From the IMG/VR virus record IMGVR_UViG_3300045988_125011: a stretch of DNA of 64,000 nt; one strand, 5' to 3'. This DNA is from a virus. A model generated the notes under the pieces. That model was not told the origin of the DNA and searched no databases. It was given only the letters and a program-made list of their open reading frames with translations. The translations under genes were made by a program, and so were the position numbers. This document shows, piece by piece, positions 1 through 64,000 of the stretch (its first letter is position 1; each line of letters opens with the position of its first letter).

Positions 1-3
1 CCC

Positions 4-117
4 CGCCGCCACAGGGTACACCCCTTGCGGTTAAGGGTGCAGGGCAAGACCCCGCCGCCCCGCCGCCACAGGGTACACCCCTTGCGGTTAAGGGTGCAGG
101 GCAAGACCCCGCACGGC
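4..117. repeat. Tandem direct repeat of a 57-bp unit: two full copies plus the 3' fragment of a third, cut by the window start
   Basis: Positions 4-60 and 61-117 are identical over 52 nt (cgccgccacagggtacaccccttgcggttaagggtgcagggcaagaccccgc); the 105-aa ORF at 25..342 is a repeat artefact. Confidence 0.8.
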
Positions 118-582
118 AAGCCACGAAATACAAGCGGAGATGTCCGCCACTTTCGGGTATGGCAAGCCAACACACCATTGAGTGAGTGTCAATGTGAGTA
201 CCTTTGCTATCAAAGGCGTCGCCGGTGCATGAGAGTTAGGCTCATGGTACGAGATAGTGAAAATCCCCGGAGGTTTGTGCCTATGAACCTAAGTGCGGCT
301 TGCATAACTGATGGCTATACGAAAAAGACCTCTGATGGTTAGTAGTATCGTCCGAGTTTTCCACCCAAGGGTGTTGCGCTCCGAGGAGCCGAAAATGAGG
401 GCATATAGATATGAAAGTCGGATTTGGTTGAGTATTGTGAATAAGCAGAACTTCACTCAATCGACGCGAGTATTAGAAATGATATGAGCGGCGTTCGATA
501 CTGCAATAGTTGCATGGGCGGGTTATGCCCCATGAGCCGAGTGCAGAGCCGCCGCCGCGTCCTTGAGTTTATCATTGATAGA

Positions 583-616
583 GCCGCTGACTGAGAAATC
601 TTTCAGCGGCTTTCTT
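583..616 (+). terminator. Rho-independent terminator (8-bp GC stem gccgctga/tcagcggc followed by tttctt)
   Basis: Hairpin plus T-run read directly. Confidence 0.5.
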
Positions 617-618
617 GA

Positions 619-638
619 GTGATAAACTTTGTTATCAC
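619..638. promoter_or_regulatory. Perfect 7-bp inverted repeat gtgataa-N6-ttatcac just upstream of the 668 gene; operator-like
   Basis: Dyad symmetry read directly; 30 nt before the start codon. Confidence 0.35.
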
Positions 639-667
639 CAAAAAATCTGTGAAAGGGGCATTTCAAA

Positions 668-1417
668 ATGACTAGAGAAGAAAACACCGCTAAATTGGCA
701 CAGTTGCGCTCTGAAACCGAAGCCCTTGTCAAGGATTACAATGATGCAATCCAGAATGGCAAGTTTGAGGACGCTTCCAAAGCCGACAAAGCCATGACCG
801 AGAAAATCAATGAGTACACCGCTACCGTTCGGGATATGTGCTTCGAGGATTGCAAGAACACTGATAATCCCATGCTTACCGCCGTCACGACCCTGTCCTT
901 TGTGACTATCGGGGTTAAGGACGAGCAGAAGGGTGATGACAAGGTGCCGGTTCGCGCTATCGTGGACAAGGAACGGCAGATTGACCTGCTCAAGCTCCAC
1001 AAGTATTGTGGTTCTATCGGCGCCAATGAGAATTGGTCGAGTATCGCGCAGAAGATGAACTTCCTGTTGACCGCGCAGAAAGCGGTTGACCTTGGTATCG
1101 ACCCCAAGGCTGTCAATGACAGCTATGCTATGAGCGAAATCGCCCGCGAGTTTGATATGGGTAAGAATCCGACCAGCAAGACGAACCTGCTCAAGACTTT
1201 GCAGACGGTTATCACCGCTATGCTCGGCGAGCAGTACAAGGCAACGAGCCATGATGTCAACTTCCTGATGTCGGTTTATTCCAAGAAGAACCGCAAGGCG
1301 CTGACCGTGACCTGCGCAAATCACCGGTATTTCCGCAATTATCTGGCTGAGGTTTGCCACCGCATTGTCACCGGCAAGACCTATGAGCTGGATTTCAAGA
1401 CCAAGAAAGACAACTAA
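668..1417 (+). CDS. hypothetical protein
   Basis: 249-aa ORF, same orientation as the cluster; no recognisable motif. Confidence 0.5.
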   Translation: MTREENTAKLAQLRSETEALVKDYNDAIQNGKFEDASKADKAMTEKINEYTATVRDMCFEDCKNTDNPMLTAVTTLSFVTIGVKDEQKGDDKVPVRAIVDKERQIDLLKLHKYCGSIGANENWSSIAQKMNFLLTAQKAVDLGIDPKAVNDSYAMSEIAREFDMGKNPTSKTNLLKTLQTVITAMLGEQYKATSHDVNFLMSVYSKKNRKALTVTCANHRYFRNYLAEVCHRIVTGKTYELDFKTKKDN

Positions 1418-1520
1418 ATATCTCAGTGAGGGTATTTGAACCACCGCGAGTCCATGCCATATGGCAGTTGTTTTCTAATGGGCTTCCGCCGGTGGTTTTC
1501 TTATACCCTGAGCCGCACTG

Positions 1521-1793
1521 ATGAGCCGTAATGACGGCGAAACGGTGGCATTTAAGCCACCGTCTGCGGATATCCGACAATTCGCTAAAGGAGTTTTCCA
1601 TATGTCCTATGATGTTTTCAAAGAACGAGTGAGAGGGCTTGTAAATCGCTCCGGTTGCAAAGTGAGTTTTCACCATGAGGACGGAAAGCACATTGCCCGC
1701 TGCTCTGATGGCGTTACCATCATTGGTAATGTGCTTTGTCCGAGGGTTCTTGTTAAATGGGGCAGCGGTCATACCGCTTATGCCACTATCTGA
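1521..1793 (+). CDS. hypothetical protein (small)
   Basis: 90-aa ORF. Confidence 0.3.
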   Translation: MSRNDGETVAFKPPSADIRQFAKGVFHMSYDVFKERVRGLVNRSGCKVSFHHEDGKHIARCSDGVTIIGNVLCPRVLVKWGSGHTAYATI

Positions 1794-2348
1794 GTTTTAT
1801 TCGACCGATGCTGGTACGCCGTAGGCAAAAGGGAAATTGGCGGCGTTAAATGAGGTGGGGAGCCAACGCGGTCGCCGTAATGCGGCTTATCGAGTTTTTG
1901 ATAAACGGTCACAAGCCCGTGTAAACGCAGAGTGAGGAAAATCAAAAGCAGGAGGTTTCTGTATGGCTACATATACTGGGGTCGCGTATCCCCGTCAAAG
2001 GTCGAGAACAAGAAACCAGCGCCGCCGGAAACTTTTTGCCAGACAGAAGCTGATGGGCGCGGTGCTTCTTCTCATCACCATCGGAGTTTTCTGGATGGCA
2101 TCCACAGGCACAACGTTTGAGGACAAAGACTGTACAGCAGCTTTGATTACTCTCCCGTTCGGTCTGTATCTGCTTTTCACGAGGCATATTGTAATCCAGT
2201 AATGCCTCGAAGTTTTAGCTCCTTTCACTACAACACCGTCGAAAACTTGCAATCATACAAAAGGGTTTTACTCAATGAAAAGTCTGAGGTTTCTTGAACG
2301 GGTTGAGTGTCAGCGTGGCTGAACGATTTTTGTTAGGAGGTCTGATAA

Positions 2349-2747
2349 ATGTCAAACGCAGGAATCAAGTTATCTCCAAAGCACGGTCTTAACCCAACAA
2401 TTCCGGTTTGCTTCTGGTGTGGCGAAGAGCGCAATGAGGTTGCACTTCTCGGTCACATTGGTGACGGTCGGAAGCACGGGGATTTTGAAGCGCCGATGCA
2501 TATGGTTATCGACTACGAGCCGTGCGAAAAATGCCGTGCAAACATGGCGTTGGGTGTAACACTGATGGAAGCTACCAACAAGCCGAACAGTGTAACCAAG
2601 GTCGAAATGCAGAAAGGCGTTTATCCCACTGGTCGTTACGTTGTAATTAAGCGTGATGCGGCGAGAAAAATGTTCGACAATATCGGCAGCAACGACAAGG
2701 CATTTGTCGATACCGAGCTCTTCAATCAGTTGGTCGGGCATGGTTAA
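2349..2747 (+). CDS. hypothetical Cys-rich (zinc-binding?) protein
   Basis: 132-aa ORF with CFWCG...CEKC cysteine pairs; RBS aggaggtctgataaATG. Confidence 0.5.
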   Translation: MSNAGIKLSPKHGLNPTIPVCFWCGEERNEVALLGHIGDGRKHGDFEAPMHMVIDYEPCEKCRANMALGVTLMEATNKPNSVTKVEMQKGVYPTGRYVVIKRDAARKMFDNIGSNDKAFVDTELFNQLVGHG

Positions 2748-3164
2748 ACAGCTCGGTTTTCCGGGGTTTCTTGAACTCCGGTGGTACGGGTATGGCGGAA
2801 TCTACCTGATTGTTGGTCGGGTTTGGTTCACGCTAAAGCGAGGTTCGATGTCGTAAGGCTGGCACGGTACGATTCCGTGGGGTGGGTTTAATGGGATGTG
2901 AACCCTGTGCGCACAACTCACCTAACGCTTAGACCCTGTATTGGTGAAGGTAAGTGAGGAGGCATCCAAAATCTGAAAGCCATTACGGGGCGTGCGGGAC
3001 TACGAAAGTGTTCAAGTGGAGGAAATGCTGCCACCGCGTGGGAGTTGAAAACAAACATGAAAGTGCATCCTTGGAAGGTTGGAGTTGAAAATAGTTTTCG
3101 GAGTCGCGCCCGAACCTATTGAGGTAAAACCTTCTCCCATAAAAAATTGCGGGAGGTGAAAGAC

Positions 3165-3293
3165 ATGAGTTATGGGAATTACGAGTTCAGATATGTCCGT
3201 GGGCATATTGAAGTTTTTCTCTATGGTGTCTTTCAGTTTTCCGCTGACACCATAAGCGAAGCGCAAGAGGAAATACAGGACTTCGCAAGTTGA
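3165..3293 (+). CDS. small hypothetical protein (42 aa)
   Basis: ATG preceded by gcgggaggtgaaagac RBS; below the ORF-track length cutoff. Confidence 0.3.
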   Translation: MSYGNYEFRYVRGHIEVFLYGVFQFSADTISEAQEEIQDFAS

Positions 3294-3315
3294 CGAGGAA
3301 TGGAGGGTTCCTTAG

Positions 3316-4128
3316 ATGAGTAGCAAAATGAATCAGATACCGTTCCTCAGTTCTTACGAGGATGTACGGGCAGAAATGAACAGAGATTTGCAGTACAGAT
3401 TGAACAGCCGTACTGCGCAGACTTCTCTCGGACGCCCGCTTTATTATCGCATCAATGTTCAGATGATTACGACGCAGGAATGTCCGTTTCATTGCCCGTT
3501 TTGCTTGGAGCGGCAGAACCCGATGTCTGGGGACAATGACTTTGAAGCACAAATCGAAGCGCTAAAGCGGGTTTTATCCGAACACCCCGATGCCAGATTG
3601 TCAATCACTGGAGGCGAGCCGGGTTTGTATCCTGAGCATATCGCACACATTGTGCAGACATATAAAGATAATTGCAACAACGTATTTTGTTCTATCAACA
3701 CCACAGGCTTTAACACAGAGTTGAATGGACTGGCGCACATCAATCTTTCTCGCAACGATTATGTTGGAGCAGACCCAGTCGATTATCCGGGATGCACTGT
3801 GCAGACGGTGATTGAGAACCCCACGCTTGCTTTCATCAAAGAGTATATGAAGATGGAAGCGAATAGCTTTTCGTTCCGCTTCTTGAGCGGTCTCGAAAAG
3901 AAAGACTATCCGGTGGGCGTTTGGAACGATTTGCAGAACGACACAGAAATTGATGTTCACACATTCCGCATTGGAGATTTCTTTGTCTATGCAACCTTTG
4001 ATTATGCAGGAAAGCACGCCCGTGTAACGCTGGGCGATATGTGGCAGCAACGCCATAATGACTATGGGGATGGTTACTCCAACATCATCATCCATCCTGA
4101 TGGTCGTATCACAACAAACTGGAAGTGA
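3316..4128 (+). CDS. radical SAM domain protein, function unknown
   Basis: CPFHCPFC (CxxxCxxC) cluster followed by the ITGGEP glycine-rich SAM motif; 270 aa. Confidence 0.75.
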   Translation: MSSKMNQIPFLSSYEDVRAEMNRDLQYRLNSRTAQTSLGRPLYYRINVQMITTQECPFHCPFCLERQNPMSGDNDFEAQIEALKRVLSEHPDARLSITGGEPGLYPEHIAHIVQTYKDNCNNVFCSINTTGFNTELNGLAHINLSRNDYVGADPVDYPGCTVQTVIENPTLAFIKEYMKMEANSFSFRFLSGLEKKDYPVGVWNDLQNDTEIDVHTFRIGDFFVYATFDYAGKHARVTLGDMWQQRHNDYGDGYSNIIIHPDGRITTNWK

Positions 4129-4421
4129 GGGTGGTTTCGATAAACAAGGAAGACATGGTTAGCGAACTTGCACAGAGAGCGGGAATGACCAAGGTGAGTG
4201 CAGAAGTCGCACTCGAAGCGGTTATCAGTATCATTTCTGATGCGCTCGTATCTGGCGACAAAGTCCAGCTCGTCGGTTTCGGAACCTTTGAGAGTAAGGA
4301 ACGAGCGGCAAGAGTTGGACGCAATCCGAGGGCAAATATTCCAGTGAATATCCCTGCCAAGCGTGTTCCGGTGTTTAAGCCGGGTTCTACCCTGAAATCT
4401 GCTGTTGCAAACAGCAAGTGA
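4125..4421 (+). CDS. hup: DNA-binding protein HU/IHF family
   Basis: ...ELAQRAGMTKVSAEVALEAV...VQLVGFGTFESKERAARVGRNPRANIPVNIPAKRVPVFKPG matches the HU fold signature; GTG start overlapping the upstream stop. Confidence 0.85.
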   Translation: MRVVSINKEDMVSELAQRAGMTKVSAEVALEAVISIISDALVSGDKVQLVGFGTFESKERAARVGRNPRANIPVNIPAKRVPVFKPGSTLKSAVANSK

Positions 4422-4454
4422 TTTTCAAATTTCAAAGATTAGGAGAGTAAATCA

Positions 4455-5096
4455 ATGACTACTGAAAAGATGACCGTCCATAAGGCGCTCTGTGAGCTGA
4501 AGACGCTCGACGCTCGTATTCAGAAGAGCATCCAGCAGGGCACGTTCGTTTTTGCAAATAAGCACAGCAACAACAAGGTTGCTGGTGTTAGCATCGGCAC
4601 TTATAGCGAAGAAATTCGTGCTGCATATCAGTCGGCAAAAGACCTCATCGCTCGCCGCGACGCTATCAAGCGTGCGGTTACGCTGTCCAACGCTACTGTC
4701 AAGGTAACGATTGGTGGCAAAGAGTACACGGTTGCCGAAGCAATCGAGATGAAGAACCACGGTATCCCGCTGAAGCAGTTGCTTCTCAAGAAGCTGGACA
4801 ATGACAATCGCCGTGCCCGTCTTGAGGCGGACAAGAACAACGGCGATACGCTGGAGATGCGTGCCGATGAGTATGTCAAGTCCCTCTACGGCAATGTCGA
4901 TATGAAGGGTGCCAGCGACGAAATCAAAAAGGTTCGCGCTGACTTTATCGCCGCTCAGACGATGGAGATTGTTGACCCCATCAACATTACGACAGAGCTG
5001 ACTACGCTGGAAAAGGAAATCAATGACTTCGTTGTCGAGATTGATTCCGCTCTGTCTGTGTCCAATGCTCTGACCGAGCTGGAAATCGCCTATTAA
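4455..5096 (+). CDS. hypothetical protein
   Basis: 213-aa ORF with RBS aggagagtaaatcaATG. Confidence 0.55.
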   Translation: MTTEKMTVHKALCELKTLDARIQKSIQQGTFVFANKHSNNKVAGVSIGTYSEEIRAAYQSAKDLIARRDAIKRAVTLSNATVKVTIGGKEYTVAEAIEMKNHGIPLKQLLLKKLDNDNRRARLEADKNNGDTLEMRADEYVKSLYGNVDMKGASDEIKKVRADFIAAQTMEIVDPINITTELTTLEKEINDFVVEIDSALSVSNALTELEIAY

Positions 5097-5649
5097 GCAA
5101 TCAACTTCGCTGCCGTCCGAAAACCCTGAATCATATGCCTTCTCTGTTTTCGCCAAATACAGATAAGTAAAGTAAAAAAGAATTTGGCTCCAGCCTGCTA
5201 AGCTGTCTATTTTTTGTAATGGGTTTTACAAAATCAAATTATGATGAAAAGAGTCACTGCAACCAAGCGACATAAGATGAACGTCGGCTTGGTTCTGGTG
5301 AAATATCACTGTAAAACTCAAAAGTCAAAGCTGAAGGTTAAAGGCTCAACGCTTAAAGATTTTCTTTGAACAAAGCTCAAGCCTTAAAGCATAAACACCA
5401 ACCTTTTATAAAACCCAAGATTTATGGTTTGTCGGGTGTATATGTGACCGCAGGGAGTACCACTTGGCTGGACGGTAGCGAGTTGTTTATATAAAGCAGT
5501 TCAATCTGCAATACCTAATGCTTCAACAGCGCCGACATTCGGCGCACCACATGGGATGTAGTTAGGAGGCTCTACTATGGGAAAAGCGCGAGACCAGCCC
5601 TAATTCAAATGTAGCGGAGATTAAGTGAGATAGATTGAATGAGTTTTTA

Positions 5650-5678
5650 GCGTCGCCGTTTTTTCGGCGGCGCTTTTT
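5650..5678 (+). terminator. Rho-independent terminator (gcgtcgccg-tttttt-cggcggcgc-ttttt)
   Basis: 9-bp stem with one G-U pair, followed by a T5 run. Confidence 0.6.
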
Positions 5679-5758
5679 GCCGAGGTAGTTTAATTGGTAA
5701 AACATAGCGCTGTCAACATCAGGCTATAATGGCGGTTCAAGACCGGCTCTCGGCACCA
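5679..5758 (+). ncRNA. Aberrant tRNA-like element. Acceptor stem, D-arm (gttt-aattggta-aaac), T-arm (ggttcaagacc) and 3' CCA are present, but the anticodon region is a 23-nt extended bulged hairpin with no canonical 7-nt loop.
   Basis: Folded by hand; acceptor gccgagg pairs with tctcggc; total 80 nt. Confidence 0.4.
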
Positions 5759-5885
5759 GAGGGAACGATGTTCATTCCTTGAGTATCGGAGCGCAAGGCT
5801 TATTGATGCAATCCGAAGCATTGAGGTATTAGTGTGGGGAACATCAAACGGCGGAGTTGACTTGGGTTTTATGCCGTAAAAGTAT

Positions 5886-5961
5886 GGGGATATAGCTCAG
5901 TTGGGAGAGCATCTGCTTTGCAAGCAGAGGGTCGCCGGTTCGAGTCCGGCTATCTCCACCA
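5886..5961 (+). tRNA. tRNA-Ala (anticodon TGC)
   Basis: Cloverleaf folded by hand; G3:U70 pair present; anticodon loop tttgcaa; encoded CCA. Confidence 0.9.
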
Positions 5962-6233
5962 CCTCATAAAAGAAGGAGCAACCAATGAAACCGAGTATGG
6001 CTTTGGTAAGGAGGGGGGGGTAAACATGGAGCGTGGTGACTTCATATCAGGCGAAGCGTGGTGCAAATACAAATTTGAGCGCGAAAGCAAAAAAGAAGAA
6101 ATTGAGCGACTCCAAAGAAAGGTTGAGCGAGCAAGCAAAAATCTCCACAATCGAATAGTGTATGACAACATTGTACTAACCGTTTTGAGTGTGACGACAA
6201 TCGCAGTATTAGCTGGTTGGATATAAGAAATAT

Positions 6234-6317
6234 GCAGGATTGGTGGAATTGGCAGACACGGCGGATTCAAGTCCCGCTGCCATCGGCGTAAGAGTTCAAG
6301 TCTCTTATCCTGCACCA
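6234..6317 (+). tRNA. tRNA-Leu (anticodon CAA), long variable arm
   Basis: Acceptor gcaggat/atcctgc; loop ttcaagt; A31-C39 mismatch in the anticodon stem; CCA encoded. Confidence 0.75.
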
Positions 6318-6488
6318 TGCAGTTTTGCCATGCGCGTGTCCTTCGTTCATTTGTAAGTTCCTTTCTTCGTACCTGCATCAAGATAAACACCTCCATCAAA
6401 TATTCACCTCCATCTTTTGCGGGCAAAACTGTTTGTGGAACTCAAGCGTGTCCACCTTTCTGGGCATACCGTAATAGCCGGTCAATAT

Positions 6489-6564
6489 ACTTCCGTAGCT
6501 CAGTTGGTAGAGCACGGCACTTTTAATGCTGGGGTCACGAGTTCGAGCCTCGTCGGGAGTACCA
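6489..6564 (+). tRNA. tRNA-Lys (anticodon TTT)
   Basis: Hand-folded; loop cttttaa; T-arm acgag-ttcgagc-ctcgt; CCA encoded; the ORF at 6417 overlapping it is spurious. Confidence 0.85.
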
Positions 6565-6590
6565 AAGTCAAATATATAAGGAGGTTCCTT

Positions 6591-7247
6591 ATGGGAGTTC
6601 ATATTCATATCCCCGCTGATGCAGTATGGGGGTTTTTCCAAGCAAGCAGAAAACGTTTGAACAAAGAAATGGTTCTCATCGCTGAGAACACCGACACGGA
6701 GTACGCCGTGTATCTTACCGAGGAAAACGACCTCCCAGTTTTGGCTGTTGCAAAGGGCAACGAAAAAATTGAGTACAAAGAACCTTGCGTGAGTGAGGAG
6801 GACTGTACAGCGGTGTCGAAGAAATTCTACACACGCTATCTCTTTCCTGTTGTGATTACAGACAACAAGTATGTTCCGGGAGACAATCCAGATGGCGGCA
6901 AAGAAGAAAGCGATGAAACATGGATGGACATAGAGGATGCTATGTATGAGCGAGATGATGAACTCTGTTTGGCTATGGCAGATTTCCTCGCAATCGCGCT
7001 GCAGGAGGGTGACAACGACGGAACAAATATCTTAGAAGCGTATGGCTATGAAGCTGTCGATGAAATCCTTGATGGATTTTTGAAAGAGCTTTCAGAAGAT
7101 TACGGTTTCCATATCTATCGACCGATGATTATAACGGAAAAAGAAAGCGGCTGTGAAGTCTTTACAGAGTTTCCGTATGATGAATATGACATCGACGGTG
7201 TGGACGAACCGGAAGATGAAGAAGATGAAACTGAGACGGGCGAATGA
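6591..7247 (+). CDS. hypothetical protein with a strongly acidic C-terminus
   Basis: Start moved to ATG 6591 (RBS aaggaggttcctt), downstream of tRNA-Lys; C-terminal DEPEDEEDETE. Confidence 0.55.
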   Translation: MGVHIHIPADAVWGFFQASRKRLNKEMVLIAENTDTEYAVYLTEENDLPVLAVAKGNEKIEYKEPCVSEEDCTAVSKKFYTRYLFPVVITDNKYVPGDNPDGGKEESDETWMDIEDAMYERDDELCLAMADFLAIALQEGDNDGTNILEAYGYEAVDEILDGFLKELSEDYGFHIYRPMIITEKESGCEVFTEFPYDEYDIDGVDEPEDEEDETETGE

Positions 7248-7263
7248 CCCGTCTCTTTTTATT
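7233..7263 (+). terminator. Rho-independent terminator overlapping the stop codon of the 6591 gene
   Basis: gagacggg-cgaatga-cccgtctc followed by ttttta. Confidence 0.6.
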
Positions 7264-7264
7264 T

Positions 7265-7354
7265 GGGGAGTTGACCGAGTGGCTTATGGTGGCGGTCTTG
7301 AAAACCGTTGACGGTGAAAGCCGTCCGTGGGTTCGAATCCTACACTCCCCGCCA
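7265..7354 (+). tRNA. tRNA-Ser (anticodon TGA), long variable arm
   Basis: Acceptor ggggagt/actcccc; loop cttgaaa; CCA encoded. Confidence 0.85.
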
Positions 7355-7382
7355 ACTAAATGATAATGGACGGAGGTAACAT

Positions 7383-8042
7383 ATGCCTGAATGTTTGGAT
7401 AATATGCCGTGGCGTTCGCTGAAGGGGCTTGGGGATATGGCACCCGACTTCCTTAGATTGGGAGATTTCAAAAACGTCAGATTAAAAGACGATACACTGG
7501 TTCAGTTCCGTATCATTGGATTCAAACACGATGTTACAAAAAGTGGTCGTATCCTCCCACTGACTTGGGAGATGGTTGACTGCCTTCCAAACCGGCATCG
7601 TTGGAATAGCAACGACACGAACAGAGGTTCTTGGGGTGCAACAGAGTTGTTCCATAAGATGAACGACGAAGATGGCGTAATTTACCAGCTCATGCCAGAC
7701 GAGATTCTTGAGGTGGTCGAACCAGTAATCAAGCTTACTGCAAACACCTATGACGGAGCGAACGAATTGCTCGAAACGGAGTGCAAGTTTTGGATTAAGT
7801 CCGAAAAAGAAACCTTTGGACGGAACATCTATTCGGCACCGGGCGAAGGTCATTGGTACGAATATTACCGGCAAGAAGATGTCCCTTGGGGCAAGAAGCG
7901 TAATGGTTCCGCTGAGTACACTATGCTGCGTTCTCCTAATTACACCGGCAGCGCCGGCTTCTGCTTTGTGTACACGAGCGGCACCGCGAACTTTGGCAAC
8001 GCAAGGTATTCCTCCGGCGTCGCCCCGGCTTTCAGTTTCTAA
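7383..8042 (+). CDS. hypothetical protein with a C-type-lectin/DUF1566-like C-terminus (ends ...SGVAPAFSF)
   Basis: 219 aa; C-terminal ...YTGSAGFCFVYTSGTANFGNARYSSGVAPAFSF resembles the end of FGE/CLec-fold receptor-binding domains. Confidence 0.5.
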   Translation: MPECLDNMPWRSLKGLGDMAPDFLRLGDFKNVRLKDDTLVQFRIIGFKHDVTKSGRILPLTWEMVDCLPNRHRWNSNDTNRGSWGATELFHKMNDEDGVIYQLMPDEILEVVEPVIKLTANTYDGANELLETECKFWIKSEKETFGRNIYSAPGEGHWYEYYRQEDVPWGKKRNGSAEYTMLRSPNYTGSAGFCFVYTSGTANFGNARYSSGVAPAFSF

Positions 8043-8216
8043 TCTGTGTATCAAAAGCATCAGCACCACGGAAGTGGTGCAAGATAAAACCATAACCACT
8101 GGGGCAGTTGCTTCAGTGGTTTTATGTCCACAATGGCTCCAACCTCCTCGTGGTGTGGGCGGATAGTCGTAAGACGAACTAATAGGGGTACATTTGAAAT
8201 CAAGGAGTACATACAC

Positions 8217-8615
8217 ATGGCAAAAATCGTTATCGCAGGCGACGCAGTCGTCGTCACTTCCGCAATGAAGCTTGAGGACATCAAGACCATCGAGAAGTAT
8301 CGTCCCAAGGAGCTCGTCCTGAAGGGCGGCGAGGATGGCAAGGAGCCCATCTTCGGTGTCGGCACCACTCATGGTGCAGGCAATATCAACGCAGTTGGCG
8401 CATCCTTCGGCTCCGAGACCCGTGACGATGACAAGCTGGCGTGCATCACCCTGTTCCTCGACGGTGTTACCGGCGATGTGAAGGATTGGGTCGCTGACCG
8501 CCTTGGCGCTGCCATCATCAACCTCAACAAGCTCGAAGAGAAGCTCCCCACTGTTCTCGAAGAGATTGCGGCTGAGAAGGCAACCGTGATGAGCAACATC
8601 ACTGTCGCTCAGTAA
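8217..8615 (+). CDS. hypothetical protein
   Basis: Start set at ATG 8217 with RBS caaggagtacatacac; the gene sits between tRNAs. Confidence 0.5.
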   Translation: MAKIVIAGDAVVVTSAMKLEDIKTIEKYRPKELVLKGGEDGKEPIFGVGTTHGAGNINAVGASFGSETRDDDKLACITLFLDGVTGDVKDWVADRLGAAIINLNKLEEKLPTVLEEIAAEKATVMSNITVAQ

Positions 8616-8688
8616 GAGACACTGCAACGGGGCGGCTATGCCGCCCCACCACCCAAAAAACAAAAAACGAATAAAAGGAGAATACATA

Positions 8689-8916
8689 ATGATTAAGGTT
8701 ACTGTTGGCAACAATGTTAAGCGTGAGGCTGTCATCATCGATGAGAATACCACCCTGCGCTCCTGCCTTGAGGCAAACGGCGTTGATTACACTCGTGGTG
8801 TCATGCACCTCGATGGCTCTTCTCTGAACCCCGGCGACCTCGATAAGACCTTCCAGCAGTTCGGCATTACCGAGAAGTGCTTCCTGCTGAATGTCGTTAA
8901 GGCGGACAACGCCTAA
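8689..8916 (+). CDS. small beta-grasp (ThiS/MoaD-like) protein, candidate ubiquitin-like protein; no C-terminal GG
   Basis: MIKVTVGNN...VMHLDGSSLNPGDLDKT resembles the ThiS/MoaD pattern; RBS aaaaggagaatacataATG. Confidence 0.35.
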   Translation: MIKVTVGNNVKREAVIIDENTTLRSCLEANGVDYTRGVMHLDGSSLNPGDLDKTFQQFGITEKCFLLNVVKADNA

Positions 8917-8927
8917 GTTTTAGATTA

Positions 8928-8956
8928 GAGCCGCCCTTCATGGGGCGGCTCTTTTC
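8928..8956 (+). terminator. Rho-independent terminator immediately before tRNA-Leu(TAA)
   Basis: gagccgccc-ttcat-gggcggctc followed by tttt. Confidence 0.6.
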
Positions 8957-8958
8957 AT

Positions 8959-9043
8959 GGGGAATTGGTGGAATTGGAAGACACAACAGATTTAAGTTCT
9001 GTTGGCGTATGCCGTATCGGTTCAAATCCGATATTCCCCACCA
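8959..9043 (+). tRNA. tRNA-Leu (anticodon TAA), long variable arm
   Basis: Acceptor ggggaat/attcccc; anticodon stem acaga/tctgt; loop tttaagt; CCA encoded. Confidence 0.85.
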
Positions 9044-9069
9044 AGATAAAAATGAATTGAGGTGTTTCT

Positions 9070-10563
9070 GTGTTCAAGACAAGCATTACATCGACACCGT
9101 TTACGTCAGAGGCGGCTAATAGCTTTTTTCAGAACATTACCGGAAGCTATTTTGGCAATGACTGTTCGTTCCTTTCAACGCTTCGTGCACTGGTTGCACC
9201 TCGAATCAAAGAGGACGAAAGTGTTTACCTGACTTTCGGTTCGACCAATTATGATGGGAACACTATCCGTAGCGTTCCAGCAGAACGTGCGGTTAGTGCT
9301 ATCTGTAGCAGTTATCAAATGAATGCCAGCGGTGCGCTCATAGTCCATAGCTTCAATGCTGACCAAAATAGCAATCTGGCTTGTATGCAGATTGTGGAGG
9401 ACAAGTTTACTTCTATCTACCCAGAGTATCACCGTCTTGATAAGGTCAAAGCGTTTTATCGGAAGTCATTCAATGTTGATTGTTATATCAACCCTGACAA
9501 GAAGTCGGTGATTGTCTTCGTTGACAATCTTGATGTTAAGAAAATGCATTACCTTCAGGTATCTATTCTTGCATTCATGCCGTGGTACCTAAATCAGGAT
9601 GATGGTTTGACAGAAGATGAGCTTGCATTGATGCAATCCTTGCGAGAAACAAATTCGGCAAACTATGAGAAGTACATTGCAAAGCTTGCCGAGGGATATG
9701 ATTTCAGAACAGCGCGGATTCGTCAGTTGCTGGGTGATTTTGAAACCAGATATGAGCGCATCGAATGCGATACTGTTCGCAATGAAATTCAATCTATTGA
9801 CATGGAGATTCAGCGACTCAATGATTCTATCGGCGCGTATCTGTCGCGCCGCAATGACAAGTGCATCAGATTGTTGGGACTTGAGCAAAGAATTGCAGAG
9901 GGCGGTGGAGATTCTGAAATCATGGATTATTTCCTCTGCAACAACAGACTTGTCCTGTCTCATGTTAGCAATACGGATATGTATTTCTCGGTTAAAGACT
10001 ACCTTGAATACTTTGACAGAGATATGGCTGAGCGAGCAATCAACAATAGAAGCAGTTATGTGTATCGACCGGATGGTGGCAACGGTCACAATGCGGCAGC
10101 TTCAGAGAAAATGCAGAAGCTGATGCAGGAGATTTTCGTAAGTGAAAATCCTCGGCTTAGAATCCGCTTTTGCGCAGCATATAGATTCGACCTGAATGGT
10201 AGTGTTTCTGCGCAGACTGGTGATTTTTCTGATTACACATTTGATGGTTATATGCCTAATACGCATATTGACCGTTATCATTGCATGGGCAATTACAGCA
10301 GGACTATCAATGAACTGCTGAGAAAACGAAATTATATCGGTGCACTTGAGCAGTGTATTGCGTCCTGTAAGAGTCTGAACTTCGGCGACAGTGCAGTTAT
10401 GGGCGAGTTTATGAGAACCATGTGGTCAAATAACACGGTCAGTCGTTGTATTGAGTTGCCAGATGGTCGCGTTGTAAAGCCGAACGAAGCAATTAGATGG
10501 CTTGATGAGCAGGAGGCAAAGGATGAGCAGACGGAGGAGGCGCAAAATGAGCAGACCAATTAA
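9070..10563 (+). CDS. hypothetical protein (497 aa), first gene of the operon with the JAB and E1-like genes
   Basis: Long ORF; its stop overlaps the JAB gene start; no catalytic motif recognised. Confidence 0.55.
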   Translation: MFKTSITSTPFTSEAANSFFQNITGSYFGNDCSFLSTLRALVAPRIKEDESVYLTFGSTNYDGNTIRSVPAERAVSAICSSYQMNASGALIVHSFNADQNSNLACMQIVEDKFTSIYPEYHRLDKVKAFYRKSFNVDCYINPDKKSVIVFVDNLDVKKMHYLQVSILAFMPWYLNQDDGLTEDELALMQSLRETNSANYEKYIAKLAEGYDFRTARIRQLLGDFETRYERIECDTVRNEIQSIDMEIQRLNDSIGAYLSRRNDKCIRLLGLEQRIAEGGGDSEIMDYFLCNNRLVLSHVSNTDMYFSVKDYLEYFDRDMAERAINNRSSYVYRPDGGNGHNAAASEKMQKLMQEIFVSENPRLRIRFCAAYRFDLNGSVSAQTGDFSDYTFDGYMPNTHIDRYHCMGNYSRTINELLRKRNYIGALEQCIASCKSLNFGDSAVMGEFMRTMWSNNTVSRCIELPDGRVVKPNEAIRWLDEQEAKDEQTEEAQNEQTN

Positions 10564-11479
10564 GTTGACGCAGGAACTCATTGATGAGTGCCGTCAAGAT
10601 TTTGAGAAGGCTTTGTCACTTACAAAGCTCTCGGATGGAAAGCTTTCTTTTACCAAAGCGTTCTCATGTGGTGACAGAAAGGCAGTAGTTTACTTCAGCG
10701 CAGAGGCGTGGGCAAAGATGACTATGCTTATCAAAGAGTTCGATAAAGAGGTCGCATGGCATGGTGTCGCACGTCGAACTGAAGATGAATCGCTTGACGA
10801 GTATGTCATCGATGACATCGTTGTCTATCCGCAGGAGGTAACCGGCGCAACGGTTGAGATGGACACCGAGAAATATGCTCTGTGGATTCAGGAAAACATC
10901 GAAGATGAGCGTTTCAACCACATCTATATGCAGGGACATTCCCATGTAAATATGGGTACGTCTCCATCCTCTGTTGACCTCAATCATCAAGAGGAAATCC
11001 TCGGGATGCTTGGCGATAATGACTTCTACATCTTTATGATTTGGAACAAGTCATTTGCAAGCACAAATAAAATCTATGACCTCAAGAAGAACGTGATGTT
11101 TGAGGATAAAGATATCACGGTCAAGATTATCGGTCAGAATGAAGGACTTGATGAGTTTATCAAAAACGCGAAGGATATGGTGAAGTCAAAGTCCTATGCG
11201 TATGGCGGTCAGAGCGGATACGGCGGTTACTACAATCAGGGATACAGGGGAGCTCCGGCTGGTGCTCCGTATAATCCACTTGCAGGTAAGTCCGACGACA
11301 AAAAGGACAGTAAGAAAGAAGAAAACAAGGATAAGTCATCTGGTAAAAAGAACGAGGGAGAGAAACCCAGAACCAGAATTGGAGCTGGTTGGCATGGACA
11401 GAATGCCTGCCAAGAATCAATGCATGGCTGGGAAGACGAAGATGACTACGACCCTTATGCATACTTAGGAGGTAAGTAA
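10547..11479 (+). CDS. JAB/MPN (JAMM) metallopeptidase-domain protein with a basic N-terminus and a Gly/Tyr-rich C-terminal tail
   Basis: HIYMQGHSHVNMGTSPSSVDL fits the JAMM H-x-H-x7-S-x2-D motif; start moved to ATG 10547 (RBS ggaggaggcgcaaa). Confidence 0.55.
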   Translation: MSRPIKLTQELIDECRQDFEKALSLTKLSDGKLSFTKAFSCGDRKAVVYFSAEAWAKMTMLIKEFDKEVAWHGVARRTEDESLDEYVIDDIVVYPQEVTGATVEMDTEKYALWIQENIEDERFNHIYMQGHSHVNMGTSPSSVDLNHQEEILGMLGDNDFYIFMIWNKSFASTNKIYDLKKNVMFEDKDITVKIIGQNEGLDEFIKNAKDMVKSKSYAYGGQSGYGGYYNQGYRGAPAGAPYNPLAGKSDDKKDSKKEENKDKSSGKKNEGEKPRTRIGAGWHGQNACQESMHGWEDEDDYDPYAYLGGK

Positions 11480-11480
11480 T

Positions 11481-12158
11481 ATGGCTATTGACCTGTCAAA
11501 GAGCTATGAATATTTTCAGCCCGAGAAGGTTGATTGTAGAATCCATATCGTCGGGTGTGGTTCTGTCGGCGCGACGGTTGCGGAGCTGCTGGTTCGCTTA
11601 GGACTCACGAACATCGCACTGTGGGATATGGACACAGTAAGTCCGCACAATCTGGCAAATCAGATTTTCCGTCAGCAGGACATTGGGCGCTCTAAGGTCG
11701 AGGCATTGGCGGATATTCTTTTCGACATCAATCCTGATGTTAAGGATGACCTGAAGCTTTACAAGGATGGGTGGAACGGGCAGCAGTTATCCGGCTATGT
11801 GTTCTTGTGCGTCGATAACATCGAGCTGAGAAAAAAGATTGTTGAGAAACACTTCGACAATCCGTATGTAAAGGCGATGTTTGATTTCAGAACTCTGCTG
11901 GAGGCTGGTCAGCACTATGCTGCTGATTGGTCTGACTACAAGATGAAGAAAGACCTCCTCAACTCCATGAATTTTACACACGATGAGGCGGCGGAAGAAA
12001 CTCCAGTCTCAGCTTGTGGCATCACGCTTGGCGTTGTGACTACGGTCAGAGTGATTTGTGCTCTGGGTGTGAGCAACTTCGTCAAGTACATCAGAGGCAA
12101 GGGGCTGAATAAGCTGATTATTTGTGACGCATTCCAGCCGCTGTTGGATGCGTTTTAA
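11481..12158 (+). CDS. ThiF/MoeB/HesA-family E1-like (ubiquitin-activating-like) enzyme, minimal form
   Basis: RIHIVGCGSVGATVAELLVRLG Rossmann GxGxxG nucleotide-binding motif typical of E1/ThiF; 225 aa. Confidence 0.65.
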   Translation: MAIDLSKSYEYFQPEKVDCRIHIVGCGSVGATVAELLVRLGLTNIALWDMDTVSPHNLANQIFRQQDIGRSKVEALADILFDINPDVKDDLKLYKDGWNGQQLSGYVFLCVDNIELRKKIVEKHFDNPYVKAMFDFRTLLEAGQHYAADWSDYKMKKDLLNSMNFTHDEAAEETPVSACGITLGVVTTVRVICALGVSNFVKYIRGKGLNKLIICDAFQPLLDAF

Positions 12159-12189
12159 TTTTCAAAAAGAACGAAGGGAGGGGTAAGGT

Positions 12190-12996
12190 ATGGACACGAC
12201 CGTTGGTGCTCTCAAAGTAGGTGCACAACTCGTGATGGGCAAGTACGGTGTGGACAAAGACAACCCGTACCCGATTGTTTGGCTGAAAGGAAATCCAAAC
12301 TGTGATTTTATCACAGAAAAAGCTATCGACTACCTGTGCTTCGATGCGGCAGAAGAGACTGGGCATTATAGGCGTGTTAATAATGCGAAGTATCCGGTGT
12401 CCAATCTGTTTTCGTTCTTGAACAGTGACCAGATGATGTGGTATCACGCAATGCACGATAATGATTCTTCACCCGGTGCCTTTGTGAGGTATAGTTATGC
12501 TCGCTATGAAGACCATTACGGGTTTCTATATTTCTTTGAAGACCACGAAATTGCTTCTTTGGTCAGGAAAGAGTATGTGGTCGGAGAGAACCGAGTGTCT
12601 TCGTTGATTCGCCTGCCATCAGTTGCAGATATTTTTAGCCTCCAAGATGGGCGGCGCTTTGACTTATTCAAAAGAAAAGGCATTCGTCCGAATCCGACAG
12701 CCGACTTGTTCGACCTGAAAGCTCGTTATGCAGGGCTTGATTCAGACCGTGGATTTATGAGCTTCTGGCTGTTAGACGATGTTGAGACCGAAAGAGCGGC
12801 GATTTCAAATCGCTCTGGTGTGTTAAACAGGCTGACAGCATCAAGCTGTTCCGGGGTAAGACCGGTGTGCACCTTGAACCCTGACACAATTGTCGAACAG
12901 CGAGAAGCTGGTGTGTTTTTCATCAAGCCATTCACAACTCAAAATGTCTTTACGGACGAAGAACTGTTTGAATTATTAGGTATGGCGCAGCCTTAA
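12190..12996 (+). CDS. hypothetical protein with a CLec/DUF1566-like C-terminus (...SSCSGVRPVCTL)
   Basis: The G-V-R-P-V ending is characteristic of FGE/C-type-lectin-fold domains; paralogous ending to the 7383 gene. Confidence 0.5.
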   Translation: MDTTVGALKVGAQLVMGKYGVDKDNPYPIVWLKGNPNCDFITEKAIDYLCFDAAEETGHYRRVNNAKYPVSNLFSFLNSDQMMWYHAMHDNDSSPGAFVRYSYARYEDHYGFLYFFEDHEIASLVRKEYVVGENRVSSLIRLPSVADIFSLQDGRRFDLFKRKGIRPNPTADLFDLKARYAGLDSDRGFMSFWLLDDVETERAAISNRSGVLNRLTASSCSGVRPVCTLNPDTIVEQREAGVFFIKPFTTQNVFTDEELFELLGMAQP

Positions 12997-13007
12997 TGCG
13001 CCACAGA

Positions 13008-13075
13008 CTGTAACGGATTTTCTCGTAAGAGAGCTTTACGCCAAAGGCTAAAGTAACAAATTGTCGGGAGGATGA
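13008..13075 (+). repeat. Copy 1 of a structured three-hairpin motif: GNRA hairpin tctcGTAAgaga, then cttta-CGCCAAAGGC-taaag, then agtaacaa and a gggagg..cccc hairpin. Lies upstream of the RT gene.
   Basis: Compared by eye with copies at 14558, 14836 and 31352; the stem flanking CGCCAAAGGC changes by compensatory substitutions between copies. Confidence 0.6.
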
Positions 13076-13385
13076 CCCCCGGTGGATGACGCGGTGGAAC
13101 CCAGAAAGCAAACTGGCTGCCACGGGTCGGCAGCATCACGCAATAAAACCAGCCAAATGTCAAGCACTTTTCGCCAAATCTTCGATACAAGGACGAAATG
13201 AACTGACATCAGACTCACGCTTTCAGTCGCAATAATTCCAAAGAAGAAAAAAAAATCTGCTCGCATCTTACACCACGTTTACACCATCTCCCGCATATAA
13301 GCGACTCAGTCTTCAGATTCAGGAATTCTGGGAAGCAGCAGACATATGTAGGTTACAGTTAGTTATTGGACAAGGAGGGGAAGAA

Positions 13386-14522
13386 ATGGTCTATATCACT
13401 GTTAGGCAGTCACCGATTTATCATCAGATGACACTGGAAGAGTACCTGTTTCAAAACTATCAGACACCTCCGGTTGTCAATGCCAATATTGCAAACACAA
13501 GAACATACGAGGTCGAAAATGTCAGTGAACATTTTTCCAGCAAGATTGGCGTTGAAGCTTTAATCGGAAAACTCGTGCGATTTAATAACGATACAGCAGA
13601 GCTTCGTGCAAAGGAACGGAGCGAGTTGTATGAGACTTTTTACATCCCAAAGAAATCTGGTGGTCTTCGTAGAATCGATGCGCCAAAGGCAGAGCTGATG
13701 GACGCCCTGAGAAGACTCAAAACGATTTTCGAGGATGATTTCCATGCACTCTATCATACTGCCGCGTTTGCTTATGTAAAGAAGCGGAGTACAGTCGATG
13801 CGGTTAAGCGTCACCAGAAGAACAGCAGCAAATGGTTCGCAAAGCTTGACCTGCACGACTTTTTTGGCAGCACAACATTGGATTATGCCATCTCAATGTT
13901 CTCGATGGTTTTTCCTTTTAGTGAGATTGTAAAAGAGCCACAGGGCGAGGCAGCATTGCGGACAGCTATGTCGTTAGCGTTCTTAAATGGTGGGCTACCG
14001 CAGGGTACCCCAATTTCACCGCTTATCACAAACGTAATGATGATTCCGGTTGATTTCAAACTGTCGAATACGCTCCGTAATTTTGAAAAACAGAGCTTCA
14101 TTTATACCAGATATGCGGATGACTTCATCATTTCATCCAAGTATGATTTTGATGTTCGTTCTGTTGAAGAGCTGGTAGTAAGTACATTGAACAGCTTTGG
14201 TGCCCCGTTCACAATCAATGCAAGCAAGACTCGGTATGGTTCATCAGCAGGGCGCAACTGGAATCTTGGCGTTATGCTGAATAAGGACAACGAGATTACG
14301 GTCGGTCATAAAAAGAAAAAGCAGTTCCAGTCAATGCTGTACAATTACATCACAGATAAGAACAATGGTGTCGCTTGGGAACGGAATGATGTACAGGTAA
14401 TGTATGGTCTGCATAGCTATTATCGTATGGTCGAAAAAGAGACCATCGACGCAATTGTAGCTTACATCAACAAGAAAATGAATGTGGATGTAATCCGTAT
14501 GATGAAGGACGACCTGCGGTAA
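13386..14522 (+). CDS. reverse transcriptase (retron/DRT/DGR-like single-domain RT, 378 aa)
   Basis: RT motifs FYIPKKSGGLRRI, LDLHDFF, GLPQGTPISPLITNV, YTRYADDFIIS (YADD box), plus retron-type AYVKKRSTVDAVKRH; RBS aaggaggggaagaaATG. Confidence 0.85.
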   Translation: MVYITVRQSPIYHQMTLEEYLFQNYQTPPVVNANIANTRTYEVENVSEHFSSKIGVEALIGKLVRFNNDTAELRAKERSELYETFYIPKKSGGLRRIDAPKAELMDALRRLKTIFEDDFHALYHTAAFAYVKKRSTVDAVKRHQKNSSKWFAKLDLHDFFGSTTLDYAISMFSMVFPFSEIVKEPQGEAALRTAMSLAFLNGGLPQGTPISPLITNVMMIPVDFKLSNTLRNFEKQSFIYTRYADDFIISSKYDFDVRSVEELVVSTLNSFGAPFTINASKTRYGSSAGRNWNLGVMLNKDNEITVGHKKKKQFQSMLYNYITDKNNGVAWERNDVQVMYGLHSYYRMVEKETIDAIVAYINKKMNVDVIRMMKDDLR

Positions 14523-14557
14523 CGTCTATAAATAACCCGCAATCCTGTAATGCATAA

Positions 14558-14632
14558 TTGCGAAAGCAATGCTTATCGCCAAAGGCATAAGTAACAACTT
14601 GATAGGGAGGAAAACCTCCCCAGAGGCGCATT
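14558..14632 (+). repeat. Copy 2 of the three-hairpin motif (ttgcGAAAgcaa, cttat-CGCCAAAGGC-ataag, agtaacaa, gggaggaaaacctcccc), immediately downstream of the RT stop
   Basis: About 55-nt direct repeat of copy 1 with covarying stems. Confidence 0.6.
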
Positions 14633-14835
14633 CACCTGCAGACTCAAGTCATCCTTCGAGGCTGGGAACCACACGGTGAGCAGCCCGAATCACTCGAATC
14701 CATTGTGGCACAATGGATTCAACGAGCCTGACCAAAGGATGTCGCACGCCAGACACTGGGTGCCGGAGCTCCTCCTCACGAGGAGCTACCTCCATGTAGA
14801 TTACAGGGTAATCAAATTATCATTTGCAGTGAATA

Positions 14836-14900
14836 ACATTTCGTAAGGAATGTGCTTCACGCCAAAGGCTGAAGTATCACTTTGCTGGACAGCACAATTC
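14836..14900 (+). repeat. Copy 3 of the hairpin motif (acatttcGTAAggaatgt, cttca-CGCCAAAGGC-tgaag)
   Basis: Same architecture; the stem again differs by compensatory changes. Confidence 0.55.
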
Positions 14901-15125
14901 CCCGCCCGCAGCCTGCTGCGAAGGCGCCTAAGCCAGCTGTACAGCTCATTAAAACTAATCTGGATGTCTCGTCACCTCCATCTGATGAGCGACCGACGAA
15001 CCCATTGTCTCCCAATGATTTCATCATCGCCACTTGGGATTTGAACTCGCTTTCAGCTCATCTAAATCCCGTCGTTACAGGAGATAAACAAAGAGACCAG
15101 AGCAGAATATACATATGGACTGCAG

Positions 15126-15824
15126 ATGAGAAAGGAACTGAGCATGATTTATGTCACTGGAGATACACACGCAAACATTGATATTGCCAAGCTTAATACA
15201 ACAAAGTTCCCACAACAAAAGGAATTGACGAAGAGTGATTTCGTAATCATATGTGGCGATTTCGGACTATGCTGGGACGGTTCGCATCGAGAGATGTGGT
15301 GGCAAGACTGGCTGACAGCGAAAAACTTTACGACACTTTGGATTGATGGCAACCATGAGAACTTTGATATGCTCTACCAGTTCCCGCTGATTGACAAATT
15401 TGGCGGAAAGGTGCGTGAAATCGCTCCTGACATCTATCATCTGGACAGAGGGCAGGTGCTCACGATTGATGGAAAGAAAATCTTCTGCATGGGCGGTGCT
15501 CGCTCTGTTGATAAAGAGTATCGCGTGGAACATATCTCATGGTGGAAAGAGGAAATGCCGTCCAGAGAAGAAATGGAACGAGCGATTGCAGCACTCGAAC
15601 AAAATAATTGGCGAGTTGACTATGTAATTACACATTGTGCGCCAAGGAGTGTTCAGACTCTGCTCGCAAGCTGGTACGAGAACGACCCGATGGTCAGCTT
15701 TTTGGATAGGGTTTGTTCCGACCTCACATTCAAGCGGTGGTTCTTTGGACATTATCATGTGGACAAGCAGGTCAATGAGCAATTTATTGCTCTGTATAAT
15801 AAAGTAATTCCAATGGAGTGGTAA
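15126..15824 (+). CDS. calcineurin-like metallophosphoesterase
   Basis: GDTHANID, CGDFG and GNHE metallophosphatase motifs; alternative start ATG 15144; the 3' end overlaps the first nucleotides of tRNA-Ser. Confidence 0.7.
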   Translation: MRKELSMIYVTGDTHANIDIAKLNTTKFPQQKELTKSDFVIICGDFGLCWDGSHREMWWQDWLTAKNFTTLWIDGNHENFDMLYQFPLIDKFGGKVREIAPDIYHLDRGQVLTIDGKKIFCMGGARSVDKEYRVEHISWWKEEMPSREEMERAIAALEQNNWRVDYVITHCAPRSVQTLLASWYENDPMVSFLDRVCSDLTFKRWFFGHYHVDKQVNEQFIALYNKVIPMEW

Positions 15825-15904
15825 GCCTAACGGTAAGGCAGCGGTTTGCTAAACCGTGAGTAATCCGAAAGGATGTGCAGGTTCAAGTCCTGTCCACTCC
15901 GCCA
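15815..15904 (+). tRNA. tRNA-Ser (anticodon GCT), long variable arm
   Basis: Acceptor ggagtgg/ccactcc; anticodon loop ttgctaa; CCA encoded. Confidence 0.8.
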
Positions 15905-15980
15905 AGGGGTGTGGTGCAATGGCTAACATAGCGGTCTCCAAAACCGTCAGATGGTGGTTCGAATCCATTCACCCCTGCCA
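15905..15980 (+). tRNA. tRNA-Trp (anticodon CCA)
   Basis: Acceptor aggggtg/cacccct; loop ctccaaa; CCA encoded; directly abuts tRNA-Ser. Confidence 0.8.
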
Positions 15981-16166
15981 GTTGTTGGGTAGCTCCCAAC
16001 TGATGTGAGCGATTATCGGCTTACCTCACAAAGAATGAAAATGCTTGCTGAAAACTGCGCTTGTCTTGATGCGTCAAGACCGGTTTGACCTGACGGAATA
16101 GGGGCTACGACTTTTCGGAGCGTAGTTGCCGGTAGCGTGTGACAATCTAAGCGAGAAGCCGACCAT

Positions 16167-16243
16167 GCGGCGTTGGTGTTCAACGGTTAGCACTCCGGTC
16201 TTCCAAACCGGTGGTGCCAGTTCGAGTCTGGTACGCCGCTCCA
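16167..16243 (+). tRNA. tRNA-Gly (anticodon TCC)
   Basis: Acceptor gcggcgt/acgccgc; anticodon stem ccggt/accgg; loop cttccaa; CCA encoded. Confidence 0.85.
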
Positions 16244-16360
16244 AGTAAGAAACCATTAAATTATGCGTTAAAGGAAATGCCTTTACGACACGTCAGAGCC
16301 TGCTCTGGAAGTCGGTTACAGGTTGGTTTGGCGGGACGCCGCTGCATGAGCCTGCAGATA

Positions 16361-16435
16361 CAGGGGTATGGTGAAGCGGTAACACAGCGGACTTTGACTC
16401 CGTTATTCGTAGGTTCAAATCCTACTGCCCCTGCC
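16361..16435 (+). tRNA. tRNA-Gln (anticodon TTG)
   Basis: Loop ctttgac; T-arm gtagg-ttcaaat-cctac; 75 nt; CCA encoded. Confidence 0.85.
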
Positions 16436-16595
16436 AAAATCATCTTCGGCATTAGAGCTTGTTTTCTATCCCTGCAATCCCTTGTGCCACGATGATTTAT
16501 CCATGATTCTCCTTTCACGCTATCAAAACTGCCATCATAGTGAGTTTGTATTGGTGGTGTTAATGACATCGCCATAGTTTCAGGATGGCATCTAT

Positions 16596-16671
16596 GCTGG
16601 AATAGCTCAACTGGTAGAGTAACGCTTTCGTACAGCGTGGGTTCTCGGTTCGACTCCGAGTTCCAGCTCCA
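16596..16671 (+). tRNA. tRNA-Thr (anticodon CGT)
   Basis: Acceptor gctggaa/ttccagc; anticodon stem acgct/agcgt; loop ttcgtac; CCA encoded. Confidence 0.85.
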
Positions 16672-16784
16672 TCTGCTCTGTTGGTCATGCTTACGTTTGT
16701 ACGGTTAGTTCATCACTCAACTGTTATCTCTGTAAGAGACACAGCCGGGTGCACACGGAGTCCTACGGGCGCAGGGCGTATCTA

Positions 16785-16858
16785 TGCTGATGTAGCTCAG
16801 TTGGTAGAGCAGCACCGGAAGTGCGAGCCGCTGGTTCAAGTCCAGTCATCAGCAGCCT
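16785..16858 (+). ncRNA. Degenerate tRNA-like element. Acceptor stem gctgatg/catcagc, D-arm and T-arm are canonical, but only 18 nt lie between D- and T-arms (4-bp stem gcac/gtgc, 5-nt loop), so it has no anticodon loop and ends GCC rather than CCA.
   Basis: Hand fold gives a total of 69 nt; cannot make a standard cloverleaf. Confidence 0.4.
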
Positions 16859-16898
16859 TTTAGCTAAAAGCTGACACCTCGGAAAGACGAGGGTGCAC

Positions 16899-16974
16899 GC
16901 TGGTGTAGCGTAATTGGTAGCGCAAGTGATTTGTACTCACTGGGTTGCGGGTTCGAGCCCTGTCACCAGCTCCA
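16899..16974 (+). tRNA. tRNA-Thr (anticodon TGT)
   Basis: Acceptor gctggtg/caccagc; anticodon stem agtga/tcact; loop tttgtac; CCA encoded; two G-U pairs in the T-stem. Confidence 0.8.
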
Positions 16975-17008
16975 ACGGACTGACATATCCGTTTTCCTTT
17001 CTGCCCCG

Positions 17009-17092
17009 GCACGCACTACTAAGCATTGATGGCGATGCTTATGGTGAGGATGGTTCGAACCCATCAGTAGTGCGTGTGCGTTCGGAAACAAA
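17009..17092 (+). ncRNA. tRNA-like or mini-helix structure: an 11-bp closing stem (cacgcactact/agtagtgcgtg) enclosing a 6-bp hairpin (aagcat..atgctt) and a canonical T-arm (gatgg-ttcgaac-ccatc), with no D-arm
   Basis: Structure read by hand in the spacer between tRNA-Thr and tRNA-Pro. Confidence 0.3.
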
Positions 17093-17102
17093 ACCATTAT
17101 AT

Positions 17103-17178
17103 CTGGGTGTAGCACAGGTGGTAGTGCGCTTGCTTTGGGAGCAAGATGTCGGGGGTTCGAGTCCTCTCGCCCAGACCA
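17103..17178 (+). tRNA. tRNA-Pro (anticodon TGG)
   Basis: Anticodon stem cttgc/gcaag; loop tttggga; CCA encoded. Confidence 0.8.
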
Positions 17179-17199
17179 ATTTCATAGAGGAGGGTTGCC

Positions 17200-17682
17200 A
17201 TGTATCTGTATCACGGTACTCCGGCAGATTTCGATGTACCAACCCTGAACAAGTGTAAGCCGCACCGAGATTTCGGATGCGGCTTTTATCTTGCCACAAA
17301 TTATTTCGATGCCTTGCCGATGGCAGTCAAAAACTCTCGGGTGGGATATGTCCAAACATATCTGCTCACAGACTTGGATGGACTTTCCGTTCTGGAGTTT
17401 GATGAAAGGTCTGAGGATTGGCTTCGGTTCGTGGTTTCTTCAAGGCTCGGCACCGCTCCAAATGTCGATTTGGTAATCGGATATATGGCTGGCGGAGGAA
17501 GTAATTTGAAAAGTAAATTTACAAAGCTGAGAAATAGCAATGTGTCGATTGACGTGGCGGCTACAGCAATGCGAAAAGAGTTAACCAGTACGCAGCTTGG
17601 CGTACAATATGCGTTCCTGACAGAAAAAGCATTGTCCAAGCTCGTTAGGGTCTCAACTGAAATAGTGGAAATGGAGGATTAA
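17200..17682 (+). CDS. hypothetical protein with an H-G-T...Y...E arrangement reminiscent of H-Y-E (PARP/DarT-like) ADP-ribosyltransferases
   Basis: MYLYHGTPADFD resembles the PARP HGS motif; downstream GCGFYLA (Y) and LEFDERSED (E); this is inference only. Confidence 0.3.
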   Translation: MYLYHGTPADFDVPTLNKCKPHRDFGCGFYLATNYFDALPMAVKNSRVGYVQTYLLTDLDGLSVLEFDERSEDWLRFVVSSRLGTAPNVDLVIGYMAGGGSNLKSKFTKLRNSNVSIDVAATAMRKELTSTQLGVQYAFLTEKALSKLVRVSTEIVEMED

Positions 17683-17685
17683 AAC

Positions 17686-18240
17686 ATGACAAGGAATGAA
17701 TTTATTGACAATATCACTGAGTGGTGTGAACTGAAAGACTTTTGCAACGACTTTGACTGCGATATCTGTGAGGACATCTATGACGATGATGATTACGATG
17801 ACAGCGTCGAAGAAGATATCCGCGATGCTATCGCCGACTACGGCTGGAGGGACATCCGAGACTTCCTTGGCAACCTCCCCAGCGGGTACTATTACTACCG
17901 TCGTAACAGCGCCTTTGATTATGATGGTCTCGATGACGATGACTTCGAAGACTACAAAGAGGATGTCCTCGAATGGGGCGATGACTACGGCGCATGGGAC
18001 GACGAGGAAGATGAAGATGAAGAGTACGCCGATGCAGATGACGACTTCCTCGATTCTCTGGAAGAGGAACCCGACGAAGATGAAACCATTGAGGAAGAGG
18101 ATTTCTCCATCGATGACCTCATCGGTATGTGCAGTGTAGTGTTTGTGGCTATCCAGAATGATGAAGTGGAAAAGCAGCAAGAAGAAGACGAGGCGTTCGC
18201 ACAGCTCCTGAGCATGGATGGGAGACGTATTGCAACCTAA
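17686..18240 (+). CDS. hyper-acidic protein (very high Asp/Glu content), possible DNA-mimic or anti-restriction-like protein
   Basis: Composition read directly: runs such as DDDDYDD, DEEDEDEEYADADDDF, EEEPDEDETIEEED. Confidence 0.6.
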   Translation: MTRNEFIDNITEWCELKDFCNDFDCDICEDIYDDDDYDDSVEEDIRDAIADYGWRDIRDFLGNLPSGYYYYRRNSAFDYDGLDDDDFEDYKEDVLEWGDDYGAWDDEEDEDEEYADADDDFLDSLEEEPDEDETIEEEDFSIDDLIGMCSVVFVAIQNDEVEKQQEEDEAFAQLLSMDGRRIAT

Positions 18241-18676
18241 AACATAAGCGGATAACCGCTATGATACAGACCGCTTTGAAGATTGACTACATACATATGT
18301 CTCAGCAAAACGTGTAGTATCTTCTCGCTTAAAGCAGAAGAAAAGATTTGAGTTCTTCATTTTTAGCCTCGCATTTCCGAGGTTATAATTTTTATTCAGC
18401 GAATAAAAATAATAACCCGGAAATTGCTTGCTAAAAATGTCACTTTGTGCACATGGGGCTTCTGTAACAATCACGCCCCATGCGGAAAGCGGTCGGCAAA
18501 TTGAGAACGGAGGCGAGTTCAATGACAGACAAGAATAGGCGAAAACTTCAAGCGAAGAGAGCACGCAATTTCTGGACTTGTGCTCGTCCCGTTACTCAAA
18601 TTGTTCCAAACAAACGAGCTTATAATCGTAAGCGCGAGAAGGATATTCGTTACAAGTATAAGGAGGGCGAGCAAGA

Positions 18677-19198
18677 ATGAGATATCAGAGCACCCCAGAA
18701 AAAGAATTTGATGGCGACATTATCATTACAGACCCGTGTTACATCATTCGCAAGGAAAACGGGATAACTAAAAACGACTGGCACTATTGTGAGTACGGTG
18801 AATATATGGAGCGACTTGGGATTAAAAATTATCTGACCCATGACACCATCTATGGAGACTGGGGATGCACAGTTTTTGATTCTGACACAAAGAAACCGTT
18901 GGGACGATTCTGTGCAGATGCCGGTCTTGTATCTGTATTTCTGCTGGATGAAGTTCTTGCCTATAACCCAAACTTCAATTATCACGTAGAGAGACCGTGG
19001 ACAACTACGATAATTCCAGACTTCAAAGGGACTATTCAAATCGAAGTTGTAAGAGAAACCGGTACCTTCCAAGAGGACTCTGAGTATTGGAAAGCGGGAG
19101 AAACTTGGGAAGATTACCTCGTCCATGTTGTTGGGCATGGTGTAAACAAGAAAACAGGTAAAGCGATAAACTTTATTAGCAAACAAACGTCGCTGTAA
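18677..19198 (+). CDS. hypothetical protein
   Basis: 173-aa ORF with RBS aaggagggcgagcaagaATG. Confidence 0.5.
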   Translation: MRYQSTPEKEFDGDIIITDPCYIIRKENGITKNDWHYCEYGEYMERLGIKNYLTHDTIYGDWGCTVFDSDTKKPLGRFCADAGLVSVFLLDEVLAYNPNFNYHVERPWTTTIIPDFKGTIQIEVVRETGTFQEDSEYWKAGETWEDYLVHVVGHGVNKKTGKAINFISKQTSL

Positions 19199-19213
19199 GA
19201 TGGAGGGTGAAGA

Positions 19214-19774
19214 ATGAAGGTTCTTGTTGTCGTTGATATGCAGAACGACTTTATTGATGGTACACTTGGCACACCGGAGGCGCAGGCTATTGTGCCGAAG
19301 GTCGTCAAGAAAATCAAAGAGTTTGATGGGGAAGTTTTGTGGACACAAGACACCCATTCTGATGATTACCTCGAAACGCAAGAAGGAAGACTGTTGCCGG
19401 TAGAACACTGTATATCTGCAAGTAATGGCTGGCAGATTCATAGCTCAGTCAAAGCAGCAATTCAGAGCAAGCATCCAGTGGATGACCAGTTGAATGGTTT
19501 CGAGAAGAAAACGTTTGGTTCATTAGCACTTGCTGGTCGCCTATATCCAGAAGTTGCGTTTGGTGATGGCATAGAAGAAATTGTCCTTGTCGGTCTTTGT
19601 ACCGATATCTGTGTTATCTCAAACGCCTTGCTGCTCAAGTCGTTCATGCCGGAAGTTAAGATTACGGTCGATGCTTCCTGCTGCGCTGGCGTGACACCAG
19701 AGAGTCACAAGACTGCACTGTCGGCAATGAAAATGTGCCAGATTAACATCGAGAACGAGGGGGTCACGGCATGA
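19214..19774 (+). CDS. isochorismatase-family cysteine hydrolase (nicotinamidase PncA-like)
   Basis: VVVDMQNDF N-terminal motif and VGLCTDICV catalytic Cys context. Confidence 0.7.
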   Translation: MKVLVVVDMQNDFIDGTLGTPEAQAIVPKVVKKIKEFDGEVLWTQDTHSDDYLETQEGRLLPVEHCISASNGWQIHSSVKAAIQSKHPVDDQLNGFEKKTFGSLALAGRLYPEVAFGDGIEEIVLVGLCTDICVISNALLLKSFMPEVKITVDASCCAGVTPESHKTALSAMKMCQINIENEGVTA

Positions 19775-20559
19775 TTCTTGTCAACGACAAGCAGGTCGAG
19801 TTTACAAAGTTCCCTGATGGTACAACCTCTTTTAGGTATAATCCGTTTGGCTCAATGACTCGCATCTTCAATATCACATGGAAGTATGACGGCGATGAGG
19901 AGTGCATCCTTCTATGGTATCTGGTAAATCATATCCGCGACCATGACCGGAACGTTCGCCTCCGCTTGCTGCTCCCATACATTCCAAATGCCAGAATGGA
20001 TAGAGTAAAAAATGCGGACGAAGTGTTTACGCTAAAATGGTTTGCGCAGTTTATCAATATGCTGAATTTTGACGACGTGTTAGTCGATGACCCTCACTCG
20101 AATGTATCAGCAGCATTACTTGACAGAGTCAAGGTATATGACGCGCAGCCGCACATCCAGAAAGCTCTGGACAAGTTGGATGACAAAAATGTGTTGCTGT
20201 GCTATCCTGATGAGGGAGCAGCAAAACGATATTCATCGCAAGCTGGTAGAGAGTATGTGTTCTGCATCAAGCACAGAGACTGGCGCACCGGGAAAATTGA
20301 ACGGCTGGAACTGACGAGCCCAGAAAAGGTTACCGATAGAAATGTGCTGATTGTCGATGATATTTGTTCTCGCGGAGGCACATTCACTTTTACAGCTAAG
20401 GCACTAAAAGAGGCTGGCGCGAATGAAGTGTATTTGTATGTGACCCATTGTGAAAACACAATTCACAGTGGAACGGTTCTCACAGACGGCTTAATCAGTC
20501 GTGTGTTTACCACAGATAGTATCTATCGCGGAAATAGCGAGATGATTTCGCTCATTTAA
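19771..20559 (+). CDS. ribose-phosphate pyrophosphokinase (Prs)-like phosphoribosyltransferase-fold protein; candidate ADP-ribose pyrophosphokinase of a NAD reconstitution pathway
   Basis: PRPP-binding loop NVLIVDDICSRGGT and Prs-like C-terminal EVYLYVTHCENTIHSG; 262 aa. Confidence 0.55.
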   Translation: MILVNDKQVEFTKFPDGTTSFRYNPFGSMTRIFNITWKYDGDEECILLWYLVNHIRDHDRNVRLRLLLPYIPNARMDRVKNADEVFTLKWFAQFINMLNFDDVLVDDPHSNVSAALLDRVKVYDAQPHIQKALDKLDDKNVLLCYPDEGAAKRYSSQAGREYVFCIKHRDWRTGKIERLELTSPEKVTDRNVLIVDDICSRGGTFTFTAKALKEAGANEVYLYVTHCENTIHSGTVLTDGLISRVFTTDSIYRGNSEMISLI

Positions 20560-20578
20560 TCTTAAAGGAGGCGGGCAA

Positions 20579-21784
20579 ATGCTTGAGTTACAGGGTAAGT
20601 TTGGCACTGCAAAGGTGTTTACCGACGTGGTCGATAATGAGTCTATCTCTCAGGTTATCAATCTTTTGAATCAACCGTACATCGAGGGAAGCAAAGTCCG
20701 TATGATGCCAGACATTCATGCTGGGGCTGGTTGTACAATCGGAACCACGATGACCATCAAGGATAAGATTTGCCCGAACCTTGTCGGCGTTGACATTGGA
20801 TGCGGCATGGAAACTATCCGTATCAAAGAAACGCATATTGAACCGCAGAAGCTGGACAAAGTTATTCGTGCAGGAGTTCCGTCCGGTTTCGAGATTCGCA
20901 CAGAAGCTCATAGATATGCAAGTAGCATCGACCTGTCGGAACTGTGCTGTGCAAAGATGGTCAATGTAGACCGCGCATATAAAAGCATCGGTACGCTTGG
21001 TGGAGGGAATCATTTCATCGAAGCCAACAAAGATGATGATGGACACATCTATATTGTGGTGCATTCCGGTAGTAGACACCTTGGTCTGGAGATTGCTAAC
21101 TTCTATCAGGAAGCTGCGTTCAAGGCGTTAACCTCGTATTCCAAGGAAGAAATCGAGGAGGTCGTCAACGAGTTAAAAGCGGCTGGAAGACAAAGAGAAA
21201 TCCAAGCTGTTCTTAAAGGCATGAAGGCGAAGAAGCCGGGAGTTCCAAAGCAGCTTGCATACGTTGAGGGAGAATTGTTTGAGCAGTATATCCATGACAT
21301 GAAAATTGCTCAACGTTTTGCTGAGCTTAACCGCCAAGCAATGATGGACACCATTGTTAAGGGTATGGGCTTCCATGTCGAAGAGCAGTTTACGACTATT
21401 CACAACTACATCGATGTAGAGAATATGATTCTTCGCAAGGGCTCGGTCTCTGCACAGGCTGGTGAGCGGCTGCTGATTCCTATCAACATGAGAGACGGTA
21501 GTTTGCTGTGTACCGGCAAAGGAAATGAAGACTGGAACTTCTCTGCCCCGCATGGAGCTGGGCGTTTGATGAGCCGCAGTGCAGCGAAAGAGACATTCAC
21601 AGTTTCTGAGTTCAAGAAGCAGATGGAAGGCATTTACACCACATCTGTTGGAAGAAGCACACTCGATGAATGCCCGATGGCATACAAAGGTATGGATGAT
21701 ATCGTAAACAATGTCGAACCGACAGTGACCATTGATGCCATCATCAAGCCGATTTATAACTTTAAGGCGGGTGAAGAGGAATGA
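20579..21784 (+). CDS. rtcB: RtcB-family RNA ligase (3'-phosphate/5'-OH)
   Basis: MPDIHAGAGCTIGTT, VGVDIGCGM, GGGNHFIE and SAPHGAGR motifs align with E. coli RtcB; 401 aa. Confidence 0.9.
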   Translation: MLELQGKFGTAKVFTDVVDNESISQVINLLNQPYIEGSKVRMMPDIHAGAGCTIGTTMTIKDKICPNLVGVDIGCGMETIRIKETHIEPQKLDKVIRAGVPSGFEIRTEAHRYASSIDLSELCCAKMVNVDRAYKSIGTLGGGNHFIEANKDDDGHIYIVVHSGSRHLGLEIANFYQEAAFKALTSYSKEEIEEVVNELKAAGRQREIQAVLKGMKAKKPGVPKQLAYVEGELFEQYIHDMKIAQRFAELNRQAMMDTIVKGMGFHVEEQFTTIHNYIDVENMILRKGSVSAQAGERLLIPINMRDGSLLCTGKGNEDWNFSAPHGAGRLMSRSAAKETFTVSEFKKQMEGIYTTSVGRSTLDECPMAYKGMDDIVNNVEPTVTIDAIIKPIYNFKAGEEE

Positions 21785-22005
21785 TGATAGTCCTTTTGGT
21801 ACTCCTGTACCTCTGCATTGGTGCGATTGTAACATTCGCACTTTGCCGCTTGTACACTATCGTAGAACCATATGACAAATATAACGGCTTCGAATGCGAG
21901 TATATCGTGGTAGGTGTTTTCTGGATTGTTGCAGCACCGTTTGCGTTTGCTGTGTTTTTTGCGAAATATGGTGAAAAACTAAAGAAAAGAGGAAAAGCTG
22001 AATGA
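21781..22005 (+). CDS. small membrane protein
   Basis: 74 aa with two hydrophobic segments. Confidence 0.4.
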   Translation: MMIVLLVLLYLCIGAIVTFALCRLYTIVEPYDKYNGFECEYIVVGVFWIVAAPFAFAVFFAKYGEKLKKRGKAE

Positions 22006-23414
22006 TTACATACAATCCGCTCCTGTGTCTGGACTTCTATAAGACTTGTCACGCTGAACAGTATCCGAAGGGATTGACCAAGATGGTCTCATACTACACG
22101 CCGCGCATGAGTCGCCTTAGTGATACCGATAAGGTTACACTGTTTGGGCTTCAGGCATTCATTCAGGAATATCTCATTGAGGCATTCAACGACCACTTCT
22201 TTAATGTCCCGTTTGATAGTGTACTCAAGGAGTACACCAGAGTTCTTGGGGCAACAATCAGAACGAAAGGCGTTGGAGAGAAACGGCTTCGTGAATTGCA
22301 TGACCTCGGCTATCTTCCGTTACAGATTCGTGCTGTTCCCGAAGGAACGAGAACCAATATCAAAGTTCCGCAAATTGAAATCTCAAATACACACCCTAAC
22401 TTCGTATGGCTGGTCAACACCATCGAGACGATGCTCTCTTGCACAATGTGGCATACGCAAGTCTCCGCTGAGGTTGGGTACAGATATCGTAAAATCGTCA
22501 ATGAGTATGCAGAACGCACTTGCGATGACAATGTGGTTCGTGCGAGACTCCTTGGCGATTTTTCTATGCGCGGGCAAGAGAGCGTTGAAAGTGCAACAAA
22601 GAGCGCAGCGGCTTTCTGCCTGAGCTTCTTGAATACAGCGACAGTGCCTGCGATTTTGTGGCTTGAGCATAATTACAACTGTGATTGTAGCAAGGAACCT
22701 GTCGCATATGGTGCGCTCTCAACAGAACACAGCGTAATGTGTTCCAACTTTGCTGTTGACGGTGATGAGGTGACACAGATTCGACGACTTCTTTGTGAGG
22801 TGTATCCGCATCAAAGTTTCTCAATGGTTAGCGACAGCTATGACTATTGGAATCTTGTTGAAAAAGTCCTCCCTCAGCTCAAAGATGACATCCTAAATCA
22901 CGATGGCTTCATCTCAATTCGCGGCGACAGCGGTGACCCTGTTAGTGTAATCACTGAGACCGTATATCGTCTGTGGGACATCTTTGGCGACAAGCGTACT
23001 GAAATCAATGCCGAGTTGGATACCTATTTGCGTGAGAAGTTCGACCAGTATGGCATCATTATTGACACTGTAAACTTTACGGATATCTCAGTTGACGATG
23101 AAACGGCTGCGGCTATCCAGAAGAAAGTCACTGCTCAGCAGGAGCTTGAGTTGGCGAATATTGAAAAGCAAACCGCCAAGGTTCAGGCTGAGAAAGATAG
23201 AGAGGTCGCACAGATTAACGCAGAGAAAGCAGTTATTGAAGCAGAAGCAAAAGCAGAGACATTGCGTATTGCTGCGGAGGCAGAAGCCGACGCAAACCGC
23301 AAGATTGCGGCTTCACTTACCAATGAGTTGATTGAAAAAATCAAGTATGAGCAGTGGAACGGAGAGCTGCCTACGGTGACTGGCTCAACGCCCATCATTA
23401 GTCTCGAACCGTGA
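22002..23414 (+). CDS. NAMPT/NadV-family nicotinamide phosphoribosyltransferase homologue, truncated core with a C-terminal Ala/Glu-rich coiled-coil extension (candidate Namat-type enzyme)
   Basis: LLCLDFYKTCH, LQIRAVPEG, GDFSMRG, MVSDSYD and IRGDSGDP align with NAMPT; the last ~100 aa are a low-complexity helical segment. Confidence 0.7.
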   Translation: MITYNPLLCLDFYKTCHAEQYPKGLTKMVSYYTPRMSRLSDTDKVTLFGLQAFIQEYLIEAFNDHFFNVPFDSVLKEYTRVLGATIRTKGVGEKRLRELHDLGYLPLQIRAVPEGTRTNIKVPQIEISNTHPNFVWLVNTIETMLSCTMWHTQVSAEVGYRYRKIVNEYAERTCDDNVVRARLLGDFSMRGQESVESATKSAAAFCLSFLNTATVPAILWLEHNYNCDCSKEPVAYGALSTEHSVMCSNFAVDGDEVTQIRRLLCEVYPHQSFSMVSDSYDYWNLVEKVLPQLKDDILNHDGFISIRGDSGDPVSVITETVYRLWDIFGDKRTEINAELDTYLREKFDQYGIIIDTVNFTDISVDDETAAAIQKKVTAQQELELANIEKQTAKVQAEKDREVAQINAEKAVIEAEAKAETLRIAAEAEADANRKIAASLTNELIEKIKYEQWNGELPTVTGSTPIISLEP

Positions 23415-23626
23415 TGGAAAAATGGTGGGACAATGCAAAAGATTGGGTTAAAGTTCTAATTTGCATTGCTGTCTCCATCGTCTCGATTGCGCTAATCATT
23501 CTTACGATGATTATGCCAATTGTTTGGAGCATCAAGATGCATAACCCAGCCTTTCTGCTTTTGTGGTGCATCCCCGCTGGCATCTTTGTCGGCGTATGGG
23601 CTTACCAAGAGTTTTTTGATTTCTAA
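23411..23626 (+). CDS. small membrane protein
   Basis: 71 aa, hydrophobic. Confidence 0.4.
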   Translation: MMEKWWDNAKDWVKVLICIAVSIVSIALIILTMIMPIVWSIKMHNPAFLLLWCIPAGIFVGVWAYQEFFDF

Positions 23627-23642
23627 ATAAGGAGGAGATTAT

Positions 23643-24134
23643 TTGACAGCCGTATATCTGGTCATTTTATTTTTCGCTAAGGTGCTGGACAACACGCTTG
23701 GTACAGCCAAGACAATCTTGGTACAGAGAAATCGTTGTGTCCTTGCCGGAGTCGCTCTCGGCTTGTCAAATTTTATCTACCTTAGCATCACAAAAGATAT
23801 TGTAACGAGTGACAGCAGCCTCGCCCTTGCAACTGTTTCCATTGCAAGCGGTGTTGGCTGCTGTTTAGCTGTCGCATTAAGCAACAGGTTTTCAAAAGAC
23901 AAGACCTATGTGAACGTCATTATGTCGGATAATTTGGAGGCGATGCAAGAGTTTCGAGATTTTCTGGCAACACAGCACATCACGAATGTCGCTGCAGACA
24001 GCTATACCTTGGACTGGAGCAAAAAGTCCATTACCATCACTGCCTATGCAGAGACAAAAGCACAGAGCAAACTGATTGATGATTACATCGCAAATAGCTC
24101 ATTGAAGTTCAAAAGAGTTATCAGCAGAAGCTAA
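23643..24134 (+). CDS. membrane protein (TTG start)
   Basis: 163 aa with N-terminal transmembrane segments; RBS aaggaggagattaTTG. Confidence 0.45.
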   Translation: MTAVYLVILFFAKVLDNTLGTAKTILVQRNRCVLAGVALGLSNFIYLSITKDIVTSDSSLALATVSIASGVGCCLAVALSNRFSKDKTYVNVIMSDNLEAMQEFRDFLATQHITNVAADSYTLDWSKKSITITAYAETKAQSKLIDDYIANSSLKFKRVISRS

Positions 24135-24170
24135 AAACGATGGTTTTAATAATTCAAAGGAGGGTGTCCT

Positions 24171-25256
24171 ATGCGACATTTGGCAACAATCCGTGAGATT
24201 GCATCTCTTCGCCCGATTGCAGGAGCTGACCGCATTGAAGTTGCGCAGGTCGATGGTTGGGAATGTGTGGTTCAGAAGGGCGAGTTCCATACAGGAGAGC
24301 ATATCGTTTACATTGAGGTCGATTCTATCGTCCCAGAGCGCCCAGAGTTCGAGTTCTTGAGAGACAGAAAGTTCAGAGTCCGCACCATTAAGCTGCGTGG
24401 TCAGGTCAGTCAGGGTTTGGTTCTCCCACTGTCAATCCTTCCGAATGGTACTCCTGCAATTCTTGGCGCCGATGTGACAGACGCTTTGGGCATTAAGAAG
24501 TATGACCCAGAAGCGCAGCAAGAAGCACAGCTCTTGACAAAGCAACCGCAAAAACCGCAGAGCGCAATCGCTCGCTTCCTGATGCGATTCAAGTGGTATC
24601 GCAAACTGTTTATGAAGCCCAAGCGCAAGGGAGGATTCCCCGACTGGATTGCCAAGACGGATGAGACCCGCATTCAAAACCTTACGACGCTCTTTGAGAT
24701 GGAGCGTAACAAGGGAACGAAGTTCTCTGTCACAGAGAAAGTTGATGGGCAGTCAGCGACGTATTACCTGCGTAAAGTTTCCAAACGCAAGTATGAGTTT
24801 GGCGTTTGCAGCCGTAATATCTATCTCGGAACACCGGATAACAGTTCTTACTGGACGATTGCTAAGAAGTACAATATCGAAAACGTACTGCGACAGCTTA
24901 TCGGTGATTATGAAACCATCGTTTTACAAGGTGAGATTTGCGGCAACCAGATTCAGGGCAACAAGTACCACATTAGTGGTTACGACTTGTTTGCCTTCAA
25001 CCTGATTTATCCAGACCACAAGTGTGGCACGGCAGAAATCAAGAAACTGCTTGAGCCGTATGGAATTAAGACTGTTCCGATTATTGAGGAGGACAAAACC
25101 CTGCCCGAAACTATCGCTGAGCTGGTCGAGTATTCCAAGGGAAAATCAGTGGTTCGTAAGGAACAAAAACGAGAAGGTGTAGTTATGCGCAATGTCCAGA
25201 GCAACATCAGCTTCAAGGTCATCAATCCTGACTTCCTTCTCGCAGAAAAGGACTGA
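24171..25256 (+). CDS. ATP-dependent RNA ligase (Rnl-type nucleotidyltransferase with an N-terminal OB/tRNA-binding-like domain)
   Basis: Lysine-adenylation motif TEKVDGQSATYY (KxDG); 361 aa. Confidence 0.6.
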   Translation: MRHLATIREIASLRPIAGADRIEVAQVDGWECVVQKGEFHTGEHIVYIEVDSIVPERPEFEFLRDRKFRVRTIKLRGQVSQGLVLPLSILPNGTPAILGADVTDALGIKKYDPEAQQEAQLLTKQPQKPQSAIARFLMRFKWYRKLFMKPKRKGGFPDWIAKTDETRIQNLTTLFEMERNKGTKFSVTEKVDGQSATYYLRKVSKRKYEFGVCSRNIYLGTPDNSSYWTIAKKYNIENVLRQLIGDYETIVLQGEICGNQIQGNKYHISGYDLFAFNLIYPDHKCGTAEIKKLLEPYGIKTVPIIEEDKTLPETIAELVEYSKGKSVVRKEQKREGVVMRNVQSNISFKVINPDFLLAEKD

Positions 25257-25261
25257 TTTTT

Positions 25262-25741
25262 ATGAGTGGTAAATCAACAGACTTGACCAACAGAACATTC
25301 GGAGAATTAAAAGTGGTCAAGCGAGCTGAAAACAGCAACAGCGGTCAACCAAGGTGGCTGTGCGAATGTAGATGCGGCAAGACTTGCATCGTTGATGGGC
25401 GATTCCTCAAAAATGGTGCCGTAAAATCTTGCGGGTGTTTGCCGAGAGGTGTTCCGCAAGGTGAAATGCCGGAGCGAGCAATGGCACAACCATCGGTAAG
25501 CCTTGGGCGGTTGAGAAAAAGTAACGATGACCCTTGGCGCAATTTGGCGAATGCCATTGTTGCAGTTGCAGCGGATGATTATCGTTCGGCACTTCGTAAT
25601 GAAGACGAGGGATTGTTGAAAAGTCTGGAGAGGTTCTTCCATTCTGAATGGTACAGGATTTTGACGGACGTAGATGCAGACAGGCTTCTCGGAATGTTAC
25701 GAAGAGAACGGAGCGGCTCATTACAAGCCGCTTACATATAA
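25262..25741 (+). CDS. hypothetical Cys-rich (zinc-binding) protein
   Basis: WLCECRCGKTCIV...KSCGC cysteine cluster. Confidence 0.45.
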   Translation: MSGKSTDLTNRTFGELKVVKRAENSNSGQPRWLCECRCGKTCIVDGRFLKNGAVKSCGCLPRGVPQGEMPERAMAQPSVSLGRLRKSNDDPWRNLANAIVAVAADDYRSALRNEDEGLLKSLERFFHSEWYRILTDVDADRLLGMLRRERSGSLQAAYI

Positions 25742-25815
25742 ACAGAGCCGAGTTATTCGGCTCTTTTCTTTGAGCAATCCAGCTTATGATTGCTTGAAGA
25801 AAAGAATCGAAAGGA

Positions 25816-26178
25816 GTGACACAAATGCTCAGAGTTCACAGAGATTTCAAGGGGCTGTTGAAAGATGTGCAGGACGAATATGATTTCCTCGTTGAACTGA
25901 ATAAGAGCCTGCAAAAGAAGGTCGCCGAATGGAACAAGGATGAAGAGATTCAAAGGGCAGTGGAGATGACTGAGTATTGTCGCACCCATTCCTTATGTCA
26001 GATGTCAGATAACGAGAAGAAAGCAGAAAGAGCGTTCAGAGACAGTCACTACAAGTCATGTAAGAATGGCAGCAAGTATTTGTACGAGTTGACCGGAACA
26101 GGCATTGGAACGGCGATTACAATTAAGTGTCCTGTCTGCGGCGAAGAAAAAGACATTACTGACTACGATTGCTGGTGA
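25816..26178 (+). CDS. hypothetical protein with a C-terminal zinc ribbon
   Basis: CPVCGEE...; 120 aa. Confidence 0.45.
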   Translation: MTQMLRVHRDFKGLLKDVQDEYDFLVELNKSLQKKVAEWNKDEEIQRAVEMTEYCRTHSLCQMSDNEKKAERAFRDSHYKSCKNGSKYLYELTGTGIGTAITIKCPVCGEEKDITDYDCW

Positions 26179-26188
26179 GGTGGTGGAC

Positions 26189-26350
26189 ATGATTTTTCGT
26201 GTAATTCTGTTTGCGCTGGCAACAGCAGCAGTCATTGGCGGTCTTGCATATTGGTTGAAGTGTCTTTGCCTGTGCGACTATGAAAATGCTTGTGACTATT
26301 CGCAGTGCGATAGTTGTCCGTTCCCTTGTGAGAGGCATAATTGTGGGTAA
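26189..26350 (+). CDS. small membrane/Cys-rich protein
   Basis: Internal ATG with RBS gaggtggtggacATG; TM helix then CLCLCDYENACDYSQCDSC. Confidence 0.3.
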   Translation: MIFRVILFALATAAVIGGLAYWLKCLCLCDYENACDYSQCDSCPFPCERHNCG

Positions 26351-26550
26351 GGCGAAAAGAAAACCAAGACCATCAATGCCAGACTGGTTTTGGTGGGGGC
26401 AAGACGGGTGCTGGTTCTGCAAACAAAGAAATAACTGCAATCAGTGTAAGGCGAACCGTGAATATGCAAAAGAGTTCGGAGAGAAGAAGCAAAAAGGAAG
26501 ACACGCCAGCGCAAAGCGAGGAGCGCGGACGAAACTGCAATTGATGGAGG

Positions 26551-26862
26551 ATGATTATGGATTTGTGGAAGGGATATGAGCTAAGCAGGACATATGTCCC
26601 AGCGGCTTATTACACGATTACATCGATTAAGAGCAAAAACGGCAGAGCAAATCCATTGCATGACGAGGTGCTCGGTCGAAAGGCATACGTTGTTTACTTG
26701 GAGGTCGGAGAGCGTGGCTTTATCAAGTATTTGCCCGATTATGACGACCGGTATCATTGCCTACATACATCTACTGTTTTGGATTTTACTCCGTGGGGAA
26801 ACGGCGAAGGCACAATTACTATCCAAACAGCAAATACGGAGTATATCTTGACGAAGCAGTAA
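26551..26862 (+). CDS. hypothetical protein
   Basis: 103-aa ORF. Confidence 0.4.
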   Translation: MIMDLWKGYELSRTYVPAAYYTITSIKSKNGRANPLHDEVLGRKAYVVYLEVGERGFIKYLPDYDDRYHCLHTSTVLDFTPWGNGEGTITIQTANTEYILTKQ

Positions 26863-26885
26863 GACTTTTCATCAGGAGGTCAATC

Positions 26886-27380
26886 ATGCTTGAGTTCTGT
26901 GGAAGAAAGTTCACTTGCGATGAATGCCCAATTTGTGAAGGCATTGAGCATAGGCTCGGGGTTGCAAGAGAAGGTGGCTACGAACCGCAGCTTGAATACT
27001 GCGGTTGCGATAAAGTCCAGACTGAGTTTTTTATCAGTGGTTATTGCAGTGATGCTTTTGAGGCGGACAAGCCGCATGGCAAACTGTGTGAACCGAGAAA
27101 AACCGGGAGAGCATATCGGCGCAAGATGCGCAAACAGAAGAAAGAAAAGCTGATGCGTATTATGACCTACGGATATAAGTCAGGTATCGGCTATACAGAC
27201 TGGGGTTGGAAAGACGGCGTTTATCAGCCGGTCGGAAGTTACATCCAGTACCCCAAGAACTCAAACAGGCAGACGTTTTGGAAGACATATTCCAACAGGA
27301 AAATCAGAAGCTATAAGGGCAATATTCGTAAGGGAAATTCGTACCGGAGACATTTCGATTATGCGTGGGAGGTTGACTAA
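26886..27380 (+). CDS. hypothetical Cys-rich basic protein
   Basis: Start moved to ATG 26886 (RBS aggaggtcaatc); CDECPICEG motif. Confidence 0.45.
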   Translation: MLEFCGRKFTCDECPICEGIEHRLGVAREGGYEPQLEYCGCDKVQTEFFISGYCSDAFEADKPHGKLCEPRKTGRAYRRKMRKQKKEKLMRIMTYGYKSGIGYTDWGWKDGVYQPVGSYIQYPKNSNRQTFWKTYSNRKIRSYKGNIRKGNSYRRHFDYAWEVD

Positions 27381-27820
27381 TGGAGAATAAAAATATGCGG
27401 AAGCTCAATGTGACCGTCCAATGTATGGCTGTGTATAACAGCAGCATTATGGTTCCACGCGAACTGACGTTTGAAGAGGCAATCAAATATGCCAAAGAAC
27501 ATATTGACGAGATTAACCTTGGCGAACTTGAGTACATTTCAGACAGCGATGAGCTCGACGAAGAGAACTGCGACTTCGACGAGGAGGAAGACACCGACTC
27601 TGATTGTAGGGTGCTTTATGAAACTGGCATTGAGGAGCCAGAAATCCTTGGCTCCGGGTCAACGTACAGCAATGTTGTATATTCCCCGGATGAAGAGCGT
27701 GCCTTTGAAGAATTCCATCACTGTGGACGGAACTATCTGCACAGGATAACTTACCGCAAAAAGTCACCGTACACAACTACGGAGTGGTGGGACGAAGACC
27801 TGAAATGCTGGCGGAGCTAA
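27380..27820 (+). CDS. hypothetical acidic protein
   Basis: 146-aa ORF. Confidence 0.45.
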   Translation: MENKNMRKLNVTVQCMAVYNSSIMVPRELTFEEAIKYAKEHIDEINLGELEYISDSDELDEENCDFDEEEDTDSDCRVLYETGIEEPEILGSGSTYSNVVYSPDEERAFEEFHHCGRNYLHRITYRKKSPYTTTEWWDEDLKCWRS

Positions 27821-27826
27821 GCCGCT

Positions 27827-28042
27827 ATGGATATATTTTTTAAGAACGATGGTTCATACAGTCAATCAGCAGTGGGAATCCCAGTCCTTGTGGACTACAC
27901 ACCGGTTGGATTTGTACGAGAAGTTAATGCCGACATGGTAACGTGCTCCCTATTCGATAAATTCATCGGGAAAGAGTGGTTGGCGCAGAGTCTGACGACA
28001 AAAGAACCGGACATATGCTCTGTATATATCGATACAAAATGA
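27827..28042 (+). CDS. hypothetical small protein
   Basis: 71-aa ORF. Confidence 0.35.
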   Translation: MDIFFKNDGSYSQSAVGIPVLVDYTPVGFVREVNADMVTCSLFDKFIGKEWLAQSLTTKEPDICSVYIDTK

Positions 28043-28054
28043 TGGAGGTATAAC

Positions 28055-28468
28055 ATGGGAGTAAGTATCAGCGAGTTTAGAGGTGAGTATTATTTTCTGA
28101 GTAACTTCTACTCGGCACCAGTTACCTACAACGGAATGTGTTTTGAGAATAACGAGGCGGCGTTTCAAGCGGCTAAATGCCCAGAACGTATGACTGAGTT
28201 TTGCCATCTGAATCCGTCAGAGGCAAAGAGGCTTGGGCGTAGGGTTAAGCTCCGTGGTGACTGGGAGGCGGTCAAAGATACCGTTATGTATGAGATTTGC
28301 AAGGCAAAGTTCTCACAGAATCCTGATTTGGCAGACAAGCTTGTTGCGACCAGGGATGCCGAACTCATTGAAGGCAATACTTGGGGCGACCGCATCTGGG
28401 GCGTCTGTGATGGCGTTGGAGAAAATCGCCTTGGTAAAATCCTTATGCGGGTCAGAGCAGAAATGTGA
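28055..28468 (+). CDS. NADAR (YbiA/DUF1768) domain protein
   Basis: FLSNFY, AFQAAK, EAKRLGR, AKFSQNPDLADKL, GNTWGD...GENRLGKILMRVRAEM align along the full length with E. coli YbiA. Confidence 0.85.
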   Translation: MGVSISEFRGEYYFLSNFYSAPVTYNGMCFENNEAAFQAAKCPERMTEFCHLNPSEAKRLGRRVKLRGDWEAVKDTVMYEICKAKFSQNPDLADKLVATRDAELIEGNTWGDRIWGVCDGVGENRLGKILMRVRAEM

Positions 28469-28476
28469 TGTGAACT

Positions 28477-28674
28477 ATGAAGAAGGCTAACACTTATAAA
28501 GGAAAACTTGGCTGGCAGTCTGAGTTCAGCCACAGATATGCTTGCTGGGCGAACAACCACAATGGGTGGGCAAAAGCCAAAAAGTCCAACAAGCGGTTGG
28601 CTAAGCGCAGATTGAGGGATGAGCTACGGAAAGAACTTGTTTATAGCGCATCGGATAAACAAGTTGGAGAATGA
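28477..28674 (+). CDS. small basic protein
   Basis: 65-aa ORF. Confidence 0.3.
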   Translation: MKKANTYKGKLGWQSEFSHRYACWANNHNGWAKAKKSNKRLAKRRLRDELRKELVYSASDKQVGE

Positions 28675-28973
28675 ACGGAGGAGAATTTATGAAGAGAGAA
28701 GATTTTATCTTTGACCATATGGATGATGAGTATGAAGACTATTGGTTCAAAGTCGTTGGCGATACAAAAGACGAGCTTACAAAGAAGTACATGGAAATGT
28801 GTATGGTTTCGGTGACAGAGGTTGTCTATTCCAATAAGGAGCAGGCTCTTGGCGTTAAGCGCCTCTTCCCGTTCAACTACGATGTCATTATGCCAGATGA
28901 CACAGAGCTAAAAGATATGCTGGAATCGCTGGTAAACGAGGTAAACGGCAGACATGAAGAAACTGAAACTTAA
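28671..28973 (+). CDS. hypothetical acidic protein
   Basis: 100-aa ORF. Confidence 0.4.
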   Translation: MNGGEFMKREDFIFDHMDDEYEDYWFKVVGDTKDELTKKYMEMCMVSVTEVVYSNKEQALGVKRLFPFNYDVIMPDDTELKDMLESLVNEVNGRHEETET

Positions 28974-29310
28974 CTATACCTGCACAGACCCAGATTGTGC
29001 CCAGTATATGGCAAAGGTGACGGATACACGATACAGCTACATCGAGTACAGAGAGTGGTTTGGGAATTATATTGTATGTCACGCTGTTGTTGACCTGCAG
29101 GACTATACTCTGGACGAAATTTGCACATACTGCTCCTCATACTATGATTCTCTGGAACAGATGGTTGCCGACTACGGTTTTCGTGGAGCGTTGCAGATTA
29201 TGGCAGAATGTATTTTTGAACAGCTTGGTTTCGATGATATGGAGTTTAATGCAGAACAAAAAAGTGAAGGCGCGGCAATTAAATTCATACACGAATGGAT
29301 GAAAGGCTGA
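28954..29310 (+). CDS. hypothetical protein
   Basis: 118-aa ORF. Confidence 0.4.
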   Translation: MKKLKLNYTCTDPDCAQYMAKVTDTRYSYIEYREWFGNYIVCHAVVDLQDYTLDEICTYCSSYYDSLEQMVADYGFRGALQIMAECIFEQLGFDDMEFNAEQKSEGAAIKFIHEWMKG

Positions 29311-29316
29311 TTTGAT

Positions 29317-30087
29317 ATGGCATTATACAAGATTGGAATTACAGAAGCGGGAGACGCAGGCGTTGATTTGTCTTGGGTCGAGAAATTAGACAGAGTTGAT
29401 GCTGCTGTTCTAATTACGAAGTGTGTGTCGCCGGATTTCTTCGATGCCGCTCTTGAACACAAAGGCAGACTCATTGTCCATGCAACAATCACTGGATACG
29501 GGCACTCTGCTTTGGAACCTAATGTACCAACTCCATACGAGGAGTTTGCCGCAATTATGGAGTTGGTTAAAGCTGGGTTCCCGATGGAGAAAATCGTTAT
29601 TCGCATCGACCCCATCATCCCCACAGAGAAAGGACTTTCAGTTGCATACCGTACAATGATTTCCTTTATGGAAATGGGATTTCAGCGCTACAGAGTGAGC
29701 GTTATTGATATGTATCCACACGCAAGAAGCCGGTTCAAAAAGGCTGGATTGCCGCTTCCCTATGGCGATAGCGGTTTCGCTCCGTCTCAAGCACAGCTTT
29801 CAAAAGTGGACGATATGCTGCGGCAAGCAAAGCAGTTCTGGGAAGGGCTGGATAACGGCAAAGTTCTCCGAATTGAGTCCTGTGCAGAACCCGGTCTTAC
29901 GGAGCCGATTGCCTGTGGCTGCATTTCAGACTACGACCTCAATCTGCTCGGATTTTCTGAGGATGCAGAATCAAACGGGGCTGGCTATCAACGAAAGGGC
30001 TGTATGTGTTATGCAGGGAAAACTGAACTGCTGAAACATAAGACGAGATGCCCCACGGGTGTCTCTACTGCTACTGGAAAGATATAA
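29317..30087 (+). CDS. hypothetical protein with a C-terminal Cys cluster (possibly DUF1848-like)
   Basis: 256 aa; CGCISDYD...RKGCMCYAG...RCPTG. Confidence 0.45.
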   Translation: MALYKIGITEAGDAGVDLSWVEKLDRVDAAVLITKCVSPDFFDAALEHKGRLIVHATITGYGHSALEPNVPTPYEEFAAIMELVKAGFPMEKIVIRIDPIIPTEKGLSVAYRTMISFMEMGFQRYRVSVIDMYPHARSRFKKAGLPLPYGDSGFAPSQAQLSKVDDMLRQAKQFWEGLDNGKVLRIESCAEPGLTEPIACGCISDYDLNLLGFSEDAESNGAGYQRKGCMCYAGKTELLKHKTRCPTGVSTATGKI

Positions 30088-30099
30088 AAGGTTAATTCG

Positions 30100-30306
30100 A
30101 TGACTAATTTCGAGGAAATTAAGAGGAAAATAGCCAATATGAATATCGATGAGCTGATAGAGTTTTGCGGCGGTGATACTTGCGAGAATGTGCTTTGCTC
30201 TTTTGTGAGCGATGGCGATTGTTGCGGGAACAATTGCAAGGTCAGCTATGATTGTGGAGGCTGTATTAAAAAGTTCTTGCAAAGAGAGACGAGGGTAGTC
30301 AGATGA
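30100..30306 (+). CDS. small Cys-rich protein
   Basis: 68 aa with several CxxC. Confidence 0.35.
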   Translation: MTNFEEIKRKIANMNIDELIEFCGGDTCENVLCSFVSDGDCCGNNCKVSYDCGGCIKKFLQRETRVVR

Positions 30307-30515
30307 AATGTCCATATTGTGAATCTGGGACAAATGATTTTGTTCCAATGAACCAAGCCGTTGAATACAGCGGCATTGAGATGGCTGTAAACAGGCAGGG
30401 AATGTTGAGGGTGAGAGTGCTTGACGACGATGGCAGTTTCACGACTCAAGATATCATTGAGATACGCAACTGCCCACTGTGTGGGAAACGATTTATGAAG
30501 GGTCGATGTGTATGA
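30303..30515 (+). CDS. small zinc-ribbon protein
   Basis: CPYCESG...CPLCGK. Confidence 0.4.
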   Translation: MKCPYCESGTNDFVPMNQAVEYSGIEMAVNRQGMLRVRVLDDDGSFTTQDIIEIRNCPLCGKRFMKGRCV

Positions 30516-30790
30516 GCGGCATCGTCCATTGCCCAAGATGTGGGCACCATATAAACATCCCTTCTGATGGAACTGTCGGGTACTGCCCGATATGCGATAA
30601 GAAGGTTACTGACATGGAGAAAAGAACAATTTGGGTAAAGCCATCCTGCTTTACTCCAGAGTTTGAGATGGTTATTCCTGTCCCGACAGACCGAGATGAT
30701 GAGGAGTACATCGATGAACTGCTGGACGGAATTCTGAATAACGAGGTTCGCTACAATATCGAGTGGGATTTTGTAGACGGGCTAAGCTGA
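30479..30790 (+). CDS. zinc-ribbon protein
   Basis: CPRCGHH...CPICDKK. Confidence 0.4.
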   Translation: MWETIYEGSMCMSGIVHCPRCGHHINIPSDGTVGYCPICDKKVTDMEKRTIWVKPSCFTPEFEMVIPVPTDRDDEEYIDELLDGILNNEVRYNIEWDFVDGLS

Positions 30791-30833
30791 CAATGGGAAT
30801 ATATGTGGTGGTGGAAGACAACCGATTGGAGGT

Positions 30834-31049
30834 GTGGTTGTGGCTGAGCGCAACGAACACAAGAGCGCGAAATACCAAGATGGTGACATTTATTTGAATC
30901 CATGCTTCGGCGACCTGTGGGTTGTGGATGGCGCATCGTTCATTAAAATCAATAACGGATATGCAATTGAGTTGGACGAGCCAGAAGGATTCATTAAAGT
31001 TGGACATATCGATGGAGTAATTAACAAGAGAAGTCAACCGGCAAAGTGA
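30834..31049 (+). CDS. hypothetical small protein
   Basis: 71-aa ORF. Confidence 0.3.
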   Translation: MVVAERNEHKSAKYQDGDIYLNPCFGDLWVVDGASFIKINNGYAIELDEPEGFIKVGHIDGVINKRSQPAK

Positions 31050-31309
31050 GGGTTCAAATGACAGTCAAGGACATTCTTCCGAGCCATCCAGTTGAAATCA
31101 TGGTTAGAACCAACTATCCAGAAAGCCTTTTGCCGTATCTAAGCAGTGAGAGAATTGAACAGGGATTGCTTGTTGGTTATTGCTCTTGGGACGGTGAGAA
31201 TCTCATCCCTGCGGATGGTGATTACTATTCTGTGGATGAAGTTATTTCAAAATATGAGTATGAAGAGGACGGCAGTCTAACATACTGGACTGTCTCTGAA
31301 TGGGTGTAG
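31046..31309 (+). CDS. hypothetical small protein
   Basis: 87-aa ORF. Confidence 0.35.
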   Translation: MRVQMTVKDILPSHPVEIMVRTNYPESLLPYLSSERIEQGLLVGYCSWDGENLIPADGDYYSVDEVISKYEYEEDGSLTYWTVSEWV

Positions 31310-31351
31310 ACAACGACCGCTTTGTAGATTTGCTGTTATACATATTTCCTT

Positions 31352-31400
31352 CAGCAGCTTTTCGCCAAAGGCAAAAGTAAGAATTCGGCACTATGCTCGT
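31352..31400 (+). repeat. Copy 4 of the hairpin motif (ctttt-CGCCAAAGGC-aaaag then gtaagaa), followed after ~33 nt by a terminator
   Basis: Same covarying stem architecture as copies 1-3. Confidence 0.5.
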
Positions 31401-31409
31401 AAACCAGAA

Positions 31410-31431
31410 GCCCGCTACGCGGGCGGTTTTT
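31410..31431 (+). terminator. Rho-independent terminator (gcccgc-tac-gcgggc-ggttttt)
   Basis: GC stem plus T-run. Confidence 0.6.
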
Positions 31432-31751
31432 CCTTTTACTCACTCGCTTTGCAAGCAACGCTCGTGAGTTCTGGTTTACGACCAATGCTTATGCACATCG
31501 GTTGAGGGAGTTAGAAAAAACGACCGATGCGGAAAGCGGTTACAGTGAAGAGGTGGGATAATTGTTATGTGATAAATGCTTACACAAAAAAGTGTACAGG
31601 TTTGAAGTCCCAGATGAGGGGCAATGTGATGACTTTATTGACGAAGCCATCGTAGATAAATTCAACAGCATTGGATGCACATCATTTCGAATTAGCGCGG
31701 ATTCCATAAAAGGAATACTCGACAGACAATTAGCCGAACCCCCGGCTACTC

Positions 31752-32273
31752 TTGGGCGAAGCAATGCAGGTTGAACTTCACGACACATACGGCGTTCTTC
31801 GGATAAAGACAAGCGAGTTCTTATTCGATTTGGAGGACTTGCCGCTCATAAAGGGACGCGACAGTTGGTATTGCGACAAGGACGGTTACCTCGTCAGCAG
31901 TTACTTCTATAATGGTATTCGACGCTTTGTCCGATTCCACCGACTTGTGATGCACGCGAAACCCGGTCAATGTGTTGACCACATTAACAAAAACAAAGCG
32001 GATAACAGGAAGAAAAATTTGCGATGTTGCGAGCGTTCTGAGAACGACAGGAATCGCAGCCTGTATTCGTGCAATACATCCGGTGTCGCTGGCGTCTACT
32101 TCGACAAAGAACGTAAGAAGTGGGTTGCCAGCATTACTTATAACCATAAGAAAGTTTACTTGGGAAGATACGCGGTCAAGGAAGAAGCAATCTTGGCTCG
32201 GCTGACCAAGGAGGTCGAATTGTATAAAGAGTTCTCGCCGCAACGAGGGCTTTTGGAATCTCTAAATCTATAG
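31752..32273 (+). CDS. HNH homing endonuclease with a C-terminal AP2 DNA-binding domain
   Basis: CVDHINKNKADNRKKNLRCCERSENDRNR (HNH) and SGVAGVYFDKERKKWVASITYNHKKVYLGRYAVKEEA (AP2). Confidence 0.75.
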   Translation: MGEAMQVELHDTYGVLRIKTSEFLFDLEDLPLIKGRDSWYCDKDGYLVSSYFYNGIRRFVRFHRLVMHAKPGQCVDHINKNKADNRKKNLRCCERSENDRNRSLYSCNTSGVAGVYFDKERKKWVASITYNHKKVYLGRYAVKEEAILARLTKEVELYKEFSPQRGLLESLNL

Positions 32274-32282
32274 GAGGCAAAC

Positions 32283-32591
32283 GTGAGGGTAATCTACAAG
32301 TATCCATTGGAGATTACAGCAGAACAGGTAATCAATATCCCGATGCTGTACTTCGATGACCGCGTTGCAAGATGCAACGAACAAGTTCTTCATGTGGATG
32401 TTCAAGACATGATTCGACCTTGCCTTTGGTGCATGGTTGACACCGAAAACCAGACATACCCGATGAAGGTTGTGACAAAGATGACTGGCGAGGAAATCCG
32501 AGAAGATGAGAAGGACAAACTGAAATATGTTGGTTCATATCTCATCGGCGGTGGCGATTTCGTGGGTCATGTGTTCGTATGTTACGAATAA
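32283..32591 (+). CDS. hypothetical protein (GTG start)
   Basis: 102-aa ORF. Confidence 0.4.
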   Translation: MRVIYKYPLEITAEQVINIPMLYFDDRVARCNEQVLHVDVQDMIRPCLWCMVDTENQTYPMKVVTKMTGEEIREDEKDKLKYVGSYLIGGGDFVGHVFVCYE

Positions 32592-32619
32592 AACCTGAGT
32601 TTTATAAGGAGAAAATGCT

Positions 32620-32919
32620 ATGAAGTATATGCTGATTGAAGTAATGGAGCGAGAAATTTCCGAGCCTGAGTATTTCGATACGCACGATGCGGCGCATGAT
32701 GAGATGTGCCGACGTGTCGCTGAGGTTTACGATATCTCTCCTGACGAAGTCAAAGAGTCTTATCTTGAAGGCGAAGACCTGAATGAGAACGCCGTGGTTC
32801 TTGAGGACATTGCGTGGGCTGAACGGTATGGTAAGAACTTTGACTGGAAAATCTTCGCCATTGAGCGAGATACTCCTGCGCAGGTAACAGCTCCTCCTCT
32901 GTTCAATACCCTGAGATAA
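32620..32919 (+). CDS. hypothetical acidic protein
   Basis: 99-aa ORF with RBS aaggagaaaatgctATG. Confidence 0.45.
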   Translation: MKYMLIEVMEREISEPEYFDTHDAAHDEMCRRVAEVYDISPDEVKESYLEGEDLNENAVVLEDIAWAERYGKNFDWKIFAIERDTPAQVTAPPLFNTLR

Positions 32920-33012
32920 CGATGATGCGGTGACGGAATAGGTAGACGCGCTTCCCGTATCACGATAGGTCACCCTAAACCACAGATACATATTCGAAAG
33001 GGGTGACACAAG

Positions 33013-34095
33013 TTGGAAACAAATAAACAAAACGAGATACGCAATGCTTATGAGCATAGCGCACAAGTCCAGTGTATTCCCGCTTCGATTAAAAAGACTA
33101 CTGAGCACAGCGAAGAAGACCCATTGGTGGTCGCGCCGTATTGCAGAGTCAGTACGGACAACAAAGACCAGCTCGCAAGCTACGAGCTGCAGTGCCAGTA
33201 TTACAAAGAATATGTGTCGAAGCATCCGGGGTGGCGGCTTTATGACATCTACGCCGATGAAGGGATTTCTGGGACTTCCGTAAAGAAACGCACGGACTTC
33301 TTACGGATGATTGATGATTGTAAAGCAGGCAAAATCGACATGATTATCGTGAAGAACATTGCAAGGTTCGCACGAAATGTTGTTGACTGCGTTGCCACTG
33401 TGCGTATGCTCAAGGCACTGGACAAGCCGGTTGCTGTTTATTTTGAGGATATTGCAATCAATACCTTGACACAGACCGGCGAGCTTCTGATGGTCGTTAT
33501 GGCTGCTATTGCGCAAGGCGAGTCAGAAGCAAAGTCTGAGAGCGTGAAATGGGGGTTCCAGAAAAGATTTGAGAAGGGGCTCCCAAAGCTCGCAGACCTC
33601 TATGGGTACACCAGAGATAAGAGGCTGCTGGAGATTTACGAACCTGAAGCGAATGTTGTGCGGCTGATTTATCAAATGTTCTACGATGACAAAACGATTC
33701 CTGACATCTGCTACATCTTAAACCAGCAAGGTATTCCATCCCCACGAGGTGGTCAGTGGACATACTCTACGGTAAAGACAATCTTGACAAATGAGAAATA
33801 TTCCGGTGACGTTTTGATGCAGAAGACCGTTACCGTGGATATCTTTTCGCATCGCTCTATTCGGAACGACGGACGTGCTAACCAGTTTTTTATCCAAGGC
33901 TATCACGAAGCGATTATTCCGAGAGAACTTTGGCTTGAGGTGCAACAGATTCTAAAGGGCGAAAATGTTGTTCCGGTTCCATCAGTTGATGAGGTGGCAG
34001 ATTTGTCTGCATCTGATGTCCCTCGGATATTGGATGGCTTTTTTGTAATTAAACCTCGAAAGGATGGAAACAATGAGTATCTTAGACAACTTTGA
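33013..34095 (+). CDS. serine recombinase (resolvase/invertase catalytic domain plus recombinase domain), short form
   Basis: VAPYCRVSTD catalytic Ser motif; GISGTSVKKRTDFLRMI...IDMIIVKNIARFAR; 360 aa, TTG start. Confidence 0.75.
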   Translation: METNKQNEIRNAYEHSAQVQCIPASIKKTTEHSEEDPLVVAPYCRVSTDNKDQLASYELQCQYYKEYVSKHPGWRLYDIYADEGISGTSVKKRTDFLRMIDDCKAGKIDMIIVKNIARFARNVVDCVATVRMLKALDKPVAVYFEDIAINTLTQTGELLMVVMAAIAQGESEAKSESVKWGFQKRFEKGLPKLADLYGYTRDKRLLEIYEPEANVVRLIYQMFYDDKTIPDICYILNQQGIPSPRGGQWTYSTVKTILTNEKYSGDVLMQKTVTVDIFSHRSIRNDGRANQFFIQGYHEAIIPRELWLEVQQILKGENVVPVPSVDEVADLSASDVPRILDGFFVIKPRKDGNNEYLRQL

Positions 34096-34564
34096 TGTGG
34101 TTGGTGTTCCTCGTACATTCAGTATTGCAGAGGTTCGAATCCTGAAGAACCGCATCTCCTTTAACCTTGCAACAGCTTCCGAGATTGGCTATCCGCCGTT
34201 TGTGCGGCTGTTTATCAGCAGAGACAAAACGCAGATTGCGTTGCAGCCTTGTGCCAAAGAAACGCCGAACGCGATGAAGTTCTTTACATCGGATTCTACG
34301 AAAGACGGAAAGCCCAAGAAGAGAATGATTCCGGTTGGAAATCGTGCGCTGACGGCGCTTGTAAAAGCCGGTATTGGTGTCGAGATGAATGTTCCGTTAA
34401 AGGCGCCGGGTGTTCGCTTCGCAGATGAAGGCGTCATCATCTTCGACCTCAAACAAGCAACTGACATGAATCAACCAAATGCTTGCACAGAAACTGGTCT
34501 GTGCCTGATTCCCACTCCGGCATATCCATTTGTTGAGATGCCGTCTGGATACTTCGCATCATAA
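34064..34564 (+). CDS. hypothetical protein
   Basis: 166-aa ORF. Confidence 0.4.
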   Translation: METMSILDNFDVVGVPRTFSIAEVRILKNRISFNLATASEIGYPPFVRLFISRDKTQIALQPCAKETPNAMKFFTSDSTKDGKPKKRMIPVGNRALTALVKAGIGVEMNVPLKAPGVRFADEGVIIFDLKQATDMNQPNACTETGLCLIPTPAYPFVEMPSGYFAS

Positions 34565-34607
34565 TTGCAGGTGCAAGCCTGCATACATACTTTGGAGGTG
34601 AACCCAC

Positions 34608-35441
34608 TTGAGTAAGAAATATGATTCACTCGGCGACAGAATGAAAGGCTACGAGAATATTGCTCGCAACTATTTGACTCGTCGGATTCCAACCATTATC
34701 AGAGTGGACGGCAAGGCGTTTCATACATTCACAAGAGGTATGGAAAAGCCATTTGACCGCATCCTGATGACAACGATGCAAAATACAATGAAGTACCTGT
34801 GTGAAAACATTCAGGGCTGTGTCTTTGGATATACGCAGTCAGATGAAATCACGTTGGTACTTACGGACTATGCAACAATTACAACGGATGCATGGTTCGG
34901 ATACAACATCCAAAAGATGTGCAGCGTTTCCGCTTCAATGGCTACGCTTGCTTTTTCAAATGCCTATGCTGCCGAGCTGTGGAAGAACTTTCCTGAAGCG
35001 ATGTGCAGCAGTGACAATGGCACAAATAAGTACATTGAAACTCTGGTCGCAAAGATGGGTACAGCCATGTTTGATGCCAGAGTTTTTTCTATTCCAAAAG
35101 ACGAAGTTTGTAACTGCCTGATTTGGCGTCAACAAGATGCGACTCGTAACAGCATTGAGTCAGTTGGTCATGCAAATTTCAGTCAAAAAGAACTCCACGG
35201 CAAGAGCTGCAACTCTATCCAAGATATGCTGTGGAAAGAACGTGGCATCAATTGGAATGACTTCCCCGTTGATTGTAAGCGTGGTTCTGCTTGCTACAAA
35301 ACAAAAGTTAAAGAGACCGCTCCTCTTCTCAACGATAAAGACGACACCGAAATGGTTGAGGTCGTTAGAAACCGTTGGGTTATCGACCGAGAGCCTCCCA
35401 TTTTCTCACAAGAAAGAGGGTACGTTGAAAAATGGATATGA
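34608..35441 (+). CDS. Thg1-like protein (tRNA-His guanylyltransferase family 3'-5' nucleotidyltransferase)
   Basis: IIRVDGKAFHTF and YTQSDEITLV match the Thg1 RLDGRNFH and YGQSDE catalytic motifs; TTG start after ggaggtgaa. Confidence 0.75.
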   Translation: MSKKYDSLGDRMKGYENIARNYLTRRIPTIIRVDGKAFHTFTRGMEKPFDRILMTTMQNTMKYLCENIQGCVFGYTQSDEITLVLTDYATITTDAWFGYNIQKMCSVSASMATLAFSNAYAAELWKNFPEAMCSSDNGTNKYIETLVAKMGTAMFDARVFSIPKDEVCNCLIWRQQDATRNSIESVGHANFSQKELHGKSCNSIQDMLWKERGINWNDFPVDCKRGSACYKTKVKETAPLLNDKDDTEMVEVVRNRWVIDREPPIFSQERGYVEKWI

Positions 35442-35746
35442 CACCGGCTGAAGTTGCTACTTGTATTTGCGATATCTATGAGAAACTCGGACGTTTAGAA
35501 TGCCGCCTCGAAAATACACGAGGAGATTTAGTCACCACAATAGAACGAAACAGGCAGCACACAGAAGAGTTCCTGAACCAGCAGACAGATATCGAAAACA
35601 AAATCGATATAGCCCTGACAACGGCTGTCCATGAACTGATTGAGTATCTACGATACCAAGACATCCAAGCTTTGGATGAGGAAGAGTTTTTGCTAAGGGT
35701 TCGGGAGCTTATTCGTGTTGAGCAAGACGAACGCCTTCCGTTCTAA
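35432..35746 (+). CDS. hypothetical coiled-coil protein
   Basis: 104-aa ORF. Confidence 0.4.
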   Translation: MDMTPAEVATCICDIYEKLGRLECRLENTRGDLVTTIERNRQHTEEFLNQQTDIENKIDIALTTAVHELIEYLRYQDIQALDEEEFLLRVRELIRVEQDERLPF

Positions 35747-35757
35747 GGAGGAAAAAT

Positions 35758-36060
35758 ATGAGTTGCTATAAAGACGGTGGCTGTGGTATTTATGAGATGT
35801 ATTCTTGCTATGAATGTCCAGCAAGCAAGCCGGAGTACCTTAAAAGAAAGTCGCGCGAGCCGCAAAGATTACAGGCAATCGGAAACCTGCACGACGTAGC
35901 CAAGCAGATTCTGGATGACGAAGTGGTCATTCTCCTCCGTCAATACGGAACAACGCTTGCACCGGGACGAATGGGAGATGAGAGTCGTGTTCCAAAGTGG
36001 CTGCTCGTTCTTGCGGCAGACAGAATCGAGGAGTTAAAAAATGCAAGAACAAAGCAATAA
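35758..36060 (+). CDS. hypothetical protein
   Basis: 100 aa with RBS aaggaggaaaaatATG. Confidence 0.45.
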   Translation: MSCYKDGGCGIYEMYSCYECPASKPEYLKRKSREPQRLQAIGNLHDVAKQILDDEVVILLRQYGTTLAPGRMGDESRVPKWLLVLAADRIEELKNARTKQ

Positions 36061-36631
36061 ACAGTTCTACATTTCAGATTGGCATTATGGTCATGCAAAC
36101 GTGATTGCCTTTGACAATCGTCCGTTCAAATCACTTCTGGAGATGGACGAGGCTCTGGTTGACCGGTGGAATGCTGTGGTTTCTCCGGGCGACACCGTGT
36201 ACGTTCTTGGAGATATGTTTTGGTGTAAGGCACAAGATGCTATTCCGATTTTGCGTTCCTTAAAAGGACAGAAGTTTCTGATTAAGGGGAACCATGACCG
36301 GTGCAATGACAACAAATTCTTACGAGAGTTTGTTAAAGTCACAGAGTATCTCGAAGTGAAGGACAATGGGCGAACAGTGATTCTTTGCCACTACCCAATT
36401 CCATGTTTTAAGAATCACTTTTATGGCTCCTTCCACCTGTATGGTCATGTCCATAATTCCTTCGAGTGGAACATGATGGAACACGACAAGTATCTGATGG
36501 AGGAACTGTACACGAAACCCTGCCAAATGTTCAATGTTGGGGTAATGATGCCGTGGATGGATTACACACCTCGGACGCTTGATGAAATCATCGCGGCAAA
36601 TTCGCATAACGAGGCTGTTAGAAATAAATGA
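36041..36631 (+). CDS. calcineurin-like metallophosphoesterase
   Basis: SDWHYGH, GDMFW, GNHD and GHVHNS motifs. Confidence 0.7.
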   Translation: MQEQSNKQFYISDWHYGHANVIAFDNRPFKSLLEMDEALVDRWNAVVSPGDTVYVLGDMFWCKAQDAIPILRSLKGQKFLIKGNHDRCNDNKFLREFVKVTEYLEVKDNGRTVILCHYPIPCFKNHFYGSFHLYGHVHNSFEWNMMEHDKYLMEELYTKPCQMFNVGVMMPWMDYTPRTLDEIIAANSHNEAVRNK

Positions 36632-36677
36632 CGGCTTGAATCACTTGTACCACAAGGCTTTGAAAGGCGCTTGATGA

Positions 36678-37892
36678 GTGGTATTAGTGCATCATATAAA
36701 ACAAAAGGAGTGGTCACTTGTGATTTACTTGGACAATGCTGCCACTACACAAATGGATGAGCGGGTTCTTGATGCAATGATGCCGTATCTGACAACAGAG
36801 TACGGTAATGCGGGAACTCTCTATAAGTTTGGACGAGCTGCGAACGAGGCTGTGCAGAAAGCCAGAGCGCAAGTGGCAGCTTTAATCAATGCAGAGCCAG
36901 AGCAAATCATTTTTACATCTGGTGGGAGTGAAGCAAACAATTTAGTCTTTCAGGGCTTGAAGGACTACCTGAAAAGCGTCGGGAAAACACACATTTTGGT
37001 ATCGGCAGTTGAGCATGATTCCGTCCTACGAGCCGCAGAATCGCTTATAAAAGACGGGTTTCATGTAGAGTATATTCCAGTATCCAGTGAGTGCAGGGTC
37101 TCTCCTGCTGTCATTGAGGACGCATTACGGGCAGATACGGGGCTCGTATCTGTGATGTTTGCGAACAATGAAACAGGCGCAATCAACCCAATCGAAGATA
37201 TTGGAACGATTTGCATGAAGCGCGGGATTCTGTTCCACACAGATTGCGTGCAAGCTGCAGGATGCTATCCTATTGATGTAGTGAAAATCGGCTGCGATTT
37301 CCTTTCGGTGTCATCACATAAGATTCATGGGTGTAAAGGCATTGGAGCTTTGTACGCAAAGGATAAGTCCAAACTTACACCCATTGTATATGGTGGTTCA
37401 GAGCAAGAGTTCGGGCTGAGGGGCGGAACAGAAAATGTTGCTGGTATCGTAGGATTCGGAAAGGCTTGTGAGATTTCATCGAAGAGCTTGCACGAAGATA
37501 CGGTGTGGGTTTCAACATTGAAACAGCGATTTTTCATGGCGCTGAATGAAGCGCTTAAAGATACGGGTGATGAAGGCTGTGTCCATGTAAATGGTATGTC
37601 GATTCTTACACCCGGAAAGACAATTAACTTGAGAATGGACGGCGTTGATGGTGAAACGCTCTTGCTTATGTTGGACGGCAAGGGAGTTTGTGTTTCTGCC
37701 GGGTCTGCGTGTAGGAGTCACGAAGCAGAACCAAGTCACGTTTTATCTGCGATGGGGTTATCCAAAGATGAAGCGCGGTCTTCCATCAGAATCTCGTTCT
37801 CAAAGAAAAACACGGTTGATGAAGCCGTAAGAGCTGCACAGATTTTAGCTGGGTGCATTTCAGCACTCAGGGCGAGAGAAGAAAAGGAGTAA
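36678..37892 (+). CDS. cysteine desulfurase (NifS/IscS-type, PLP-dependent class V aminotransferase)
   Basis: YLDNAATTQ N-terminus, FTSGGSEANN, SSHKIHGCKGIGALY; the true start is probably GTG 36720. Confidence 0.8.
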   Translation: MVLVHHIKQKEWSLVIYLDNAATTQMDERVLDAMMPYLTTEYGNAGTLYKFGRAANEAVQKARAQVAALINAEPEQIIFTSGGSEANNLVFQGLKDYLKSVGKTHILVSAVEHDSVLRAAESLIKDGFHVEYIPVSSECRVSPAVIEDALRADTGLVSVMFANNETGAINPIEDIGTICMKRGILFHTDCVQAAGCYPIDVVKIGCDFLSVSSHKIHGCKGIGALYAKDKSKLTPIVYGGSEQEFGLRGGTENVAGIVGFGKACEISSKSLHEDTVWVSTLKQRFFMALNEALKDTGDEGCVHVNGMSILTPGKTINLRMDGVDGETLLLMLDGKGVCVSAGSACRSHEAEPSHVLSAMGLSKDEARSSIRISFSKKNTVDEAVRAAQILAGCISALRAREEKE

Positions 37893-37896
37893 GGTT

Positions 37897-38919
37897 ATGA
37901 CGATTGAGCAAATCAAAGAGATGGTCAACGGTTCTGCTTATGATTTCCTTAGAACAAACGAGCACCTCGGGCGCAAGATTATCTTTCTTACGCTTGGTGG
38001 CAGCTATTCCTATGGAACGAACGTCGAAACATCCGATGTTGATGTAAGAGGGTGTGCGTTGAACAGTGAATCAGATTTGCTTGGTCTGACGAGCTTTGAG
38101 CAGGTCGTTAATACACAAACGGATACGACAATCTATGCTTTTAATAAGCTGGTAAGCCTGCTCCTAAATTGTAATCCAAATACGATTGAAATGCTTGGGT
38201 GTAAGCCAGAGCACTATTTCTATATCTCAGACATTGGCAGAGAAATGATTGCCAACAGAAAAATGTTTCTGTCCAAACGAGCAGTCCATTCTTTTGGAGG
38301 TTATGCGAATCAGCAGCTCCGGCGCTTGGAGAATGCTCTTGCGCGAGATAGACTGTCACAGGCAAGAAGAGAGGAACATATCCTCAACTCTATGAAAGGC
38401 GCCGTTAAATCATTTGAGAGTCGATACACGATTTTTGAAAACGGCAGCATTGTTCTCTATACAGATGAGAGTCCGCGAGAGGATTTAGACCGTGAGATTT
38501 TTGCAGATATCCAGCTTAAAAAGTATCCAGTCAGAGAGTTCAATAGTGTAATCAACGACCTGACGAATGTTATCGGGACGTATGAGAAGCTCAACCACAG
38601 GAACCACAAGAAGGACGATGAGCATTTGAACAAACACGCGATGCATCTTATTCGTTTGTACCTTCTCTGCTTGGATATTCTGGAGAAAGAGGACATTGTC
38701 ACATATCGTGGTGATGACCTGCCTCTGCTGATGAGTATCCGCAAGGGCGATTATCAACTGGAAGATGGAACATATAGACCAGAGTTTTTTGAAATGGTTT
38801 CTGACTTTGAAAAACGACTCAATTATGCAAAGCAAAACACGAGCCTCCCAGATAACCCGGATATGAAGAAAGTTGAGGAGTTCGTTATGAGTGTAAACAG
38901 GAGGGCGATTGATGCATAG
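37897..38919 (+). CDS. pol-beta-superfamily nucleotidyltransferase, substrate unknown
   Basis: TLGGSYSYGTNVETSDVDVRG matches the GS-x9-13-Dx[DE] nucleotidyltransferase motif; 340 aa. Confidence 0.5.
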   Translation: MTIEQIKEMVNGSAYDFLRTNEHLGRKIIFLTLGGSYSYGTNVETSDVDVRGCALNSESDLLGLTSFEQVVNTQTDTTIYAFNKLVSLLLNCNPNTIEMLGCKPEHYFYISDIGREMIANRKMFLSKRAVHSFGGYANQQLRRLENALARDRLSQARREEHILNSMKGAVKSFESRYTIFENGSIVLYTDESPREDLDREIFADIQLKKYPVREFNSVINDLTNVIGTYEKLNHRNHKKDDEHLNKHAMHLIRLYLLCLDILEKEDIVTYRGDDLPLLMSIRKGDYQLEDGTYRPEFFEMVSDFEKRLNYAKQNTSLPDNPDMKKVEEFVMSVNRRAIDA

Positions 38920-40255
38920 GATTTCTATCCCCAAAGGTGCGCGAGCAGTTCTGCTGAATCTCCGATATGAAAACCATGAGGCATATGTGGTTGGCGGATG
39001 TGTCCGAGACAGTCTGCTTGGGAAAGAACCAAAAGATTGGGATATCTGTACCTCTGCTACACCGGACGAAGTTAAGGAACTAATGCATCGTCGTGGCATA
39101 AAGACAATTGATACTGGGCTGCAGCATGGAACAGTAACGGTTGACATGGGCACTGTTGGGAAGTATGAAGTCACAACGTTTCGAATTGATGGAAACTATA
39201 CAGACGGGAGGCACCCTGATTATGTGGAGTTTATCGAGAGCATTTATAGGGACTTGTCTCGCAGGGATTTCACCATCAACGCTATGGCGTACAACAGTGC
39301 TGGATTGATTGACCCCTTCCACGGGAGAGATGATTTACAAGCAGGGATTATTCGCTGTGTTGGCAATCCTGATGAGCGTTTTGAAGAAGATGCGCTTCGC
39401 ATTTTGCGAGCGCTGAGATTCGCAGCGACCTATGGCTTTTCTATCGAAGAACAGACAGCCGCTGCCATCCACAAGGATGCTTGGATGCTAAAACGTATTG
39501 CTGCAGAGCGAATCAATGGCGAGCTTTGCAAAATGCTACTCGGCGACGGCATCTTGAATGTGCTGCTGAATTTCTCAGATGTTATTGCGACGATTATTCC
39601 AGAAATGGAGCCTTGCATTGGGTTTGAACAGAACAACAAGTATCATCAATACACTGTGTACGAGCATATTGCCCACGCTGTTGCGAACTACAAGGGTGCC
39701 GATGTGTCTGTTAAGGTAGCCTTACTACTCCACGACATCGGAAAGCCACAATGCTACACTGAAGATGAAAACGGTGGGCACTTCCACGGTCATGGGGTAC
39801 CAAGCCGTGATATTGCAGAACAAGTTTTGGATAGACTGCGGTTCGATAATAAGACAAAGCAGGAAGTTCTTGAACTCGTGCTTTATCACGACACTATGAT
39901 TGAGCCAACACCCCGCACAGTCCGCAAATGGCTGCATAAACTCGGTGAACGTCGGTTCTCGCAGTTTTTGGATGTGCGGATGGCTGATATTCTTGCCCAT
40001 GCAGAGGGTACACAGGAGTCCAGAATCGAAAGATGCATTGCACTCGGTTCCATTATGTCTGAGGTTTTAGAAGCGGAGCAGTGTTTCGCATTAAAAGACT
40101 TGCAAATCAACGGAAGAGATATTATGAACCTCGGCATTGAGCAAGGGAAACGTGTTGGCGAAATCCTTAACAGCCTTTTAGATGAAGTGATTTCGGGTGC
40201 TTTAGAAAACGAACACAATGCTTTGATGCAGAGGGCGGTGGAGCTTCTTGGCTGA
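38909..40255 (+). CDS. cca: CCA-adding tRNA nucleotidyltransferase with an HD domain
   Basis: VVGGCVRDSLLGKEPKDWDI head motif, RDFTINAMA, HD motif LLLHDIGK. Confidence 0.8.
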   Translation: MMHRISIPKGARAVLLNLRYENHEAYVVGGCVRDSLLGKEPKDWDICTSATPDEVKELMHRRGIKTIDTGLQHGTVTVDMGTVGKYEVTTFRIDGNYTDGRHPDYVEFIESIYRDLSRRDFTINAMAYNSAGLIDPFHGRDDLQAGIIRCVGNPDERFEEDALRILRALRFAATYGFSIEEQTAAAIHKDAWMLKRIAAERINGELCKMLLGDGILNVLLNFSDVIATIIPEMEPCIGFEQNNKYHQYTVYEHIAHAVANYKGADVSVKVALLLHDIGKPQCYTEDENGGHFHGHGVPSRDIAEQVLDRLRFDNKTKQEVLELVLYHDTMIEPTPRTVRKWLHKLGERRFSQFLDVRMADILAHAEGTQESRIERCIALGSIMSEVLEAEQCFALKDLQINGRDIMNLGIEQGKRVGEILNSLLDEVISGALENEHNALMQRAVELLG

Positions 40256-40466
40256 ACCCAAATACCCCAAAGGTGAAAGAGTCTGGGTTGGATATTATAA
40301 TGCCGAGCATGAGCTCTGCTTTATTCTTACCAGCAAAGAGAGCCGTGAATTTTATTTCCTGTATGAGCTTGTTGACGGAGAGTTTAAGAAGCTTGGAAAA
40401 GCACGGACACCGAAAGAACTTGAGGATAAGTTCGAAGTTTCGAAGAGAATGAGGTGTGCGCAATGA
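40248..40466 (+). CDS. hypothetical small protein
   Basis: 72 aa. Confidence 0.35.
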   Translation: MAEPKYPKGERVWVGYYNAEHELCFILTSKESREFYFLYELVDGEFKKLGKARTPKELEDKFEVSKRMRCAQ

Positions 40467-41074
40467 TGTCTGATTTTGAGTATGATTGCTGGCAGCGTAA
40501 ACGTATTGCACAGCAAGCAAAGTACCGCAAGTGCGGAAGCAAGAGCAAGAAATGCTCAATGTCAACAGACCACATGACGCAAAAACAATGGAAGGAAAGG
40601 AATGGGAAAGTTGTGACCGTTAATTTGAACCAGCCAATTACATGGGATGACTTCAAGGCACTGACGGCTTCAATGCAAGAAGAGTATCTCAAACACATGA
40701 TGGAAAACTATGGCGCTAACGCAACGAGTTTTGCCGCCATGTTCGGAGTGCAACCACTTACGATTCGTCGGCATATCCAAATGAACAAGCTGAATATCAA
40801 GTTCCCAGTTGGTCACTCTATGAGTACAGCGCAAAAGGATGCGTGGGATGAATTGCTGCATGGGAAAACATCTGATGAGGATGCCGAAGTAGAAGTAGAA
40901 GATGTACCAGCCACCAAGTTGGACGAAGCAGCTTCCAAACAGAGTATGGATATGAAGCGCTTTTCATTGTGCTTTAACGGGAGAATTGATGTCAACATGA
41001 TTGCGAATTCTTTGCTACATATCTTGGGCGACAATGCAGTTGGAGAGGTTGAAATTGTGTGCAACCTTAGTTGA
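40454..41074 (+). CDS. hypothetical protein with a probable HTH
   Basis: 206 aa; ATSFAAMFGVQPLTIRRHI helix-turn-helix-like segment. Confidence 0.4.
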   Translation: MCAMMSDFEYDCWQRKRIAQQAKYRKCGSKSKKCSMSTDHMTQKQWKERNGKVVTVNLNQPITWDDFKALTASMQEEYLKHMMENYGANATSFAAMFGVQPLTIRRHIQMNKLNIKFPVGHSMSTAQKDAWDELLHGKTSDEDAEVEVEDVPATKLDEAASKQSMDMKRFSLCFNGRIDVNMIANSLLHILGDNAVGEVEIVCNLS

Positions 41075-41128
41075 TTTACCTTGATAATCTGTATCTTTGT
41101 GATAGAATTGAATTGAAGGAGTGGTCAA

Positions 41129-41518
41129 ATGGATAACGGCTTTGACTTGAAGTTTATGTCAGACGAGGAGCTGCGAAACGCAATGGATGAGTTCATCGAT
41201 AGCGTTAAGGACGATGTCGCAGCAGATGAAGAAAAGACAACGGTTTTGAATCCGATGAAGCTGCAGCAGATGCAGTTTGCTCATGCGGCACTAAAATACA
41301 TTACAAGGGATTCTGACGTTGAAGTTTCCTACAAATTGAATACACCGTTCAAAACGATGGGGAGCATCAGTGTCGAGGGAGAGACGCTGGCTTTTGACAA
41401 ACCGGAGTGGTTTGCGAGAGTAGCAGAGTTTGCAAACAACATGGAGGTCTATCCATTGGTTAAGAACCGAGTCCGTTTGACATTTACATTCCACGGTCTC
41501 ACTAAACCGATTGAATAA
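41129..41518 (+). CDS. hypothetical protein
   Basis: 129 aa with RBS aaggagtggtcaaATG. Confidence 0.45.
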   Translation: MDNGFDLKFMSDEELRNAMDEFIDSVKDDVAADEEKTTVLNPMKLQQMQFAHAALKYITRDSDVEVSYKLNTPFKTMGSISVEGETLAFDKPEWFARVAEFANNMEVYPLVKNRVRLTFTFHGLTKPIE

Positions 41519-41530
41519 GAGGAGGCTGGA

Positions 41531-41890
41531 ATGGAGTACACAACTTGCAAAGACTCCGTCATGGAGTTGATTAGCGATGGTTCTAAGGTCTTTGGACGCG
41601 ACTATAAGATTTCAGAAGAAATGCTTTCTAAAATCGATGAGACTTGTGATGGCGTGGATGAGTTGGTATCTGAAATTGAATGCGAAAGTGTCCATGCAGA
41701 TATTGAAGAAAAAACAAAGACACTCCGTATTGTCATTGTGTGTGATGAGCTTGAGCTTCACGGAGGAAGAACCAACGGGTTCTTCAAGCTAATTACGAAA
41801 CTGAACTCTTTTAGCTTTTCAAAGCAGGGTCGAGAGTTCATCAAAATTGAGTTGAACATTTCGAATGTATGGGAGCGTATGAGTGAATGA
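41531..41890 (+). CDS. hypothetical protein
   Basis: 119 aa with RBS aagaggaggctggaATG. Confidence 0.45.
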   Translation: MEYTTCKDSVMELISDGSKVFGRDYKISEEMLSKIDETCDGVDELVSEIECESVHADIEEKTKTLRIVIVCDELELHGGRTNGFFKLITKLNSFSFSKQGREFIKIELNISNVWERMSE

Positions 41891-42113
41891 AAAAAGAAGA
41901 GGGCGGCTAAGAGACGCCTTGAAAATGCTGAGCAGTGCTGCATCCATTGTGGAAACAGTCTGCGACAGTGAGCAAGACTGTATGGATAACTATCCTGAAA
42001 ACTTGCAAGGAACAGAGAAGTTTGAGCGTATGGAAGATGCGGTCGATAGTCTCAGTGATGCGCTCGAAAAGATTGATGATGCGAAAGGACATATCCAGTC
42101 TGCGTTAGGCTGA
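41883..42113 (+). CDS. hypothetical small protein
   Basis: 76 aa. Confidence 0.35.
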   Translation: MNEKRRGRLRDALKMLSSAASIVETVCDSEQDCMDNYPENLQGTEKFERMEDAVDSLSDALEKIDDAKGHIQSALG

Positions 42114-42128
42114 TGTAGTGGTGGCTTT

Positions 42129-42716
42129 ATGGAACTTGTGATTGCTGTGATTCTCGGAGTTATCTTGCTCATTAAATTTGGGTCAGATAAAAACGCAGTG
42201 AGGAATACTCGAAAGGCGCATGACAAGAAACAGCAGGTAATTTCGGAGTGGAAAAGTGTAGTGACAGACCGCAGCCTTGAGCAGCGACTGAAAAGCTTTA
42301 TCCATAATCCAGACAATAAAGAACAAGTTTCTGAGGAAGTTGCTCCTGTATATGAGGGAATCTTCGCCGGTAAGCAACTTTGCGAGTTGTTTCCAAAAGA
42401 ACGGTGGTGCAAACCAAAAGCAGGATGGACACCAGAGTATCACGAGCAAGTCCAGCGAGAAGTATGTATGAAGAACTCAGAAAACGCGCTTAGAATTATG
42501 ATGGCAAAACGCGGGAAGATTTTGGACTATGACGCAGACAGAAGCGCGTCTTACAGCCCCAGTGTAATATCAAGTGGCATCTCAGCAGACTCTCCATTGA
42601 CGGCGTATGTTCTTATCTGGTGTGCGAAAGCCATAAAGGAGCATGGGGTGCCAAATGAGTTTATTGTTCCATCAATCGGTAAATATGGAGCAGGTAATAT
42701 CCATTGGGAATTATAA
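42129..42716 (+). CDS. hypothetical membrane-anchored protein
   Basis: N-terminal TM helix; 195 aa. Confidence 0.45.
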   Translation: MELVIAVILGVILLIKFGSDKNAVRNTRKAHDKKQQVISEWKSVVTDRSLEQRLKSFIHNPDNKEQVSEEVAPVYEGIFAGKQLCELFPKERWCKPKAGWTPEYHEQVQREVCMKNSENALRIMMAKRGKILDYDADRSASYSPSVISSGISADSPLTAYVLIWCAKAIKEHGVPNEFIVPSIGKYGAGNIHWEL

Positions 42717-42743
42717 AAAGTAGGGCGTGAGCCCTACTTTTTC
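42714..42743. terminator. Bidirectional rho-independent terminator between convergent genes
   Basis: aaaagtagggc-gtga-gccctactttt, with A/T runs on both sides. Confidence 0.6.
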
Positions 42744-43545
42744 AATCCTCAAACAAATAATCTGGAAGGTCAATTTTTTCTTTCAACAGCACCTTACCGC
42801 AGGCTTTTACAGAACGTCCGCTGTCGGCTGAGACGAAGATGTTTGTATGGCGAAGCTCTGGGTTTGCAGAAACCAAAACCAGATTGTTATTATCATCAAG
42901 ATAGTATTGCTTACAATACATTGCTCCATCGACACAGAAGATGCCAACATCTCCAACTGAAAGCTCTGCGTCTTTTTTTACATATACCATATCACCATCA
43001 TGTATATATGGGTACATACTGTTACCTTGGATATAAACAGCGTAGTCTGCTTCCTCTGGTACGGAGCTATCAACAAGAATCATCTCGAAGTCAACCCCGT
43101 CGAGAGGTACAGAGCTACCGGCAGCAGATGGAGTAGTATAGCGTGGAATGAATCGCTCGCTGTTGACCTGCTGAAAATCTATGACCTTTGGAATGACACG
43201 AATTGTTTTAGCGGCATCGACCCTTTCCTTCTCAAGTACACAGATTGCGTCAACTGCTTTTTTGCCATAGTTGTCAAGAGCTTGATAGCTGGACAAAAGT
43301 TTTTTTTCGGCAGAAGTGAGAACCAAAGCGTAGTTTGGTGTGTTCTCCAAATGGAAGTCCAGTAGCGTGTCTATCGATATATTGAGAGCCCGCCCGAGAG
43401 AAAGCAACGCATCCATTGCGGGTTTCTTAGCGTTGCGTTCCCAAGCGCGAATTGTAACTGTGGAAACACCTACTGCATCTCCAAGATTTTGCTGTGTGAG
43501 GTTCCGTTCTGCACGAAGGCTCTTTAGCCTCTGCCCGAAGTCCAT
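42742..43545 (-). CDS. CI/LexA-like phage repressor (XRE-family HTH plus S24 peptidase domain)
   Basis: N-terminal QRLKSLRAERNLTQQNLGDAVGVSTVTIRAWE HTH; C-terminal IQGNSMYPYIHDGDMVYVKK S24 Ser/Lys dyad context; start set at ATG 43545 with a ggagg RBS. Confidence 0.8.
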   Translation of the reverse strand: MDFGQRLKSLRAERNLTQQNLGDAVGVSTVTIRAWERNAKKPAMDALLSLGRALNISIDTLLDFHLENTPNYALVLTSAEKKLLSSYQALDNYGKKAVDAICVLEKERVDAAKTIRVIPKVIDFQQVNSERFIPRYTTPSAAGSSVPLDGVDFEMILVDSSVPEEADYAVYIQGNSMYPYIHDGDMVYVKKDAELSVGDVGIFCVDGAMYCKQYYLDDNNNLVLVSANPELRHTNIFVSADSGRSVKACGKVLLKEKIDLPDYLFED

Positions 43546-43620
43546 GTTAAAGTCCTCCAAAAAAATAGCCCAAGTTTTGATGTTGACAGACCACTGTGTT
43601 TGTGGTAGCATAAAACCGCA

Positions 43621-43669
43621 ACAACTGTTTCTATTGACAGATTAACACAAACAACTGTTTCTGTCAATA
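43621..43669. promoter_or_regulatory. Operator/promoter region: direct repeats of acaactgtttct (43621 and 43650) and inverted tattgacag/ctgtcaata half-sites, lying between the divergent repressor and early genes
   Basis: Repeats read directly in the 250-nt divergent intergenic region. Confidence 0.5.
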
Positions 43670-43859
43670 ATTAAAAAAGGTAGCTCGCCAATATAGACGA
43701 GCTACCACGAAACGCACACTGCCATGAACACCAACGTAATAACAGCGTGCAACGACCCGTTAACGACAGGTCGAAGTCATCGTTGACACCACTCAGCAAT
43801 GACTCACTTGTAGTATAACACGGGATTTCTCGTAAATCAATGGAGGTTTTTACTACAGG

Positions 43860-44183
43860 ATGAAGAAGATAGTCTCAGTCAAGGAACTTAAAGAGTATTG
43901 TGAAAACCATAAGCCTCAGCAGATTTCCTTTTACACAGAGAACCAGAGTTGGTATTGCGTCTCAGACCCATGCAAATTCAAGTTGTCATTCCCGGTTATG
44001 TTGATATGCGAGAACCCCAATATGATTTGCTTGAAATCTGGAGCAAATACCTTATGTTTTGACCGAGTACGTTGTGTCGAGATAGACACTGAAATGACCG
44101 TGATTGGAACTGTTTTCACAGTTTTTTGTGGAGGTAGAAACGACAAAGAACAAGAAATCACCTATACCCTGTTAGCCGGTTAA
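43860..44183 (+). CDS. hypothetical protein, first early gene
   Basis: 107 aa, divergent from the repressor. Confidence 0.45.
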   Translation: MKKIVSVKELKEYCENHKPQQISFYTENQSWYCVSDPCKFKLSFPVMLICENPNMICLKSGANTLCFDRVRCVEIDTEMTVIGTVFTVFCGGRNDKEQEITYTLLAG

Positions 44184-44213
44184 ATATTTTTCGATGTTGT
44201 CTATATAATTGAC

Positions 44214-44720
44214 TTGACTATGCCATATTGGGCGTGCTATACTCCAACCATCAACATAATTGTATTTAAGGGGTTTAGCGCATTGGGTTTTCAGAATCAT
44301 AAAGAACGGGTTCCACAGATTGGTGAAGTGTATTTGATGAAGTTCGGTGGCAGTGGCAGCGAGCAGAGTGGTTGGCGTCCGGGCGTTGTCTTCCAGAACA
44401 ACATGGGGAATGCATACAGCCCCAACATCATCGCACTCCCACTTACCAGTTCGCTCAAAAAGACGAACCAACCTACACACGTTATCATCAAAGCAGCAGA
44501 TAGTGGGCTTCGCAGAGACAGCATGGTTCTTTGCGAAAACCCAGAGCGTATGTCTAAAGAACGCCTCGGGCAGTACATCACTACGTTGTCAGAGGAGCAC
44601 ATGAAGCAAGTTGCCGAAGCAAACTTGCTGGCGACGGGTGCAATCGCCTATCTGGACATCGAAGCGCTGCTTGCTGTGTGGAAGAAAGCCGCAGCCCTAA
44701 ACGCTGTTGTACCAGCATAA
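44214..44720 (+). CDS. PemK/MazF-family endoribonuclease-like protein (start uncertain)
   Basis: GEVYLMKFGGSGSEQSGWRPGVVFQNN...IIALPLTSS...THVII...RDSMVLCENPERMSKERL parallels the MazF/Kid RGDIY-DL-P-GSEQ-G-RP-L core. Confidence 0.55.
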   Translation: MTMPYWACYTPTINIIVFKGFSALGFQNHKERVPQIGEVYLMKFGGSGSEQSGWRPGVVFQNNMGNAYSPNIIALPLTSSLKKTNQPTHVIIKAADSGLRRDSMVLCENPERMSKERLGQYITTLSEEHMKQVAEANLLATGAIAYLDIEALLAVWKKAAALNAVVPA

Positions 44721-44747
44721 TGCTACATACTAAGTAGGAGGCTCGCT

Positions 44748-45698
44748 ATGTACAATGCGGAGTTAAAGTCAAGATTCGTTAAGGACTATACCAAGAGTAT
44801 CAACACGGCTAACGTTGCCACAACTGTTTTCGAAGCGTTTGAACCGTATGAAACTTCGTGGAATGCAGACCTCTGTACAAGAGACAGAGAAGAACTGCAG
44901 CCAGCTATCGATGAGATACTTGCACTGCGCTCCAGAAGCCAGTGGATGTCTCTCACGATATTAAAAGAGTATGTAAAATGGTGTATTGCCATGAAGGTTC
45001 CAGACGCTTGCGATGGGATGCTTAATATTGAGGCAGCGGGGTTAGCAAAAGTTAGGCGGCAGATGGTCTCAAGTCCACTCCATCTTCAACGTATTCTTGA
45101 TGAGGTCTTTGACAAAGAGAGCGAAGAGACAATCGATGTCACCTACCGTTGTTATTATTGGATGGCTTTTGGTGGCATCAAAGAAGATGATACACTTCTC
45201 GTAAGAGCGTCTGATATTGACTTCGCCAACATGGAAATTGTCTATCAAGATACGCACGTCCCGCTTTATCGTGAAGCACTGCCAGCGTTCCATAAAGCAG
45301 CAGAACTCAATAGCTTCTGCTACAAGAATCCCAATTACTCTCGAACGATTACACGAGATAGAGTTTCTGGCGATACTTTGATGCGTGGTATTCGCGCAGT
45401 AAAAAAGACCGCGACACTTCGTTCAATTTTATCTAAGAAATCAGCAAAAGCCATTGAAGATGGACTCACCCAGCAACAACTTAGTTTCTACAGAGTATGG
45501 ATGTCAGGGTTATTCTACAGAATGTACGATAGAGAACGAGCCGGTATTCCGGTCGATTTCTCAGAAGCAGCAACAGACTTTGTCGCTGACAGAACTTATG
45601 TGCTCAACGGAAGAATCAAGTTGGAGCACAAGCAGAACCGCATAGAAAAAAATTATATGGAAGATTATCAGCGTTGGAAGCTGGCGTTTTCAATCTAA
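44748..45698 (+). CDS. hypothetical protein
   Basis: 316 aa with RBS aagtaggaggctcgctATG. Confidence 0.5.
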   Translation: MYNAELKSRFVKDYTKSINTANVATTVFEAFEPYETSWNADLCTRDREELQPAIDEILALRSRSQWMSLTILKEYVKWCIAMKVPDACDGMLNIEAAGLAKVRRQMVSSPLHLQRILDEVFDKESEETIDVTYRCYYWMAFGGIKEDDTLLVRASDIDFANMEIVYQDTHVPLYREALPAFHKAAELNSFCYKNPNYSRTITRDRVSGDTLMRGIRAVKKTATLRSILSKKSAKAIEDGLTQQQLSFYRVWMSGLFYRMYDRERAGIPVDFSEAATDFVADRTYVLNGRIKLEHKQNRIEKNYMEDYQRWKLAFSI

Positions 45699-45717
45699 CG
45701 AAGCGAATGAAGAGATT

Positions 45718-45741
45718 CCCACAGAAGTGGGTTTCTCTTTT
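45718..45741 (+). terminator. Rho-independent terminator (cccac-agaa-gtggg-tttctctttt)
   Basis: Hairpin plus T-run. Confidence 0.5.
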
Positions 45742-45746
45742 ACATA

Positions 45747-45770
45747 TATCAACATAATTAAATAACATAC
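45747..45770 (+). promoter_or_regulatory. Conserved 24-bp motif tatcaacataattaaataacatac, copy A, upstream of the 45818 gene
   Basis: Near-identical copy at 49897 (one substitution). Confidence 0.45.
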
Positions 45771-45817
45771 ATCGCCGAACGGCTTAGGTATAAATCTGGA
45801 AAGAAAGGAGAAAGTGT

Positions 45818-46093
45818 ATGGCTTTCAAGAAGACAAAGCAAGAGGCATTGGACTTGCTGCAGGAAAAGGAAAAGCGTCTGGCTGAATTGACAGAAGAGTC
45901 CGCATATGCGGTTCAGATGGTTCAGAACACCATTGATAATCTGCAAGCGGTCAACAGTGACATCCAGACCACGATGGATGAAATCGATACATATATGCAG
46001 CGGTTGAATGATACTCGCAGCAGCCTCAGCACCACTCACGACAAGAATGAAAAAATCATGCAGAACTTCGCCAAGCTGTTGTGCGTTGATTAA
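45818..46093 (+). CDS. hypothetical coiled-coil protein
   Basis: 91 aa. Confidence 0.45.
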   Translation: MAFKKTKQEALDLLQEKEKRLAELTEESAYAVQMVQNTIDNLQAVNSDIQTTMDEIDTYMQRLNDTRSSLSTTHDKNEKIMQNFAKLLCVD

Positions 46094-46105
46094 GGAGGAG
46101 ATTCA

Positions 46106-46684
46106 TTGAGCGAATTAAAGGAAAGATTCCTCGCGGTCTACAAGGAAACAGTTACGCGAGAGGGTTCGGATTCTTTACTGGACTGGCTCGAACATTCTGA
46201 TTTCTTCGTGGCACCGGCTTCGACAAGGTATCATGGATGCTATGAGGGTGGGCTTTTGCAACACTCTCTTAATGTTTATGATTGTTTGAAAATCGGAATC
46301 GAGGCAGCCGGACTACAAGGCACCTATAGCGAGGAAACAATCGCAATTGTTTCTTTGATGCACGACCTTTGTAAAGTCAACTACTACAAAAAGGGCTTTC
46401 GGAATGTCAAAGATGAAGAGACTGGGCAGTGGTATAAAAAAGAGGTTTATGAGGTTGATGAAAAATTTCCCTGTGGAGAACACGCAGATAAGTCTATTAT
46501 CATCCTTCAGAATTTCATTCGCCTTGAGCCAGAAGAAATCTTGGCAATTCGTGCCCACATGGGCGGTTGGGACACCGCAGTAAAAGGTGGTAACGCTTTC
46601 ATTGGTAAGATTTTTGAGCGTAGCAAACTGGCGCTCCTGTTGCATCTTGCCGACATGGGAGCGACATATTTAATGGAGGGGTGA
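46106..46684 (+). CDS. HD-domain phosphohydrolase
   Basis: H...HD...K arrangement (LQHSLNVYD...LMHDLCK). Confidence 0.5.
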   Translation: MSELKERFLAVYKETVTREGSDSLLDWLEHSDFFVAPASTRYHGCYEGGLLQHSLNVYDCLKIGIEAAGLQGTYSEETIAIVSLMHDLCKVNYYKKGFRNVKDEETGQWYKKEVYEVDEKFPCGEHADKSIIILQNFIRLEPEEILAIRAHMGGWDTAVKGGNAFIGKIFERSKLALLLHLADMGATYLMEG

Positions 46685-46685
46685 A

Positions 46686-47381
46686 ATGGCAGAACAGATG
46701 AACATTTATCAGAAACTTGCCAGAATCAGAAAGCAAGTGGAGGTCATCCAGAAGAACAAGAGTGGCTACGGTTACAAGTATGTTTCCGAGGATGAGATTC
46801 TCGCAAAAATCTCGGTATTTATGGACAAGTATGGTCTGTCTCTGATTCCGAATATCAAGCAGGGCAGCACAATTGTGTCCCCATATACATACAAAAAGAC
46901 CAAGACTACCGGCAAGGGTGATATCTATGAAGAAAACAACAACGAGGTCTTGGTTAGCGCAGATATGATGTGGTCTTGGGTTGATAACGACAACCCGGAA
47001 GAGCGTATCGATGTTGAGTGGGCGCTTGTTGGGCAACAGGGAGATGCTTCTCAGGCATTTGGCTCTGGTTTGACATATTCGAATCGTTATTTCCTGCTCA
47101 AGTTCTTCAATATTGCTACACCTGATGCAGACCCTGATGCATTCCGTAGCAAGCAGAGAGCGGCGGAAACAGCAGAGGACAAAATGATTGCCGAGCAAAT
47201 CATTCAGAGTTTTGATGAGACACTGAAAGAGTATCTCAGTGTGCATAAGGATAAAACAGACGATGTTAAAAAGTTTGTATCCAAGTACGCAAAGGGCGGC
47301 AACTACTTTGCAATTACAGAGTCCGTGTTGGCAGGAAAACTTCTGTCGGATTTCAAGGAAACGTTTAAGATTGAGGAGTGA
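46686..47381 (+). CDS. erf: Erf-family single-strand annealing recombinase
   Basis: NIYQKLARIRKQVEVIQKNKSG...YKYVSEDEILAKI...YGLSL matches the Erf N-terminal pattern (P22 Erf YKYRS-EDILE). Confidence 0.65.
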   Translation: MAEQMNIYQKLARIRKQVEVIQKNKSGYGYKYVSEDEILAKISVFMDKYGLSLIPNIKQGSTIVSPYTYKKTKTTGKGDIYEENNNEVLVSADMMWSWVDNDNPEERIDVEWALVGQQGDASQAFGSGLTYSNRYFLLKFFNIATPDADPDAFRSKQRAAETAEDKMIAEQIIQSFDETLKEYLSVHKDKTDDVKKFVSKYAKGGNYFAITESVLAGKLLSDFKETFKIEE

Positions 47382-47387
47382 TACACT

Positions 47388-47759
47388 ATGGGTTTTCGTA
47401 CAGGTGCCTATGCAAAAATTTGGGAAGTAACTCCCATGAGCGACACGAGCACAAAGGTTCGGTTGTCGGTCAGCAGAAAGAACAAGCAGACCAATGAGTA
47501 CGAGCAAGACTTTTCTGGTTTTGTTCTTGCCATTGGGACTGCGGCGGCAAAGAAAGCTGCTTGTCTGAAAGAGGGCGAGCGCATTAAGCTTGGAGACGTT
47601 GATGTCACGACAAAGTACGACAAGGAGAAAAAGGTGACGTACACCAACTTCAAGATGTTCTCCTTTGAAGTTGAGGGCGACGAGAGTAGCTCTCAAACCA
47701 CAGACCCTCAGCCTACGGTTGATGATGGCGAAATTGATGACAGCCGGTTGCCATTCTAA
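47388..47759 (+). CDS. ssb: single-stranded DNA-binding protein (OB fold, acidic C-terminal tail)
   Basis: C-terminal DDGEIDDSRLPF resembles the SSB acidic DDDIPF tail. Confidence 0.55.
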   Translation: MGFRTGAYAKIWEVTPMSDTSTKVRLSVSRKNKQTNEYEQDFSGFVLAIGTAAAKKAACLKEGERIKLGDVDVTTKYDKEKKVTYTNFKMFSFEVEGDESSSQTTDPQPTVDDGEIDDSRLPF

Positions 47760-47770
47760 GGTAATCGCCT

Positions 47771-48556
47771 ATGGGAGAAGTAAACTACGCACCACTCATT
47801 GATGACATGGTGTGGAGCTACTCACGAATAAAGGCTTTTGAGGATTGCCCGTATAGGTGGTACTTGAAGTACATAAAGAAGTTTCATGGTAAGGATATGT
47901 TCTTTTCAAGCTATGGTACTTTTATGCACAAGCTTATTGAGTTGTATCACAAAGGTGAAAAAACGCCAAGGCAGATTGTCGATATGTACTTGCAAGACTT
48001 CAAAACTGAAGTTGTGGGACGTGCTCCAAACAGGAAGGTGTTCAGTAGTTACTTTACTGGCGGCTTGCAATATCTTAAAGCACTTCAGCCATTCCCGTAT
48101 GGCATGGTTGGTGTCGAAAAGAAAGTTGACTTCGTAGTAAACGGTATCCCGTTTGTTGGTTACATAGACTTCCTTGGGGAAAAAGATGGTGACCTATATG
48201 TCGTAGACAACAAGTCGAGGATTTTGAAACCACGAAGCAGCAGAGCAAAACCAACTAAGGCTGACGAAGAGTTGGATGCTTATTTAAGACAGCTTTATAT
48301 CTACTCTGCGGCAGTTGAAGAAGAATATGGTAAGACGCCAAAGAGTCTTTGCTTCAACTGCTTTAGAGATAAGCTGTTTATCATAGAGCCATTTAAGGAA
48401 CAGGCATACGCCGAATCTAAAGAATGGCTTGCAAAGAGCATCGGAAAGATTCGTGAGGAATCAGATTTCAAACCATCAGTAGAGTTTTTCAAATGCACAC
48501 ACCTGTGTGAAATGCAGGATATGTGTGAGTATTACGAGTTGATGAGAAAGAGGTGA
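47771..48556 (+). CDS. PD-(D/E)xK nuclease, Cas4/RecB-like, with a C-terminal Cys cluster
   Basis: EDCPYRWYLKYI...VDNKSR...CTHLCEMQDMCEYY. Confidence 0.55.
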   Translation: MGEVNYAPLIDDMVWSYSRIKAFEDCPYRWYLKYIKKFHGKDMFFSSYGTFMHKLIELYHKGEKTPRQIVDMYLQDFKTEVVGRAPNRKVFSSYFTGGLQYLKALQPFPYGMVGVEKKVDFVVNGIPFVGYIDFLGEKDGDLYVVDNKSRILKPRSSRAKPTKADEELDAYLRQLYIYSAAVEEEYGKTPKSLCFNCFRDKLFIIEPFKEQAYAESKEWLAKSIGKIREESDFKPSVEFFKCTHLCEMQDMCEYYELMRKR

Positions 48557-48580
48557 TGAATTATTAGGGCAAGTGAAGAC

Positions 48581-49894
48581 ATGGCAAGGGTTGAGAGCGA
48601 AGCTGGCATTATCGCTACGCTGATTCATCACCCGGAGTTCTCATATTACTCAGAGCAACTGTTGCCAAACCATTTCACTAACGAGGAGAACCGCTATATC
48701 TATCAGGCAATTTGTTCTCTTGCACGAGACGGGATTACGACGATTGACCCGTATAACATTATCCAAGCGCTGTCTGCGAAAGAAGCGACAAGGCGTTTTG
48801 CAGATGAGCTCAGTATCGACCAGCTCTATACATTGATGGACAACAGTGACAGCATTGCTCGAAATACTGTTGAAGAGTACAAGTTGCTTGTCAACAATGT
48901 TATGGATGCGGCTTTTAGGCGGGATACTTTTCAGCAACTCAAAGAGTGCCAGAAGCTTTGCACTCAGCCGTCCGAAGAAAACATCGAACAGAAAATCTAC
49001 AAGATGCTGGATGATGTGATGATGGAGTTCTCAGCAACAAACGAAGTCCCACCATACAAAGATGTCGTAGATAAATGCTGGGAAGAAATCAAAGGTAGGC
49101 AAGGCGCTGGATACGCAGGTATTCCCTTTAAGTTTCCTGCACTGAACGATTATGCGACCATTGAGCGTGGAGAACTGTTCATCTTTGGCGCAGAGCAAAA
49201 GCAGGGCAAGAGTATGATGCTTTTGAATTGTGCAGTTGACTTGCTGAAGCAGGATTACGCAGTCCTCTATCTGGACAGTGAGCTAAATACGCGACTGTTT
49301 ACATCAAGAATCTTGGCACACCTATCTGGTATTGAGTACAAGCGATTGACATCTGGCAATTATAGCGACGAAGAGGAAAAGCGTATTCTGGATGCAAAGG
49401 AATGGTTAAAAACGCGCAAGTTCACCCATATCTATATCCCAATGTTTGACCAACAGAGTATTTTTACGGCTGTGAATAAGGTGAAACATACGCAAGGGCT
49501 TGATGTTCTTATTGTTGATTACTTCAAGGGTAAAGGCGAGGGCGATGCGTTTGACAGCTATCAAGAGCTTGGCAGATTTGTAGATATGGTGAAGAATCAG
49601 ATTTGTGGTGAGATGAATATTGCTGGTATTGGCGCCGCTCAAGCAACCATTACCGGTAAGCTTGCCGATAGTGCAAAGATTGCTCGTAACGCATCAACCA
49701 TTGCAATGATTTCCGATAAAACCCCAGAGGAAATCGAAGCTGATGGTGCCGAGTGCGGCAACAAAAAACTCCGTGTAACTGTAAACCGTAATGGTATGCA
49801 GATGACGCAGGACGAATACATAGATTTGCTGTTCGATGGAAATCACATCCTCTATGAACAGGCAAAACAGCATATTCCACAGACACCTTTTTAA
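48581..49894 (+). CDS. replicative DNA helicase (DnaB-like)
   Basis: DnaB-type N-terminal domain; Walker A-like FGAEQKQGKSM. Confidence 0.7.
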   Translation: MARVESEAGIIATLIHHPEFSYYSEQLLPNHFTNEENRYIYQAICSLARDGITTIDPYNIIQALSAKEATRRFADELSIDQLYTLMDNSDSIARNTVEEYKLLVNNVMDAAFRRDTFQQLKECQKLCTQPSEENIEQKIYKMLDDVMMEFSATNEVPPYKDVVDKCWEEIKGRQGAGYAGIPFKFPALNDYATIERGELFIFGAEQKQGKSMMLLNCAVDLLKQDYAVLYLDSELNTRLFTSRILAHLSGIEYKRLTSGNYSDEEEKRILDAKEWLKTRKFTHIYIPMFDQQSIFTAVNKVKHTQGLDVLIVDYFKGKGEGDAFDSYQELGRFVDMVKNQICGEMNIAGIGAAQATITGKLADSAKIARNASTIAMISDKTPEEIEADGAECGNKKLRVTVNRNGMQMTQDEYIDLLFDGNHILYEQAKQHIPQTPF

Positions 49895-49896
49895 CC

Positions 49897-49920
49897 TATC
49901 AACATAATTAAATAAAATAC
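49897..49920 (+). promoter_or_regulatory. Conserved 24-bp motif tatcaacataattaaataaaatac, copy B, upstream of the primase gene
   Basis: Matches the copy at 45747. Confidence 0.45.
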
Positions 49921-49930
49921 GGAAGGAGGA

Positions 49931-50917
49931 GTGGGGGTGGAGCTATCTGAGCTGATTGAATCAGTCGATATCCTTGAATATATCTCGCAATATACAGAGT
50001 TCACAGAAAAGAACGGAGAATATTGGGCATTGTCGCCATTCAAAGATGAGAAAACCCCCTCCTTCTCCGTTCGTAAGGAAACAAACTCATTCTACGACTT
50101 TTCATCGGGTATCGGCGGTAACGTACTGACATTCATTCGGTATTACGACAAGTGTGGTTATGCTGAAGCTATCGAAAAACTGAAAAATTACAGCGGAGTC
50201 GATGGTAATGTGGTCAGCAGAAAGAAATTGGCGACAGTTGAGGTCGCCAAGAGGTTTATGCCGCCGAAAAAAGTGCAGAAGCAGTCAAAATCAACTGTGC
50301 TTCCAGACGATTATATGGAACGGTATGAAAAAAGACCGGACAAATTAGCTGTTTGGGAGCGCGAGGGTATATCCAAAGGTTCACTCGACAAGTTTGGCGT
50401 GTACTACGACAGCTTTTCGGATAGATTGGTCTATCCAATACGGAATCCAGATGGAAAAATCGTAAATGTAGGTGGTAGAACGCTTGACCCGGCATGGAAA
50501 GAAAAAGGTTTGCGTAAATACACCTACTTTATGGCGTGGGGTGAGCTGAAAACTATTTATGGTCTTGCAGAAAACATGGAAGGCATCAGGGAAAAGGGAG
50601 AAATCATTCTTTTCGAAGGATGTAAGTCAGTTTTACTCGCAGATACATATGGGGTACAAAACACTGGTGCGATTTTGACATCGCATCTTAATCCGAATCA
50701 GATGAAACTGCTGGTCTCCCTTGGGTGCAGGGTGGTTTTCGCCCTTGACAAGGATGTTTGCATCAGGGACGACCACAATATCAAGCGGTTAAAGCAGTTT
50801 GTCAACGTTGAATACATTTGGGACAAGGAAGATTTGCTTGGCGATAAGGACAGTCCTGTCGATAGAGGTCAAGACACTTGGAAAAAACTCTACGACGGGA
50901 GGCTGTCATGGCGATGA
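49931..50917 (+). CDS. DNA primase (DnaG-like zinc-binding region plus TOPRIM)
   Basis: ALSPFKDEKTPSFSV (DnaG zinc-ribbon region, Cys lost) and TOPRIM-like ILFEGCKSV...FALDKD. Confidence 0.55.
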   Translation: MGVELSELIESVDILEYISQYTEFTEKNGEYWALSPFKDEKTPSFSVRKETNSFYDFSSGIGGNVLTFIRYYDKCGYAEAIEKLKNYSGVDGNVVSRKKLATVEVAKRFMPPKKVQKQSKSTVLPDDYMERYEKRPDKLAVWEREGISKGSLDKFGVYYDSFSDRLVYPIRNPDGKIVNVGGRTLDPAWKEKGLRKYTYFMAWGELKTIYGLAENMEGIREKGEIILFEGCKSVLLADTYGVQNTGAILTSHLNPNQMKLLVSLGCRVVFALDKDVCIRDDHNIKRLKQFVNVEYIWDKEDLLGDKDSPVDRGQDTWKKLYDGRLSWR

Positions 50918-53900
50918 GCAATCAATACACCCTATACCACTTGCATAGTGACCTTTCAAACGGTGTTACCAACATTGACTCCGTTACAAAGTACGGCGAA
51001 TACATAGAGCGTGCCAAAGAGTGCGGCATGAAAGCAATGGCGTTTACGGAGCATGGCTCTGTTTTTGAGTGGTGGCACAAGAAAAGTGCTATCGAAGCTG
51101 CTGGAATGAAGTATATCCACGGCATCGAGGCATATCTTACGCTTAACATCGACGAAAAAATCAGAGACAACTACCACTGTGTCTTGCTTGCGAAGAACTA
51201 CGACGGGTTCTTAGAACTCAACAGCCTTGTGTCTAAGAGTTTCTGCAGAACCGACAACCACTTTTACTACGTCCCACGAATCACGTTCAACGAATTGTTT
51301 GCGACATCTGACAACATTATCATCACTACGGCTTGCGTCGGTGGCGTTCTCGGAAAAGGTGACGAACAGGTTCAGCAGTATTATCTGGATTTTCTTGAAC
51401 GAAATAAGCACCGCTGTTTCTTAGAAGTCGGTCACCACATGGATGAGAAGCAGGTCACCTACAACGAAAAACTGTTATTGCTTAGCAAGAGTACCGGTGT
51501 CCCTTTGATTGCAGGAACTGATACGCACGTCCTCAATGCAGAGCATGAAAAAGGAAGAAGTATCTTACAGGCATCTAAAAACATTACGTTTGATGGCGAA
51601 GAACGTTGGGACTTAAAGTTTAAGACTTATGACGAGTTAGTTGCTGCATATAGAGAGCAAGGGTCGCTTCCAGAAGCAGAATATATGCAAGCCATTGAAA
51701 ACACCAATGTGATGGCAGATATGGTAGAGCCGTTTGAATTAGATAGAGGTACAAAGTACCCACATATCTACTCTGAACCCGAGAAGACGTTCCGTAACAA
51801 GATTCAGACAGCAGTTGAGAACCACCCATATGCACTCAAGCATCACACAAAGGAAGAGTTGCAGAAAACTATCGATGAAGAGTTCGATGTTTATAAGGCA
51901 ACGAAGTCAATTGACTTTATGCTGCTCCAAACTTACTTGCGTGAGTGGGAAAAGCAAAACGATATCCAGTGCGGCTATGGTCGTGGCTCAGTTTCAGGTA
52001 GCATGATTGCGTATCTCTTGGGGATTACGCAGATGGACAGTATGAGGTATGGTTTGAACTTCTTCCGCTTTATGAATCCGTCCCGTGTTACAAATGCTGA
52101 TATTGACACGGACTATTCTGGCAAGGACAGAGAAACAATTAAGCGGTTCCTGCTTAAAGATAAGATGAATCTGCCGAGTATTCGTTCAGCAGAAATTATT
52201 ACCTTTAATACCATTGCACTCAAAGGCGCAATCCGCGATGTTTGCCGCGCTCTCTATAAAGACCGCGCAGACATGAACTATCTTCAAGTGGCAAACCACA
52301 TCTGCAAAGAAGCGGAGCTCCATGAAGATGCTATCCGAAAGAAGTATCCAGATGTCTTCAAGTATGTAGATATCGTTAATGGAACAATCGTCTCCATCGG
52401 TACACACCCGAGTGGAGTCCTTATCAGTGACCTACCTATTGACCAAACGGTTGGTCTGTGCAGTATCTCCACATCCGAGTATCCGGTATCCATGATTAAC
52501 ATGAAAGAGCTGGACGACTTGATGTATGTCAAGCTTGACATCCTTGGCTTGGATAATATCGGTGTCATCAACGATACCTGTAAAATGCTTGGGATTGAGC
52601 GCTTGACGCCAGACAACACTGATATGGAGGATATGAATGTGTGGAGAAGTATCCGAGACGATACGACGCTTATCTTCCAATGGGAGTCTGACAGCGCACA
52701 GCATTATCTAAAGCAGTTCATGTCTGATGCCACGCTCGATATTGCTCGGTCAAAGATTCCAAATTTCTCAATGCTAAAGTGGATGTCATTTGGTAACGGC
52801 TTGCTCCGACCTGCGTGTGCCAGCTTCCGTGATAGTGTAGCCAAAGGCGAGTTTTACGATAACGGTTTTGACGCACTGAATGAGTTCCTTGCTCCAGAAG
52901 CAGGACGAATCGCAATGCAGGAAACCATTATGCAGTTCTTGGTTAAGTTCTGCGGCTACTCAAGCGCGGAATCAGACAACGTCCGCCGAGCGATTGCCAA
53001 GAAAAAAGGAACAGAAAAGCTCTTGCCGGAGATTGAAGAACGCTTTGTGGCTTATTGCTCAAAGGCGTACAAGATGAGTGCAGAGCGTTGCGAAGAGGTT
53101 ATCAAGCCGTTCCTGCAAATCATTCTGGATGCGTCAGCGTATGGCTTCTCGTGGAACCACTCAGACGCTTATTCGTCCATCGGTTATATCTGCGGATATT
53201 TGCGCTACTATTACCCATTGGAGTTCTTAACAGCAGCATTGAATATCTTCGGAGACAATATGGACAAGACTGCTGACATTACAAGCTATGCCCATAAGGT
53301 CGGTATTCGAGTTACGTTGCCTAAATGGGGGTTGTCCAGAGGTGAATACTTCTTCGATAGAGAGCGGAAAATCATCGCCAAGGGTCTCACGTCAATCAAG
53401 TATATGAGCGCTGGTCTTGCCGATGAACTGTACAACCTTGCAGCAAAAAACAAGTATTCCTGTTTTATGGATTTGTTGAAAGACCTCGATGAAAAAACGA
53501 GTATTAACTCAAGGCAGCTTGATATTCTGATTAAGCTTGATTTCTTCTCTGACTTCGGCAATCAGCGTGAGCTGCTTCGGATGGTTGACCTGTTCTTTAA
53601 TATCTTCAAGAGAGGTCAAGCGAAGCAAATCAAAAAGGCTGAGGTTGATGGAACACCACTCGAAGAAATTGTGAAGCGATACGCGGTCGGTGTTACAAAG
53701 TCTGGTGGCGAAGCTAAGAGCTACACACTTCTTGATGTGATGTCAATTTTGCGTGGCGCAGAAGATGCGGTAAAAGCAGTTGGCATGGACGACCTAAGCG
53801 ATATTATCAAAGTCCGTAACTTCTATGATGTGATGGGCTATATCGGATATGTGTCTGGCAATGAAGCGGACAGACGCAAGCTATACATAACAGATATGAA

Positions 53901-54105
53901 GCCACTGGTTCGGAGAAGAGATGGTGAGCAATTTGCTTACAGCGTCTTCACAAAATCAATCGGTAGCGGCAAGGAAAGTAGGTTCACGTTATTCAATCGT
54001 GAGTTTAAGAAAGAACCGGTTAAAGTCGGTGACATTATTTACTGTAAAGGCTACCAGCGCGATGGTGAGTATTTCAAGCTGACAGCGTATGACAAGGTTC
54101 TGTAA
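50908..54105 (+). CDS. DNA polymerase III alpha subunit (DnaE-type, N-terminal PHP domain)
   Basis: YHLHSDLSNG PHP motif; >1060 aa; start set at ATG 50908 after gggagg. Confidence 0.8.
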   Translation: MAMSNQYTLYHLHSDLSNGVTNIDSVTKYGEYIERAKECGMKAMAFTEHGSVFEWWHKKSAIEAAGMKYIHGIEAYLTLNIDEKIRDNYHCVLLAKNYDGFLELNSLVSKSFCRTDNHFYYVPRITFNELFATSDNIIITTACVGGVLGKGDEQVQQYYLDFLERNKHRCFLEVGHHMDEKQVTYNEKLLLLSKSTGVPLIAGTDTHVLNAEHEKGRSILQASKNITFDGEERWDLKFKTYDELVAAYREQGSLPEAEYMQAIENTNVMADMVEPFELDRGTKYPHIYSEPEKTFRNKIQTAVENHPYALKHHTKEELQKTIDEEFDVYKATKSIDFMLLQTYLREWEKQNDIQCGYGRGSVSGSMIAYLLGITQMDSMRYGLNFFRFMNPSRVTNADIDTDYSGKDRETIKRFLLKDKMNLPSIRSAEIITFNTIALKGAIRDVCRALYKDRADMNYLQVANHICKEAELHEDAIRKKYPDVFKYVDIVNGTIVSIGTHPSGVLISDLPIDQTVGLCSISTSEYPVSMINMKELDDLMYVKLDILGLDNIGVINDTCKMLGIERLTPDNTDMEDMNVWRSIRDDTTLIFQWESDSAQHYLKQFMSDATLDIARSKIPNFSMLKWMSFGNGLLRPACASFRDSVAKGEFYDNGFDALNEFLAPEAGRIAMQETIMQFLVKFCGYSSAESDNVRRAIAKKKGTEKLLPEIEERFVAYCSKAYKMSAERCEEVIKPFLQIILDASAYGFSWNHSDAYSSIGYICGYLRYYYPLEFLTAALNIFGDNMDKTADITSYAHKVGIRVTLPKWGLSRGEYFFDRERKIIAKGLTSIKYMSAGLADELYNLAAKNKYSCFMDLLKDLDEKTSINSRQLDILIKLDFFSDFGNQRELLRMVDLFFNIFKRGQAKQIKKAEVDGTPLEEIVKRYAVGVTKSGGEAKSYTLLDVMSILRGAEDAVKAVGMDDLSDIIKVRNFYDVMGYIGYVSGNEADRRKLYITDMKPLVRRRDGEQFAYSVFTKSIGSGKESRFTLFNREFKKEPVKVGDIIYCKGYQRDGEYFKLTAYDKVL

Positions 54106-54119
54106 TTGGAGGTGAAAAC

Positions 54120-54572
54120 ATGGAAGTGTTAACCGGAGACACATTGGCAGAAGCACTATTGTTCTGCTCTCAACAAGAGAATGTTTCAGTGTGTGTCGTA
54201 CTTGATAATATGCGTAATACCAAAGAGCTGGTCGAGATTCTTTGGAGGGAAATAGAGTTGGGGAATCTTCCGGGATGGGTAATGCAAAGAGGATTTGATG
54301 TAGCGTCCTTCTCTAATACATACTCCATTCTAAACACGAAGAAATCATCCGCTATGTATTTCATTACCGCATATGACACGCAAAATTTCAAGGGGCGCAC
54401 ATTTAACCGCATCCTATACCTAAGTGACTTGAACACGGTCATCCTGTCTGAGATTGAACGCTGTGAACAGCCATTGCGGTTTACCGATGGAACATATGGC
54501 GGTGAGGAACTGGACGACTTCCTCAGTGGTTTCAAAATCAAACCTGCTGCTTCAACAGTAAGGGTGATATAA
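54120..54572 (+). CDS. hypothetical protein
   Basis: 150 aa with RBS ggaggtgaaaacATG. Confidence 0.5.
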   Translation: MEVLTGDTLAEALLFCSQQENVSVCVVLDNMRNTKELVEILWREIELGNLPGWVMQRGFDVASFSNTYSILNTKKSSAMYFITAYDTQNFKGRTFNRILYLSDLNTVILSEIERCEQPLRFTDGTYGGEELDDFLSGFKIKPAASTVRVI

Positions 54573-54599
54573 AACACAGATTTTATAAGTGCATAGGAG

Positions 54600-54815
54600 G
54601 TGCGAAACTTGTCAGACAAACGTGTCTGCAATTATTGCGGCAAGGAGCTTGACCTCTTTGACCTGCAGGAAGATTTCTCTATACATAGACAACATATCGG
54701 ATACGGCAGTATCCATGACGGAGACAATGTTGATTTGCAGCTTTGCTGTGACTGCTTCGACAAGCTCGTAAGCGAGTGTAATGTGTCTCCAATTGAGGAG
54801 GTCGATGACGAGTGA
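54600..54815 (+). CDS. small zinc-ribbon protein
   Basis: CNYCGKE...CCDCFDK. Confidence 0.4.
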   Translation: MRNLSDKRVCNYCGKELDLFDLQEDFSIHRQHIGYGSIHDGDNVDLQLCCDCFDKLVSECNVSPIEEVDDE

Positions 54816-55630
54816 CGAGAGCAGAGTTCAACAATGCTTTGGAGGAGGCTCTTCAGAAAGCGGCGCGAGCACGAGCCTATACGGGTGGAGGATGCGAAAT
54901 TGCGTTGATTGTAACGAGAGACGTTTATAGATTCCTCTCTGAACACGCAGGTGTCACGTTTGATGTTCGCAATACTGACCACGGTATTTATCGTGGGTAC
55001 AGAATTGGCATTGTCAATGAGCAGGGGTACAGCGATATTCTCAAACCGGCTATGCTCGGAATGGAGTATTACAACGGCATGGAGGTAAATGACATTATCG
55101 TTGTCGGCGATGAGAACAGACTGTTCCAGCTTGAGAGCAGAGAACCGATTTGCTTCCGGGACATGGGGTTAACCGTCAGTTTTGGGAATGGTACAAGGGC
55201 AACAGCCAATGTAACCGTAACAAATACCGCTGTTGATGCCATCAATGAGACAAATGCGGCGGAGACGGTAACTGCTGCAGCAGTTAATGCTGCGCGTCCA
55301 GTAGAAATGAACTATAGAGATGGGCAGTTGTTTGTCGATGGGATTCCGATTGACCTCCCGCTTGTAGACCTTGCAATGGAAGACCTCGTAGGAGTAACGA
55401 CACCGGTAACGACACCGCAGCTTGATTGGAATGCCACTGGTCGTGCGACAGTTGGTTGGTTCGGTGATGTTCCGGTCACTGCTACTGAACCCACACGACC
55501 GGTGCGAGCACAGAGAGCGGCACGTCCGAGAGCACCACGGGCAGAAGAACCGCTGAATCCCGGCGATACAAAAATGCTGGATGAGTTCCTTGGCAGTTTT
55601 GCCATTAAAGAAACTCTCCAGCACGCATAA
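54812..55630 (+). CDS. hypothetical protein
   Basis: 272 aa. Confidence 0.5.
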   Translation: MTRAEFNNALEEALQKAARARAYTGGGCEIALIVTRDVYRFLSEHAGVTFDVRNTDHGIYRGYRIGIVNEQGYSDILKPAMLGMEYYNGMEVNDIIVVGDENRLFQLESREPICFRDMGLTVSFGNGTRATANVTVTNTAVDAINETNAAETVTAAAVNAARPVEMNYRDGQLFVDGIPIDLPLVDLAMEDLVGVTTPVTTPQLDWNATGRATVGWFGDVPVTATEPTRPVRAQRAARPRAPRAEEPLNPGDTKMLDEFLGSFAIKETLQHA

Positions 55631-55720
55631 GAAAAGTAAGAGGCTAAACATACTATGTGGAAGAGCCCAGAGTAAAACACTCTGGAGCTCTTTTTTCGTA
55701 GGCAGTAAAGAGGTAGAACA

Positions 55721-56458
55721 ATGCGAAAAATTTTCACTATCTTCTTGCTGGTATCTATGATGTGCGTTTCAATCTGCGGATGCAGTAGCGCATCTGCCAG
55801 ACAAGAAACGCTGTTGACCATTGAGGAGAAAACGGAAGTCGATGCGTTGGAAACCGCTATCACAGCGACAGACGCAAACCAGACAATTGAGGAGCCAGAA
55901 GAGGAGGCAGTGCGCCACACGGAGGGAGTAGACGGCTTCTCTGATGACATTGATTATCTCAGCATAATGAAGCAAAGTTGCTTAAACGGTGATTATGAAG
56001 CGGGCGTGGTTGCAGAGAAAGCCAGAAACAAGAAAATCGATGTGCTCGGCTTAAACGTGACAAAGGTTTTCTTTGAAGACTTGCTTGAGCTATCAAAGAT
56101 TATCACGGCAGAATGTGGCGACAAGCGTTTGCCCTTTGAGTGGAAGCTGGCTGTTGGCGAGGTGGTTATCAACAGAGCTAACTCGCCAGAGTTCCCAGAC
56201 ACAATCAAAGAGGTCATTCACGCAGAGGGACAATATGCTAACGCGAATACAGACTATTTCAAAAACCTGACTCCGTTTGAACCCTGCGTTGAAGCAGCAG
56301 CCCGCCTTTTAAGTGGCGAACGTGTTTTGAATGAACCGTCAGTCGTATTCCAGTCTGGTGGGGTACAAGGTAGCGGCGTTTATCTTGAACTGTACAGCAG
56401 CTATTACGGCTATACCTATTTGTGTTATAGCAGTTACCCAGAACTTTACGGAGGTTAA
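55721..56458 (+). CDS. lipoprotein with a SleB/Hydrolase_2-type cell-wall hydrolase domain
   Basis: Lipoprotein signal MRKIFTIFLLVSMMCVSICGC; VVINRANSPEFPDTIKEVIHAEGQYA hydrolase_2 motif. Confidence 0.55.
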   Translation: MRKIFTIFLLVSMMCVSICGCSSASARQETLLTIEEKTEVDALETAITATDANQTIEEPEEEAVRHTEGVDGFSDDIDYLSIMKQSCLNGDYEAGVVAEKARNKKIDVLGLNVTKVFFEDLLELSKIITAECGDKRLPFEWKLAVGEVVINRANSPEFPDTIKEVIHAEGQYANANTDYFKNLTPFEPCVEAAARLLSGERVLNEPSVVFQSGGVQGSGVYLELYSSYYGYTYLCYSSYPELYGG

Positions 56459-56465
56459 GTAACGA

Positions 56466-57140
56466 ATGGGAAAAGTAATTGTTCAAGATTATACATACAA
56501 AAAGCCAATCACGATGATTGGTGTAGAGGCTGGTATCTGCTGGGGAGCAAATACCAGTAATGATGAGAAGAATTATCTCAGAGGCATTGACTGTCTTGAG
56601 AGCGGACATGGGAGAACATTTGAGTTCCCTGATGTGTATTTGACTCTTGAAGGGTATTCGGCACGGGTCACCCGTGAGTGGTACACCCATATCGGCGGTC
56701 TGCCCACACGCCTTCAGGCGAGTACGCGATATATCGACTATGAACATGGTTTTGGATATGTTACGCCGCCAAGCATCGAAGGTAATCCAGAAGCGAAAGA
56801 AGTCTATGAAGATTTGATGGAACATATCAAATCATACTTAGAGAGCCTCGACACTATTGGTGTTCCTCGTGAGGACTCAGCATTAGGGCTTCCGCTTGGC
56901 ATGGAGACGAAAATTGTGTGTAAGCACAATATGCGTAACCTGATGGATATGTCGCATCAGAGAATGTGCAATCGAGCCTACCATGAATACAGGGGGCTAT
57001 TCAACGATGTATGCGATGCTTTGGGGAACTATTCGGAGGAATGGAAATACATTGTAGACCACTACTTCATGCCCAAATGCAAGCTCATGGGTTTTTGCTC
57101 AGAGAAAAAGACCTGCGGTATGATGCCGCGCAAACAATGA
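56466..57140 (+). CDS. thyX: flavin-dependent thymidylate synthase ThyX
   Basis: ARVTREWYTHIGGLPTRLQASTRY resembles the ThyX RHR-x7-S-x-RY signature; 224 aa. Confidence 0.6.
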   Translation: MGKVIVQDYTYKKPITMIGVEAGICWGANTSNDEKNYLRGIDCLESGHGRTFEFPDVYLTLEGYSARVTREWYTHIGGLPTRLQASTRYIDYEHGFGYVTPPSIEGNPEAKEVYEDLMEHIKSYLESLDTIGVPREDSALGLPLGMETKIVCKHNMRNLMDMSHQRMCNRAYHEYRGLFNDVCDALGNYSEEWKYIVDHYFMPKCKLMGFCSEKKTCGMMPRKQ

Positions 57141-57170
57141 ATGGGGCGCTTTCAGTTGCCGTTGTGATTC

Positions 57171-57647
57171 TTGCGGCTGTATTGCTATTCGGCAATGACG
57201 ACAACCGACCAAGACCTGCTTGAATTTGGAGGTCTTATGAAAAGCAAGATACTGAACCCCAAACGTATGAAACAACTCATCGACTTCAAAGGGCTTGAAC
57301 TTGATAACGGGATATACCCTACGGATATCGATGGGCTAATTGAGTATCACGACTCAGAATACATACTCCTCGAAGTAAAACACAAGGATGCAAGAGTACC
57401 ATACGGGCAACGACTTGCTATCCAAAGAATGGTCGATGATTTTACAAAGGCTGGTAAGAAGGCAGTTGCAATTGTTTGTGAACACAAAGTGGATAATACA
57501 GACAAGCCTGTGGTTGCGGCATTTTGCAAGGTCAGAGAGCTGTACTACGGCGGCGAACACAAGTGGCGACCGCCAGATTCGCCAATGAATGTTCGACAAG
57601 CCATAGATAAATTCCGAAAGTATGCGAAGCAACACAAAGGAGGTTGA
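57171..57647 (+). CDS. hypothetical protein with a possible PD-(D/E)xK nuclease motif
   Basis: DIDGLIEYHDSEYILLEVKHK (D...E-V-K); the start may instead be ATG 57238. Confidence 0.35.
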   Translation: MRLYCYSAMTTTDQDLLEFGGLMKSKILNPKRMKQLIDFKGLELDNGIYPTDIDGLIEYHDSEYILLEVKHKDARVPYGQRLAIQRMVDDFTKAGKKAVAIVCEHKVDNTDKPVVAAFCKVRELYYGGEHKWRPPDSPMNVRQAIDKFRKYAKQHKGG

Positions 57648-57650
57648 CAG

Positions 57651-58208
57651 GTGAAAGTCATTACGATTTCTGGTAAAGCGCAAAACGGTAAAGACACCAC
57701 TGCTGGATTGCTTAAAGCGGCTTTAGAAGCAGACGGATATAAAGTTTTGATTACCCATTACGCAGACCTGCTCAAATATATTTGCAAGCAGTTCTTTGGA
57801 TGGGACGGACAGAAAGATGATGCTGGTCGGCATATTCTTCAATATGTCGGAACAGACATCATTCGGCAGAAACGCCCTGACTATTGGGTAGGGTTTGTTA
57901 CATCAATTTTGGAGCTATTCCCAAATGAGTGGGACTATGTGCTGATTCCTGATTGCCGATTCCCAAATGAGATTGATTATCTCAAAGAAGCTGGATTGGA
58001 CACAGTTAATTTGCGTGTTGTCAGAAAAAACTTTAAGAGTCCTCTCACCCCAGAGCAGCAAGCACACCCTTCTGAGACAGCGCTCGACGATGTTGAGCCA
58101 GATTATTACATAACGAATAACGGGTCAATGACTGACCTGAAAAGAAATGTCATCGATTGGTTGGTCGAATACCTTGGTTCTCACCAAATGACGATTGATG
58201 AACTGTAA
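57651..58208 (+). CDS. P-loop deoxynucleoside monophosphate kinase-like protein
   Basis: Walker A ISGKAQNGKDT at the N-terminus; GTG start. Confidence 0.5.
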   Translation: MKVITISGKAQNGKDTTAGLLKAALEADGYKVLITHYADLLKYICKQFFGWDGQKDDAGRHILQYVGTDIIRQKRPDYWVGFVTSILELFPNEWDYVLIPDCRFPNEIDYLKEAGLDTVNLRVVRKNFKSPLTPEQQAHPSETALDDVEPDYYITNNGSMTDLKRNVIDWLVEYLGSHQMTIDEL

Positions 58209-58217
58209 GGAGGCTAA

Positions 58218-59003
58218 ATGAAGCATCTGACAATCTTGGTTGACATGGATGACACGATTGAGTCACTGGCGAGTGCTTGGGTTGATTACTTAAATGCACG
58301 ACACGGGACGACTACAAAGCTGACAGACATCACCGGTTGGGATATTTCTAAAGCATTCCCGACGCTCACGAATGAACAGGTGTACGCACCACTGTTCGAG
58401 GATGATTTCTGGGATTGTGTTAAACCAATTGATGGTGCATCAGAAACTTTGCAAAAGCTTATTGCGGATGGGCATAAGGTCTTGATTGTAACCACATCGA
58501 ACTACCATACGCTCGCATCAAAAATGGAACGGGTGTTATTCAAATACTTCCCGTTCCTAACGTGGAACGATGTCATTATCACTTCCCACAAGCAGCTTGT
58601 GAATGGTGATGTTCTCATCGATGATGGTACGCACAATCTTGAGGGTGGGAACTATTTCAAAATCCTTATGACTGCGCAACACAATAAAAAATATGATGCA
58701 GAAGCCAATGGGATGCTCCGTGTAGAAACATGGGCTGAGGTTTATTCAGCAATTACGCTTCTTGCAGAGGAAGACGACCTTAAAGGTTGGAAGGAGGTGC
58801 CAATGGCAATTACTTTGTACTCAACAGGATGTCCAAAGTGCAAGGTTCTGAAAAAGAAGCTGGAAGAAAAGGGTATCAAGTACACAGAGAACAATTCTGT
58901 GGATGAGATGCTGTCACTTGGAATCAGTCAGGTGCCCGTTCTTAGTGTGAACAATAAATTACTTGACTTCTCGACAGCAAATGACTGGGTGAACCAACAA
59001 TAA
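58218..59003 (+). CDS. HAD-family 5'(3')-deoxyribonucleotidase fused to a C-terminal NrdH/glutaredoxin-like domain
   Basis: ILVDMDDTI (DxDxT) N-terminus; C-terminal ITLYSTGCPKCKVLKKKLEEKGIKYTE CxxC redoxin motif. Confidence 0.6.
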   Translation: MKHLTILVDMDDTIESLASAWVDYLNARHGTTTKLTDITGWDISKAFPTLTNEQVYAPLFEDDFWDCVKPIDGASETLQKLIADGHKVLIVTTSNYHTLASKMERVLFKYFPFLTWNDVIITSHKQLVNGDVLIDDGTHNLEGGNYFKILMTAQHNKKYDAEANGMLRVETWAEVYSAITLLAEEDDLKGWKEVPMAITLYSTGCPKCKVLKKKLEEKGIKYTENNSVDEMLSLGISQVPVLSVNNKLLDFSTANDWVNQQ

Positions 59004-59021
59004 GCGAAGGGAGATTAAGCA

Positions 59022-60938
59022 ATGAACATTCCACTCAAAATGAACAGGGACTTTGAAAAGGCTATGACCACACTCAATGAGCGCTATGGCGAAGATTTCG
59101 AGTACCTGAACGGTTTCCACGAAACGCAACTGAACTTTTCGGATTTCATCGATGGATTTATTGACAAGAATGTCGCCGACGTGACCATCGATGCCAATGC
59201 GAACGCATCCAACAAGGATATTCGCAGTCTTTTGAATGAAAAGGGTAAATCTCACGATAAGCTGTTCGCTTTCAACAAGATTTTCTATGAGATGAAGAAG
59301 CGTTACAACCTGAAAACAGCCCGTGAATGGCTTGAAACAGAGTATAACGGCGGGTTTTATCTGCATGATGCGTCTACTTCTACATATCTGCCGTACTGCT
59401 ATGCCTATGACCTGACCAGACTGGCAACCGAGGGTCTTTTCTTCCTCAAAAACTACAATAATCAGGCTCCAAAGCACCTCACAACGTTCATGGATGACGT
59501 AATTGAGTATATCAGCTACATGAGCAATCGTAGTTCCGGTGCTGTAGGCATCCCCAACGTCCTTATCTGGACGTATTACTTCTGGAGAAAGGACTGTGAG
59601 AGTGGTCACTTCATTAAGAACCCAGAATACTACATCAAGCAGTGCTTCCAGAAGTTTATCTACCGCCTGAACCAGCCGTTTATGCGCATCGACCAGACTG
59701 CTTTTGTTAATGTGTCAATTTTTGACCGGAATTACATTGAGGCGTTGTTCGGCGGCGTGCAATATCCTGACGGAACATATGTGATTGACTGTGTTGAAGA
59801 GCTGATTGAGCATCAAAAGCTCTTTATGGAGGTCGTTTCGCAAATCAGAAGCGAGAATATGTTTACGTTCCCAGTGCTGACATACAGTTTGCTTTACCGT
59901 GACGGCAAATTCGTCGATGAAGAGTTCGCCAGATGGTGTTCCGACCACAATGTGACATGGAATGACAGCAACTTTTTCATCAGCGGCGATGTAAACACGC
60001 TGAGTAACTGCTGCCGACTGCTGTCTGATACTTCAAAACTCAACGCATTCATCAATTCGATTGGCGGCACAGCACTCTCCATCGGTTCTGTGAAGGTCAA
60101 CACAATCAACCTTATGCGGATTGCGTTGGAAACTGAGTGCGACGAGAAAAAGTATCTTGCTCTGCTCAAAAAGCGTGCGTTGCTGTGTTGTAAGACACTC
60201 GATACTGTACGCCATATCATCCAGAGAAACGTTGAGAAGGGGTTACTCCCCAACTATCAGGATGGCGCGGTCGAGATGGACAAGCAATACTGCACAATGG
60301 GCATCCTTGGTCTGTATGAAGTCATCGAGGCGTTTGGTTACACCAAGACGGATGAGTTTGGTTACATCAGTTACACCGATGAAGGCATCGCTTTTGCAAG
60401 CAAAATCTTTGAGGTACTGAATGAGGTCAAGGACAACTTCACCGATGCTTACTCTTTCAACATCGAGAGTGTTCCTGCAGAGCGTGCGGCAGTTATCCTG
60501 TGCCAGAAAGACAACGTTCTGTACGACCACAATGACAAGTTCATCTACTCAAACCAGTGGATTCCGCTGTCTGCAAAATGCACCATTCAGGAGAAGCTCC
60601 GCCTCAGCTCAATCCTTGATGAGAAGTGTTCTGGCGGTAGCATTGCGCACATCAATTTGGAATCCAACTTCCCGAATACGGAAACAGCGTGGAAGATGCT
60701 GAACAAGATTGCTCAGGCTGGCGTGATTTACTTTGCGTTCAACACCCGTATCAACGAGTGCAAGAACCATCACGGCTTTGTTGGCACTGACCATTGCCCA
60801 GTATGCGGTGAGCCTGTCTTTGATACATACCAGCGCATTGTTGGGTATCTCGTCCCATCAAGGGCTTACTCCAAAGACCGTTTCCGTGAGTTTAACACAA
60901 GACAGTGGTACAGCTATGCGGAGGCTATGAGCGAATGA
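59022..60938 (+). CDS. nrdD: anaerobic ribonucleoside-triphosphate reductase NrdD (class III)
   Basis: 638 aa; C-terminal zinc ribbon CPVCGEPV and glycyl-radical-type RIVGYL motif. Confidence 0.8.
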   Translation: MNIPLKMNRDFEKAMTTLNERYGEDFEYLNGFHETQLNFSDFIDGFIDKNVADVTIDANANASNKDIRSLLNEKGKSHDKLFAFNKIFYEMKKRYNLKTAREWLETEYNGGFYLHDASTSTYLPYCYAYDLTRLATEGLFFLKNYNNQAPKHLTTFMDDVIEYISYMSNRSSGAVGIPNVLIWTYYFWRKDCESGHFIKNPEYYIKQCFQKFIYRLNQPFMRIDQTAFVNVSIFDRNYIEALFGGVQYPDGTYVIDCVEELIEHQKLFMEVVSQIRSENMFTFPVLTYSLLYRDGKFVDEEFARWCSDHNVTWNDSNFFISGDVNTLSNCCRLLSDTSKLNAFINSIGGTALSIGSVKVNTINLMRIALETECDEKKYLALLKKRALLCCKTLDTVRHIIQRNVEKGLLPNYQDGAVEMDKQYCTMGILGLYEVIEAFGYTKTDEFGYISYTDEGIAFASKIFEVLNEVKDNFTDAYSFNIESVPAERAAVILCQKDNVLYDHNDKFIYSNQWIPLSAKCTIQEKLRLSSILDEKCSGGSIAHINLESNFPNTETAWKMLNKIAQAGVIYFAFNTRINECKNHHGFVGTDHCPVCGEPVFDTYQRIVGYLVPSRAYSKDRFREFNTRQWYSYAEAMSE

Positions 60939-61423
60939 GAGTAAAGACAATTGTGGATGAAGACTTCACTAATTATAAAAAGCCAGCGATGTTCATTGGA
61001 ACGATTTCTTGTGGCGGTAAATGCTGTATTGAAGCAGGTATCCCGTTGTCGGTCTGTCAAAATGATGGGTGGCGTGCAAGCGCCCCCATCAGTATTGACG
61101 ACGAACAACTGTGCCTCCGGTATCTAAATAATCCGCTTACGGAATCAATCGTGTTTGGTGGGCTTGAACCGCTTGAACAATTTGATGAGTTGTGTTCGTT
61201 TCTTGAGGTTCTTCGCGGTCAATTCCAGTGCAAAGACGACGTTGTCATTTATACTGGTTACTACTTTGAAGAAGTCCCTGAATGGATTCAACAGCTTGCC
61301 ACTTATGGAAATGTGATTGTAAAGTTCGGACGATACATCCCAAACCAAAAGCACATATTTGATGAAGTGCTTGGCGTCGAACTCGCTTCTGATAATCAAT
61401 ACGCAGAGCGGTTCGACAGTTAA
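60935..61423 (+). CDS. nrdG: NrdG-like anaerobic RNR activating protein with an atypical Cys motif
   Basis: ATG overlaps the nrdD stop (ATGA); ISCGGKCC (CxxxCC rather than CxxxCxxC); FGGLEP SAM-motif analogue. Confidence 0.55.
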   Translation: MRVKTIVDEDFTNYKKPAMFIGTISCGGKCCIEAGIPLSVCQNDGWRASAPISIDDEQLCLRYLNNPLTESIVFGGLEPLEQFDELCSFLEVLRGQFQCKDDVVIYTGYYFEEVPEWIQQLATYGNVIVKFGRYIPNQKHIFDEVLGVELASDNQYAERFDS

Positions 61424-61428
61424 ACATA

Positions 61429-61626
61429 TTGGAGAAGACATCAATGAAAATCAACATCAATCCAGACAAAGAGTTCGTTAACGATATGCGCAAAGCATTG
61501 AAAGACAATAATGGCTTCTGCCCATGTTCCCTCGAAAAGAACGAGGATACAAAGTGTATGTGTAAGGAATTCAGAGAGATGGCAAGTGGAACCTGCCACT
61601 GCGGCCTCTATACAAAAACAGAGTAA
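61429..61626 (+). CDS. small Cys-rich protein resembling the ferredoxin-thioredoxin reductase catalytic subunit pattern
   Basis: CPC-x14-CMC-x11-CHC spacing. Confidence 0.35.
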   Translation: MEKTSMKININPDKEFVNDMRKALKDNNGFCPCSLEKNEDTKCMCKEFREMASGTCHCGLYTKTE

Positions 61627-61654
61627 AACGTCCAAACGAAAATAAGGAGGACAT

Positions 61655-61840
61655 ATGATTAAACGCACAATCAAAGAAACTGTCCGCGAGTACGATGCGG
61701 ACGGAAAAGTCGTGAGAGAAACGGTCACTGAAACGACCGAGGATGACGACACCATGTATTTTCCACCATTCCAAACCTACCAAGAAACAGTTAAGCCTTG
61801 GTGGGGTGAGCCGTCTTGTACTTGCAAAACAAATAGCTGA
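61655..61840 (+). CDS. hypothetical small protein
   Basis: 61 aa with RBS aaggaggacatATG. Confidence 0.35.
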   Translation: MIKRTIKETVREYDADGKVVRETVTETTEDDDTMYFPPFQTYQETVKPWWGEPSCTCKTNS

Positions 61841-61850
61841 GGAGGACACA

Positions 61851-62387
61851 ATGCAGAGAGTTGGAGAATTTGAAAAGGTCAGCTTTGAACAGTTCCGTGA
61901 CGCGATGAAAGATGAATTCTATAGGGGGCAGGAATTGCCGCCTGCCATCGAAGATGACCTTAGAAAGATGTGGGAGGAAATTGCACTCCCCAGCAGAGCA
62001 ACGACTGGCTCCGCCGGTTATGACTTTAAGGCACCATTTACATTTGAGATGCGCCCCGGCGAAACAATGAAGATTCCCACCGGTATCAGAGTGAAGATTG
62101 ACGAGGGCTGGTGGCTCGGTTGCCTGCCGCGTAGTGGTCTGGGCTTCAAGTTCCGTATGCAGTTTGACAATACGATGGGCGTTATCGACAGCGATTATTA
62201 CTTCTCCGACAACGAGGGGCACATCTTCGCCAAGATTACAAACGACAGCAAGAGTCAAAAGATTGTGCACGTTGAAGCCGGTAACGGCTTTATGCAGGCA
62301 ATCTTCATTCCGTATGGGATTACATACTCCGATGATGCAACCGGCGTCAGAAACGGCGGTATGGGCTCCACGGACAGCAAGGCGTAA
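61851..62387 (+). CDS. dut: dUTP diphosphatase
   Basis: GSAGYD, RSGLGFKF, GVIDSDYYFSDNEGH and GFMQAIFIP dUTPase motifs; start set at ATG 61851 (RBS gaggaggacacaATG). Confidence 0.75.
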   Translation: MQRVGEFEKVSFEQFRDAMKDEFYRGQELPPAIEDDLRKMWEEIALPSRATTGSAGYDFKAPFTFEMRPGETMKIPTGIRVKIDEGWWLGCLPRSGLGFKFRMQFDNTMGVIDSDYYFSDNEGHIFAKITNDSKSQKIVHVEAGNGFMQAIFIPYGITYSDDATGVRNGGMGSTDSKA

Positions 62388-62399
62388 GAGGAACCACAC

Positions 62400-62573
62400 A
62401 TGAAAGACTCATCTTCGAAAGGTCTTGGATTGTGCGATGTACTCGCCGTAGTTTTTATCGTTCTAAAACTGATTGGCGTGATTGACTGGAGCTGGTGGTG
62501 GGTACTTGCGCCTGTCTGGATTCCGGTTATTATCGTAGTCATTGCTTACATAGTAATCAGCATCGTTGATTAG
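62400..62573 (+). CDS. small hydrophobic (two-TM) protein, 57 aa
   Basis: MKDSSSKGLGLCDVLAVVFIVLKLIGVIDWSWWWVLAPVWIPVIIVVIAYIVISIVD; below the ORF-track cutoff. Confidence 0.35.
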   Translation: MKDSSSKGLGLCDVLAVVFIVLKLIGVIDWSWWWVLAPVWIPVIIVVIAYIVISIVD

Positions 62574-62600
62574 GTTCCTTATTACTCAAGAGGTAGACAT

Positions 62601-62636
62601 GGGGCTGGCTTTACTGCCAGCCCTTTCTTTTTTTTA
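62601..62636 (+). terminator. Rho-independent terminator (ggctggc-tttact-gccagcc followed by a T-rich run)
   Basis: Hairpin plus a T-rich run of about 10 nt. Confidence 0.65.
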
Positions 62637-62663
62637 CATACGCGCAGCGCACGAGGAGGCGAG

Positions 62664-62870
62664 ATTATTAACACCCTGCAAATCCCATTTTGGGAAAGGT
62701 ACACACTGACAATTCAGGAGGCATCACAATACTTCCGCATCGGAGAAACTAAGCTGCGTAAGATTGTCAGCGAAAACAAAGACGCTGATTTTGTTCTTTG
62801 GAATGGCACACGCCCACAGATTAAACGTACAAAATTCGAGCGATTTGTTGACCAACTCAACCTTATATGA
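62664..62870 (+). CDS. xis: excisionase/Xis-like HTH DNA-binding protein with no ATG start (candidate ATT 62664, CTG 62676 or CTG 62706)
   Basis: Translation ...[40 protein letters not shown] resembles excisionase-family HTH domains; open frame 62574-62870 with RBS-like gaggagg and gggaaagg. Confidence 0.4.
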
Positions 62871-62951
62871 CATCTAACTTGAAAGTGAATCCAGACTATG
62901 GTATATTGAGAATGCCATGTTGATATTCATTTTCAGACAAAAGGAGTAGCC

Positions 62952-64000
62952 ATGCCTGAAAAAAGAAAAGACAACAAAGGCAGAGTTCTGAGAGAGGGTG
63001 AGGTGCAGAGAAGCGACGGGAAGTATATGTACCGCTATACTGATTCTGGTGGAGTACGCCGAGCGATTTATAGCTGGAAGCTTGTAGAGTCAGATAAAGC
63101 GCCTGATGGTAAGCGTAGCACAGAACCATTAAGGACTCAGATAAAACGAATCCAAAGGGATATTGATGACGGCATCAGCTCCCATACGGCGTACAGGATG
63201 ACGCTGAACAGCTTTTATGACGCCTACATTGAAACTAAGTACGAGCTTAAAGCATCTACAAGAACCAACTATAAGTATATGTACAGGAAGTATGTACAGG
63301 ACGAAATAGGCGCGAAGAACATTGCCGACATCAAGTATAGCGATATCAAGCGGTTCTACATCCACCTCATTAAAGATATTGGATTTAAGCCGAACAGTAT
63401 GGAGATAATTCATACGATTCTTCATCCGGTCTTTAATGTAGCAGTGAGGGATGGGTTCATAAGAACAAATCCTACCGACGGTGTGATTGCAGAAATCAAG
63501 AAGAGCCATAACTGGGAGAAACCAAAGCGTCATGCGTTGACAGAGACACAGCAAAATAGGTTCCTCGATTTTGTTTCCAGTTCGAAAACGTACAAACACT
63601 GGATGCCGCTGTTTACGGTCATGCTTGGGACAGGCGCACGCATAGGAGAAATCCTCGGATTGAGATGGGAAGATTGCGACTTCACGCAGAATATTATTGA
63701 CATTAACCATAATTTGATATATCGTCAACAAGAAAGCGGGAAGATGGAGCTCCACATCACCACTCCGAAGACACGGGCTGGCACGCGAATCATTCCAATG
63801 TTTTCTGACGTGCGAGCAGCTTTGCTCCAGATTCGATTGAAACATATGGAGGAAGGCTTCAACGAGTGCGAGGTTGATGGATACACGAACTTCATTTTTA
63901 AGAACCGGTTCGGAGAGATGCTAAATCCACACGTCATCAATAGAGCGCTTGAGAGAATTATTCGTGACTGCAATGCCGAGGAAACAGAGCGTGCAGAACA
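62952..64000 (+). CDS. int: tyrosine integrase (phage integrase family), truncated at the 3' end by the window edge
   Basis: RBS aaggagtagccATG; LFTVMLGTGARIGEILGLRWEDCDF conserved Arg box; no stop before position 64000. Confidence 0.8.
   Translation, partial: MPEKRKDNKGRVLREGEVQRSDGKYMYRYTDSGGVRRAIYSWKLVESDKAPDGKRSTEPLRTQIKRIQRDIDDGISSHTAYRMTLNSFYDAYIETKYELKASTRTNYKYMYRKYVQDEIGAKNIADIKYSDIKRFYIHLIKDIGFKPNSMEIIHTILHPVFNVAVRDGFIRTNPTDGVIAEIKKSHNWEKPKRHALTETQQNRFLDFVSSSKTYKHWMPLFTVMLGTGARIGEILGLRWEDCDFTQNIIDINHNLIYRQQESGKMELHITTPKTRAGTRIIPMFSDVRAALLQIRLKHMEEGFNECEVDGYTNFIFKNRFGEMLNPHVINRALERIIRDCNAEETERAE

Follow-up and report, generated by a model that had tools for sequence, protein, structure and literature searches.

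A phage reverse transcriptase related to those of retrons, accompanied by three retron-like non-coding RNA units

Retrons are bacterial abortive-infection systems that consist of one reverse transcriptase (RT), one non-coding RNA (ncRNA) and a toxin. The viral DNA analyzed here (IMG/VR record IMGVR_UViG_3300045988_125011; 64,000 nucleotides, referred to as the window) contains an RT gene between two non-coding regions, which raises the question of what RNA this enzyme works with and what a phage would gain from it. An initial annotation of the window had proposed an RT acting with a structured ncRNA, in an architecture like that of retrons or defence-associated RTs (DRTs). This proposal is supported by retron RT matches and by covarying flanks in homologues. 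The flanking regions measure 389 nt upstream (12997-13385) and 603 nt downstream (14523-15125), close to the 385 and 600 nt given originally.

The reverse transcriptase

The RT is encoded on the + strand by a single open reading frame of 378 amino acids (13386..14522), in which the motifs reported originally (IPKKSGGLRRI, LDLHDFF, GLPQGTPISP and the catalytic YADD, which is intact) were found again. The protein matches Pfam RVT_1 (E=9.8e-20) and has no second domain. Profile-HMM classification, which the initial annotation had suggested as a check, placed retron models in front. The best PADLOC model was retron RT_II-A (5.5e-46), and the 25 matches listed were all retron RT models, with no DRT model among them; the scores were nearly equal for types II-A, I-A, III-A and XIII (130-155 bits). 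In NCBIfam, the top model, and the only retron model that the RT approached, was retron_St85_RT; its 175 bits fall short of the cut-off (235), which we counted against a retron reading. The Drt2 and Drt3a models reached only 42 and 32 bits (cut-offs 390 and 200), and the group II RT/maturase model TIGR04416 reached 86 bits (cut-off 300). In a PDB search, the best 12 matches listed were all retron RTs (Ec83, Ec78, Ec67, Kva2, Ec86). Judged by these profile and structure matches, the RT family is a retron rather than a DRT family. Assignment to retron type II-A is not indicated, as the St85 cut-off was missed and the locus has no gene resembling a nucleoside deoxyribosyltransferase (NDT), which in that type lies between ncRNA and RT.

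The histidine of NAXXH (region X) and the glycine of VTG (region Y) are the most conserved residues of retron RTs (Mestre et al. 2020, PMC7736814). In the phage RT, these regions align as AVKRH and NLG, respectively. Among 33 members of the RT family, the histidine, the glycine and the YADD motif do not vary at all, while the N and A of NAXXH and the V and T of VTG are not kept. The invariant residues were counted in favour of a retron reading, and the deviant NAXXH and VTG motifs against it.

Structure of the RNA units

Three full retron-like ncRNA units, termed U1, U2 and U3, are present around the RT gene and on the same strand. From the 5' to the 3' end, they are made up of an arm a1, an invariant unpaired G, a hairpin P1, a bulged hairpin P2, the sequence GUAACAA, a variable payload of 180-280 nt, a conserved UAG, and an arm a2 that is complementary to a1 (8-12 bp in the three units). 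The P2 hairpin contains the motif CGCCAAAGGC and has the tip GCC-AAA-GGC. The geometry was assigned to retrons because their signature is an inverted repeat a1/a2 together with an invariant G that stays unpaired.

U1 (13005..13360, + strand) is msr-msd-like and lies 5' of the RT gene, with 25 nt between the end of a2 and the RT start. The covariance model R1 scores 62.2 bits at 13005-13075. The a1 arm GACUGUAAC (13005-13014) is complementary to the a2 arm GUUACAGUU (13352-13360). Between the two are the candidate branching G (13015), P1 (13021-13032), P2 (13033-13054, with CGCCAAAGGC at 13039-13048), GUAACAA (13053-13059), the payload (approximately 13076-13344) and UAG (13349-13351). RNAalifold predicted a1/a2, P1 and P2 from 17 U1 orthologues.

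U2 (14542..14809, + strand; R1 72.9 bits at 14542-14613) begins 20 nt past the RT stop codon. Its a1 AUCCUGUAAU (14542-14551) and a2 AUUACAGGGU (14800-14809) are complementary over 10 bp; G14552, P1 (14557-14570) and P2 (14571-14592, with CGCCAAAGGC at 14577-14586) follow a1. The payload contains a perfect 12-bp palindrome (14696-14720), in line with the hairpin-rich downstream region described in the initial annotation. From 11 U2 orthologues, RNAalifold predicted a conserved AUUGU/ACAAU hairpin in addition to a1/a2, P1 and P2.

U3 (14821..15128, + strand; R1 63.4 bits at 14821-14896) starts 11 nt past U2, and its a2 stops just 5' of the RBS of a metallophosphatase gene, 16 nt before the likely start of that gene. 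It has a1 at 14821-14830, G at 14831, P1 at 14837-14852, P2 at 14854-14875 with CGCCAAAGGC at 14860-14869, and a2 at 15119-15128. The arms CAUUUGCAGU and ACUGCAGAUG are complementary, and are replaced in relatives by CAUUUGCAAU and AUUGCAAAUG, a compensatory double change. The a1/a2, P1 and P2 helices were again predicted by RNAalifold on U3 orthologues.

Two direct repeats had been thought to bracket the RT gene. The repeat is real, but there are three copies (13032-13076, 14570-14614 and 14853-14897), and each is only the 5' end of a complete unit. The covarying stem noted around the motif was also recovered (CUUUA/UAAAG, CUUAU/AUAAG and CUUCA/UGAAG). A covariance model of the module scored 62-73 bits (E ~1e-11 to 1e-13) at exactly these three sites in the 64-kb window, and the next-best match had 26.2 bits (E=0.0016). 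This match, a partial and weak fourth copy on the + strand (31327..31399), has a P2-like hairpin with CGCCAAAGGC, followed by a terminator-like hairpin. It is intergenic, after an open reading frame ending at 31309; its P1 is unpaired and a1/a2 are absent, and its membership in the unit family is uncertain. The bare 10-mer CGCCAAAGGC is not significant alone (8 matches with at most one mismatch versus 3.2 expected). Its copy at 13681, within the RT gene, is most likely a coincidence, since it is missing from relatives with an RT identity of 79% or less.

Folding distinguished the two flanks. The downstream region (14523-15125) folds with -203 kcal/mol (z=-6.3), and none of 20 shuffles was as stable, whereas the upstream region as a whole is no more stable than its shuffles (z=+0.2). 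The description of about 1 kb of highly structured sequence is therefore true of the downstream part only. For the individual units, z was -1.25 (U1), -7.15 (U2) and -3.94 (U3), so that the stability of U1 is within the range of shuffles, a point against the retron reading. Also counted against it were the payloads, which fold as several hairpins or in a multi-branched manner and not as a single long msd hairpin. A search for a universal payload motif by 7-mer enrichment found nothing clearly above shuffles except the terminal AUGUAG. Local islands exist in the payloads, such as AAAUGUCAAGCA in U1 and a CCAUUGUG-N-CACAAUGG hairpin in U2 and U3.

A retron msr family and motifs associated with RTs are among the entries of Rfam. 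The Rfam covariance search proposed in the initial annotation returned no family for the units, either for the whole window at gathering score or as a relevant match at E<=10 in 12500-15800 and 14535-14815, which is another point against the retron reading. A scan for promoters and terminators around the units, which are packed between genes, found none above shuffle expectation; this was counted against the retron reading as well.

Conservation and neighbouring genes

The conservation of the units was analyzed in 65 related phage loci with RT identities of 41-100%. The model detected 153 units, all 153 on the RT strand. Copy numbers range from one to six (six in one locus), and 56 of the 65 loci have at least two. 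A unit is found directly 5' of the RT start in all sources that keep this flank (61 by R1 and L077 by eye; in L028, L143 and L149 the sequence is cut off 5' of the RT, which places them outside this count), and persists in this position down to 41% RT identity. Conserved covarying structure in the flanks of homologous phages had been proposed as a check, and this was observed.

In 51 non-redundant units, the a1/a2 helix of 10 bp is 93.5% paired, with double changes at 10/10 pairs, and P2 is 96.8% paired (slid controls 34-42%). None of 500 shuffles reached the observed covariation score. The G that follows a1 (G13015, G14552 and G14831 in the window) is invariant in all 51 units. A contiguous a1/a2 helix of at least 8 bp that ends exactly at this G was present in 79% of 152 units, versus 22% in controls. 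Of 48 IMG/VR stretches with a 26-nt pattern of the module, 43 also carry the RT, and four of the other five are from contigs known to have it.

The scaffolds of the units are under strong purifying selection. Orthologous units hold their positions and a1/a2 identities in phages whose RTs are 60-80% identical, and the genes 3' of the RT change between relatives while the units persist. The payloads evolve rapidly. Within one strain group, payload diversity is 4.5-7.6%, as compared to 0.85% for the RT gene (a 5-9x difference) and 0.5-1% for the 5' modules. Once a deep two-haplotype split is removed, near-neutral drift is compatible with both the level of payload diversity and the transition/transversion ratio, and the payload sequence may thus not matter. 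Hypermutation of the payloads, either DGR-like or by error-prone self-copying, was considered and is not supported, as the substitution spectrum at variable payload sites has no adenine bias and the diversity and transition/transversion ratio are compatible with such drift.

The RT belongs to a 90%-identity cluster of 1,532 sequences. Relatives are encoded in at least 548 IMG/VR stretches, and of the clusters formed at 50% identity, 441 match it at E<=1e-30. Among GenBank phages, there was no DNA match to the locus, and a protein search with the RT gave only distant relatives, the best (41% identity) on an unannotated faecal contig. Metagenome bins weakly suggest that the hosts are mostly Clostridia/Oscillospiraceae, with one Acutalibacter muris label.

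A possible partner cassette (9070..12158, + strand) is conserved immediately upstream in gene order. It comprises c1 (9070-10563, + strand, 497 amino acids), which tentatively has an E2/RWD-like fold, c2 (10502-11479, + strand), a JAB/JAMM protein, and c3 (11481-12158, + strand), a stand-alone ThiF/E1 protein of 225 amino acids that matches CBASS E1-E2 models. The cassette adjoins the RT in conserved gene order and may act on the RT complex as a modifier or regulator. The initial annotation did not mention the cassette, nor the complete a1/a2 units, the third unit or the assignment to retrons rather than DRTs.

When the neighbouring genes were scanned with PADLOC, Pfam and NCBIfam, no retron effector was found (no ATPase, NDT, TOPRIM, TIR or other toxin), and the missing toxin effector of any retron type is a further point against the retron reading. 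The neighbourhood encodes RtcB, NAMPT, a CCA-adding enzyme, an RNA ligase, an isochorismatase and a PRPP-type enzyme, and the window has 13 tRNA genes; functions of the counter-defence type (NAD+ salvage, tRNA repair, tRNA arrays) are thus well represented.

Proposed mechanism and relation to known systems

We consider it likely that the locus is a phage-encoded, toxin-less, multi-template module of the retron type, composed of one RT and three cognate ncRNAs. U1, RT, U2 and U3 are probably transcribed together with flanking genes. In each unit, a1 would pair with a2, and the end of the duplex would position the invariant unpaired G opposite a conserved G in the UAG just before a2. The RT would recognize the conserved 5' module, made up of P1, the bulged P2 hairpin (tip GCC-AAA-GGC) and GUAACAA; the 2'-OH of the unpaired G would act as primer, and the RNA just 5' of a2 would be copied into the payload. 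The outcome would be three distinct branched msDNA-like RNA-DNA molecules per infected cell. The sequence comparisons show the family of the RT, the anatomy and covariation of the units, their multiplicity, their exclusive association with this RT family on the same strand, and payloads that change quickly on a conserved scaffold. From them we infer the binding of the RT, the use of the G for priming, how far the cDNA reaches, branched msDNA synthesis on the units and the biological role.

Several features of the locus would also fit RNAs that are templated in a non-retron way, as in DRT2 or DRT9, with unbranched, repetitive or concatenated, or double-stranded cDNA as product and with a1/a2 as a mere frame of the template. 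The payloads are long and multi-branched and have no classical msd hairpin, the NAXXH and VTG motifs deviate, and both an Rfam match and a toxin effector are absent. We nevertheless regard this explanation as quite unlikely, because the RT is far nearer to retron RTs (175 bits) than to Drt2 and Drt3a (42 and 32 bits), and because retrons are defined by just this arrangement of terminal inverted repeats and an invariant unpaired G where the duplex ends. It is less probable again that the units move or duplicate within phage genomes as non-autonomous elements, possibly through reverse transcription by this RT, and that their multiplicity reflects selfish spread. The variable copy number (1-6 per locus), the location of some copies 2-5 kb from the RT (L042:7474, L059:8334, L111:10267, L130) and the different unit sets of related phages speak in favour. 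Yet all 153 copies are intergenic, near the RT and in its orientation, orthologous units keep their place and a1/a2 identity, no target-site duplications were noticed, and the scaffolds are under strong purifying selection.

Synteny alone could link the RT to structured RNAs that are independent of it, for example regulatory leaders or elements for the processing or stability of mRNA. The units are indeed exactly intergenic and abut RBSs (the a2 arms of U1 and U3 end 25 and 16 nt before gene starts), and the entire neighbourhood is syntenic. This alternative is highly improbable given that the module pattern is nearly confined to RT-bearing contigs (47/48 IMG/VR stretches), that the upstream unit is present even at 41% RT identity, that the units stay while the genes 3' of the RT vary, and that the a1-G ... 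UAG-a2 geometry resembles that of retron ncRNAs. A group II intron fragment or a diversity-generating retroelement (DGR), to which the RVT_1 domain and the weak likeness to the group II RT/maturase model might point, is effectively refuted, in accordance with the initial annotation. The group II score of 86 bits is far under the cut-off of 300, and Rfam found no intron RNA family (gathering score or E<=10). No payload recurs elsewhere in the 64-kb window, so that the TR/VR pair expected of a DGR is missing there; the payload substitutions also have no adenine bias.

For the biological role, the initial annotation had suggested superinfection exclusion or counter-defence. A nucleic-acid decoy or sensor that serves the phage against host immunity is a tentative suggestion, somewhat short of an even chance, which we make because a toxin effector is absent and the neighbours are rich in counter-defence-type functions. 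Phage-versus-phage exclusion is a more doubtful role. A wider reading, unlikely in its entirety, is that a large gut-phage family carries a toxin-less, natural multi-template retron together with an E1/E2-like/JAB cassette, that interchangeable, fast-evolving payloads give rise to several long branched RNA-DNAs as decoys or sensors against host immunity, and that the cassette primes or regulates the RT complex in a manner similar to Cap2/Cap3 and the CBASS cyclase. If true, this would be a new functional class, with retrons as a viral counter-defence coupled to ubiquitin-like chemistry.

The observations point to a widespread, undescribed phage route from RNA to small DNAs during infection. 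Phages have apparently adopted the RT-ncRNA chemistry of retrons with several templates per enzyme and no toxin, and the module is common, as seen from the cluster and IMG/VR counts above. An incomplete literature search turned up no account of retrons that are encoded by phages or have several ncRNAs, and none of an association between ThiF/JAB and an RT. If msDNA is made, the viral use of reverse-transcribed DNA becomes a testable question, and a phage retron may reveal a strategy of counter-defence or competition. The conserved E1/JAB/E2-like genes next to the RT hint that ubiquitin-like conjugation and reverse transcription may be connected in a way so far unexplored. An RT that serves several scaffolds with sequence-tolerant payloads of 180-280 nt is also a candidate for multiplexed or longer in-cell DNA donors.

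Among known systems, DRT2/DRT9 and the UG/Abi RTs share with the locus a conflict-related setting and a single-domain RT that lies beside a structured template RNA. The similarity of the RT to them is only distant, as judged by the Drt2 and Drt3a scores, and DRTs are host defences; we know of no DRT or UG/Abi RNA described with the a1-G/a2 geometry. The cassette is reminiscent of type II CBASS, with Cap2 (E1-E2) and Cap3 (JAB), and of Bil modules, in having ThiF/E1, JAMM/JAB and E2/RWD-like genes. Enzymes of the Cap2/Cap3 type act on the nucleotidyltransferase of their own system, whereas the locus has a stand-alone E1 of 225 amino acids, no identified Ubl and no cyclase.

The closest parallels are with bacterial retrons (Ec86/Eco1; Ec78 and Ec83 of type I-A; St85/Sen2 of type II-A), which have an RT of the same superfamily, an ncRNA directly 5' of the RT, terminal inverted repeats a1/a2, a conserved G left unpaired at the 3' end of a1, and a conserved protein-recognition scaffold beside a freely evolving template. 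Unlike them, the phage locus has three units per RT (up to six in relatives) on both sides of the gene, payloads of 180-280 nt without a single long msd hairpin, NAXXH and VTG reduced to H and G, and no ATPase, NDT, TOPRIM, TIR or other toxin effector. It also resides in large, tRNA-rich genomes of gut phages and not, like retrons, in P4-like prophages or bacterial defence islands. Stand-alone "orphan" (msr-msd)-RT cassettes have been described in RT clades 2 and 11 (Mestre et al. 2020, PMC7736814). They resemble the locus in combining a retron RT and an ncRNA without an effector gene, but have a single ncRNA and are found in bacterial genomes, whereas the locus described here is viral and has a multiplied ncRNA. 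Engineered retron arrays ("multitrons") are synthetic constructs in which one RT makes several RT-DNAs from serial msr-msd units. With its single RT and several units, the phage locus would be their natural counterpart.

The reverse transcriptase and its flanks

The reverse transcriptase (RT) is encoded at 13386-14522 on the plus strand, and the 378-aa product contains all motifs listed for it in the initial annotation. RVT_1 is its sole Pfam domain. All 25 PADLOC matches listed were retron RT models, led by II-A (5.5e-46) and closely followed by I-A, III-A, XIII and XII. The top NCBIfam model was retron_St85_RT (175 bits, below its cut-off of 235), with lower scores for group II RT/maturase (86 bits, cut-off 300), Drt2 (42 bits) and Drt3a (32 bits); the group II score agrees with the earlier exclusion of a group II intron. 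In a PDB sequence search, the best 12 rows were retron RTs only (Ec83, Ec78, Ec67, Kva2, Ec86), and in these alignments the RT reads AVKRH at the retron NAXXH position and NLG at the VTG position. The H of the former, the G of the latter and YADD are invariant across 33 members of the RT family. The same H and G are the most conserved residues of NAXXH and VTG (Mestre et al., 2020; PMC7736814). Based on the model scores, the PDB matches and the invariant residues, the sequence identifies the RT as a divergent, active-looking retron-type enzyme outside every typed subfamily. The family is abundant: the 90%-identity cluster of the RT comprises 1,532 sequences, and relatives occur in at least 548 viral stretches and 441 clusters at 50% identity (E ≤ 1e-30).

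No credible ORF was found in the gaps upstream (12997-13385, 389 nt) and downstream (14523-15125, 603 nt) of the RT gene. The predicted fold of the downstream gap (-203 kcal/mol) is far more stable than those of its shuffles (z = -6.3), whereas the upstream gap, taken whole, folds no better than shuffles (z = +0.2), so that the original description of about 1 kb of highly structured sequence holds for the former but not for the latter as a whole. The homologous repeat reported to flank the gene is real, but has three copies rather than two (at about 13032, 14570 and 14853). The stem around CGCCAAAGGC shows compensatory substitutions from copy to copy, as had been claimed. By itself, the 10-mer CGCCAAAGGC is not significantly enriched (8 matches versus 3.2 expected). 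Its copy within the RT gene (13681) is absent from relatives with RT identity of 79% or less and was taken as coincidence.

Anatomy, conservation and distribution of the RNA units

We retrieved RT relatives from IMG/VR, GTDB genomes and GenBank and read their flanks, which identified the repeat as the 5' module of a larger unit. Three such units, all on the plus strand, flank the RT gene: U1 (13005-13360) with the terminal arms a1 GACUGUAAC and a2 GUUACAGUU, U2 (14542-14809) with AUCCUGUAAU and AUUACAGGGU, and U3 (14821-15128) with CAUUUGCAGU and ACUGCAGAUG. A unit begins with a1 (8-12 nt), an invariant G and a few bases (often AUA), followed by the hairpin P1, which varies between units in both sequence and length. 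GCU then opens a 6-bp stem with a one-base bulge and a 3-bp tip, which is GCC-AAA-GGC in the window phage and ACU-GUU-AGU, GCU-GUC-AGC or GCG-UUC-CGC elsewhere. GUAACAA-n-UUGA precedes a 180-280-nt payload, after which a conserved (C/U)AUGUAG leads into a2, the exact complement of a1. The metallophosphatase gene behind U3 more likely starts at ATG 15144 than at 15126 (RBS AAAGGAA; product beginning MIYVTGDTH), in which case a2 of U3 would end 16 nt upstream of the start, without overlap.

The structure is supported by covariation. In an alignment of 51 non-redundant units (5' 84 nt and 3' 22 nt concatenated; MAFFT without structural input), the a1/a2 helix was 93.5% paired, with all ten pairs changed on both sides, and P2, the other hairpin of the 5' module, was 96.8% paired. 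When the partners were slid by 1-3 columns, pairing fell to 34-42%, and none of 500 shuffles reached the observed covariation score. In a model-guided alignment, which is biased towards the model, P1 was 75% and P2 98% paired, with many pair types. In 79% of 152 units versus 22% of matched controls, a1 and a2 form a contiguous helix of 8 bp or more whose end falls exactly on the conserved G (10 bp or more: 45% versus 4%). When the full-length orthologues of each unit were analysed separately with RNAalifold, the same a1/a2, P1 and P2 were predicted for U1, U2 and U3. The U2 prediction included a further small hairpin, AUUGU/ACAAU, that is conserved; U3 also conserves the corresponding sequence, CAUUGU..CAAUG, yet no hairpin was called there.

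Units are found together with the RT. R1, a covariance model of the 5' module, had exactly three strong matches in the 64-kb window (62-73 bits). Across 65 sources it had 153 matches, every one on the RT strand, with at least two units in 56 loci, at least three in 28 and six in one. Unit number differs strongly within the RT family: three related phage loci, L130 (IMGVR_UViG_3300009826_001457), L127 and L140, carry four to six copies inside 10 kb, each in the orientation of the RT, and occasional units are dispersed 2-5 kb from the RT (L042, L059, L111, L130). A 26-nt module pattern occurred in 48 IMG/VR stretches, 43 of which contained the RT; four of the remaining five came from contigs already known to carry it. 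Even in a GenBank faecal contig whose RT is only 41% identical, an a1-G-P1-P2 ... a2 unit can be recognised immediately before the RT gene. Separately, an intergenic gap of the window (31327-31399; R1 26 bits) contains an isolated P2-like hairpin (GCUUUUCGCCAAAGGCAAAAGU) that lacks P1 and a1/a2, with a terminator-like hairpin behind it. This element may be what is left of a decayed unit, or else a distinct small RNA mimicking the RT-binding hairpin.

Payloads diverge faster than the RT gene. Among 17 phages with a mean RT gene difference of 3.3%, payloads differed by 22% (U1), 15% (U2) and 8% (U3), 5' modules by 0.5-3.8% and 3' ends by 0-4%. Two deep payload haplotypes account for part of this divergence; inside one haplogroup, payload diversity was still 4.5-7.6%, while the RT gene and the modules had diversities of 0.85% and 0.5-1%, respectively. 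Payload variation showed no adenine bias and its level is compatible with near-neutral evolution, and we therefore do not claim targeted mutagenesis. A constrained scaffold with a free payload is the pattern one would expect if the exact sequence of the template were of little importance. Conserved payload islands are AAAUGUCAAGCA in U1 (13155-13166, plus strand), whose GUCAAG recurs in distant relatives, and plus-strand hairpins of the CCAUUGUG-N-CACAAUGG type in U2 (14696-14720, a perfect 12-bp palindrome) and U3 (about 15001-15018). These islands may be sites at which the RT stops or to which proteins bind.

Phage neighbourhood and possible role

The window comes from a large phage (related contigs are 60-225 kb). 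It encodes DnaB, three RAGATH RNAs above Rfam gathering thresholds (RAGATH-16, 201-272; RAGATH-4, 448-578; RAGATH-36, 2860-3016) and 13 tRNA genes in two arrays (5679-9043 and 15815-17178), the second beginning right after the metallophosphatase gene. Metagenome bins containing related contigs weakly indicate mostly Clostridia/Oscillospiraceae as hosts (one labelled Acutalibacter muris).

Immediately upstream of U1 and the RT lies a plus-strand cassette (9070-12158) of c1 (497 aa, with a weak E2/RWD-like fold), c2 (a JAMM/JAB protein) and c3 (a stand-alone ThiF/E1). Because c3 matches CBASS E1-E2 models, and c2, which contains HSHx7Sx2D, has weak matches to JAB and RPN11, the data suggest that a phage E1/E2-like/JAB module adjoins the RT. 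Nearly all loci, with RT identities as low as 41%, retain the block in the order c1, c2, sometimes an acidic protein, c3 and sometimes DUF6273; genes downstream of the RT differ between loci, the metallophosphatase being found in the window lineage. The window has two DUF6273 paralogues (7383-8042 and 12190-12996). The latter, directly upstream of U1, has a conserved C-terminus LG(M/V)AQP and a weak match to a PHROG whose annotation is Hoc-like head decoration.

Genes at 19214-25256 and 38909-40255 (isochorismatase-family protein, PRPP-type phosphoribosyltransferase, RtcB, NAMPT, RNA ligase, CCA-adding tRNA nucleotidyltransferase) suggest NAD+ salvage and tRNA repair, likely a counter-defence or repair cluster. 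A DUF3990 protein (17200-17682) matches the PADLOC candidate defence families PDC-M13B/M10A. The very acidic 184-aa protein encoded beside it (17686-18240) lies between the JAB and ThiF genes in many related phages and may be a DNA mimic.

No toxin is present at the phage RT locus, and many of the surrounding genes have functions with which phages counter defences that deplete NAD+ or cleave tRNA. For these reasons we tentatively favour counter-defence, with RT products possibly acting as decoy or sensor, over phage-phage exclusion, which is somewhat less likely.

Proposed mechanism and comparison with known retrons

The units have the anatomical features that define retron msr-msd RNA, and a retron-like mechanism is therefore probable. 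The RT would bind the P1/P2/GUAACAA scaffold, use the 2'-OH of G13015, G14552 or G14831 as primer, and begin copying immediately 5' of a2. In Ec86, an unpaired G also lies opposite the branching G; it would correspond to the conserved G of UAG in the units.

Other explanations share some of this evidence. DRT-like synthesis of unbranched cDNA would also join an RT to these RNAs, and is improbable beside the Drt scores and the invariant G. Selfish duplicating elements would fit the variable copy number, and appear still less plausible beside units that keep to the RT strand. RNA elements independent of the RT would fit the intergenic positions and the conserved synteny, and are very unlikely beside the co-occurrence of module and RT. 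A group II intron or DGR, to which the RVT_1 domain might point, is scarcely credible beside the maturase score and the payload variation.

Full-text literature searches yielded no account of phage-encoded retrons, natural multi-ncRNA retrons or ThiF/JAB linked to an RT; bacterial stand-alone retron cassettes are already known (PMC7736814). With retron msr-msd RNA, the units share terminal inverted repeats with an invariant unpaired G at the duplex end, a conserved scaffold beside a free template, co-orientation, and a unit directly upstream of a retron-clade RT. Unlike in known retrons, the locus has no effector, NAXXH and VTG are deviant, the payloads are long and multi-hairpin, and several units per RT lie on both sides of the gene, sometimes dispersed, in a viral setting.

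What the first reader, a model, noticed from the sequence alone, without database searches (positions are those of the whole stretch)
13008..31400. Four copies of a covarying two- or three-hairpin motif built around CGCCAAAGGC at the heads of accessory cassettes
Copies sit at 13011-13075, 14558-14632, 14836-14900 and 31352-31400. Each has a GNRA-tetraloop hairpin (tctcGTAAgaga, ttgcGAAAgcaa, catttcGTAAggaatg) followed by a hairpin whose stem differs between copies by compensatory substitutions (cttta/taaag, cttat/ataag, cttca/tgaag, ctttt/aaaag) around an invariant CGCCAAAGGC core. Then come agtaa(c/g)a(a) and, in copies 1 and 2, a GGGAGG-N4-CCYCCC hairpin. Compensatory changes argue for selection on RNA (or ssDNA) structure, not just a protein-binding sequence. 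The copies precede the RT, the metallophosphoesterase and tRNA array, and the HNH endonuclease, and copy 4 is followed 33 nt later by a terminator. Candidate roles are an antitermination or processing element, a 5' stabiliser, or a cassette-boundary recombination site. I cannot match it to any RNA family I know.
Basis: seen in the sequence. Interest (0 to 1): 0.7.

Follow-up and report, generated by a model that had tools for sequence, protein, structure and literature searches.

The report
Phage retron-like RNAs, five per genome
The repeated hairpin motif is the front end of five roughly 220–360-base structured RNAs that look like the template RNAs of a retron reverse transcriptase encoded by this phage; one enzyme serving several such RNAs, inside a virus, has not been described in the literature I could search.

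Summary
A covariance model finds the four copies at E = 4e-16 to 9e-7, all on the + strand, and a weak fifth hit proved to be a diverged copy at 18269-18494. Across homologues 98.6% of stem cells pair and 10 of 14 pairs show compensatory changes.

Each copy starts a 224-355 nt unit closed by a covarying 9-11 bp long-range helix (a1/a2). An invariant G follows a1 directly. Then come hairpins P1 and P2, a hypervariable interior, and a conserved yAG block before a2.

That is the layout of a retron msr-msd RNA. Unit 1 sits in the canonical position, ending 26 nt upstream of a retron-clade reverse transcriptase (13386-14522). The unit-RT-unit arrangement holds down to 46% RT identity: 100 of 100 model hits lie on the RT strand at stereotyped positions. 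The P2 apex matches within genomes but differs between them.

The best reading is one phage RT serving five retron-type ncRNAs, embedded between genes of a tRNA-repair and NAD-salvage island. The "terminator" after copy 4 lies inside its unit and is not conserved. Synthesis of msDNA is inferred, not shown. I rate it a new variant of a known kind.

The parts
13006..13360 (+). It ends 26 nt before the RT start codon.
13386..14522 (+). Retron-clade reverse transcriptase, 378 aa, YADD active site. Region X reads AVKRH and region Y reads NLG, with H and G invariant in the family.
14542..14809 (+). Unit 2 (copy 2): a1 14542-14551 ATCCTGTAAT, G 14552, P1 14557-14570 (ATTGC-GAAA-GCAAT), P2 14571-14592, interior with a 12-bp hairpin tipped by CATTGTGGCACAATG (about 14695-14720), pre-a2 ATGTAG, a2 14800-14809. 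It starts 20 nt after the RT stop codon.
14820..15129 (+). Unit 3 (copy 3): a1 14820-14830 TCATTTGCAGT, G 14831, P1 14837-14852 (CATTTC-GTAA-GGAATG), P2 14854-14875, island ATTGTCTCCCAAT at 15004, a2 15119-15129. a2 abuts the ribosome-binding site of the metallophosphoesterase gene.
18269..18494 (+).
31315..31541 (+). Unit 4 (copy 4): a1 31315-31323 GACCGCTTT, G 31324, linker tagatt, P1 31331-31335/31352-31356 (TGCTG/CAGCA), P2 31357-31378, long covarying stem (about 31398-31409 with 31469-31480) carrying the GCCCGC hairpin 31410-31424 as a side branch, pre-a2 ATGCGG, a2 31533-31541.
9070..12158 (+). Upstream operon kept next to unit 1 and the RT across the RT family: unknown 497-aa protein (9070-10563), weak JAB/Rpn11-like protein (10502-11479), ThiF/E1-like protein (11481-12158). 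Whether it is functionally linked to the RT is not established.

Best explanation
The motif is the msr-like 5' module of retron-type non-coding RNAs. The window carries five such RNA units and one retron-clade reverse transcriptase. Each unit is transcribed on the + strand as part of the phage's rightward polycistronic transcripts, between the stop codon of one gene and the ribosome-binding site of the next. The two ends of a unit pair (a1/a2, 9-11 bp). This places the invariant G that follows a1 next to the conserved yAG that precedes a2. Hairpins P1 and P2 follow the G. P2 has a bulged base and a 3-bp/triloop apex; it is shared by all units of a genome and is the likely docking site for the RT. 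By analogy with retrons, the RT would then use the 2'-OH of that G as primer and copy the variable interior from the a2-proximal end, giving one branched RNA-DNA (msDNA) species per unit. Shown here: the structure, its covariation, strand specificity, linkage to the RT, and within-genome concordance of P2. Inferred: RT binding, priming at the G, and cDNA synthesis. The downstream role is unknown. My leading guess is that the msDNAs, or the act of reverse transcription, serve the surrounding counter-defence island, either as decoys or sensors, or by releasing translation of the gene just after a2, as reported for Type VI retron hybrid RNAs (bioRxiv 10.1101/2025.10.22.683967).
For: (1) RT clade: the best PADLOC models are retron RTs (RT_II-A, 5.5e-46). 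The best NCBIfam model is retron St85 family, 2e-51. The 12 best solved-structure matches are retron RTs (Ec83, Ec78, Ec67, Kva2, Ec86 and three unnamed or St85-family entries). (2) a1/a2: 96 of 106 distinct units have a complement of at least 9 nt, against 2 of 106 and 3 of 106 in controls, with at least 15 different helix sequences. In RT loci of 46-70% identity, 61 of 84 hits have a closure of at least 8 bp, with dozens of unrelated sequences. Unconstrained minimum-energy folds recover a1/a2, P1 and P2 in four units. (3) A G directly follows a1 in all five window units and in every representative examined. (4) P1 and P2 covary: 98.6% paired, 10 of 14 pairs with double changes. The closing G-U of P2 is kept in 49 of 51 sequences and would be an A-C mismatch on the other strand. 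(5) Position: unit 1 ends 26 nt before the RT start codon. All 100 model hits in 54 divergent RT loci are on the RT strand at fixed offsets. (6) The P2 apex is identical within genomes in 33% of pairs against 3.5% between genomes, 0 of 5000 permutations; P1 and a1/a2 stay unit-specific. (7) The c4-type interior forms a stem of about 15 bp with many compensatory changes. (8) These features match the published definition of retron ncRNAs: hybridising terminal repeats, branching G, 1-3 msr hairpins, and region Y directing the RT to its msr (PMC7736814).
Against: No experimental data: msDNA, the 2'-5' branch and RT binding are all inferred. The RT scores below the NCBIfam retron cut-off (175 against 235 bits). 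Its NAxxH and VTG signatures read AVKRH and NLG, although the two residues Mestre et al. call most conserved, H and G, are invariant in the family alignment. The interiors of c1-c3-type units are not one long stable hairpin: centred pairs 0.15 against 0.20 in shuffles, and only slightly more stable than shuffles. Unit 1 as a whole is weakly structured (z = -1.3). Four of the five units are not in the canonical upstream position, and two are 4 and 17 kb from the RT. No known retron effector is adjacent. The outer P2 pairs are also concordant within genomes (0.51 against 0.15), so local gene conversion could explain part of the concordance. All related loci come from one family of phages with conserved gene order, so linkage is partly confounded with common descent.
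Confidence: 0.6

Rival explanations
1. The units are RT-associated RNAs that work by a non-retron mechanism. For example, they may be templates for unbranched cDNA primed in another way, as in the defence-associated RTs (DRT2-, DRT9-like), or scaffolds that regulate the RT without being copied.
For: The RT is divergent, falls below the retron family cut-off and has altered NAxxH and VTG signatures. The interiors are long, hypervariable and not a classical msd hairpin. Closed ends also occur in the DRT2 template RNA (my own knowledge of Tang et al. and Wilkinson et al. 2024; not checked here).
Against: All the best sequence matches are retron RTs, whereas Drt2 and Drt3 models score far lower (6e-11 and 1e-7). 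There is no consistent stop-free reading frame across units, as a rolling-circle 'neo' gene would need. The invariant G directly after a1 is the retron hallmark.
Confidence: 0.15
2. The units are RT-independent cis-acting RNA modules between cistrons. They may be processing or stability elements excised through the a1/a2 helix, or translational gates for the downstream gene, read by a host RNase or another phage protein.
For: Every unit fills the gap between a stop codon and the next ribosome-binding site, with a2 1-16 nt from that site. Units 4 and 5 are far from the RT. No promoter-like site above chance lies upstream of any unit, so they are co-transcribed with their neighbours.
Against: The unit-RT-unit arrangement is kept down to 46% RT identity. 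A 9-11 bp helix is short for RNase III. This reading does not explain the invariant G or the genome-specific P2 apex.
Confidence: 0.13
3. One reading: a put-like antitermination or attenuation element acting on a downstream terminator.
For: P1 and P2 are two directly abutting hairpins, as in HK022 put RNA (my own knowledge). Units 4 and 5 both have a terminator-like hairpin with a T-run about 25-30 nt after P2.
Against: Units 1-3 have no such terminator. The unit 4 hairpin is deleted in L070 and its T-run is displaced in L006 and L028. It lies inside the a1/a2-closed unit. This reading does not explain a1/a2, the G, or the RT linkage.
Confidence: 0.06
4. The structure forms in single-stranded DNA, as a recombination or nicking site at cassette boundaries (attC-like or HUH-nuclease hairpin), or as an N4-type hairpin promoter.
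For: G-T pairs are tolerated in DNA hairpins. All copies have one orientation and lie at gene boundaries. Unit 2 has CAACTTGATA, which resembles the phiX174 origin nick site (my own knowledge). The only phage DNA similarity was a tRNA match to N4-like phages.
Against: The CAACTTGATA block is not conserved in other units. No HUH, integron-integrase or giant virion RNA polymerase gene appears in the window; the largest ORF is the DNA polymerase. A 200-320 nt long-range helix is unexpected for such sites.
Confidence: 0.04

Closest known systems
Bacterial retrons (msr-msd ncRNA plus retron RT; Mestre et al. 2020 classification, PMC7736814)
   Same: RT of the same clade. ncRNA directly upstream on the same strand. 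Terminal inverted repeats that hybridise. A conserved G at the 3' edge of a1. One to three 5' hairpins. A template region that varies between systems.
   Different: Several ncRNAs (three around the RT and five in this window) for one RT. Units are embedded between cistrons of a large phage rather than at the head of a defence operon. Interiors are long and mostly not a single msd hairpin. The RT signatures are altered (AVKRH, NLG). No known retron effector is adjacent.
Type VI retron hybrid RNA (Retron-Vpa2; bioRxiv 10.1101/2025.10.22.683967)
   Same: A retron template RNA physically joined to a downstream coding sequence, whose translation depends on reverse transcription. Here a2 lies 1-16 nt from the next gene's ribosome-binding site.
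   Different: That system is a bacterial defence with a toxic small protein and an HTH partner. Here the downstream genes are the RT itself, a metallophosphoesterase, a 52-aa basic protein and a 70-aa ORF ahead of an HNH endonuclease. No sequestration of the ribosome-binding site was shown here.
Engineered multi-template retron arrays ('multitrons'; my own knowledge, not checked here)
   Same: One RT served by several msr-msd units that share the RT-recognition part and differ in the template.
   Different: Those are synthetic; this would be a natural counterpart.
HK022 put antiterminator RNA (my own knowledge)
   Same: Two directly stacked hairpins of about 60-70 nt in a phage transcript.
   Different: There is no sequence or Rfam match. 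put has no long-range closing helix or RT link, and the terminator association is not conserved here.

Membership tests
Retron | RT belongs to the retron clade by sequence | tested here: met
   PADLOC best hits RT_II-A, I-A, III-A and XIII (5.5e-46 to 3e-38). The 12 best PDB matches are retron RTs. NCBIfam retron_St85 at 2e-51, but 175 bits is below the 235-bit cut-off, so this is a divergent branch.
Retron | Region X NAxxH motif (H most conserved) and region Y VTG triplet (G most conserved) | tested here: inconclusive
   In the alignment to Ec83 the motifs read AVKRH and NLG. H143 and G295 are invariant in seven RTs of 60-100% identity. N, A, V and T are not retained. Criteria from PMC7736814.
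Retron | ncRNA gene contiguous with and upstream of the RT, on the same strand | tested here: met
   Unit 1 spans 13006-13360 and the RT start codon is at 13386. An upstream hit at 210-400 nt is seen in most of 54 divergent loci, all on the RT strand.
Retron | Terminal inverted repeats a1/a2 that hybridise | tested here: met
   96 of 106 units have a complement of at least 9 nt, against 2-3 of 106 in controls, with many compensated variants. Recovered by unconstrained folding.
Retron | Conserved branching G at the 3' end of a1 | tested here: met
   G is present in all five window units and in all representatives. Only its presence and position are shown.
Retron | msr with one to three hairpins | tested here: met
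   P1 and P2, with 98.6% of cells paired and 10 of 14 pairs showing double changes.
Retron | msd forms a long stable stem-loop | tested here: inconclusive
   Met for the c4-type (stem of about 15 bp with compensatory changes) and for window unit 2 (12-bp hairpin). Not general: centred pairs 0.15 against 0.20 in shuffles over 170 interiors.
Retron | Production of msDNA joined to the G by a 2'-5' bond | not testable with these tools
   Needs expression, gel or sequencing assays and a debranching test.
Retron | Associated effector (tripartite system) | tested here: inconclusive
   No known retron effector is adjacent. An E1-like, JAB-like and unknown-protein operon is kept upstream in 73 of 80 loci, but this may simply reflect conserved phage gene order.
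Any Rfam family, including self-cleaving ribozymes and RAGATH motifs | Match to the covariance model | tested here: not met
   No hit at gathering score, and none up to E = 10 with permissive filters on 12900-15200.
Diversity-generating retroelement | Template and variable repeat pair near the RT | tested here: not met
   Short-word BLAST of the three intergenic regions against the window finds only the motif copies.
DRT2-type template RNA | Stop-free reading frame through the template unit | tested here: not met
   Only one frame of one unit is stop-free. The Drt2 model scores 6e-11 on a partial match.
Intrinsic terminator or put-like antitermination pair | Conserved terminator downstream of the element | tested here: not met
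   Terminator-like sites occur only in units 4 and 5. The unit 4 site is not conserved in homologues and lies inside the unit.
N4-type DNA hairpin promoter | Giant virion RNA polymerase gene and short hairpins ahead of early genes | tested here: not met
   No such ORF in the 64 kb. The rest of the genome was not seen.

The most novel reading that the evidence does not exclude
A widespread family of large phages of gut anaerobes carries its own retron-derived system. One RT reads three to five intercistronic ncRNAs that share a genome-specific docking hairpin but have fast-evolving templates. This yields a panel of msDNAs that the phage uses offensively: as decoys or sponges for host defences that sense or use ssDNA or retron msDNA, or as reverse-transcription-triggered switches for its counter-defence genes (tRNA repair, NAD salvage, homing endonuclease). 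That would turn a bacterial anti-phage device into a phage weapon.
Probability: 0.3. Interest if true: 0.85.

Novelty: new variant of a known kind. Interest (0 to 1): 0.7.

Why it matters
Retrons are studied as bacterial anti-phage systems with one RT, one ncRNA and one effector, and as genome-editing tools. A natural system in which one RT serves several ncRNAs would show how template choice is encoded: a shared P2 apex with unit-specific P1 and ends. It would give ready-made orthogonal RT/ncRNA pairs, because the apex differs between genomes, and a natural precedent for multiplexed retron editing. Its placement in a phage, among tRNA-repair and NAD-salvage genes and without a recognisable toxin, raises a testable question: do phages use reverse-transcribed DNA for counter-defence or gene control? 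The RT family is abundant (5,465 proteins at E ≤ 1e-10 among the 8,000 candidates scored), so the biology could be common in gut viromes.

Tried and rejected
- **Known RNA families:** Rfam at gathering and permissive thresholds gave nothing for the motif.
- **DGR:** no template/variable repeat.
- **N4-like hairpin promoter** (suggested by tRNA hits to N4-like phages): no virion RNA polymerase in the window, and the long-range helix and RT linkage fit poorly.
- **HUH nick site:** the CAACTTGATA resemblance is confined to unit 2 types.
- **DRT2 'neo' template:** no stop-free frame.
- **Second RT paralogue for units 4 and 5:** none in the window.
- **Template homology to the phage's own genes** (a natural recombineering donor): none within the window.
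- **Single long msd hairpin for all units:** not supported by folding against shuffles. The tight mid-point position of the interior island probably reflects redundancy among related units.
- **Metallophosphoesterase as effector:** linked only sporadically.
- **Conserved terminator after copy 4:** not conserved.
- **Further units:** a P2-independent scan for a1-G...ATGnnG-a2 found no units beyond the five.
- **Literature:** searches for phage retrons with several ncRNAs, or RTs linked to E1/JAB, found nothing relevant. The Faecalibacterium phage 'retron-type RT' annotations refer to DGRs.
- **MAFFT alignments** misplace the P1 5' arm, so P1 statistics come from the model-based alignment, which leans towards the structure.


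Full report

Yes.

I built a covariance model of the 5' domain from eight homologues in other contigs. With filters off it finds exactly four significant matches in the 64 kb, all on the + strand:

| Window position | E-value |
|---|---|
| 14543-14605 | 3.8e-16 |
| 13006-13067 | 2.4e-12 |
| 14822-14888 | 1.3e-09 |
| 31331-31391 | 9.3e-07 |

The next hit is at E = 0.13. No Rfam family matches, even at E = 10.

**2. Homologues and covariation**

An exact-pattern scan found the motif in 79 loci from about 45 viral contigs of 40-130 kb. Contigs often hold two or three copies with the same spacings as here. It also occurs in a few MAG contigs assigned to Oscillospiraceae, Clostridiales and Eubacteriales.

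- The two variable positions of the second hairpin (P2) take at least 11 combinations, and all of them pair. Several are U-G wobbles that pair only on the + strand.
- On a model-based alignment of 150 matches (51 distinct), 98.6% of cells pair. Slid partners give 28-45% and column shuffles give 77.7%.
- Ten of 14 pairs show double changes, and 0 of 500 shuffles reach the observed covariation score.
- P1 has more than 15 different helix sequences, with loops of 3-18 nt. The GNRA loops of copies 1-3 are therefore incidental.
- The 'invariant' CGCCAAAGGC is a bulge, a 3-bp helix and a triloop. All of it changes, with compensation, in more distant members.

**3.

The conserved block upstream of P1 (CTGTAAC, CTGTAAT, TTGCAGT) has an exact reverse complement 207-319 nt downstream, and the pairs covary:

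| a1 | a2 |
|---|---|
| ACTGTAAC | GTTACAGT |
| AATTGTAAC | GTTACAATT |
| GGTTGTAAC | GTTACAACC |
| TCCTGTAAT | ATTACAGGA |
| CATTTGCAAT | ATTGCAAATG |
| CATTTGCAGT | ACTGCAGATG |

- Of 106 distinct units, 96 have a complement of at least 9 nt. Controls give 2 of 106 (an upstream 11-mer) and 3 of 106 (shuffled a1).
- A G follows a1 in every case. The block before a2 is conserved: ATGTAG, ATATGG or ATGCGG, and more generally it ends in AG.
- Copy 4 also has such a closure: GACCGCTTT-G at 31315-31324 with AAAGCGGTT at 31533-31541.
- The weak fifth model hit is a complete unit at 18269-18494. It has the same a1/a2 and linker as copy 4, and its P2 inner helix has changed compensatorily, GCC/GGC to GCT/AGC.
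- Unconstrained folding recovers a1/a2, P1 and P2. The z-scores are -1.3 (unit 1), -7.1 (unit 2), -3.4 (unit 3) and -4.4 (unit 4).
- A scan that ignores P2 finds no further units.

**4. The neighbouring enzyme**

ORF 13386-14522 is a reverse transcriptase.

- Its best PADLOC models are retron RTs.
- Its best NCBIfam model is the retron St85 family, E = 2e-51, though below that model's cut-off.
- Its 12 best solved-structure matches are retron RTs.
- The retron signatures read AVKRH (for NAxxH) and NLG (for VTG). The residues Mestre et al. call most conserved, H and G, are invariant in the family.
- There is no second RT in the window and no DGR repeat pair.

**5. Linkage of units and RT**

Unit 1 ends 26 nt before the RT start codon, which is the canonical retron position. 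Unit 2 starts 20 nt after the RT stop codon, and unit 3 follows 10 nt after unit 2.

I fetched RT loci down to 46% identity. In these, all 100 model hits lie on the RT strand at stereotyped offsets: 210-400 nt upstream of the start codon, 10-90 nt after the stop codon, and further downstream. Sixty-one of 84 hits have an a1-G...a2 closure of at least 8 bp, with dozens of unrelated helix sequences.

The P2 apex is identical in 33% of within-genome pairs against 3.5% between genomes, 0 of 5000 permutations. Examples are 3x ATT-GTA-AAT, 3x GCT-GTC-AGC and 3x GCG-TTT-CGC. P1 and a1/a2 stay unit-specific. This fits one genome-specific reader of P2, most simply the RT, whose region Y directs retron RTs to their msr. 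Local gene conversion cannot be excluded, because the outer P2 pairs are also concordant within genomes (0.51 against 0.15).

**6. The interior**

Between related phages the interior is hypervariable in sequence and length. The exceptions are a small island (yTG-N4-6-CAr, often CATTG...CAATG) and the pre-a2 block. The island is present in 77% of interiors against 24% of shuffles.

In c4-type units the interior forms a stem of about 15 bp with many compensatory changes.

A general single long hairpin is not supported. No consistent stop-free frame exists.

**7. Context**

The window is a large phage. It encodes a DNA polymerase, DnaB helicase, primase, NrdD, CCA-adding enzyme, RNA ligase and serine recombinase.

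The units lie in an accessory island with two tRNA arrays, RtcB, a nicotinamidase-like gene, Prs-like and NAMPT-like genes, a metallophosphoesterase and an HNH endonuclease. Each unit fills the gap between a stop codon and the next ribosome-binding site. Promoter-like sites are at chance level.

Across the RT family the conserved neighbours are upstream: an unknown protein, a weak JAB-like protein and a ThiF/E1-like protein. The metallophosphoesterase is linked only sporadically.

**8. Interpretation**

The anatomy matches the published definition of a retron msr-msd RNA on five of six structural points, and the enzyme is of the retron clade. I conclude, with confidence about 0.6, that the motif is the RT-docking and priming module of retron-type ncRNAs, and that one phage RT serves five of them.

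Reverse transcription, branching at the G and any downstream role are inferred. The rivals are a non-retron RT mechanism, RT-independent intercistronic RNA modules, antitermination and single-stranded DNA sites; each is scored in its own section with evidence and refutation tests.

**9. Novelty**

I found no description of a retron-type RT with several ncRNAs, or of such a system in a phage accessory island. The library lacks most subscription-journal papers, so this is not proof of absence.

I rate it a new variant of a known kind, with interest 0.7.

Noticed in passing
window 201-272, 448-578, 2860-3016: Three Rfam RAGATH motifs (RAGATH-16, -4, -36; 96-151 bits, well above gathering scores) in a gene-poor stretch at the left end of the window. 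These are candidate structured RNAs first found near genes associated with self-cleaving ribozymes. Their function is unknown, and no relation to the retron-like units was examined.
   Followed up: no
window 1-55 and 58-112: A perfect 55-nt tandem direct repeat (CCCCGCCGCCACAGGG...) at the very start of the window. It could be a genome end, an attachment or packaging feature, or part of another RNA.
   Followed up: no
window 9070-12158: An operon of an unknown 497-aa protein, a weak JAB/Rpn11-like protein and a ThiF/E1-like protein (PADLOC E1-E2, 4e-17) is kept immediately upstream of unit 1 and the RT in 73 of 80 related loci, down to 46% RT identity. It may be a ubiquitin-like conjugation module functionally tied to the RT, or just conserved phage gene order.
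   Followed up: partly
window 13681-13690: A fifth exact CGCCAAAGGC lies inside the RT gene (codons for D-A-P-K-A of RT motif 1). It has no flanking stem and no model hit. About 0.1 such 10-mers are expected by chance in 64 kb, so it is probably coincidence, but it occurs in the gene of the enzyme proposed to read that sequence.
   Followed up: partly
window 18364-18385 and 31410-31424: Both c4-type units (5 and 4) carry a terminator-like hairpin with a T-run about 25-30 nt after P2. It is not conserved in unit 4 homologues, but the parallel placement in two units could mean that some transcripts end there, giving msr-only RNAs.
   Followed up: partly
window 14702-14714, 15004-15016, and homologues: A small conserved island, yTG-N4-6-CAr (often a CATTG...CAATG hairpin), sits in otherwise hypervariable interiors: 77% of 170 interiors against 24% of shuffles. 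It may be a stop signal for reverse transcription or a recognition element in the cDNA.
   Followed up: partly
window 15815-25256 and 36678-40255: A dense set of RNA-repair and counter-defence-type genes: two tRNA arrays (14 tRNAs), RtcB ligase, RNA ligase, CCA-adding enzyme and another nucleotidyltransferase, plus nicotinamidase-like, Prs-like and NAMPT-like genes that resemble phage NAD-reconstitution pathways.
   Followed up: partly
window 17686-18240: A 184-aa protein extremely rich in Asp and Glu, with no family match, directly upstream of unit 5. Its composition is reminiscent of DNA-mimic anti-defence proteins.
   Followed up: no
window 16786-16854: Rfam calls a tRNA here (54.8 bits) that ARAGORN did not list, so the downstream array has eight rather than seven tRNA genes.
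   Followed up: no
window 12190-12996: A Hoc-like/DUF6273 gene lies between the ThiF-like gene and unit 1 in this phage and its close relatives, but is absent from most divergent relatives, where unit 1 follows ThiF directly. This looks like an insertion at the unit boundary.
   Followed up: partly

Follow-up and report, generated by a model that had tools for sequence, protein, structure and literature searches.

Paralogous structured RNA units on both sides of a retron-like reverse transcriptase gene in phage DNA

The gene-free segment and its RNA units

In the 64,000-nt stretch of viral DNA analyzed here (IMG/VR record IMGVR_UViG_3300045988_125011; hereafter, the window), the gene for a reverse transcriptase (RT) is followed by a segment without recognizable genes, which raises the question of whether this segment is an ordinary intergenic spacer or encodes an RNA that belongs to the RT. 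The original prediction favored the latter and proposed a retron msd-like RNA or the template RNA of a DRT system, based on a density of perfect hairpins. The gene-free stretch itself was confirmed: it begins directly after the RT stop codon (14522), extends from 14523 to 15143, and measures 603 nt up to the mechanically assigned ATG at 15126 or 621 nt up to the likelier start codon, ATG 15144, which has GAAAGGAA just 5' of it. The accompanying statement that no forward ORF of at least 60 aa is present was wrong in a mechanical sense, since the + strand contains ORFs of 64 aa (14850-15044, ATG) and 99 aa (14882-15181, TTG). Neither of these is conserved; the longest stop-free frame shifts in frame and length between orthologous units of the kind described below, even among phages with 99% identical RTs, and a search of all six frames in about 100 units revealed no conserved or never-ending ORF. 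A conserved small protein, which had been named as a finding that would contradict the RNA interpretation, is not encoded here, as no ORF is kept across orthologous units.

Self-comparison of the window revealed a 45-nt motif that occurs in the segment at 14570 and 14853, 283 nt apart, as well as at 13032 and 31357, with the copy at 13032 being located in the 390-nt gap upstream of the RT gene. By aligning the motif copies with the downstream regions of relatives, unit borders could be defined. All complete units share the same plan, in which a short arm (a1) is followed by a G, and a terminal ..ATGTAG is followed by a second arm (a2) that is the reverse complement of a1. The units of the window, their parts, and the adjacent genes are as follows (CM, covariance model).

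13006-13360, + strand: unit U, ncRNA of retron type just 5' of the RT gene (CM R1 match, 61.5 bits)
13007-13014, + strand: a1 of U, ACTGTAAC; then G 13015, P2 (13020-13033), and P3 (13033-13054)
13055-13063, + strand: AACAAATTG of U; then ATGTAG (13346-13351) and a2 (13352-13359)
13386-14522, + strand: retron-like RT, 378 aa, with intact YADD (Pfam RVT_1, 9.8e-20)
14542-14809, + strand: unit D1 (CM match, 67 bits)
14544-14551, + strand: a1 of D1, CCTGTAAT (helix reaches 14542); then the putative priming G 14552
14557-14570, + strand: P2 of D1 (GAAA loop); then P3 (14571-14592, GCTTAT-C-GCC-AAA-GGC-ATAAGT)
14593-14601, + strand: AACAACTTG of D1; then the variable interior (14602-14790)
14696-14720, + strand: central hairpin of D1 (11 bp, loop GGC)
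14794-14799, + strand: ATGTAG of D1; then a2 (14800-14807, reaching 14809)
14820-15129, + strand: unit D2 (CM match, 65 bits)
14823-14830, + strand: a1 of D2, TTTGCAGT (helix 14820-14830); then G 14831
14836-14853, + strand: P2 of D2 (GUAA loop); then P3 (14854-14875) and ATCACTTTG (14876-14884)
14885-15108, + strand: interior of D2, with its central hairpin at 15001-15017
15113-15118, + strand: ATATGG of D2; then a2 (15119-15126; helix to 15129, 11 bp with one G-U)
15130-15824, + strand: metallophosphoesterase gene with its RBS (GAAAGGAA, 15130-15137; probable start 15144; Pfam Metallophos, 3e-13; phrog_1649, 2.2e-40)
31321-31387, + strand: weak relative of the 5' module (CM, 32.6 bits), P3 intact (31357-31378), without a1-G and without a2

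The segment downstream of the RT gene is no random run of hairpins. It is built from two diverged RNA units in tandem, both of them copies of the one found directly upstream of the RT gene, where the 3' end of U lies 26 nt before the RT ATG. The start at 14600 that had been proposed for the structured element was too late, with D1 beginning at 14542. Unconstrained minimum free energy (MFE) folds of U, D1, and D2 all recover a1/a2, P2, and P3. D1 (14542-14809) folds with an MFE of -109.1 kcal/mol compared to -74.0 kcal/mol for shuffled sequences (z = -7.15; none of 200 shuffles as good), and for D2 (14820-15129) the corresponding z is -4.29 (none of 100 shuffles as good). The a1/a2 sequences are unlike each other between units of one genome (here ACTGTAAC, CCTGTAAT, and TTTGCAGT), so that in a common transcript each unit would pair with itself. 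In D2, compared to its relatives, an A-to-G change in a1 is offset by a T-to-C change in a2. A search for a closing helix in the element at 31321-31387 was negative; this element is probably degenerate and can be aligned with comparable sequences lacking a1 at 18270-18480 and at position 8240 of locus L012.

The hairpins that had drawn attention to the segment are largely real. GGGAGG-AAAA-CCTCCC (14605-14620), AGCTCCTC-CTCAC-GAGGAGCT (14767-14787), and the palindrome AGCTGTACAGCT (14935-14946) occur in the sequence, as does CGCAGCCTGCTGCG (14907-14920); the latter, however, cannot close as CGCAGC-CT-GCTGCG on a 2-nt loop and forms at most 5 bp with a 4-nt loop. The hairpin described as a perfect 12-bp stem had been mis-transcribed and is GAATCCATTGTGGCACAATGGATTC (14696-14720, 25 nt), in which a perfect stem of 11 bp encloses a loop of 3 nt. 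While the density of perfect stems led to a conclusion that comparative evidence supports, namely an RT-associated ncRNA, the stems themselves are not conserved, except for the central CCATTG..CAATGG hairpin. For the most part, they are a feature of D1 in this lineage and not of the family, since the interiors of D1 orthologs from the sister clade fold with z about 0, no better than shuffles, the median z of unit interiors is -0.9, and RNAalifold revealed no conserved interior helix among D1 orthologs.

Conservation, covariation, and selection across related phages

Using the RT protein as a query, we retrieved 60 viral-contig loci (RT identity 55-100%) and 16 further MAG-binned loci. Plain MAFFT alignment with RNAalifold missed P2 due to its length variation, and a covariance model with a hand-given structure was used instead, which covers the 5' module (a1, G, P2, P3, and AACAAnTTG) and gives rough E-values. 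In the window, this model yielded three strong matches and one weak match. Overall, 121 matches were identified in 46 sources, all 121 of them on the RT strand and with 2-4 per locus; the independent set of 16 MAG-binned loci added 38 matches, again exclusively on the RT strand and with 2-4 per locus. For nearly all 121 matches, a closing helix is formed with an a2 of 8-14 bp located 245-370 nt downstream. The conserved AACAAnTTG was also compared by eye with the consensus of the Bacteroides-type -7 promoter box and does not fit it.

Covariation across homologues, proposed as a check together with the original prediction, was found for the closing helix, P2, and P3 alike. On 60 distinct units, a1/a2 show double-sided changes at all 12 pairs; since a2 was partly located by its complementarity, the 8 core pairs are biased in this respect, while the 4 flanking pairs and the position beside TAG are unbiased. 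Within the helix, 86.9% of cells are paired compared to 27-38% with the partner slid, and none of 500 shuffles reached the observed value, although such controls (shuffles, slid partner) correct for phylogeny only incompletely. P3 is paired in 97.8% of cells with compensatory changes at 6 of 9 pairs, P2 shows double changes at 7 of 7 pairs, and the covariation score of the whole structure was not reached by any of 500 shuffles either. Furthermore, G-U pairs are frequent, which makes the 5' fold strand-specific and argues that it forms in RNA. The base following a1 is a G in 60/60 distinct units, and the base preceding a2 is a G in 97/99. The putative primer G is found in the context AAT-G or AAC-G rather than the common retron TAGC; a deviating context, ACGC, is known from Retron-Vch2 (PMC6868368). 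On this comparative evidence, we regard the units as a well-supported family of structured RNAs.

The apex of P3 is genome-specific and common to all units of one genome, with AAA in the window and GTY, TTC, or TTT elsewhere (identity of 0.81 within loci and 0.57 between loci), a pattern expected for one trans-acting partner that reads all units. A search for the exact module among 2.9 million viral contigs returned 49 stretches, most of them on contigs already fetched via the RT, and the U-D1-D2 spacing is kept wherever one stretch has several exact matches.

The unit upstream of the RT gene is present in all loci examined, while the number of downstream units varies. D1 is absent from four loci (L021, L023, L025, and L027), and an internal deletion affects D2 in L058. 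Absence or loss of structure in relatives, which had been named as a further contradicting finding, is thus seen for D1 and D2 individually but not for the unit family, which occurs in every locus examined. Orthologs of D1 and D2 are traceable across clades down to about 71% RT identity, with their own a1/a2 kept by compensatory change, and more distant lineages carry downstream units of their own, some of them beyond a small ORF or several kb from the RT gene. RT homologs are abundant in metagenomes (more than 5,400), and the cluster with an identical RT comprises 1,532 members. The MAG bins are mostly Clostridia, an assignment to be read in light of the unreliable binning of phage contigs. 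A distant BLAST search of 50,697 phage records matched only tRNA genes, and INPHARED contains no close annotated phage.

To quantify selection, diversity was compared among 17 phages with 99-100% identical RTs. Pi amounts to 0.002-0.006 for the 5' modules and to 0.000-0.006 when the helix ends are included, with the exception of the D1 3' end (0.036), compared to 0.12-0.15 at four-fold sites of neighboring genes. The 5' modules of D1 and D2 are thereby about 30-fold less diverse than synonymous sites, and the 5' module and helix ends are under strong purifying selection. The unit interiors reach a pi of 0.21 (U), 0.15 (D1), and 0.075 (D2). Their substitutions are transition-dominated, like those at four-fold sites, and an adenine-specific pattern, as in diversity-generating retroelements (DGRs), was not found in the interiors. 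Their composition (A 0.31, C 0.28, G 0.22, T 0.18) is nevertheless kept, with C exceeding G in 94% and A exceeding T in 99% of 104 units, the opposite of the G>C of the genome. This kept A/C-rich composition, together with the kept length, argues that the interior is used and not merely tolerated.

Stable folding of the interior is not a general property, as only 20% of 105 units are below a z of -2, and the D1 interior of the window (z = -4.3) is an exception. With a strict pattern, 48 of 103 distinct units were found to contain a central hairpin motif, RYTG-N3-5-CACAR, whose position invariably falls at 0.42-0.61 of the interior length; among the hairpins listed originally, the central hairpin of D1 is the only one that is a family feature. 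Avoidance of G-U pairs in interior helices, which was used as a test for structure at the DNA level, gave no general signal (6.1% compared to 7.1% in shuffled sequences). In the D1 interior helices of the window, none of the 65 pairs is G-U.

The RT, its neighborhood, and possible roles of the units

By sequence, the RT is nearest to retron RTs. The best 25 families in PADLOC are all retron RTs (top RT_II-A, 5.5e-46), as are the top 12 matches among PDB sequences (Ec83, 8e-20), and the best NCBIfam model is retron_St85_RT (2e-51). With 175 bits, however, the latter match is below its cut-off of 235, and the RT reaches the curated cut-off of none of the named retron models, so that it fits no defined retron type. 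Retron RTs carry NAXXH in region X and VTG in region Y, with H and G being the most conserved residues (PMC7736814); in an alignment with the Ec83 RT, NAKIH corresponds to AVKRH and VTG to NLG, and only the H and the G are kept. A group II intron was considered as well and rejected, with no Rfam intron match and 86 bits on group_II_RT_mat compared to a cut-off of 300.

No recognized retron effector was found near the RT gene. The metallophosphoesterase gene, a possible member of the system, directly follows D2, an adjacency confined to clades whose RTs are at least 69% identical; a PDB sequence profile search with it returned nothing useful. Upstream, a block of p497, the JAB-like p325, and an E1-like ThiF protein precedes U and the RT gene in every locus with enough flank and may be either a partner module or plain phage synteny. 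In p325, E83, H146, S147, H148, S156, and D159 are invariant, which we read as a possible JAMM motif (E..HSH-x7-S-xx-D), and PDB sequence profile searches with the p497 and p325 families likewise gave nothing useful. The phage encodes its own DNA polymerase, NrdD, RtcB, NAMPT, and 13 or more tRNAs. With its tRNA clusters, RtcB, and NAMPT, the neighborhood looks like an RNA-repair and counter-defense island, and the carrier is apparently a large, virulent gut phage.

With respect to the initial question, the comparative evidence supports an RT-associated ncRNA over an ordinary spacer, and specifically the retron-like side of the original prediction: two complete units with a1/a2, flanking Gs, and covarying 5' hairpins follow a retron-like RT and share their design with the unit upstream of it. 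We therefore consider it probable that D1 and D2 are paralogous retron-type ncRNAs which, together with U, are substrates of the adjacent RT in a self-primed reverse transcription. The units would be transcribed with or beside the RT gene, and each would fold on itself by its own a1/a2 helix. The RT would recognize the common 5' module (P2 and P3), and the 2'-OH of the invariant G that follows a1 (G13015, G14552, and G14831) would serve as the primer for DNA synthesis. Copying would start at the conserved ..ATGTAG that adjoins a2 on its 5' side and proceed into the A/C-rich, variable interior, and one enzyme would thereby give rise to three different branched RNA-DNA (msDNA-like) products. The data show the architecture of the units, its covariation and strand specificity, the strict co-occurrence with the RT, the purifying selection, and the retron affinity of the RT, whereas transcription, RT binding, priming at the G, the length of cDNA made, and a role of any kind are inferred. 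Counting against the model are the interiors without a long stable msd stem-loop, the sub-threshold scores of the RT on all named retron models and its reduced NAXXH and VTG motifs, the lack of an adjacent recognized effector, the P3-like hairpins without a1/a2 elsewhere in the genome, and the dispensability of D1 and D2, each on its own, in some relatives. That the products serve in a phage-host or phage-phage defense conflict is a guess.

The main rival to templating sees in the units structured RNAs that are never copied and serve instead as ligands of the RT or of some other protein, from phage or host, in which case they could act as a scaffold, a decoy, a regulator of the RT or downstream genes, or a polycistronic processing signal. 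An interior that is weakly structured and evolves at a near-neutral rate would fit a spacer between protein-binding ends equally well, D2 ends exactly at the RBS of the next gene, and P3-like hairpins without a1/a2 occur at 18321 and 31357, which means that P3 might bind something other than the RT. We nonetheless judge this explanation to be unlikely, as the a1-G ... G-a2 geometry, which recurs in about 100 distinct units, is specifically the one used by retrons for 2'-OH priming and as the interior keeps its composition and length. It is improbable that D1 and D2 are merely decaying, functionless duplicates of the upstream ncRNA: the variable copy number, with D1 lost in four loci, D2 deleted in one, and a degenerate copy at 31321, could be taken as decay, but compensatory change has preserved the arms of the orthologs down to about 71% RT identity, their 5' modules are far less diverse than synonymous sites, and distant lineages also carry 2-4 units.

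Readings that dispense with a retron-type RNA fare worse. Although an A-rich interior with hypervariability among nearly identical phages would be in keeping with a DGR template repeat or with the template of a DRT2-type rolling circle with a repeat ORF, self-BLAST of the 64-kb window revealed no variable repeat, with only the common 5' modules recurring, and substitutions are dominated by transitions instead of being adenine-specific. The DRT option of the original prediction fails for DRT2, given that no frame is stop-free across orthologs and that the RT scores 42 bits on the Drt2 model (cut-off 390) compared to 175 bits on the retron model; this reading is largely refuted and very improbable. 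We give just as little credence to the units being MITE-like mobile DNA elements or recombination sites rather than RNAs. Terminal inverted repeats of 8-14 bp, a variable copy number, and tandem or dispersed positions are reminiscent of such elements, whereas the same orientation of all 121 copies relative to the RT, the many helix G-U pairs, which on the opposite strand would turn into A-C mismatches, the absence of target-site duplications, and the confinement to RT-bearing contigs are not. Least probable of all, and in fact contradicted, is the reading as an ordinary spacer that holds terminators and promoters. The segment does lie between two genes, where hairpins are common, yet it contains no terminator-like site on the + strand (14523-15143), its count of sigma-70 promoter-like sites equals chance, and neither covariation nor conservation would be expected of it.

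If the units are indeed templates for self-primed reverse transcription, a more far-reaching interpretation is conceivable, which we put forward as a tentative and rather doubtful possibility. The locus might represent a retron array of a virulent phage, in which one RT serves three or four paralogous templates with frozen recognition ends and freely drifting or diversifying interiors, resulting in a strain-specific repertoire of branched ssDNA deployed during infection. Its products could be, for example, decoys for host DNA sensing or retron immunity, or directed against competitor phages, and the array might act with the upstream JAB/E1 block or the downstream metallophosphoesterase.

Significance and comparison with known systems

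The RNA family described here is absent from Rfam: with Rfam 15, nothing reached the gathering score in the region, and nothing relevant was found at E values up to 10 in 12900-15300. In the literature searched, neither this RNA family nor a retron with several ncRNAs was found to be described. The current view of retrons is that of defense systems of bacteria or prophages, made up of one RT, one ncRNA, and one effector. In departure from this, a single RT is here surrounded by 2-4 versions of the RNA design, without a recognizable effector, in a large and abundant family of virulent-looking gut phages, and this layout of several RNAs per RT has been conserved throughout a large group of phages. 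Should the units be copied into DNA, they would constitute a natural multi-template retron and a testable case of retron-type reverse transcription working for a virus, not against it. For multiplexed ssDNA production in vivo, they would moreover be a source of compact RT/ncRNA pairs whose a1/a2 "addresses" can be exchanged.

The DGRs of phages resemble this locus in combining a phage RT with an A-rich template RNA, and DGR cDNA is also primed from an internal RNA 2'-OH. The RT described here is not DGR-like, however, and the window has no variable repeat or target gene. In DRT2 systems, rolling-circle cDNA synthesis on an ncRNA template creates the neo gene. They share with our locus a single RT and a structured upstream ncRNA with a template region, but differ in the distance of the RT (the 42 bits noted above) and in the retron-type closing helix and flanking Gs found here.

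The nearest precedents are the msr-msd repeats of Nannocystis and a retron-like RT of Staphylococcus jumbo phages. For Retron-Nex1 (Ne160) of Nannocystis exedens, repeated msr-msd copies with no RT within a kilobase are described, and duplication or retrotransposition has been invoked to explain them (Lampson and Rice 1997, summarized in PMC6868368). The likeness consists in several msr-msd-like copies in one genome, while the units described here are complete, including the part that would not be reverse-transcribed, flank an RT gene, and form orthologous sets across clades. MarsHill gp206, from lytic Staphylococcus jumbo phages, is a retron-like RT of 501 aa with a 200-aa N-terminal domain (bioRxiv 10.1101/2020.12.14.422802). 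Like our locus, it represents a retron-like RT of a virulent phage with an adjoining long non-coding region, presumed to contain its ncRNA, and without a linked effector. The two RTs are different, though, and the MarsHill study defines neither a structure nor a multiplicity for the ncRNA.

The closest correspondence is with the retrons themselves, whose ncRNA is contiguous with the RT gene and has hybridizing ends of 8-30 nt, one to three short msr hairpins, and "two opposing G residues" (PMC7736814), with the msr arm of the stem ending in the primer G on its 3' side (PMC6868368). In the phages, too, an ncRNA on the same strand lies directly upstream of a retron-like RT gene; its ends pair over 8-14 bp, the 5' arm is bordered on its inner side by a G that faces a G of the 3' side, short msr-type hairpins (P2 and P3) follow the 5' arm, and the putatively templated part is variable in sequence. 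Canonical retron ncRNAs are shorter than the 245-370 nt of the units. Further differences are the 2-4 paralogous ncRNAs per RT, placed in tandem and on both sides of the gene, the A/C-rich interior that mostly lacks the defining long stable msd stem, the degenerate NAXXH and VTG motifs, the lack of a known effector, and the carriers, which are not bacteria or prophages but large gut phages that appear to be virulent. On these features of sequence and predicted structure, the system is best described as one that would work like a retron and that is a member of no defined retron type.

Genes upstream of the retron-type unit

The upstream ncRNA copy (U) and the RT are preceded by the following genes:

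9070-12158, gene block encoding p497, p325 and a ThiF/E1-like protein, ahead of the upstream ncRNA and the RT
12190-12996, Hoc-like/DUF6273-like gene (phrog_10993, 2.4e-13), between ThiF and U

In all loci whose flanking sequence extends far enough, at RT identities of 55-100%, the conserved p497-p325-ThiF/E1-like block lies 5' of U and the RT. The ThiF/E1-like protein is matched by the PADLOC E1-E2 model (4e-17); p497 gave no family match. In p325, the residues E83, H146, S147, H148, S156 and D159 are invariant, which we read as a putative JAMM/JAB motif, and a faint PADLOC match to JAB was obtained for the same protein. The block could act as partner to the RT system; alternatively, its position could reflect plain synteny. 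The Hoc-like/DUF6273-like insertion was found mainly in clades with an RT identity of at least 70%, with one weak match in a more distant locus (L048, RT 61%).

Variation among relatives and elements lacking the closing helix

Several lineages of related viral-contig loci differ around the RT. Loci L012-L028 carry a hairpin, GGCGGTTTGAGGTTAAACCGCC, directly after the RT stop (5138-5170), between this stop and the first downstream ncRNA copy (D1); it is absent from the window and from its closest relatives. A sub-lineage of three loci (L053, L054 and L055; RT at 4001-5371) encodes RTs of 456-461 aa, approximately 80 aa longer than the other RTs, for which a good tblastn alignment to the window RT starts only from about position 4500. 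Furthermore, a group of distant units is characterized by an enlarged 5' hairpin P2:

L037 7706, L038 8094, L040 8116 and L044 7206, with relatives, distant units with an insertion of 35-40 nt in P2

These units retain the G-flanked first arm of the closing helix (a1-G), the second 5' hairpin P3 and a matching second arm (a2), and are located 2-3 kb downstream of the RT, past other genes.

Intergenic elements related to the 5' module of the units were also identified:

window 18270-18480
window 31290-31620
L012 8240-8640

All three share with one another and with the 5' module the arrangement ACCGCTTTGwAGATT - hairpin - P3-like hairpin - AAnnnTTTG; the a1-G start is absent, and no a2 partner was found in them. 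They may be degenerate units, or the P3 hairpin may serve another purpose in them.

RNA genes, possible RNA repair and a metallophosphoesterase

The window contains further RNA genes as well as candidates for RNA repair and processing:

201-272, + strand, RAGATH-16 (Rfam, 95.6 bits)
448-578, + strand, RAGATH-4 (Rfam, 151 bits)
2860-3016, + strand, RAGATH-36 (Rfam, 134 bits)
5679-9043 and 15815-17178, two tRNA gene clusters (ARAGORN, Rfam)
15144-15824, metallophosphoesterase gene, starting directly 3' of the second downstream ncRNA copy (D2)
20579-23414, RtcB-type RNA ligase (phrog_1075, 2.5e-142) and nicotinamide phosphoribosyltransferase fusion (phrog_448, 1.6e-102)

The three RAGATH matches, all strong, lie near the start of the window. 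Across both tRNA clusters, ARAGORN predicted 13 tRNA genes, to which Rfam adds a few. Within the second cluster, a stretch of 200 nt (16786-16985) differs in 58-66% of columns among phages with 99-100% identical RTs, a variability equal to that of the ncRNA interiors in such phages. The ligase and the fusion are encoded a few kb downstream of the RT/ncRNA region and, together with the tRNA genes, suggest a region of RNA repair and counter-defence.

The metallophosphoesterase gene adjoins D2 in clades with an RT identity of at least 69%, and its stop codon is abutted by the tRNA-Ser gene at 15815. A comparison with PDB sequences returned no match for its product. The 2'-5' debranching enzyme Dbr1 belongs to the metallophosphoesterase superfamily, so this protein might conceivably take part in the processing of a branched RNA-DNA product.
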